A stretch of DNA of 43,771 nucleotides from Reclinomonas americana ATCC 50394 (taxonomy: Eukaryota), in contig PS015148.1 in NCBI GenBank assembly GCA_048213135.1, positions 110,982 through 154,752 on the forward strand. Reading direction: 5' to 3'. The position numbers and the translations under genes were made by a program. Numbering within the stretch: the first letter of the stretch is position 1; every line of letters begins with the position of its first letter. Positions 1-43,771 of this stretch are shown here, one piece after another. The notes beneath the pieces are model-generated. The model saw only the letters and a program-made list of their open reading frames with translations, was not told where the DNA came from and did not search any database.

Positions 1-3000
1 TCCTCGCGCTCCCCGTCGCCTCGCTCTCGCACACCACCCTCGTACCGACGTCGAGGTCGTGCGTCTCCGTCGCACGAGAGCCATTACCGGCATGATCAGC
101 GCATGGATAGCGCCGTGGTTGCGTCATTTGCAAAAGAGTGCCCTCCCTGTCAACTTCAAATTTCTCACTGCTCTTTTTCTCTGTGCACAGTTGGCCCCAC
201 TCCATTCAGATCCGTCGTCGGCGTTCCGCTTGCACAACTCGCTGCCGGTGTCGCCGCTGTCGTACGACGTGCTGAATGGGACCGACGATGCGCTGGAGGA
301 GTTGCCGCTTGATGGTGGAGCCGAGGAGGATCGGCAGTCGAATGAGTCGGCCTCGCGGCCTTCCATTTCGTCGCACTCGAGTTACCACTCAGCAACTGCG
401 CTCGCCGCTGCAGGTCTCGGCACCGCTCGCGCTGGTGATATGGGTGGTGGTGGCGGGGGTGGTGTCGGCAGCGGAGCTGCAACGGCGGGCGGAGCGCCGT
501 CGCGTAACACACGCGTGCGCACGCCACCACCCGCCGCGGAGCAGGATGGTGAACCACCGCGACGGCGGCGACGACCGAGTCGCGACACGCAGAATCCATC
601 GCCCACACGTGTGCGTTTCCGCGATGAGCACCCGGTGCTCCTCGGGCATGAGGGACGCTCGGAGGATGAGGACGAAGGTGGTGATGCAGGATCGATGCCG
701 GGGTCGGCAGGCGCAAGGTGAAGAGAGAAAGAGGGAGAGAGGGAGGCAGAGAGAGCGAGAGAGAGAGAGAGAGGGAGAGAGCAAGGAAGGGGGTAAAAGT
801 GGGAGAGAGGGAGAGGGAGAGAGAGAGCGAGTGAGATAGAGAGTGGGCTTTGTAATCGTCTGTGGTTTCTCATTTCCTCTCTCTCTGCTAACTCCATGCG
901 CAAGGTGAACAGAGGGGAGAGAGAGCGAGAGGGCGAAGAGAGAGAGAGAGCAAGGAGGGGGGGGGGGAAGTGGGAGAGAGGGAGAGAGACAGAGAGGGGA
1001 AGAGAGGGACACTGAGAGCGAGATGGGAGTGGGCTTTATAATGATTTGTGGTTTCTCTTCTCGTCTCCCTCACTCTCAACTAACTCCCACCCCGCTGTGC
1101 AGTCGCACTGCCGATCTCCTGGACGTGAGTGCCATACCGATGGTTCGCCGCACTGGAAGCGCCGAGTGGGACACGTCGTCAACTGATTTCCCGGAAGAGG
1201 TGTGTCGTGCATCGCTTATCTTCAGCGGTCCTTGTTCCACAATTACCGTCTCTCTCTCTCTCTTTCTNNNNNNNNNNNNNNNNNNNNGTCTGTCTCCCTT
1301 TTTCTTCTTCCAGTTCGCTTCCGCATTCTGTCTCAGTGGTGCTTCGCTCTTTTGTCACATGTTGTCACCTCCAAGTCCTCGCTCTTCTTCTTCTCTCTCT
1401 CCCCTTCCTACCTTCCCCACTTTCATCATTTTCGTCCCTCTTCCCTCCCTTCTTCCTTCTTTCCTCCTAACTCTTCCCTTCCCTCTCCCTCCTCGCTCCT
1501 TCCTCCCTCTCTCCTCTTTCCTCCTCCTTTTTCCCTCCTCCCTCTTCCCTCCTCCCTCCTCCCTCCTCCCTCCTCCCTCTTCCCTCCTCCCTCCTCCCTC
1601 CTCCCCCTCCCTCCACCCTCCCTCTCCCTCCTCGCTCCTTCCTCAACTCCCTCACCGTCTCCTCCCTTTCTTTCTCCCTCATCCCCTCCTACCTTCCCCC
1701 TTGCCGCAGCACATTTCCCGCCAGCGCCGCGCACGCCAACACGTACCCGTGGACGACGACAGCACGGGAAACGACGATTCAAGGGTGCGACTGTCGGTGC
1801 ACGATGTGCAGCCACTGTTGCCCGCCGCCGCCGCCTCCCCACCTCGCCGTCACGCTCCCGCACCGCCATCTCCTCCGCCCCTTGTTTACAGCGGCATTCC
1901 CGATTCGCCGCCTCGGCAACCTTCACTCCCTCCGTCAACATTGATCAGTCCGGCGCCGTCGCCGCCTCCAGCCTCCTCGGCCGCCGCCAGCTCAGCGCCC
2001 ACGGCATTGCCGCCCCCGGCGGTACCCGTGGAATCACTGTCTGCGCTCACCACGCCCACACCTCCGCGCTCTCCTTCCCTTTCTCCACCGCCGGCCCCGC
2101 GAGATGCATCAACGGCTGTAGCGCACGCCGCTCCGCGAGAGGTTTGCTGTTGCGATCTGTCGTGTTTTTTTGCTTTTGATACTGACATAATCGTGTGTGT
2201 GTGTGTGTGTGTGTGCGCGCCAGTCACCACCACCACATCTTCGCCACTCTGTCTCCACTGCTTCGGGTGCTGCTGCGTCAGCTGCTGTTGCTCCCCTGGC
2301 TGGATACGTGTCGCCGTCCCGTCGCTCGCCGTTTGCCGAGTCGCCGCCGCCGGAACTCGATCAGGTGCTCAGTCGGCGGCTGGGCGACATCAAGAGTCGT
2401 GAGGCGAGCCGCGCGGAGCGGGTACCTCTTGGCGAGTCATCCGCCACGCGGAGACCGTCGGTGCGGGAATCCGGTCCAACTTCAGTAGCAGCGGCGACTG
2501 TCAGTCCACCGCGGCGGCTCTCCACCGTGCGCATTCTTGACGCGGAGCCAACGGCGCCATCCAGGCCCGTTGGTCGCGCCGCTGACCCTGTCCCAGCCGC
2601 CGCTCCGACACCACCGACTGCTTCACGAGCACCACCAGCGCCACAAGCCGTCGCACCGACACCGTCAACCACGGCGCCAGTCCCTGCGGCTGCAGCACCG
2701 GCGGTACCCCCACTAACTGCAACGCAGGCGCCCCCAGCCGTTGTACCGGCGGCACCAGCAGCCCCTGCTGCGCGAGCACCACCAGCTGCAACACAGGCGC
2801 CTCCTGCCTCAGCCCCTGCTCCTGCTCCTGCCCCTGCTCCTGCTCCCGCCCCTGCTGCCGCACCGCCAGCACCGCCAGCACCACCGGCTCCACCGGCTCC
2901 TCCGCCACCCATACCTCGTGCTCCGCTGTCGCCGCGATCACCGCCGGTGCCGCCAACATCGTTTTCGACTGGTGCTCTCGGTGTTGATCGCTTCCAGCCT

Positions 3001-4817
3001 CTGCAATCGCTGCCGACTGCGCCTCCTCCCGCCGCTCCCACCGCCACCACCACTGCGGCTCCAATCGCTCCGCCTCCACTTCTCCCGCTGCCGCAGCCGC
3101 CAGGTGCGGCGCCAGCTCGTGCAAAGCTCGTGTTGCCTGCGGCAGCCACCCCCGCAACGGCAGCCGCCACCGCCGCCGCTGCGCCACCTGCGCAACAGCC
3201 GTTTGAGTCGCTGCTCAGCGCGCCAAGCGCCGTGTTGCCAGCCGGCGGTGCCACTGGCACACCGCTTGTACGCATTCCAGAAGCAGCTGCGCCACCGCCG
3301 CTGCTGCCGACGGAACTCACCCGGGATAGGCCACAGCCTGCGGCCTCGGCGACTCCATTGCCTGTGTTGCCGCCACTGCCGGTTGTCGTGCCCAGCTCTC
3401 CGTCGGACTCTGACACCGAGGCACCGGCGGCAGCAGCTGCCGCACGACCGCGTCTCGATCTCGGACCGGTGACCGTCGCCGACGACGACGAACCGCCTCT
3501 GGTCGACCAAGCCGCCGCGGAGAGTCGAGCGAAACGCCTGGCAGGTCTGCGCGAACGCTCTGCGCAGCGGCGAGAGGCCGCACTCCAACAGCTGGCAGCC
3601 TCGGTGAATGCCTCGAATGGCACCTCCGCTGCACCCGCGACCCCTGCGCCGTCGGCTTCGCGGTTGGCGCTCGAGACCATCACCAATCGGCAGCTTGGAT
3701 TGCCTCCTGCAGCGACGGAGAGTTCAACAGCAGCGGCGGCAGACGCAACGCGCGGGCGTGCTCCGTCCAATGCGAGCAACGGATCGCCTCCTTCGGCCGC
3801 ACCGTCGTCGCCGCGAGTCGCCGCCCTCGGTGCATCGACATTCAATATGGACTCGTTTGTCATTGGTGCCGCCTCGCCGCGGCGACGTAGTACGCTGAAG
3901 GCAGGTGGCGCTCCGAGTGCGGCAGTCATTGCAGCGGCTGCTGCTGCTGCTGCACCAACAGCAACGCCAGCACCGGCACCGGCCGTGACGGCCACAGTAC
4001 CCGCACAACAAGCGCAGGCCCCTGCTCCGGCACCAGTTGCTCCTTCTCCAGCCCCAGCTGCTCCTGTTCCCGCTGCAGCTGCGGCTCCTGCTCCGACTCC
4101 TGTTGCTGTGGCGCCAGCTGTGGCCGCCGCTCCTGCACCGTTGGTCGTGGTGGCTGCCGCCGACCCACCTTCACCTTCCACTCCATCGAGTGAAGCACTC
4201 ACACCGTCGTCGCCGGCAAGCAACGCGTCAACACCGCGTCGTGGTTCGACGACCGAGCTGCCTGCTCGCCTCATGTCGACCAACGACATTGTCATTGCCG
4301 CCAGTGCGCGTCGTCGCAGTAAACGCAACAGCCGCACTGGTCTGCCGATGATGGAGGGCGCCGGCGACATGTCGCCGACCTCCAGCGACGTCATTTCTCC
4401 CGGCACGCCGTCGACCCCGGTGCAAGTGAGTTGGTCGTCTCTCTCATCGAAACTCGCAGCGCCTCTCACTGACCTCCTGAACTTGCACGCAGAGCCCGCC
4501 GTCGGCTGTCGCTGCCACAGCGACCACCGCCACCACTGTTACTGCGGCTCCTGCGCCGGCAGCGGCAGCGACACCTGCGCCTGCACCAGCGGCAGCACCT
4601 GCGCCTGCGCCTGCACCACCTGCTGCAGCGCCAAATCCGAAGCTGCGGTGGTTGGCGGCCACTTCTGCCGACGGTGGCACATATTACTACGGTATGGGAT
4701 ATTGTTGGGCGATATCTCTGTCGTGTATAAGTTTCTGAAAACACCCGTGCTGCAGACCCAGCCACACGCGAGACGGTGTGGACCCTGCCACCAGGCGAAG
4801 GTCTCAAACCGAAATGA
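1..4817 (+). CDS. Pro/Ala/Ser-rich low-complexity protein with C-terminal WW domain (5' end outside window; multi-exon)
   Basis: In-frame GT-AG introns 118-190, 718-1102, 1200-1709, 2142-2223 and two short introns near 4430-4490 and 4690-4755. The last two exons join to RWLAATSADGGTYYY|DPATRETVWTLP (WW pattern W..YYY..T.W..P). TGA at 4815-4817. Confidence 0.75.
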
Positions 4818-4867
4818 TGACACGGCAGTGGCCAGATTTCATTGCTTCCGTTTGACAACTGGCGGCT

Positions 4868-7800
4868 CTACATGGCGGCATACTCGCAATGCTCCCCCGA
4901 CCAGCCGTCGGCGCAGAGGCACGTATCGTCGTCGTTGCACGTTCCGTGGCCGTTGCATGAGCCCGCGGGTGTGCAAGCGGCTGTAACACGTCACAAGATA
5001 GAAACATTCACAAGTGCAATGTGAGTGTGTTGTGAAGGCACATAATTAATAATGAATCATAGTATGCAATGGACAGTAGCAGCGTACCGACGATTTCGAT
5101 TGGATGAGAGGTGGCGACGCGGCCTTCGTAGCCAAACTTGATAAAGTCTTTGTAGGCGCGAATCTCCCACTTGGAGCCAGCGACAGCTGTCGCTGGCACC
5201 ACCAGGTCGTTCGTGTTGCCAGAGGCGGTATTGGGAAGCCACAGCCACTACGCACAGCAGACATGAGCGCGAGGAGAAAACAAGCAGAGTCGACGGATGA
5301 GTACCTTGGGTCCGTCGGTGTTGTACGGTGCGGAGACTTGCACCAGGCTGAGGAAAGAATGGGATGAATGTGGGAAACAAAGGCAACAACTCGTCGCGTA
5401 CCTGAGCCAGTTGCGCTCTCCGCTCGGGAAGCCAGTCCATGACACGGGAATAATGTCGTTGGGCTTGGCGCGAGTCTTGCGCACGCTGATGCTGGCGCCT
5501 CGTTCTGTGGTGGTGTGACCTCGGTCAGTATGCGTTCTACAAAATATTCCACGACGCGAGACAACTCACCGTCGCACGACGATCCCTCCCAGCCCATATT
5601 GCACTCGCAGCGACCAGAAATCGGATGGCACGTGCCTATTGCAGAGCAGAGTGAGGAGTGAAGCAGCGACGCAAGACACTGGCCATGTGTACGTCACCGT
5701 TGCCGCCGCACGTGTGATGCGGATGGCATCGGCAATTGGCCTCGGAGCCAACCCAGCCGTCGGTGCACTCGCACGTTCCATCAGCACTGCATGTGCCGTG
5801 ATCTGCCAAACAGAAGACGACAATCAATCAGCTCGCTCATTCACTCCCTTGCGCGAGTGCATCAATAGCATTCTCACCTCCACACTTATCGCACGCAGTC
5901 AGGCAAGCATCGCCGAACCAGCCAGAGAGGCATTGCGCACAGTTCGTCGCGCCATCGTAGTTGGTCATGCACAAGCACTTGCCATTGTCGCACACGCCGT
6001 TGCCGAAACAGTCGTTGGGGCACGAGGAGCTGCCGGGTACGGCGAAGTTGTCGCCCGAGATTACCACCGAGAAATCCTGCGGTCCGCGCGGAAGTGCCGC
6101 AGCTGAAACCACCTACAGAAGACCACGAGCGTCAGGAATGAGGTATGGACAGCGGAAACCACGCGCCATTGTCACACGCAACAATGGTGTAGTCGCCAGC
6201 GGCGAGGTCAGTGAGAACGACGCGCTCCTTGGAATTGCTGCACAGAATAAAACCCTTGAGATGAGGGGTGCGCCTCACAGCTCAGCTGTCAGCATCTACA
6301 CACGCAACAGTCGATCTGGCACTTTGTCGACGTAGAGGAAGTTGCCTTGCCCCTGCGGCAGCACCGAGGCCGTGCTCTTCTTGTGCACCTCGAGGTCGAG
6401 GTCCGACTGCAGGGCCTTGGCGTTGCCGGAGGAGACCAGAGCGGGCGGATAGTCGGTCCAGGCCAGCGTGATCGAGATGCGAGTGGCGACGCCCACAGGC
6501 ACAGAGAAAGTGCGCTCCCACTTGGCCCCAGCTTGTGTCAGCAAACAACTGTCGGCACTCAGCACCACCGTGGTCGGGTACTGTTCGCCAGTCAGCGAGA
6601 ACAGGTTAGAGGCTTGCACGCGACCGAAACCAGTTGTCTGTCCGCGCGCGCCTGGTGTTTTGAGTTTGCTCTCGGTGAGGGTCACCGGCTGCGCCGCGTT
6701 GATGAGAAGTGCGCGCATCAGCGAAGAGGGTGGGTTGCGGATGGGGCGCGGTGGCGACGGCGCAGTGCACTTGGTGGGCGGATTCGGATAGCACTCGGTC
6801 ATCCACTGATACAAGCTCGCTGCGAGAGATGAGTGTCAGTGCGCTCCACAGACATTCTCGCTGCGTAGTCTGCCACTGCCACTCACCCATGACGCCCGCC
6901 GTGTTGGGGGTGGCCATGCTGCGAGAGAATGAGAGATGAGGGGGTTCGTAAAACAGAGCGACGACGGAGAAGACGTTGACACACCTGGTGCCGGAGAAAC
7001 GAGCCAGATGGAAATCCACAGCATGCTCGTCCACTATATTTATCGCCAATAAGATGATAATGCACACCAGCACAGGTCGTGTTTTAGAACGCAACAATTC
7101 TCACGTGTTCCAGCACCGCACTTGTTCACACTGCTTGCGGCCGCGGAGCCGGCCGAGAAGATCGGATTGCCACTGTGACGCGTGGGGATTCAGCAAGAGT
7201 CAAGTCCACGGTGTATGAGTGAGCAAGCAGGAGGAATGCGCAACGCCATGACAACACTGCAAGAGCGTGTGAGTTCAATTCTGTGACAGAATGATCATGA
7301 AGACAAAGGCACGCAACTCAATGCCCATGCGGCCATCCGTCAACGGACCTACGTTGGATGAGCACACCGTCGCGCAATCAAAACATCAACTGCAAGAGTA
7401 ACACAAACCGCGAGAAGAAAACGGCGCAATCTCGTCGCCAGCCTTGACGCGACCCGTGTCGGTGGCTCCCACCACCAGTGCATTCTTCACGTGACCTTCC
7501 CCGTCAACCTGCTCAGAGCGCCACCCAAATGAGGACCACGAAAGCGGGGAAAGGAGGGGTGTGGCGAACCGTTTTTGCACGCGGCCCTTCGTTGCCGGCG
7601 GCAAAGAGCACGGAGAAATCCTACACGCACCACATCCCTCTTCAGCTTGTGGTGTGCAGGGCGTGGAGGGCACAACAGTGTGGCATTCACCTTGTGCTTC
7701 CACAGATACCGATCGACGCTCAGCGAGTACGAGTCGTAGCTGCGACCGCCACCCCACGAATGACTCGAAATACGAGCTGCACGCCCAGAATCGATGAGTG

Positions 7801-10162
7801 CCATGTGCCTTGCTGCAAATGGTGATTCCACACTGTGACGCACCTCCATTTCGATACATGATGCCGAAGAAGGATTCGCCCAGCTCATACGGTGGATACA
7901 CGCCACCGTCGTTTGCCTTGCAGAATTGGTCGCAACCGCACGGAATGTCAGGAGGGCACGAGCAGCCGGATGAGTCGTACCCCTCGGTGTTGCATGACAG
8001 GTCGTACATGATGAGACGTGCGTCCTGGGGTGCAGTCACGGTTATCAGAGTGGAGCCCGAACCAAATTGTTGACAGGAGGAACAAGCGTACCTTGGCCAT
8101 GCCGTTGTACTGTCGACACAATGCAGTCTTAGTTGTGGCATATGAGAAAGAAATGATGAGGCATGCGTACCTTGGCAAGTGCCGGGGACCAGGGCGATGC
8201 GTTGCCAGCCACTGTGCCACTCACATGGGTGCCTGTGAAGCACGAGCAGCAGTGAGATGTCGATGCGGATGTCAGTGTTATGCATGGCATTTTCTCCCCA
8301 ACCATGATCTGCATGCAACACGGGGTTGGTCAGCGAAACGCGAAAGCAGGAAACGATCAATGCCACGAACCTGAGAGGCCATCGCTGCCGTGGTCCATCA
8401 GATTAAAGTAGCCTGCAATCAAAGATCTTGCGGGTGAGGTTGATGATTAGGATGGAGGCAGCGTGACGACCAGACGCACCTGCAATCTTGCGATGCTTGG
8501 AGGTGAACTTGTGGTACTGGTCGCGTGAGTACTCAACCGGCTCTGTGATCACACGAAAATTGTGAGCCAACTGCAGAACTGCGCTCAACCCTCATCACGC
8601 ACCGTTCTTGTCGTAAAAGAAGCACGAGTTGGTGTCGAGACCCGTGTCGGACACGGCGACGGTGACACCGCGGCCCGACAGAATCTCACTCAGAGGCTCG
8701 TCGAACGCCACACCATTCTGCCAGTGCCAGCGTGCACGCGAGTTGTGTGCAAAGCGCTTGTGCACAATCTCCACCCACAGCACACGCGGTTCGCGCGCCA
8801 CCGCCTGCGACACCTGGTGCACCTGCTCGAGTGAACGCAACCGCACGGCCACCATGTCGCCATGCTCACCGTGCGCCACCTCGGCCGACTCGACATCGAA
8901 ACCGCCGCTCACCAGTCGCTGTCGCAGCTCGTCGGCGAACTGGCCGGTCGAGCCCTGTTCTGGTGGCGTGAGCACACAAACTCCTCTGATCAGCACTTCG
9001 GTATAGGCACACAGACCTCGAGCGGATGCGAGGCCACTTGCACATGCAACAGCGGCAGCACATCGTCGGCCTTTGCCTGCACCTCATCGCTGCGCATCTG
9101 CACCAAGCGTGCGCTCTCCTTGAACCGACGCTCGTACCAGAACACGCCAAACACCTGCTGCTCGTGTCGCTCGCCCAACTCGCGCTCCACCGCCTCAGCC
9201 GCACGCGCCGAGGCGTAAAAGACGTAGGCACGATCAGGCACGAACTGCACATAAATCGAGCTCTTTGACTGCTGTTGCTGCTTGTTGGTGTCGCTATCGT
9301 TGTTTTCCGTCACATCCACGCGGTGGATAATGTCGCGAATGAGGTTCTCCATCGCCGGTGATGGGGTGGAGGTGGCGCGCAACGTGACCAGATAGGTGGA
9401 TCGCGACTCCACCTCGGGAGTGGACGAGGGCGACGTGGACAGTGGACTATCAGGATGAGAGGGAGAGGGAGAGGGAGGAAGGGGAAGGAGGGAGAGAGAG
9501 GCGAGAATATGAGCAGCTGCTTTGCTTTTTGTCTCTCACGATCTCTCTCGGCGCCTTCTTACGCTCTCTTGTTGTTACCAGTCTGCCCTCTTCTTCTTCG
9601 TCTTCTTCTTCTTCTTCTCTCTGTCTCTCCCTCACTCTCACGCTCTCTCTCTCTTTCTCTCTCTCTGTTTCTCATGATCTCTCTCGGCACCTTCTAACTC
9701 TCTCTTGTTGTCACCAGTCTGCCCTCTCCTTCACTCCCCTCGCCTCTCTCTCTCTCTCNNNNNNNNNNNNNNNNNNNNNNNNNNNNNNNNNNNNNNNNNN
9801 NNNNNNNNNNNNNNNNNNNNNNNNNNNNNNNNNNNNNNNNNNNNNNNNNNNNNNNNNNNNNNNNNNNNNNNNNNNNNNNTTCACTCTTTCTCTCTCTCTT
9901 CTCTTCTGTCATGACGCAACGCAATCGCCTCTGTCTGGGAGTGCACATGCCGTGGCACGAGCGAGGACGGGTGCAGTGAGAAGCCATTCAGGTGCACCTG
10001 TGAGTGTGCGTGTGTGACCAACAAGATCGTTAGATCACAAGTGTGTGAGATCGAGCGCGCGTTTCTTCTCACTTCTTCAGAGACAGCTGCCGCACGAGGC
10101 AACGAGCATGCCGCGAGGATCAGCACACACAGCAGTGACACGACCACTGTCGTCAGCCGCAT
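4868..10162 (-). CDS. Secreted subtilisin-like serine protease (S8, KP-43/Dictyostelium Tag-like) with C-terminal beta-sandwich, EGF-like repeats and a possible Ig-like module; 27 exons
   Basis: Signal peptide MRLTTVVVSLLCVLILAACSLPRAAA. Spliced motifs VAVSDTGLD (Asp), DHGTHVSGTVAG (His), ISSHSWG, VLFAAGNEG, FSSRGPLTDGR, SGTSMATP (Ser), PSSLMRALLINAA, GFGRV, ITLAWTD. EGF units CPNDCFGNGVCDNGKCLC etc. 26 GT-AG introns keep frame; TAG at 4868-4870. Confidence 0.92.
8303..8308 (-). other. 6-nt micro-exon (ATCATG) encoding the catalytic His of the S8 protease
   Basis: Sense strand gcag|ATCATG|gttggg. It joins G|AT CAT G|GC ACC CAT to give D-H-G-T-H; without it the HGT motif lacks its His. Confidence 0.85.
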
Positions 10163-10286
10163 GTCTTTTCTCGCACTTTCAAAGAAAAACGGATTTTCCC
10201 GCCAACACTGCTCAGTTCGGTTTTTGATGCCAGCCTTCTTTGCAAAACACCGTTCTTTTTTCTTCATTCGCAACCAGCACACAGTA

Positions 10287-13200
10287 TTACTTTCTTCGGT
10301 GCCCAAAGCGCTTTGATCTTGATGTGACCACGCGCTCCGACTGCTCGCGCACCACTCGCTCCAGCGTCGGTGCTTGCAGCGTGAGATCGTCGCGAGAGAT
10401 CTCGCACGGTTCCAGGCGATCCCAGATGCACTGCAATATCATGTACGCTCGGTAAGTTACGATGAAAAACGCACGCATTTGCTGCTGCTGTGCAAAAAAA
10501 ACGCAACATTCTTCGGGGCCATTAGTGTATCGCGAGCGGCCTGCTCCACGCTGGCCATGGCCATGTCGGTGAGCACCGTGCTGTTCAGCAGCTCCTCGAG
10601 CATCACGTGCTCAGCGTTGCTCTGGCGGCGCAGCTCCGTGTCTTCGGGCGACGACGGAGCCGAGGTCGACATGCGCGACGGATGCGGATACGGGGAGCGG
10701 ATGGGCAGGTCGCTCAGATCGTCGACTGCACGCTTGAAGCGATGCGCCCCGCGGACGGCCGGGAAGAGACCTGTTGGCGAGCCAAGTGAGAAACAAAGAA
10801 CACACAGGAACATGCCATACTCGCTCTCTGTCGTACCTCCCGACGTATGCTGCGCCAAGTCCGCAAACGACGTTGTCGACTTGTGCGGTGGAGCACGTTC
10901 CTTTCTGGGCGACCGCGGCTTGGGCGGCGGCGACACGGACTGGTTGTGAGCGGCGCGGAACGGCGACATGGACGGCACTGCACCGAGTGCAATGGNNNNN
11001 NNNNNNNNNNNNNNNCAGTGGCGTCAATCACCGAGCCACGATGTGCGTGGAAACGGTTGCCAGCCGGCATCAGTGAGCCACCCGACGGCAGTGCAATGGA
11101 GCCGCGGTGGACCATGGAGGGCCGATGTCCGGCAGCCATGTGCGCCGCGACGACGGAGCCGCGCGGGGCCAGCACTGTGCCCGCCGGGTACGCCACCGAG
11201 GCGCGCGGTGGAGTGCCCAGTGCACCGGCGCCGGCACCGCCGCTTGAGTGGAGTGGCCGCATCTTTAGCGGCGACTGCGATCGTGCGCGCCGAGAGTCGG
11301 GCTGACCCATTGGTGACGGTGTGCGAGTGCGTCCTGCCGCGCCTGGCGTCTCCAGCACATTCGGTGACGGCGATCGCAAGATCGTCGGTGGCGGTGGCGA
11401 GCCGCCGCGAATGGTCTCTGCCTCCGGCAGCGGCGACGAGGGCGAATCGGTGGGTGAGCCGCCACCAGAGACGCCACTGCCCGGTGAGCGGACGCCTGCA
11501 GGCGATCGCAGTGACGATGGCGAGGCGCCAGATGGAGACTTGGGGGAGCCTTTCAGTGACCGCCCACTTGGTGACCGGCCGGTGGGCGACCGACCACCCG
11601 TAGGTGACATGCCTTCTCCTCCTCCTCCTCCGCCGCCTCCTCCTTCCTCGCCCTCGTAGTCGCCCTCCATGCCCAACGCCGACACCGTGGCTGGNNNNNN
11701 NNNNNNNNNNNNNNAATGGAACTGCGTCGTTCCAGCACAGTCAACTGCTCCTCGGCCCGACTGCGCAGGAATTGGACCATGCGCTGTCGGTTCTCCGACT
11801 CCTGCTCCTGTTGAATCTCGGGGACACGCAGTTTGCGGAATGTCTTGCGGTCGTTGATTCGCCACTTGTCGGCGCCGAGCAGACCGGCGCTCATGCCATT
11901 GTCGAGGAAGATGCGCGCCGTGCAGTCAGAGCTACCCGTGGCGATAATGTGCGTGGACGGCTCATACGCGCAGCTGGGAGTGGAGTGAGTGCGAGGGAGG
12001 TGTGAAACAAGACGTTCTTTCCCCCATACCTGGTGATGATCGACTCGTGAGCACGGAACGACAAGGTGCACACGACCATGTCCTCGGTGACCAGACCGGC
12101 ACCCGGCGGCACGCCCGTAATGTTCCACAGACGAATGTAGCCGAGAGCGTCGCCAGTGACCAGCACATCGTTATCGGCCGTCACAAACAGCGCAGTGATC
12201 GGGTTGTTCAGGCGGTACGAGGCCTGGATTACGCCCACCTGGCGCGTCTCGCGGAGGAGGAAGAAACGGAGTGTGCCGTCACCGCAGCCGCAGGCCACAA
12301 GGCCGTCTTTCTTGGGAAGGGAGACGATCTGCACGAGAGGGGTGAGTATTTCTTCAAAAGGAAAAAAAGGCCAGATGCGTGCCGGCTCACCTTCTCAATG
12401 TAGCTGGCCGCGCCCGCAGCTTCTCCGCTGTCGGAGCCACTCTCGAGCACCTGGATCTCGCCGACGCGTGTCGACGAGTTGAAGTTGAACAGAACCAGTG
12501 CACCCGTGTCTGTGCCGCCGACAATCAAGTACGGCGGACAGAAGGCCAGTGACAGGAGATCTTGCTGCGATCTGCGTGGGAGAGGAAGGGAGGGCGGAAG
12601 GGGAGGGACGGGGGAGGGAGGGAGGGAGGGAGTGGGTCAGCAAGGTTAAGAGATGTCACATGCAAGTGGAATAACGACGCACTGTGGGGACACGGAAAAG
12701 TGCTTCTCGATTTCGGCTTCCGAGTCGTCGCTCCACGAAATCACACGACGGTTCCAGCCGCCAGCCAGCAGGAATCTACAGCATTGGTGAGATTTGTGCC
12801 TTGCATGCAAGGACTTCACGAAAAAACAAACCTCATTCCGTGCGTTTTCTGCTCAATGTACGCGAGTCCAGTCACCTCGCGATTGTCGGGCGAGATGCAC
12901 TCCTTCAAAATCTGTCCACTGATGTAGTTCCACACCAAGACGCGCCCGTCGACGCATCCGCAAATGAGGCGCCGTTCGCCTCCGTCAAAAATGGCCGATG
13001 TCACTTTTCGTGGCTGCGTCAAACGAGTGAGATCACAGAATCGAGGGGAAAAGAAAGGAAGAGAGACAAAACGACAAACCATGGTGAACTTGAAAGTCAT
13101 GTTGCCTGTGTCGGGCTCCCACACGCACACCTTGCGCGGATCCACTGTCACCAATTGATTGAAGCGGCTATTGTACAGCACGGCAATCAGTGGCTCCTGG

Positions 13201-25121: not shown

Positions 25122-25592
25122 TCTTGTCCTTCGTGCACTCACTGTGCGATCAAGACAACGCGGACTCTTCCTGTCCCTTCTCCTCCTCCACCACCCTCCT
25201 CCTCTCTTCTCAAGTGTGTGTGTTCTCATTCTCTCTCTTTCTCTCACTCTCTTCCTTTTCGCCTCTCTCCCTCCCTCTCCCTCCCTCCCTCCCTCTCTCC
25301 CTTCTCTCCCCCTCACTCACCGCGTCAGCGCACCACACCCACACGGATTGAGATGATTCGCCAACACCGTCTCCACACACAATCGACACAACACATGCGT
25401 CAGGGTCTCACACAGTGCCGGTTCATCGCAGGGCACTCCAGTGCAAATCACACAGCGGAGGCGGTCGACGCGCTCCAACAAGGCCGCGTTCTTTGCAGAG
25501 GAAGAGGAGGCAGAGGAGGAGCTGTCCGCGGCATCCTCTGCGGCGGGGTTGTCCTCCAGGGCCAGCCAGAGGTATTCCTCATCAAAGCACAT
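21097..25592 (-). CDS. RING + TRAF-type zinc fingers + coiled coil + Btk-like zinc motif + acidic repeat tail (putative E3 ligase); about 14 exons, start codon uncertain
   Basis: RING CVIC..C..H..C..C..CGC. TRAF-type fingers CRHMGCPWRG..LHSHRRQC, CPYGSSGC..HMNEC, HQRIECPNTLVPC, CPMSIYGC..HVASEC. Coiled coil VVQRLDRLEKTV. CLRC..CRFHSGDFVMGHWTCC..GC..H after micro-exon splicing. No MATH domain seen. Confidence 0.8.
21172..21387 (-). repeat. Coding 24-nt tandem repeat (about 9 copies) encoding V(V/I/G)AAVE(Q/H)E
   Basis: + strand units like cacttcttgctccacagcagcgac; translation ...EHEVVAAAEQEVVAAVEQEVVPAVVQEVVAAVEHE... Confidence 0.9.
22653..23035 (-). other. Chain of four micro-exons: GAT 22972-22974, TTTGTAATG 22883-22891, GGG 22815-22817, CAC 22717-22719
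   Basis: Each is flanked by yAG and GT (gcgcag|GAT|gtacgt; aactag|TTTGTAATG|gtttgt; tcgcag|GGG|gtgagt; ctgcag|CAC|gtgcgt). Introns are 61, 80, 65, 95 and 64 nt with CTGAC/CTAAT/CTAAC/CTCAC branch-like motifs. Confidence 0.75.
25057..25159. repeat. Perfect 35-bp inverted repeat (25057-25091 / 25125-25159, 33-nt loop) inside intron 24771-25320; third 31-bp copy at 24926-24956
   Basis: gttgtcttgatcgcacagtgagtgcacgaaggaca and its exact reverse complement tgtccttcgtgcactcactgtgcgatcaagacaac. Confidence 0.95.
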
Positions 25593-26045
25593 GAGGAGAG
25601 GCCTCGTGTGTGCGTCGTGGATAGGGAGTTGTGATAACAATAGTTTGTTTCAACCGGACAAGGGCGGAGTTGTCATGACTTCAGTGGATCACTCATGCTG
25701 GCTTGGTGTGTTTCCTGTTAAAGTGCGACGTGTGCAGCGCGCTGTGTGCGAAGCGGTGGAGCTCGATCGTGAAGTCGGCATCATGATCATGATTAGGAAT
25801 CTGTCATCGACGTCGACGACGTGTGCGCTGTGCGGCATTACCAAGTGCCTGCAGAGCGCGATGCTTGCAATTTTCGCTTCCTGCACATTTTAAGAATCGA
25901 GACCAGTGGCCTTGTCAGAAATGTAATTGCTCTGCATAAAATTTACTAACAGATATCTTGCAGATATCTTGGAAAACAGTCGTAAGCGAAAGACCCATAG
26001 CGTCGATGGCTGCGCGTTTCACCGGCCACGTACGTACTTGTAATT

Positions 26046-26480
26046 GTGGCGACGGGTCATCTAAAAGTGAAAACCGATTGGCGATGCGGCACAGGAACCG
26101 GTTGTTGCCAATTGCNNNNNNNNNNNNNNNNNNNNNNNNNNNNNNNNNNNNNNNNNNNNNNNNNNNNNNNNNNNNNNNNNNNNNNNNNNNNNNNNNNNNN
26201 NNNNNNNNNNNNNNNNNNNNNNNNNNNNNNNNNNNNNNNNNCACAGGCAGCCTGTGGCGACGCGGCACTGGGAGAATGCATCGGTGACGCGGCGCTGGTG
26301 ACTGCCAAAGGCAACGAAGGCAGTCTGTGGCGACGCGGCACTGGGAATTGCGCGGCGCTGGTGACTGCCAAATGGCGACGCGGCATCCGTGGCAGGTCAC
26401 GGCAATGTCGCATCGCTGAACGTGATCGGCAATGCGGAGCCAGTGACTGCCAAACGCAACGCGGCACTTGGGAATGTGCT
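26046..26480. repeat. Degenerate GC-rich intergenic minisatellite interrupted by an N gap
   Basis: Recurrent units gtggcgacgcggcactggga and cgcggcgctggtgactgccaaa. Confidence 0.7.
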
Positions 26481-26513
26481 TTGCAATACGGTAATAGACA
26501 CGGGCACCGATGA

Positions 26514-27599
26514 TCATGATAGTCCACCGCAACACCTCAGTCGTACGAGTCTCGCATCCTCAAGAACGAAACAGCAAAAAACCACTTCTACAAGTGAGTA
26601 GTTGACGACCGGCTCAAGCTCGCGAATTGCCTCGAGTGCCCGCTCAACGAGACGAAACTCTTGACGTGCAACAGTCAACGGCGTCGACCAAACTCGCAAA
26701 GTTCTGTCCTCTCCGCCGCTCACGATGTGCTGACCATCGGCGGAGATGGCGACAGAGTTCACAGCGCCAACGTGCCCCTTCAATTGTCCCACTTCTTCTC
26801 CACTTGCCAGTGACCACACTCGAACTGTCTGGTCAGAACCCCCACTGATAATGTGCTGATTATCGGAGGAGACGGCGACCGAGGATACCTCTCCAGTGTG
26901 TCCTTCCAACCGCCGCATTTTCTCGCCAGACATCAGTGACCACACTTGCAAGGTTGCATTCATGCCGCAAGTCACGATGCACTGACCATCGGGAGTAACA
27001 GCAACAGCAGACAGTCGCCGACCATCACATTGAATGCACATCACATGACGTGCTTCTGCCACAGCATATAAATGCACCGTGCCATCTGAGCAGCCGCTCA
27101 CCACGTAATCGCCCATCGGGGTGACAGCAACAGCGCGGACGACGAAGCGACTGTGGGGTTCCGGTCCCTCGAACACTATCGCCTCTCTGTCCAGCTCCAG
27201 AGTAAGCATGCGCACCCTCCCGTCTTGGCAGCCCATAATAATGTGACTGTCTTCGGGAAGGATGGCGACGCTCCTCACAACCCAGCCACATCCACGCGTA
27301 CGAGTGTGGATCAGACGAATGACTTCTCCACTCTCTGCGCGCCACACTCGCATTGTCTCGTCTTCACTCGCACTCACGATGTGATGACCGTCGTGAGTGA
27401 AAGCCACAGAAGTTATCGCACCAGAGTGACCAACCAGGCGCCGCTCTTCCTTTCCGGTGTCCATCACACACACTCGCAGCATGCCATCCCCACTCCCACT
27501 CACGAAGCGCAGACTGTCGGGAGAGACAGCAACACACTCCACTGAGTTGCAGTGCTCGTCGGAAAGAAGGTGGCTGAAAAAGAAAGTGGCGGATGACAT
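26514..27599 (-). CDS. Single-exon WD40-repeat (about 7 blades) protein
   Basis: Uninterrupted ORF with regular repeats GHSGAITSVAFTHDGHHIVSASEDETMRVW, GHTGEVSSVAVSSDNQHIISGGSDQTVRVW, GHVGAVNSVAISADGQHIVSGGEDRTLRVW. First of two possible ATGs not chosen (27659 vs 27599). Confidence 0.88.
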   Translation of the reverse strand: MSSATFFFSHLLSDEHCNSVECVAVSPDSLRFVSGSGDGMLRVCVMDTGKEERRLVGHSGAITSVAFTHDGHHIVSASEDETMRVWRAESGEVIRLIHTRTRGCGWVVRSVAILPEDSHIIMGCQDGRVRMLTLELDREAIVFEGPEPHSRFVVRAVAVTPMGDYVVSGCSDGTVHLYAVAEARHVMCIQCDGRRLSAVAVTPDGQCIVTCGMNATLQVWSLMSGEKMRRLEGHTGEVSSVAVSSDNQHIISGGSDQTVRVWSLASGEEVGQLKGHVGAVNSVAISADGQHIVSGGEDRTLRVWSTPLTVARQEFRLVERALEAIRELEPVVNYSLVEVVFCCFVLEDARLVRLRCCGGLS

Positions 27600-27913
27600 G
27601 TTATGTGTGTGCGCGCGAGAGTGGACGAAGGGGTTTGCATCATTTCCCGCTTTTTTCATTTACAGTACAGTATATAACCAGCACGGGGTTTGTATCGAAG
27701 AATTTGTGGCGGCACAGTGTCCTTGAGCAGACCACCCTGCACCTCCATTCCAACTTCGCTGACATCGCACACGCCTGAATTTCCGAACACAGCAAGTGTC
27801 GCTGTGGCAGATCGTTGCCGCAAGTATTTCTCCTGTCAGAAATCCGTTGTTCTCCTCCTCACACAGAGCGGACCTTACCCTCCTACCACCACGTCATCTC
27901 CTCCGCCCCCGCG

Positions 27914-29025
27914 ATGCTGAGCTACCTGCTCCTACTCTTGATCGCCGTCGCCACGTCATGCACCGCTGACACGGGCGCTACCGTCGATCGCAGCATTCTC
28001 CAAACGGGCTGCGGAGCACTGTGCCAACACCTGTTTCCGATTATCGGTGGCTCCGCATGCGCAGCCCTTCTCCTTACCGGAACCTTCTGTGTGATTCACA
28101 CCATGGTCAGCGACGAGCAGGAACGACAGAAGAGGCGGATCGAGTTTCTGACCAAGGTCCGCACCACGCAAAAATTCCGTCCCACAACTCCTTCTCACCT
28201 CTACCTCTCTCTCTCTCTTTCTCCCGCTGCAGGTCGACGACCAAGTGAGCGGCGCGCAGAGTGTCCTCACCGCAGAGATGATCGGCCTGTCGAATCCCTG
28301 CAATCGACTGCGCGGCCTGTGGACCGGCGTGATCCAACAGCAGCGCCGATCCATGAAGTTCACCCTAAACCTCGGCTGCTGGCCGGGCACTACCACTGCC
28401 GCTCCGCTCCATGTGTTTGGCGTCGGTGTGTGTATCAGTGACACGCACGACACCCACCGTCACTCACGGTCCGCTTGCAGGTGAATGTCGGCTGGGTAGA
28501 TTTCTGGTGCGCGGACAATGTCGTGTGTCCAGCTCTGGAGGGCTGTGCATTGCTTTCGAAAAGGTGCGTGTGTGTGGGAAAGAGCGAGGAGGGTGGGGAA
28601 AGGCACTGGCTAACACCGTGCAGGAATACGACAACGTGCGCACGAGCGGCCAAGTGGGCGACCTGTCGTGCCTGGAATTGTGCGTCCTCTCTGCATNNNN
28701 NNNNNNNNNNNNNNNNNNNNNNNNNNNNNNNNNNNNNNNNNNNNNNNNNNNNNNNNNNNNNNNNNNNNNNNNNNNNNNNNNNNNNNNNNNNNNNNNNNNN
28801 NNNNNNNNNNNNNNNNNNNNNNNNNNNNNNNNNNNNNNNNNNNNNNNNNNNCTCGTTGCCCCAACTGCCCAACTCACTTTTGTCGACAGCCATGGCGTCA
28901 GTAGCACCTCGTCCATGTGCACAAACAAGGTGCACGGCCAGTGGTTTGTGCCCGGTGCGCCCGACGAGTCACCCTACACGGGCACGTGGCACATGGTACC
29001 CGTCACATCGACGCAGTGGTGGTGA
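27914..29025 (+). CDS. Uncharacterised protein with signal peptide, one predicted TM segment and a Gly-rich beta domain; multi-exon, contains an N gap
   Basis: MLSYLLLLLIAVATSCTA; hydrophobic IIGGSACAALLLTGTFCVI. Spliced FLTK|VDDQ...GLWTG..SMKFTL..VFGV|GECRLGRFLVRG..IAFEK|EY..GQWF..YTGTWHM..WW*. Confidence 0.6.
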
Positions 29026-29202
29026 GAAGAAAAAAGAACTGAACCGTAAACAGAGCAAGCACATGTCGACGCCGGTGGTACATAAAATGGCACAAGAGGA
29101 GGGCAGCATACAGAGACAGCGCGTCATAAAGGGAGGGGGGAGATTTTGAGAGGAAAATACACAAAATGATGCAGGGGGAGGCGGAGATTGCCAGAGTCTG
29201 TC

Positions 29203-32200
29203 TCACATCAGTGAGCAGCAACCCTTCTTGGCCGGCTGCTGCGCCTGCGCATNNNNNNNNNNNNNNNNNNNNACAAAAGCAGCGTGAGAACACAAAAAAA
29301 CCCACTTGTACACATCGACCAACAAAACTCACCGGCAGTGGGAGAGTGTTGGCGGTGGCCGCAGCAGAGCCGTTCGTGGCGGCCGCCGCAGCGGTGGGCG
29401 ACGATGAAGCCGAGCGAGTGGCGGAAGCGGCAGGTGAGGAGGCGCGTCCTGCCTGCTCGCGCAGTTCGGTGTTCTCTCGCACCAACTTGAGCTTCTCCGT
29501 CTCCAACTTGGCCTTTTGCTCGCGCACGGTCGACAGCTGTGCACGCAGTGCGTTGGTGGACTCCTCCTTCTCGGCCAGAGCCTTGGTGAGCGCCTCACGA
29601 GCGGCCATCAACTCGTTGTGCAAGTCGATGCGCTCCTCGGCGCCCTGCATGAGCAGCACGTTGCGACCGGAGGCGCCTGCGTAGTTGCGAGTGGATTTCA
29701 GTCACGCGCCACAGGGTGAAACGCAACAAAATGAATGTACCTTTTTGCAGCGCATCCTTGACGCGACGCAGTTCATCACGCAGACGATCACGCTCATCGC
29801 GCAACCGATCGCGCTCCTCCACGACCGAGTCAGCTGCACGAGCATCGAGGAGTCAGTGGACAGCTGCCGTCAGGAAGGAGTTGCAGGACACGAAACTAGC
29901 GGAGCGTGAAGCAGACGCCGAGCTGGCGACCGGCTCAAAGAGGTTGGCGGATGAGAGCGCATGAATCGGAGTCTCGATCGAGAAGCGGAATGCTGCACAT
30001 GCAGTGAGGACGACACGCCAATTTCATCGATGCAGTCATGCCACGCAACATTGCCGAATGGAGGCCAAATCAGTGTTGACGGAAACCGGTGGCGGCAACA
30101 CAGAGTGATCGAGGGTCTCGCCCTCGCCCCACAGCTCAACAGCCAGCGGCTCCTGCTCCAAATACTGCTGCAGATCGGGCGTCATCGTCAACTTGAAGTT
30201 CTCCGTGTGATCAAAAACGGGCCGCACGCTGAAGCCGGGGAACACCTGTCGAAGCAGCAAGAGGGTGAGAATTACGGGAGACAATAGAGAGAGAGAGGAG
30301 GGAGGGAGAGACGAAGGGGGAGAGACACAGAAGAAAGGAAGGAGAGAAAGGAAGAGAGAGAAAGGAGAGAGAAGAAGAGAGACAAGAGAAAGGAGAGAGA
30401 AGAAAGAGAAAAGAAGAGAGAGACACAGAGAAAAAGGAAGGAGAGAAAGAAGAGAGAGAAGAGAGAGAGCGAAAAGAGACAAGAGAGAGAGAGAGAGAGA
30501 CTGAGAAAAGAAGAGAGAGAGACAGAGAAAAGGGGAGAGAGACACAGAAAAGAAAGGGGGAAAGGAAGGAGAGAAAAGAAGAGAGAGAAATGGAGAGAGA
30601 GAGAGAAGTAAAAGAGACAATGGAGAGAGAGAAGATTGGATGAGTGAGTGACTGACTGGGCGAATGAGTGTGCGTATTAGAGAGAGAGAGAGGAGGGAGA
30701 GAGAAGAGCATACGTCTCAGCCCGCTTGCTTATTTTTTGTGTCTGCATGATTGTGCGTGCGCGTGTGCACCAAGCACTCACCGGCGTCTGGCGCTCATTG
30801 GCCTCGTTGAAGAACTTGAACTTCATAAACACATTGTTGGCAAACTCCCTCTTGGTCAGTTGCGCATCCATCAGTGTGAGCGAGAACTTCATCGGAGCGC
30901 CCATCGGCACCGGTTCGCCCTGCTCGTAGCTGTCGTCCATGACCTCCACGTCCCTACACCGGCACTTGTGTTCAGCGTTTCTCGCAGTGGGCGCAGAGAG
31001 TGGACAGCATGACAACGCAACATGGTGTAGCGCACAGAGCCAAGGTCGCCCTTGACTGCCGGGTCGCTCGGCAAAATGCTCACCACCGCATCCTCGTCTT
31101 CCAAGTCGACTCCAATGCCCATGGTCACGCCCAGCAAGAAGATCGGCGCGTAGCCGATGGCAATGCGCTCCGTCAGGTCGATGAACGGGTCATCCTCCAG
31201 CGGCAGTTCATACGGCTAAACACACACAAACAATCAGAGAACAACGTCAATACATCCTCTCTCACACAAAGCAAACACTCACCGTCTTGTTGCGGTGCGC
31301 ACGGCGCACGTCCTTGTACACGGCCTCCATGGTGGCGTAGCGATTGCAAAAGTCCTCGTACGTCCAGTAGGCCGGCGCGTCGGTCCACTTGCGCTGCACC
31401 TCCACCATGGCTTGCGCGCCGTTCACGTCGCCGAACTTGGACTTGATCTTGCCCACAAAGGTGACTGGACGGCGGAGGTCTTGTGCCAGCAGGTTGGCTT
31501 GGCGGGTGAGAGGGACGAGCTGGGCAGACGGAAAGGGTGAGAGGAGAAGGGAAAGGAGAGGGAAAGAGAGAGGGAAAGGCGGGCAAAGGGAGCGGGAGAG
31601 GGATAGACGGGCAAAGGAGCGGGACAGTGAGAAGCGCACATTGATACACACGAATGATTCTTACAAACACATACGCACGCACGCTTACACAAATGCACGC
31701 TCGCATCCTTACAAACACGAATGAACAGTCGCATTCTTGCACACACATTACGAGCAGGAATGCACGCTCACATACTTACAACCACGAGCACAAGAACTCA
31801 CAATTACACGCACTCACATGCACACGGTTATACACACATACACATTCACTCGCTCACTCACTTACGAACGAATGCCCCTCACGTTCTTTCAAAGACAAGC
31901 ACACACTCACTCACTCACACTAACGCATACGCACACACACACATATGCACAGTCACAAAGTCGCACGCACACACTCAGTCACACCTGCTCACGCACGCAC
32001 GCACACACACACACACTCTCTCCACTCACACAAAACACACACACACAACACACCTTGGTCAGCTGATTCTCGATACGAATCTGCGCGACACGCTCCTGTG
32101 CCTTCTTCTCCTCCTGGCGAATGCTGCGCTCGAGCGCTCGCGACAAATGAGCTTGCAGTTCGGCAGCCTGGCGTTGCATGTCCTCCACCTGCTGCTTGTG

Positions 32201-32502
32201 CTGCGCCTCGGCTTCTTTCTGTGGTGTGTAAAGGAGCCAGGATTGAGGACTGCGCCCAAGGCAACGGGCGCACACTACTCTCACTCACACGCTCATACAC
32301 ATCTCTCTCTCTCTCTTTCTCGTTCTTTCTCTCGCCCACAGTCTTCCAATGGATATACACAAAGCTCTCTCTCTCTCCCTGTCCCCTTCCCTCTCTCACT
32401 CTCTTTCCCTTTCTCTCACTTTCTTTCCACTTCTCAATCTCTTTCCACTTCTCTCACTCTCTCTTCCCCTTTCTCTCACTCTCTTTCTCTCTCTCTCTTC
32501 CT

Positions 32503-32555
<53 letters not shown>

Positions 32556-35500
32556 TTTCTCTCACTCTCTATTTCTCCTTTTCTCTCTTCCCCCTTCTCA
32601 CCCCCTGTCCCTTCATCTCTCTCTCTCTCTCCCCTGCTCTCCATCACACTCACCAGCGCCTGACCGCCGCGCACACGGGCAATCTTCTCCGTAAACTCCC
32701 TCTCTAGCCGCTCCTGGTCGGCACGCAGCTCGGCCTCCTTCTTCCTGCGATCGGCGTCAAAGGCGCGCGCCAGCTCGGCCTTGGTGCGCTCCACCTCCTG
32801 GCGCACTTCCTCGGGGTCCTTGTAGCCCTGGGACTTGAGCAGCTCCTGATAATGGCGGTTCGCGAGTAAGTACAGGAGCAGCAGGAGCGAGAAAGCGAGG
32901 GCAGCATCGCAGACGCACCGTGTACGCAAACTGGAAGGTGACATTTGCATCGGGCGGGCCAGCACGCGGATCAATAAAGTGATAACAGAAGCTTGAACCG
33001 ATCCAGATGCGAGATCCCTGCGAGACAAACAAGTGAGCACAGGTGCCGAATCTGCAAACAAAAACACAAAAACCACTCACATGGCGCAGTACAGTCGGCT
33101 CGGTGATTTCCTTGCCGTTCACGTGCGTCTTGTAACGCTCGCGATCCGAGGCCAGCGGTGTGAGCGTGACACGGCCGTTCACATTCTCGAAGCGGCAGTG
33201 GATCGGCGCAACCTCTTGTCCGTCAAACACCACGTCGGCGTGCGATTGCTGAATCGCGAAACAAAGAAAAAAATGAGAAAATGGAGCGAGGCGGGGAGTG
33301 GAATCAAGGTGCAAGGACGTTACCCCTTCAGTGGCGGGATCCATGGAGCCAATGGTGAACGACCTGCCAATGGGAATACCGTGCACCAGACGACCGGCCA
33401 TGAATGGGTCCTCCGACAAATTCGAGATGCGCGGCGTGTCGTCGGCAATGTCCTCGGCGGCGATACCCAGCTCCTGCGGTGACATGGAGAGTGAGACACG
33501 GCGGTGAAGACGGTGAGAGGTACAAATGTTGCGCAACTCTCATGTAGCGGTGGCGGGCATCGCGCATCACATGTGCGTCGTTGACACGCTCCTCGTACGA
33601 CTTTTGCATCTCTTCAATGACCTTCAGCTTCTCCTCGAGCTCATTCTGCAGCTCGTCGATGCGAGCCTGCGTCAGAGCCTCGCGTTGCTCTGTGCACAAG
33701 CGGTGGTGAGTGCATGTGGAAGGGGAGAAGAGTCGTGTTGGCGGAAACGCAACGGAGCTCTGCCTGCAGCGCCATGACACGGTTGCGGGACTCTGCGAGG
33801 GTGGACGGAAAGTGAGAGAGATGAACATCACACACGATGATTACTGTTACAGACAGACCCTCCTCCAGTCGGCCGCGATCAGCGGACGTGTGCACAGCCT
33901 TTTGCGCATTGACCTTGACGCGAGACACACTCTTGGCGAACCTGCGCGCGCACACAAAGGCATCAGCAATGGAGCGCAAGAGCAGTGAATGTGAAAGACG
34001 GAAACGCAACTCCAATGTCGACACGGATTCCTCGTAGTTGAGCGCCGACGGAGAAATGGCGGCAATCATGACGGTCTTGCTGTTGAGGCCGAGCGACTCT
34101 TGCAAGACCCTGCATGCGGAATCAGCAACGAAATGATGAAGCAAATGCCTAGGTCAAAAACAAACGCAACTCAGTGAGGCGCGAGTCACGGTAGGCCGGC
34201 TTCTGACCATCGGCCAAGGCACGAATGACACGACCGAGTGTCAGCAGCGACAGGTTGATCTTGGCACCTTGCTGTGCAGTGGGGAGAGGAGAGAGTGGTG
34301 AGAAACAAGGAGAGGAATGTGGTTTGGCCGAGATGATCACGAAACGGCGCGAGTGACTCCCTCGGTTTCGGCCTTGCTGATGCGCTCCGAGCCGGCCAAG
34401 TCGACCAGGTTGATTTTCGGGGCCAGGGTTTGGCTCGTCCGCAGGTCGGTCTGCCAGAGGGCAAAGGGGGTGAGCATGGAAAGGGGGAGGGTGAAGGGAA
34501 GGGAAAGGTGAAGGGGGAAGAGAAGGGGAAAGGGACGGGGGGAGGTGAAGGGGAAAGTGAAGAGGGCGAAAGGGTAAAGGGGAAAGGTGAAGGGAAATGT
34601 AAAAGGGAAAGCGAAGAGGGCGAAAGGGTGAAGGGGAAGAGAAGGGGGAAGGGGAAGAGAAGGGGGAAGGGAAGGGAATGGTGAAGGGGGAAGCGAAGAG
34701 GGCGAAAGGGAAGGGGGAAAGGTGAAGGGGGAAAGGTGAAAAAAGATGTAAAAGGGAAAGCGAAGAGGGCGAAAGGGTGAAGGGGGAAGAGAAGGGGGAA
34801 GGGAAGGGAATGGTGAAGGGGGAAGAGAAGGGGAAAGCGAAGAGGGCGAAAGGGAAGGGGAAAGGTGAAGGGGAAAAGGTGAAGGGAGATGTAAAAGGGA
34901 AAGCGATGAGGGCGAAAAGGTGAAGGGGGAAGAGAAGGGGAAGGTAAAGGGAATGAGCGACGGGGAAGCGACGAGGACGAAAGGGTGAAGGGGGGAGAAG
35001 CGGCAAGGCAAACGGGAAGGAAGCGTAGAAAAGGAAAAGGTGAAGGGGTAAGTGCAGGGGAAGAGTGAAGGATAAAGTGACGAAAACATGTTGCGGCAAG
35101 ACGGTGAGAGAGAAGAGGAAAGGAAAGCAGGTAGCCGGCCTATTATCCCAATCAACAGCCACCGTGACGAAGCAGGAGATAAGGAAGAGTCAGAAGGGTA
35201 AAGGAATAGCTGGGCGGAGAGATGAATGAAGCAGATCACCTGCCACAACCAACGCAATAAAAGAGCAAGGGGGATCAACTCTACTCACATGGCGAAGAAT
35301 AGAACATCAACATATTCAAAGGAGAGACGAGGAAAGAAAGAAATGTAGATGGAGGAAGATTGCGTGGAGCAACCACAGCAGCGACAGGGAGGTAACAGAA
35401 AAACGAATCACGAGATCACACGCCCTCTCCCCCTTCTCCCCACAACAGACCTTTCGGAAGTGCACAGTCATAACAGTGTGCGCGCGACTGGATTGGTCAT

Positions 35501-37392
35501 TGAGCGCCGTCTTCTCAATGATGCGCATGCGGAGGGCGGCCTCCAGATTCTCCATGATCTCGTCGAATGACTTGACGAGAACGCTGTCAAGGCATGAGGC
35601 ACGATGAGCACGAGAAGGAGACAATAACACGACGAATGCCCACGCAACTGATTGGCACCGTGAATGTAGACGCCCTTGAGGCGGTCCTTGACCACGCGGA
35701 GCTTCTTGGAGTCGCGCTCCGCCTCGCTGGTCACCAAAAGATCGTTGATCTGCTCCATATAAATCTGTACAATTGTAATTTCTACTTCGGTGCGGATGTT
35801 GCGATTGGTGGCCATCTCCGCCTCGCAGCGCTCAAAGAGCTCTTGGCACACCTGCGCACAAGGAGAAGGGAGGTTAACGGGGAGAGAGGACAAGGGGGGA
35901 GATGACGGAGAGGGGAGAGAGTGCCGAACTGCAGTGTTGCTGATGCAGGTGTGAACGTGTTCGAGGCTCATTAATCCGCTCTCTTTCTCTTTCTGCGTGA
36001 GTGTCTTCTCTGACAGAGCGTCGTGCTGGTGTGGCACGCACTGGAGACAGAAGTACCCCGCGAATGGTGCACAGTTCTCTTCGTCGCGAACTCGGACAGT
36101 TGCTCTCAGTGCCTCTTGCCACTGTCACGCAGGGCGATCGCTTCTCCCCTTCTAGCAGCGCTACAGCGTGGGAGTGAAAGCTCCTCCACATGTGCCAGTT
36201 CTCTTCAAGGGAGTTCTCAAATCAGTGACCACTTTTCCAACTCATTCTTCAGACGATGCGGTCGCTTCCAGCGAGCGAAAGCATATCTTCCCCAAAGCTC
36301 CTGTTGCTCATTACTCATCTCTATTTCACACACTCTTGCTCTCCAATATAACTGAAGAGTGCTTGGAGAGTGAACCTGCATCGCGTGTTGCCGGTTGTCT
36401 ATTCTCCTCTCCATCTCACGTCTCTTCCACATAACTAAAGTGTATTTGGAGAGTGAACCTACATCGTGTGCTGCCTGTAGCCTATTCTACTCTCCATCTC
36501 ACGTACTAACGCAGACGTTGCCACACACTCTCCTATGAAACTGAAGAGTGTTTTGAGAGTGAACCTGCTTCTTGTGCTGCCTGTTGCCATTTCTACTCTC
36601 CATCTCACGTACTAACGCAGACGTTGCCACACACTCTCCTATAAAACTGAAGAGTGTTTTGAGAGTGAACCTACTTCGTGTGCTCTCAACTTCACGCTTC
36701 CTCGCACAGTGCCGACAACCCTCTCCCTCTCAGCTAGCGCAAGTAGTTTAGTGTGGTGCGCTTGGCGCACAAGTCTTTCTCTCACATACACACCAACACA
36801 CACACAAACACACGCACACGCACACGCACACTCTCCCTGTCTCTTTTCACGCACACGGTCGCTCGGTGACAGAACCGATTGAGAGTGGATCGTCTCACAC
36901 GTTGCCTCTTCTGCCTCAATCTCTCTTCTGCATGCAAGTGCCTGGAGTGCTCTCTTCACACTCCTTCCCCCCTTCCACCCTCTCTCTCCTTCACGCAACT
37001 CTCGGCATGATACCCTGATCCGCTCCCCGCGGCGCTCCCACCATGGAAAACGACTTGCCCGATCCACTCTGCCCATACGCAAACAGACTGCTATTGTAGC
37101 CCTCCAGCGAGTTCTCCAGCACCGATCGCCCCAGCCGCTCATACACCAGATTCTGATCGGCAAAGTGCGGATCGCGCGGGTCGTGCGACCAAATCGAATA
37201 GTTGAACGCGTACTGTCGCGGCGGCTCATTCGGCTTGTGCGGGTTGTAGATAAACGTGTGCTTGCGTGACTCATCGTCGGCAGGCATGTCCACAATGCAT
37301 CGAATGTTCGGGTCTGCATGTGAGAGAGAGTCAGAGAGAAACTCCGATCTGCAACCGACAATGTAACTCAACACACATACACGCTCTCACTA

Positions 37393-37472
<80 letters not shown>

Positions 37473-37720
37473 CACGTTACACACACACANNNNNNNNNNN
37501 NNNNNNNNNACAGACACGCAGTGAGCAAAGGAGTTGACACGAATCGCACATTCTCTCTCTTTCTCTCTCTCACCCAGCGATGTGCCTGTGCAGTGAGGCA
37601 TGCACACACACACACACACACAGAGAGTGAGTGAGTGAGTAGGCACAAGGCATACACACGCGCGCGTACACACCGAATGAACGGGCGCACGCGCACTGCG
37701 ACCTTGATGGTTTCTGACAT
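29203..37720 (-). CDS. Kinesin-3 family motor (KIF13/KIF28-KLP-6-like): motor + coiled coil + FHA + stalk/C2-like region + C-terminal CaaX; about 23 exons
   Basis: IKVAVRVRPF, YAFNYSIWSHD, P-loop YGQSGSGKSFSM, switch I NDQSSRAH, switch II LVDLAGSER, KPAYRDSRLT, NLSEDP + FHA (VAPIHCRFEN, THVNGKEITEPTVLRH|GSRIWIG), WTYEDFCNRY, DDPF. Last exon 29203-29244 AQQPAKKGCCSLM*. Confidence 0.92.
34451..35450 (-). repeat. 1-kb kinesin intron largely filled with a pyrimidine-rich (sense) degenerate minisatellite
   Basis: + strand units such as gaaagcgaagagggcgaaagggtgaagggg recur about 34480-35070. Flanking exons join HFRK|TDLR in frame. Confidence 0.8.
36351..36684. repeat. Intronic tandem repeat, unit about 83-106 bp, about 3.4 copies
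   Basis: Units start about 36351, 36434, 36540, 36646 with act(g/a)aag(a/t)gt...gagagtgaacct...ctccatctcacgt; two carry actaacgcagacgttgccacacactctcctat. Confidence 0.88.
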
Positions 37721-37730
37721 GGTGTCTTGA

Positions 37731-37761
<31 letters not shown>

Positions 37762-38421
37762 TCCTCTTTTTCTTCTTCTTAGAGAGTGTCGGGTGTGTGC
37801 CGGCTCCACACGCACACCAACTCTACACCTTCGGAAAAACTTACAATTGGTCGTTGGCGCCAATTGCATGATTGATCGCTCACAGGGAGAGAAACGCAGA
37901 GAAACGCCCTCTGTCTGTCTGTGATCGCAGCGAGTGGTCGATGTGATGAATGCTGAGCGTGATACGCATGAGAGTCGTCTTTGTTGAAACGAAGCACGAT
38001 CTGTGGGGAAGGAACGGGAAAGCAGCAATCTTTTGTTAACAAGCACGCACGCACACACACATACACAAACACACACATACACATACGCACAGCTGCCGCC
38101 TAGACTGCAGTTTGTGTTGATACACATTGTGTGTGCTTCCGTCGACGTCGCCATCCACCAATCGGAAGCTGCACGTCTCCGAAGAATTGGCATCTGCCGC
38201 CCACCGCAGTCAATGCCGCTGCACCATTCGAGAAGGGCTCTTTGACGTCGGAAGCATCACCCCACTCAACAATTCCGCATGCTGCTGACCGCTGTTTTGT
38301 TGCGATCCTTCAGTAAACACTAATGGTGCATTTTCCTTTTCATTTTTTGCAGGCGCGAGTGGTCAACCCCTTCCTCCTTTCCCACACACGCACTACTATG
38401 TTTGCCTACTACACACAACTG

Positions 38422-41400
38422 CTACCGCATATCATCCACAACACTATTAACGGAGGCCGCCTCGGCCCCAAGCGTCCCTGCTGCCTCGGCGGCCGCAGCG
38501 GCCACCACTGCTGCTGCCACTCCGCCGTTCGCCACGTGCGCATGCGCAATGGCACCCATGTCCACATCGTGGCCACTGCCGCTGGGTAACCTGGAGCCGT
38601 CCATGGGATCGAGCATGCTCTCCGAGAGCCACAACTCCGACGAGCTGGACCGGTGGTGGTCGGAGAGCGGTCGCCGCCGCAGCCAATCGGCAAACGGCGA
38701 CTCGGAGGCCGAGCGACAATGCCGCAGCAAGAGGGAGGTGTAGGCGTGGGCCACGTTCAGCGCCATACTGGCCACCTCCAAGTACGGCAGCTCCAAGCTG
38801 CTGCCCGTGGTGACTGGCAACGTGCGTGTCCTCGACGGTCTCCTCCTCCGTCTCCGGTTGGCCGGCAGGGCGAGTTCGTTCTGAGCCTCGGCCGTTGTGA
38901 CCTCCAGACTCCTCTCGATCCAGGTGAGCTCCATTTCCAGGGCGGCTGAAGGGGGGAAGGGGGAAGGGGGGAAGATGGGAAGTGTGAGTGCATGAAGAGA
39001 AGAAACTCAGCATTCTGAGCGAGAGAGATGAACAAAGGAAGACAAGACAAGCATTGAGCTGGACTCAGCATCTGCCTACCACTCAAAAGCTATAACGCGC
39101 ATAGACTGCACACTCTCAGATCATGCCTATCAACTCATGCCCAATGTCGCTGGCAACAAAGACGCACACGAATAGTTTGGACACTCCTATCGTTCCAATC
39201 CACTCACTCGCACAAGCAATGTAGACGAATCAGGCAAATATATATTCTCCTGTCAAAGCACGCCATTCTCCTCGAAACGATCACTTGCACGAGCGGCACA
39301 GCAAAGAACACGAATAAGCACTTTTCTCATTTTCGCAGGATGCCGATCTACTCCATCTGCCTCTCGCCTCATCTCGCTGACAACCAAGAAGCAGATGAAT
39401 AGGCCGCCCCCACTCTTGGCATACTCTCTTCTCTTGCCGTTCCACTCTGTCACAGACAAGTGACATGCACACCCCACCTCGCTGACTCTCGCTTTGTCAC
39501 CCTTATCTCAACTCATTCCACTCGAAAAAATCAACGTGCACGAGTGCCATGCACACCGCATATCTCTCACACCCAAGGCAAACGACCGACACTGCATTCT
39601 CACTCACAGCGCACACAACTCATCTCGCCGACCTCGCTGCATTCGCACTCTTATCGCAAGCCGTCCACTCAAAACTGCACATCTCTCACAACCACTGCAT
39701 TCTCTGCGCAGTCTCTGATTACTTTCCCTCTTACACCTTTCACCTCACTCTTGGTACCCTCTCAGCGTCTCTTGCATCAAGCCCTCACTAAAAAGGCACA
39801 CAATGCGATTCCGGTAATCTCTCTCCCTGCTCAATATTACCAAAAATGATCCGCTCCATATTGCTCTTAGGATGCCACCCTCTGTCACCCACTCACCAGC
39901 CTTGTCCAACCACATTTCGAGATGCGCCTCGCTGAACCCAATGCACAGAAACACTCCGTCGGGACTCCACGCGACGCTCTCCGCCTCCAACCCTGCTCCC
40001 GCACTCGACAACACTCGCAAAACTGTCCCGTCTTTGGATCTGCGGGAGCACACACACGAGTCAGGCACACATATCACTCACATGGCAACGAAAGAATGCG
40101 GAACACACAACTGCACGACATTATGTAAACCATCCGCCGACAACACCACCAGCGTGTCGCCGAGAGGACACCACTGCATGTCGGTGATCATGGGCGACAT
40201 GCGCGATGTGCTGATCCGGTGGCCCGTCTGCGCATCGATGCACAGCAGCATGCCGTTGAACAGCGCAATGGCCAACGTCGCGCCGTTTCCACTCCACCGC
40301 AGCATGGCCACGTCGCCCGAGGCGCCAAACTCATCCTCCTCCTCATCGTCTTCCTCGTCGTCATCGTCATCCTCCTCCTCCGCGTCTGCCCTCGCTTCTC
40401 TTCTCCTCATCGGCACATCGTCTGCTGCTGCTGTTGTTGTTGTTGTACCGCCGCCATCCTCATCGTCATCCTCCAGCGTGCCACGCACCGCCATGGTGGT
40501 GAGCAGGCACGCTNNNNNNNNNNNNNNNNNNNNCCATCCGCCAAGCGACACACGGCCACGGCACCCTGCGCGCCGACGGCCGACACCGCCACATTGTTGT
40601 GGCACGGCGAGACGGCAAACGCACACACTTCATCCTCGGCCAGCAGCAACGCCGGCGCCGGCAACAGCGGTGGTCTGAGCGGATCCCGCGCCGACAAGCG
40701 CGTCACGCCCAACCCCCCACTCAACGCCGCCGTCACCACCCACACCTCCTCGCCTCCCGCCGCCACAAACGCCTCCACGCCCACCGAGAATCGCGCGGCC
40801 GGCAACGGATGCGCGCCGAGCAGCGCATTGTCGCGCCACAACACCAACCGCCCATTGGCAAACGCCACCATGAGCATCGGCGTCGCACGCCACTCATCCA
40901 CTGGCACAGCTCCCGGCGCAGACGACGACAACGGACTGACCCATGCCACGGCCACCACAGCAGCACCCGACGAATCCCTTCCCATAGTCGTTGCGCGAAA
41001 CGCACTGTTCGAGGATGATGATGATGATGATGATGACTTGACAGTCGCGCGTGGTTCTTCGCCGACAACCACATGCTCATGCGCAAAGGACACCTCAAAC
41101 ACACACACGCGGTCGCTGACTGAGGAGCACGCGGCCAAGAGCGCAGTGTCGTGTGCGGGCGAGAAGGAGACCTGTGCGTGCGCAAAGCCCACGCGCTCAC
41201 TGATTGCTGCTGCTGCTGCTGCTGCGGAGGTGGTGTGAGGGTGACCGAGGCTGGGGCGCGCGAGAGAGGCAAAGGCGGAGCCCTCGGGTGACCACGCGTG
41301 AATGCTCNNNNNNNNNNNNNNNNNNNNNNNNNNNNNNNNNNNNNNNNNNNNNNNNNNNNNNNNNNNNNNNNNNNNNNNNNNNNNNNNNNNNNNNNNNNNN

Positions 41401-41943
41401 NNNNNNNNNNNNNNNNNNNNNNNNNNNNNNNNNNNNNNNNNNNNNNNNNNNNNNNNNNNNNNNNNNNNNNNNNNNNNNNNNNNNNNNNNNNNNNNNNNNN
41501 NNNNNNNNNNNNNNNNNNNNNNNNNNNNNNNNNNNNNNNNNNNNNNNNNNNNNNNNNNNNNNNNNNNNNNNNNNNNNNNNNNNNNNNNNNNNNNNNNNNN
41601 NNNNNNNNNNNNNNNNNNNNNNNNNNNNNNNNNNNNNNNNNNNNNNNNNNNNNNNNNNNNNNNNNNNNNNNNNNNNNNNNNNNNNNNNNNNNNNNNNNNN
41701 NNNNNNNNNNNNNNNNNNNNNNNNNNNNNNNNNNNNNNNNNNNNNNNNNNNNNNNNNNNNNNNNNNNNNNNNNNNNNNNNNNNNNNNNNNNNNNNNNNNN
41801 NNNNNNNNNNNNNNNNNNNNNNNNNNNNNNNNNNNNNNNNNNNNNNNNNNNNNNNNNNNNNNNNNNNNNATGGGAGTGGCGGAGAGAGGCACAAACACGT
41901 GAGGATGTGTGGGAGGAGGTGGAGCAGCAGCACTGGCCGCCAT
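38422..41943 (-). CDS. Divergent WD40/beta-propeller-like protein of unknown function; interrupted by N gaps
   Basis: MAASAAAPPP start at 41943. Blade-like segments HAWSPEGSAFA, LRWSGNGATLAIALFNG, DMQWCPLGDTLVVLS, SVAWSPDGVFLCIG. Intron about 38947-39895 joins KA|AALEMELTW in frame. Confidence 0.6.
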
Positions 41944-42189
41944 TCTCCTCTCAGTGAGACACACACACGCGCGTGCAGAGAGTAGGAGTATGGGACGCGT
42001 GCGCGTTGCTCCTTTTCGTCTGCGTGGGTGTGTGATGAATATCGGGACAGAATGGGTTAGATATCTGACGCGCTCGCGCGGTCATGACGGACAAATAATG
42101 CGAATGCAATGTCGACCTCGTACATTCAGATCACAAGTCGACTAATCGGGATGGTACAACGAAAGGAAGGGGGTGACATCATCAGCATC

Positions 42190-42340
42190 TTACCAGGCCC
42201 ACACGGTGCCCTCGAAGGACTCCTGCACGCCGTTGATGGTGATGGTGGTGTTGATGAAGAGCGAGTGGCCCGAGGCGAGGCTCAGGTGCAGGTCGCCGAC
42301 CTGCGTCGAGTTGAGCTGCTCGTTGAAGACCACGGCAGAG
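42190..42340 (-). CDS. Terminal exon of an unidentified gene that starts beyond or near the right end of the window
   Basis: Pyrimidine tract, then gcgcag|C TCT GCC GTG..., reading SAVVFNEQLNSTQVGDLHLSLASGHSLFINTTITINGVQESFEGTVWAW* with strong GC3 codon bias. Confidence 0.6.
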
Positions 42341-43523
42341 CTGCGCACAAGGGGGGTGAGGGAAGGGAGGGGGCAAAGGGGAAAGGAAAGGGGAAAGGAA
42401 GGAACGCAATGAAAGAATGGCTACGCTACAAGAGAACAACTACAACTGCAGTGTGTGCTCTGTAAGGTGACAGGAGAGCGTCGTATCTGATCGAAAGTGC
42501 ACTGGCCACTGTTCCTATCTCTCTAATTGCGTTGCTTCCATCCACTCTGCGAGTCTCGCTGATACGTGGATCAAACATGCAGTTGACGCACAGTTCTCGA
42601 TGTCTCTGTGCCTATTTGACACACGAATGCATTGCACGGACGGCTTGCTGACACTCGTTATCACAAACCATAACAATTATGTTGCTTCTATCAAGCATGC
42701 AGCCTGCATACCGTCACTTCTATAACTCTCAATGTTTCTGTCTCTCCAGCCCACAACGATTATGCTGATTGCAACTGATCTGCTTATCTGTCACGAGTAG
42801 ACGTGCCTATCATCAACTCACTGCAGGTGTGTTCCTTTCATCCACTATACGTGTCTCACTGCCCCTGCGCTTATCGTCACGAGAAAGAAAGACGTTGACG
42901 TAAGGTGTGTTGCCTTTTCGTCCGCTCTGCGTGTCTCGCTGTCACGAGGATCAAGCACGCAGACAACACACCGCCTCTCTGCTGCAATCCTGTTGTACCA
43001 CTGTCTCTCCTGCGTGACTTGCTATCACAAATGGCAGCATGTCGCTCATGCCTGCTTATCTCTGCGACCAATCGCGAACGTGTTTCTTGTGATCCACTGT
43101 CTCGCTGTCACGATTGTCAAGCACGCAGTTAGCGCACTGCCAGCTGTTCCTGTCTCTCCAACAGTTCGCGACATTTGGCCTGCGCCAACCACCATGCCAC
43201 GTTCTTCTGTTTGCTCAGTATGACGCGAACCCACTTTCTTGCATCCACTCTGCGTCTCACGATGAAGCACTGCCGCGCTTGACAAGAGCACACCGCAATC
43301 CGACAGATACTGCCAACCTCACTGCTGCAACCATCACACGAAGAAGCGCTGTCTAGTTGTTACCAACAAGGCTGTTCAATCTCTCCGTGCTTCTCTGCGT
43401 GTCTCTGCAATCAGGCTGCAACAATCACACTCAGAGGCGCCGCGCCTGTTCCCTACTCCTTCGTCTCTGACGATGTTTGCTGCCTTTCTGACACGACGAG
43501 TTGATTTGCTCCAGACAACGATC

Positions 43524-43771
<248 letters not shown>

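Follow-up and report, generated by a model that had tools for sequence, protein, structure and literature searches.

Recognition of the donor by the 5′ end of U1 is among the most conserved RNA–RNA contacts of eukaryotes. A 43,771-nt stretch of the Reclinomonas americana ATCC 50394 genome (GCA_048213135.1, contig PS015148.1, positions 110,982–154,752 of the forward strand; hereafter the window, within which all positions below are numbered) raises the question of whether a lineage can use a second donor code beside the usual one, and what would read it. The original prediction for this DNA held that a frequent class of introns begins with GTTGCG or GTTTCG when the last exon base is not G, possibly through routine +1-shifted pairing with U1. 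We therefore asked how firmly the junctions are placed, what accompanies them and how well they match U1.

A second set of donors in the window

Introns were modelled with a donor-blind Viterbi parse, in which GT alone was demanded at the donor and which called 100 introns on the minus strand, and with a second parse whose donor model was restricted to intron positions +1 to +8. As a check by homology, junctions were located by spliced alignment to references, with GT-AG as the sole constraint and donors unscored. The curated set of 82 introns derives from this single ~44-kb window, in which stretches of the kinesin gene and of the 9.7–11 kb region are unmodelled. It contains 23 of the 24 minus-strand sites of the original prediction plus an extra site at 7095. 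Donors of the form GTT[G/T]CG are termed class-2; the class-1 comparison comprises 47 donors.

The motif is present at all 25 predicted positions, as GTTGCG in 22 and GTTTCG in 3. Class-2 donors account for 24 of the 82 curated introns, a share of 29% that is not unbiased because a donor model for intron positions was used, and for 18 of 87 in the donor-blind parse, where GTTGCG was the commonest donor hexamer (15 introns; GTTTCG, 3). GUU(G/U)CGU opens about 21–29% of modelled introns, and none of the six identified multi-intron genes that were modelled lacks it. Of the 24 minus-strand sites, 18 emerged from the donor-blind parse and 21 from the +1 to +8 parse, which missed 9920, 20694 and 36999. 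Every modelled class-2 intron runs from GT to AG and leaves the reading frame intact. This bears out the predicted frame preservation for the 23 curated minus-strand sites and for site 118 on the plus strand, but not for 9920, where the intron runs into an assembly gap.

GTTGCGT occurs 26 times in the window against a shuffled mean of 7.38 (sd 2.43), with 0 of 100 shuffles reaching at least 26. The minus strand, which carries most genes, holds 23 copies and the plus strand 3. Between 4868 and 37800, the 7-mer is found 21 times in sense and twice in antisense orientation, and 17 curated donors begin with it. The extra base is U only: the corresponding sense/antisense counts are 1/0 for GTAGCGT, 4/3 for GTCGCGT and 5/5 for GTGGCGT.

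Such a pattern could in principle be a modelling artefact, with the true junctions at adjacent ordinary GTs and GTTGCG merely a common sense-strand word, and the individual sites bear on this directly (minus strand unless stated; a vertical bar marks the donor junction). In the S8 peptidase gene, spliced alignment constrained by GT-AG only recovered the introns 6113..6182 (att|GTTGCGTG) with six of seven references and 6238..6308 (act|GTTGCGTG) with five of seven. Two more flank a 12-nt micro-exon (7256–7245), which, when kept, gives a higher bit score against all seven references: 7257..7317 (tga|GTTGCGTG) lies directly before it and was called in parses including the donor-blind one, and 7173..7244 (ggc|GTTGCGCA) lies directly after it and has no alternative in-frame GT. 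The possible extra intron 7034..7095 (att|GTTGCGTT), outside the predicted list and taken from the parses, is ambiguous: a GTGAGA donor in frame at 7104 does just as well (3 versus 4 references). On the plus strand, the 73-nt intron 118..190 (gtg|GTTGCGTC) has the branch site CTCAC, ends in the acceptor CACAG and joins frame-1 MDSAV to frame-2 LAPLHSDP; the donor-blind parse did not choose it.

In the kinesin gene, the donor of 34272..34345 (gcc|GTTTCGTG) was found with three of three references, as were those of 35584..35648 (tca|GTTGCGTG) and of the 1,148-nt intron 35852..36999 (aga|GTTGCGTG), which interrupts IMPR|VCQELF and has a stop codon two codons past the donor. Two of three references gave 33474..33537 (aga|GTTGCGCA) and 34110..34170 (tga|GTTGCGTT), the latter at LTE|VLQES; blastp was gap-free at 34170 and 34345. 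At 33942..34010 (gga|GTTGCGTT, STLE|FAKS), blastp was gap-free over the junction against P0001 and P0002, and the GT-AG-only spliced aligner made no call with three references. The coiled-coil intron 33690..33753 (tcc|GTTGCGTT) was called in parses including the donor-blind one and was not recovered by the homology aligner. In the kinesin tail, 29834..29896 (cta|GTTTCGTG), 29993..30049 (aat|GTTGCGTG) and 30954..31021 (cat|GTTGCGTT) appear in all parses, each with no alternative in-frame GT.

The two ALG10 introns lie at 19292..19356 (tac|GTTGCGTT) and 20632..20694 (act|GTTGCGGA). The first was called in parses including the donor-blind one, its downstream exon is covered by a DIE2_ALG10 match, and its junction falls at FT|VVHP, which we take to be the ALG10 motif. 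At the second (PGL|Y), the parses favoured GTGAGA at 20673, giving a 42-nt intron; the Pfam DIE2_ALG10 match stops exactly at PGL, that is, at the 20694 junction.

The EF-hand/WD40 gene contains 13459..13532 (agc|GTTGCGTA), present in all parses with no alternative in-frame GT, and 13236..13305 (gtc|GTTGCGTC), called in parses including the +1 to +8 model, where the donor-blind parse took GTCGTT 3 nt upstream. In the TRAF-type zinc-finger gene, 22975..23035 (gga|GTTTCGTT) was called by the donor-blind and +1 to +8 parses and has no alternative in-frame GT, and 23796..23857 (gac|GTTGCGCT) came from parses including the donor-blind one. The intron 24570..24636 (tgg|GTTGCGTG), with G at −1, came from the +1 to +8 parse; its removal preserves the spacing of a repeated CE[YF]R.V.C motif, and the Pfam matches are weak zinc-finger ones only. 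Parses including the donor-blind one called 17642..18226 (ctc|GTTGCGTC) in a TMEM14-like gene, a 585-nt intron of CT-rich repeats whose junction homology does not fix, and 10431..10507 (aat|GTTGCGTT), which is ambiguous because tgc|GTGCGT, in frame at 10474, would leave a 44-nt intron. At 9880..9920 (tgc|GTTGCGTC) the motif is present, but the claimed intron stays outside the curated models because the sequence enters the assembly gap at 9759–9879.

In total, homology fixes 11 junctions without donor scoring, ten by alignment and 20694 by the Pfam match; among them are PGL|Y, IMPR|V and LTE|VLQES, which had been singled out as fixed by conserved motifs. Six class-2 sites have no other in-frame GT. 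Plausible canonical alternatives exist at three (20694, 7095 and 10507), which an artefact could exploit, and elsewhere the alternatives are poor. The artefact reading also gains from the fact that the junctions are known from DNA sequence alone and from other errors of the ab initio parses, such as 35411 for 35450 and the S8 stretch 8400–7400. It does not account for a 7-mer that is tenfold enriched on one strand only and followed at 57–77 nt by normal branch and acceptor signals, and we consider it very unlikely. The second donor class itself is, on these data, very probably real.

Last exon base and intron signals

Class-2 donors are used almost only at exons not ending in G. As predicted, the exon ends in A, C or T at 23 of the 25 sites, with G only at 118 and 24636. 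In the curated set, G occupies −1 at 1 of 24 class-2 donors and 47 of 58 others (Fisher p = 4e-11), and at 39 of the 47 class-1 donors; in the donor-blind parse the counts are 0 of 18 and 38 of 69 (p = 6.8e-6). Class-2 makes up 23 of the 34 curated donors without G at −1. For ordinary donors of the S8 gene, 19 of 21 had been reported to follow G, and our model gives 18 of 19, which upholds the strong bias though not the exact counts. No exon-side preference is seen at class-2 donors, the signal being confined to the intron.

The 3′ signals do not distinguish the two classes. A CTSAY branch motif is found in 20 of 24 class-2 and 40 of 47 class-1 introns, with the same median distance to the acceptor (19 nt), and a CAG acceptor in 21 of 24 and 43 of 47. 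The pyrimidine fraction is 0.63 in class-2 and 0.67 in ordinary introns, median lengths are 66.5 nt and 66 nt in class-2 and the others, and composition is alike. By these signals, class-2 introns are predicted to be ordinary U2-type GT-AG introns with normal 3′ ends.

U12-type introns likewise have a rigid intronic 5′ motif and no exon-side consensus, and are read by a different snRNA. The likeness to class-2 ends at the donor's general form: branch motif, branch distance, pyrimidine content and acceptors of class-2 introns match those of ordinary introns, and the donor motif is unrelated to that of U12-type introns, which we rejected as an assignment. A U12-type frequency of 0.36% is given in PMC4856993.

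A rigid motif and uniform lengths (57–77 nt in 19 of the 20 class-2 introns measured) might also be expected if the class were the conserved 5′ end of transposon-derived introns (introners), an origin that the original prediction had asked to be excluded. Within the window, the intron bodies are dissimilar: pairs of class-2 introns make up 10 of 75 weak blastn matches, against 9% expected from the number of pairs, and none of the four matches at E ≤ 0.01. No direct repeat flanks the exon end in 23 of 24 class-2 introns, which do not differ from all the rest in length, composition, branch site or acceptor. Judged from this window, an introner origin is extremely improbable.

Pairing with the 5′ end of U1

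Pairing was evaluated with nearest-neighbour energies for the canonical 11-nt 5′ end of U1 in its best register, for decoy GT sites and for 256 variants of the 5′ end. Four published duplex energies, including that of the human shifted site, come out correctly with this method. For class-1 donors, the canonical 5′ end is the best of all 256 variants (AUC 0.887). For class-2 donors the median in the best register is −1.4 kcal/mol, and only 1 of 24 reaches −4 or below; decoy GTs pair better (AUC 0.31). The calculation ignores pseudouridines as well as U1C, LUC7 and SR proteins, which stabilise weak helices. These values speak against routine +1-shifted pairing with normal U1, as originally proposed.

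The canonical U1 snRNP might nevertheless read GUUGCGU in a +1-shifted register or with a bulged U, if snRNP proteins propped up the helix and later steps set the cleavage site. A one-base move does bring G|GTGCGT into superposition with GTTGCGT, as had been pointed out, and only U serves as the extra base, which is what pairing with A7 would demand. Exon-side log-likelihoods of class-2 sites also favour a shift (−105.1) over a bulge (−132.6) but not over background (−103.7), which leaves a shift allowed rather than demonstrated. A bulged register further predicts help from G at −1, which is present in just 1 of 24. In silico loss of the extra U would improve mean pairing with canonical U1 from −1.1 to −2.6. 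In addition, C stands where canonical U1 would favour A at 24 of 25 class-2 sites, compared with 14 of 36 ordinary donors (p = 3e-6), and no use of GTTGAGT or GTTAAGT as donors was found in the window. Together with the energies, this makes reading by canonical U1 unlikely.

At the human sites on which that reading is modelled, the shifted register is an established mechanism. Shifted +1 sites of the GUUAAGU type (Roca and Krainer 2009), as described in PMC4856993, resemble class-2 in starting with GUU, carrying G at +6 rather than +5, pairing little with the exon end and being cleaved at GU. They pair well with canonical U1, at −6.5 kcal/mol for the published oligonucleotide, a value our method reproduces, whereas GUUGCGU does not. 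The bulged and asymmetric-loop registers presented in the same source share with class-2 one extra nucleotide between GU and the paired block; a bulge, however, keeps the exon register, so that G at −1 should help, and in class-2 the extra base is only U. Validated noncanonical registers together amount to ~1.5% of human sites in that account (PMC4856993), compared with 21–29% of modelled donors here.

Pairing that is stronger in the shifted than in the canonical register was not obtained with canonical U1 and is attainable only with an altered one. Among the variants, the best partner of class-2 donors is changed at positions 5 and 8 (AUC 0.985), although with so rigid a motif some 11-mer is almost bound to come out as the best complement. 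For the two classes together, no single 11-mer does better than AUCs of about 0.82/0.88. The fallback of the original prediction, a variant U1 or U6 snRNA, would, we infer, fit the class better than shifted pairing to normal U1. The 43,771-nt window contains no snRNA gene at the gathering score or at E ≤ 1.

Candidate readers and their consequences

We tentatively propose, at somewhat below even probability, that GUU(G/U)CGU is a second rigid donor signal on U2-type introns, whose reader is specific to this lineage and most probably a U1 paralogue. A dedicated partner, such as a paralogue of U1 changed at its 5′ end, is favoured because canonical U1 fits ordinary donors best and misfits class-2. 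To our knowledge, the 5′ end of U1 hardly varies among eukaryotes, and a variant U1 is for that reason less likely a priori. The reader of GUUGCGU would most likely be a short complementary RNA strand, its identity deduced from the cis sequence alone. Cleavage would occur at the G of GUU; with both donor types aligned on their common GCGU block, intron G+1 would sit in the slot of exon G−1 of G|GUGCGU, a shift of one base. The partner's 5′ end would be changed at about two places, opposite the invariant C (position 5) and opposite U+2 (position 8). In its most specific form, with two parallel major-type donor codes, G|GURNGU read by canonical U1 and |GUUGCGU by a second U1-like snRNA changed at positions 5 and 8, the proposal is possible but rather doubtful. 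Variant U1 snRNAs are described as expressed and assembled U1 paralogues that are minor in humans and of uncertain role in splicing (PMC3561869, PMC10870369). A second donor specificity could derive from such paralogues, but here a variant would need to serve a quarter of all introns.

Alternatively, a sequence-specific protein or the U5/U6 tri-snRNP could read intronic GUUGCGU at exons without G, independently of U1 pairing. Reading by U6 would require its usual ACAGA pairing to be offset by one base too, with the invariant C left unpaired, which counts against this alternative. A near-invariant 7-nt motif anchored at the cleavage site looks more like RNA–RNA pairing, and no candidate protein emerged; recognition of this kind is improbable in our estimate, even though it would accommodate the misfit to canonical U1, the zero exon-side information and a shift model no better than background. 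It also has a precedent in that 5′ splice sites are already split by factor dependence, according to PMC11732430 and PMC11842720. These sources describe two major classes with exon-side and intron-side consensus (PMC11732430; LUC7 classes, PMC11842720). As there, one of our donor groups leans on the exon end, with G at −1, and the other on intron positions. The published classes, however, are halves of one consensus in one register, whereas class-2 is displaced by one base, hardly varies across its 7 nt and carries C where the general consensus has A.

A full-text literature search with the hexamer and splice terms gave no such donor class among the matches listed, and the GTTGCG class may be undescribed so far. 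Gene finders with a single donor model misplace such junctions, as happened in our own parses before the class had a model. If a second code is truly in use, about a quarter of introns would be freed from the constraint on the last exon base, and the lineage would either possess a further snRNA specificity within its major spliceosome or choose splice sites largely independently of U1.

Genes and introns of the window

The window comprises 43,771 bases with ~57% G+C and eleven assembly gaps, and its host is an intron-dense eukaryote. The minus strand carries most of its genes, namely an S8 peptidase with EGF-like repeats (9352–4868), an EF-hand/WD40 protein (16540–11016), a TMEM14-like gene (18601–17577), ALG10 (about 21000–18688), a TRAF-type zinc-finger protein (25229–21097), a single-exon WD40 segment (27659–26514) and a kinesin-3/KIF14-like gene (about 37760–29000). 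The introns are short (median 66 nt) and C/T-rich on the sense strand, with a CTSAY branch motif ~19 nt from the acceptor and CAG as the usual intron end.

Pfam searches on ten long open reading frames (ORFs) returned WD40 and a weak EF-hand match and nothing else; searches on TMEM14 and TRAF exons gave weak family support and fixed no junctions, and those on ALG10 and S8 ORF pieces settled one. Protein searches yielded three matches at ≤50% identity for a kinesin exon, zero for an ALG10 exon and 878 for a WD40 exon, all generic repeat proteins.

Several further features were observed. The S8 gene contains three apparent micro-exons of 6, 18 and 12 nt (8303–8308, 8092–8109 and 7245–7256, minus strand), the first encoding DH of the catalytic DHGTHVSG motif (four of seven references) and the third DVVM (seven of seven). 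The region 1900–4990 has 64% G+C, and its two strands carry very long ORFs that overlap (931 aa plus, 725 aa minus); Ala/Gly/Thr runs are frequent in them, and Pfam returned no match. The stretch 25008–25288 matches the Rfam family for the Hsp83 3' UTR element below threshold (35.9 bits, gathering score 90, E = 7.7e-7); weak miRNA-family matches overlap it, and it is probably low-complexity sequence. (TG)n/(CA)n microsatellites adjoin several of the eleven N gaps, for example at 37420–37490; the gap at 37490–37509 lies inside the first kinesin intron.

Use of the GTTGCG-type donors

The original prediction described 25 introns that start with GTTGCG or GTTTCG after an exon that rarely ends in G. 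The motif is present at all 25 positions (22 GTTGCG, 3 GTTTCG), and G occupies the last exon base (−1) at only two of them. We refer to GTT[G/T]CG donors as class 2 and to donors with G at +5 as class 1. We counted 26 copies of the fuller form GTTGCGT; 100 dinucleotide-preserving shuffles averaged 7.38 ± 2.43, and none reached 26. Across the whole window the minus strand carries 23 of the copies and the plus strand 3; within 4868–37800, 21 are sense and 2 antisense.

We parsed the sequence with a Viterbi gene finder combining codon and intron Markov models, an acceptor/branch model, and frame and stop constraints. When GT was the sole donor demand, 100 minus-strand introns were called, with GTTGCG as the top donor hexamer (15 introns; GTTTCG, 3), and 18 of the 24 predicted minus-strand sites were found. 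A later parse with a donor model found 21 of 24; the exon end was left unbiased because this model covers +1 to +8 only. The later parses mis-parsed S8 at 8400–7400 and broke up the kinesin gene.

As a motif-blind test, homologues were run through a protein-to-genome spliced aligner whose sole splice knowledge was GT..AG. In the kinesin gene (minus strand), donors 36999, 35648 and 34345 were returned with all three references and 34170 and 33537 with two of three. Kinesin intron 34010–33942 was read through because of the aligner's linear gap cost; its junction aligned without a gap in blastp against two references, over the STL-E-FAKS motif. S8 donors 6308 and 6182 (minus) were returned with five and six of seven references, respectively, and retaining the 12-nt exon between donors 7317 and 7244 added 5–9 bits against all seven. 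The ALG10 Pfam match stops exactly at PGL, at the residue split by donor 20694. On the plus strand, site 118 starts a textbook 73-nt intron joining two frames.

Could the class be an artefact of modelling? Only three class-2 sites, 20694, 7095 and 10507, have decent canonical alternative donors, which is what such an artefact would draw on. At 31021, 30049, 29896, 23035, 13532 and 7244 there is no other in-frame GT from 45 nt upstream to the first downstream stop. Against the artefact stand the kinesin, S8 and ALG10 junctions, fixed by homology without the donor motif, and we regard it as very improbable; the donor class itself is very probably real. In-frame GTGAGA sequences at 7104 (9 nt upstream of donor 7095) and 20673 (21 nt downstream of donor 20694), both on the minus strand, could be alternative 5' splice sites.

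Introns of 585, 1,000 and 1,148 nt (17642–18226, 34451–35450 and 35852–36999, minus strand) lie among neighbours of 55–80 nt, and C/T-rich simple repeats make up most of at least the first two. The donor of the 1,000-nt intron is at 35450 (minus), and two of the three long introns start with a class-2 donor.

Donor class and the last exon base

In the donor-blind parse of 4868–37800, G stood at −1 in 0 of 18 class-2 introns and 38 of 69 others (Fisher 6.8e-6). We also curated 82 introns from this one window by taking the later parse, with its +1 to +8 donor model, removing five and adding eleven based on homology; parts of the kinesin gene (33018–32180) and 9.7–11 kb are unmodelled. Here, 39 of 47 class-1 donors, 1 of 24 class-2 donors and 8 of the 11 belonging to neither class followed G (class 2 versus the other 58, Fisher 4e-11). 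Class 2 accounted for 23 of 34 donors lacking G at −1, and for 23 of 26 lacking it at both −1 and +5. That ordinary S8 donors mostly follow G also held, the count being 18 of 19 in the present model rather than the 19 of 21 first given. One intermediate form was seen: donor 33323 (minus; exon ggg, intron GTAACGTC) carries CGT at +5 to +7 as in class 2, yet has G at −1 and AA at +3/+4.

Every multi-intron gene that was modelled has class-2 introns; as a fraction of its modelled introns they number 10/20 (kinesin), 5/24 (S8), 3/11 (TRAF-type), 2/8 (ALG10), 2/15 (EF-hand/WD40) and 1/3 (TMEM14). The class-2 share is 29% in the curated set, a figure that depends partly on the donor model for +1 to +8, and 21% (18/87) in the donor-blind parse. 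Seventeen curated donors begin with GTTGCGT. Four further sense copies were examined (minus strand): 9920 is beyond modelling, its intron running into an assembly gap, 26460 sits in unmodelled sequence, 8841 lies within an S8 exon after a G and is apparently unused, and 29727, also apparently unused, lies 13 nt into intron 29740–29677, whose modelled donor, GTACAT, is weak.

An introner family, which the original prediction wished to see excluded, would leave related intron bodies. Pairs of class-2 introns, which make up 9% of all pairs, supplied 10 of 75 weak blastn matches and none of the four at E ≤ 0.01; among the introns of the window the class-2 bodies lack mutual similarity, and in 23 of 24 the exon end and the intron end share no repeat. 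We reject this origin as extremely unlikely. A minor-type identity was also rejected: class 2 resembles the other introns in its branch motif and branch distance, its pyrimidine content and acceptor, and its length and composition.

When metagenomes were scanned with a kinesin exon, 39 loci came up with 32–91% identity in the best segment, those at 83–91% spanning ~22–24 residues; none of the 39 had more than three GTTGCGT copies, and at one (L019) the donors differ.

Register and proposed partner of class 2

Using class-1 base frequencies as a model of the class-2 exon end, we obtained log-likelihoods of −132.6 for the class-1 register (a bulge), −105.1 for a one-base shift and −103.7 for plain coding background. 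The shift is therefore strongly preferred over the bulge, and relative to coding background class 2 shows no exon-side signal. A generic +3 bulge was rejected, as the extra base must be U; sense/antisense counts are 21/2 for GTTGCGT, 1/0 for GTAGCGT, 4/3 for GTCGCGT and 5/5 for GTGGCGT. Inspection also ruled out a one-base shift of the whole intron, which would put the acceptor CAG out of place.

Best-register duplex energies were computed for donor positions −4 to +9 against the canonical 11-nt U1 5' end, with the U1 sequence given in PMC4856993; the method reproduces the four values predicted in that paper (−15.2, −1.6, −8.5 and, at the human shifted site, −6.5). Class 1 had a median of −6.7 kcal/mol, with 42 of 47 sites at ≤ −4, and class 2 a median of −1.4, with 1 of 24; the mean for 2,104 decoy GT sites was −2.6. 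Against decoys, class 1 reached an AUC of 0.89 and class 2 one of 0.30. With the extra U deleted in silico, class 2 would pair at a mean of −2.6 instead of −1.1. C stands where canonical U1 would favour A in 24 of 25 GTT[GT]NG donors versus 14 of 36 class-1 donors (p = 2.9e-6), and GTTGAGT and GTTGTGT, with A or U there, do not serve as donors. The original idea of routine shifted U1 pairing thus survives in part: a one-base-shifted alignment probably describes class 2 correctly, and normal U1 in that register does not explain it. Canonical U1 might still read these sites with protein help, which we judge unlikely.

We then scanned 256 variants of U1 5' end positions 4, 5, 6 and 8. As an internal control, the canonical sequence was the single best class-1 discriminator (AUC 0.887). 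The best class-2 partner was changed at positions 5 and 8, the predicted counterparts of donor C+5 and U+2 (AUC 0.985), and one 11-mer serving both classes reached at best about 0.82/0.88. No snRNA gene in the window reached the Rfam gathering score; at E ≤ 1 there were nine sub-threshold matches, all to miRNA, cis-regulatory or bacterial sRNA families and none to an snRNA. Recognition of class 2 driven by protein or the tri-snRNP is a further, rather doubtful option.

Earlier work has established shifted and bulged U1 registers in mammals, put at ~1.5% of human sites (PMC4856993), and has described two broad donor classes leaning to the exon or intron side (PMC11732430, PMC11842720) and expressed U1 variants (PMC3561869, PMC10870369). 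Class 2 differs from all of these in how frequent it is, in having a near-invariant motif of 7 nt offset by one base, and in its misfit to canonical U1. A literature search for the class-2 hexamer with splicing brought up no donor class among the matches listed. Reading from cis sequence throughout, we tentatively favour as the most economical mechanism that the class-2 donors would be read by a second RNA able to pair with GUUGCGU; most likely this would be a U1 paralogue whose 5' end has changed.
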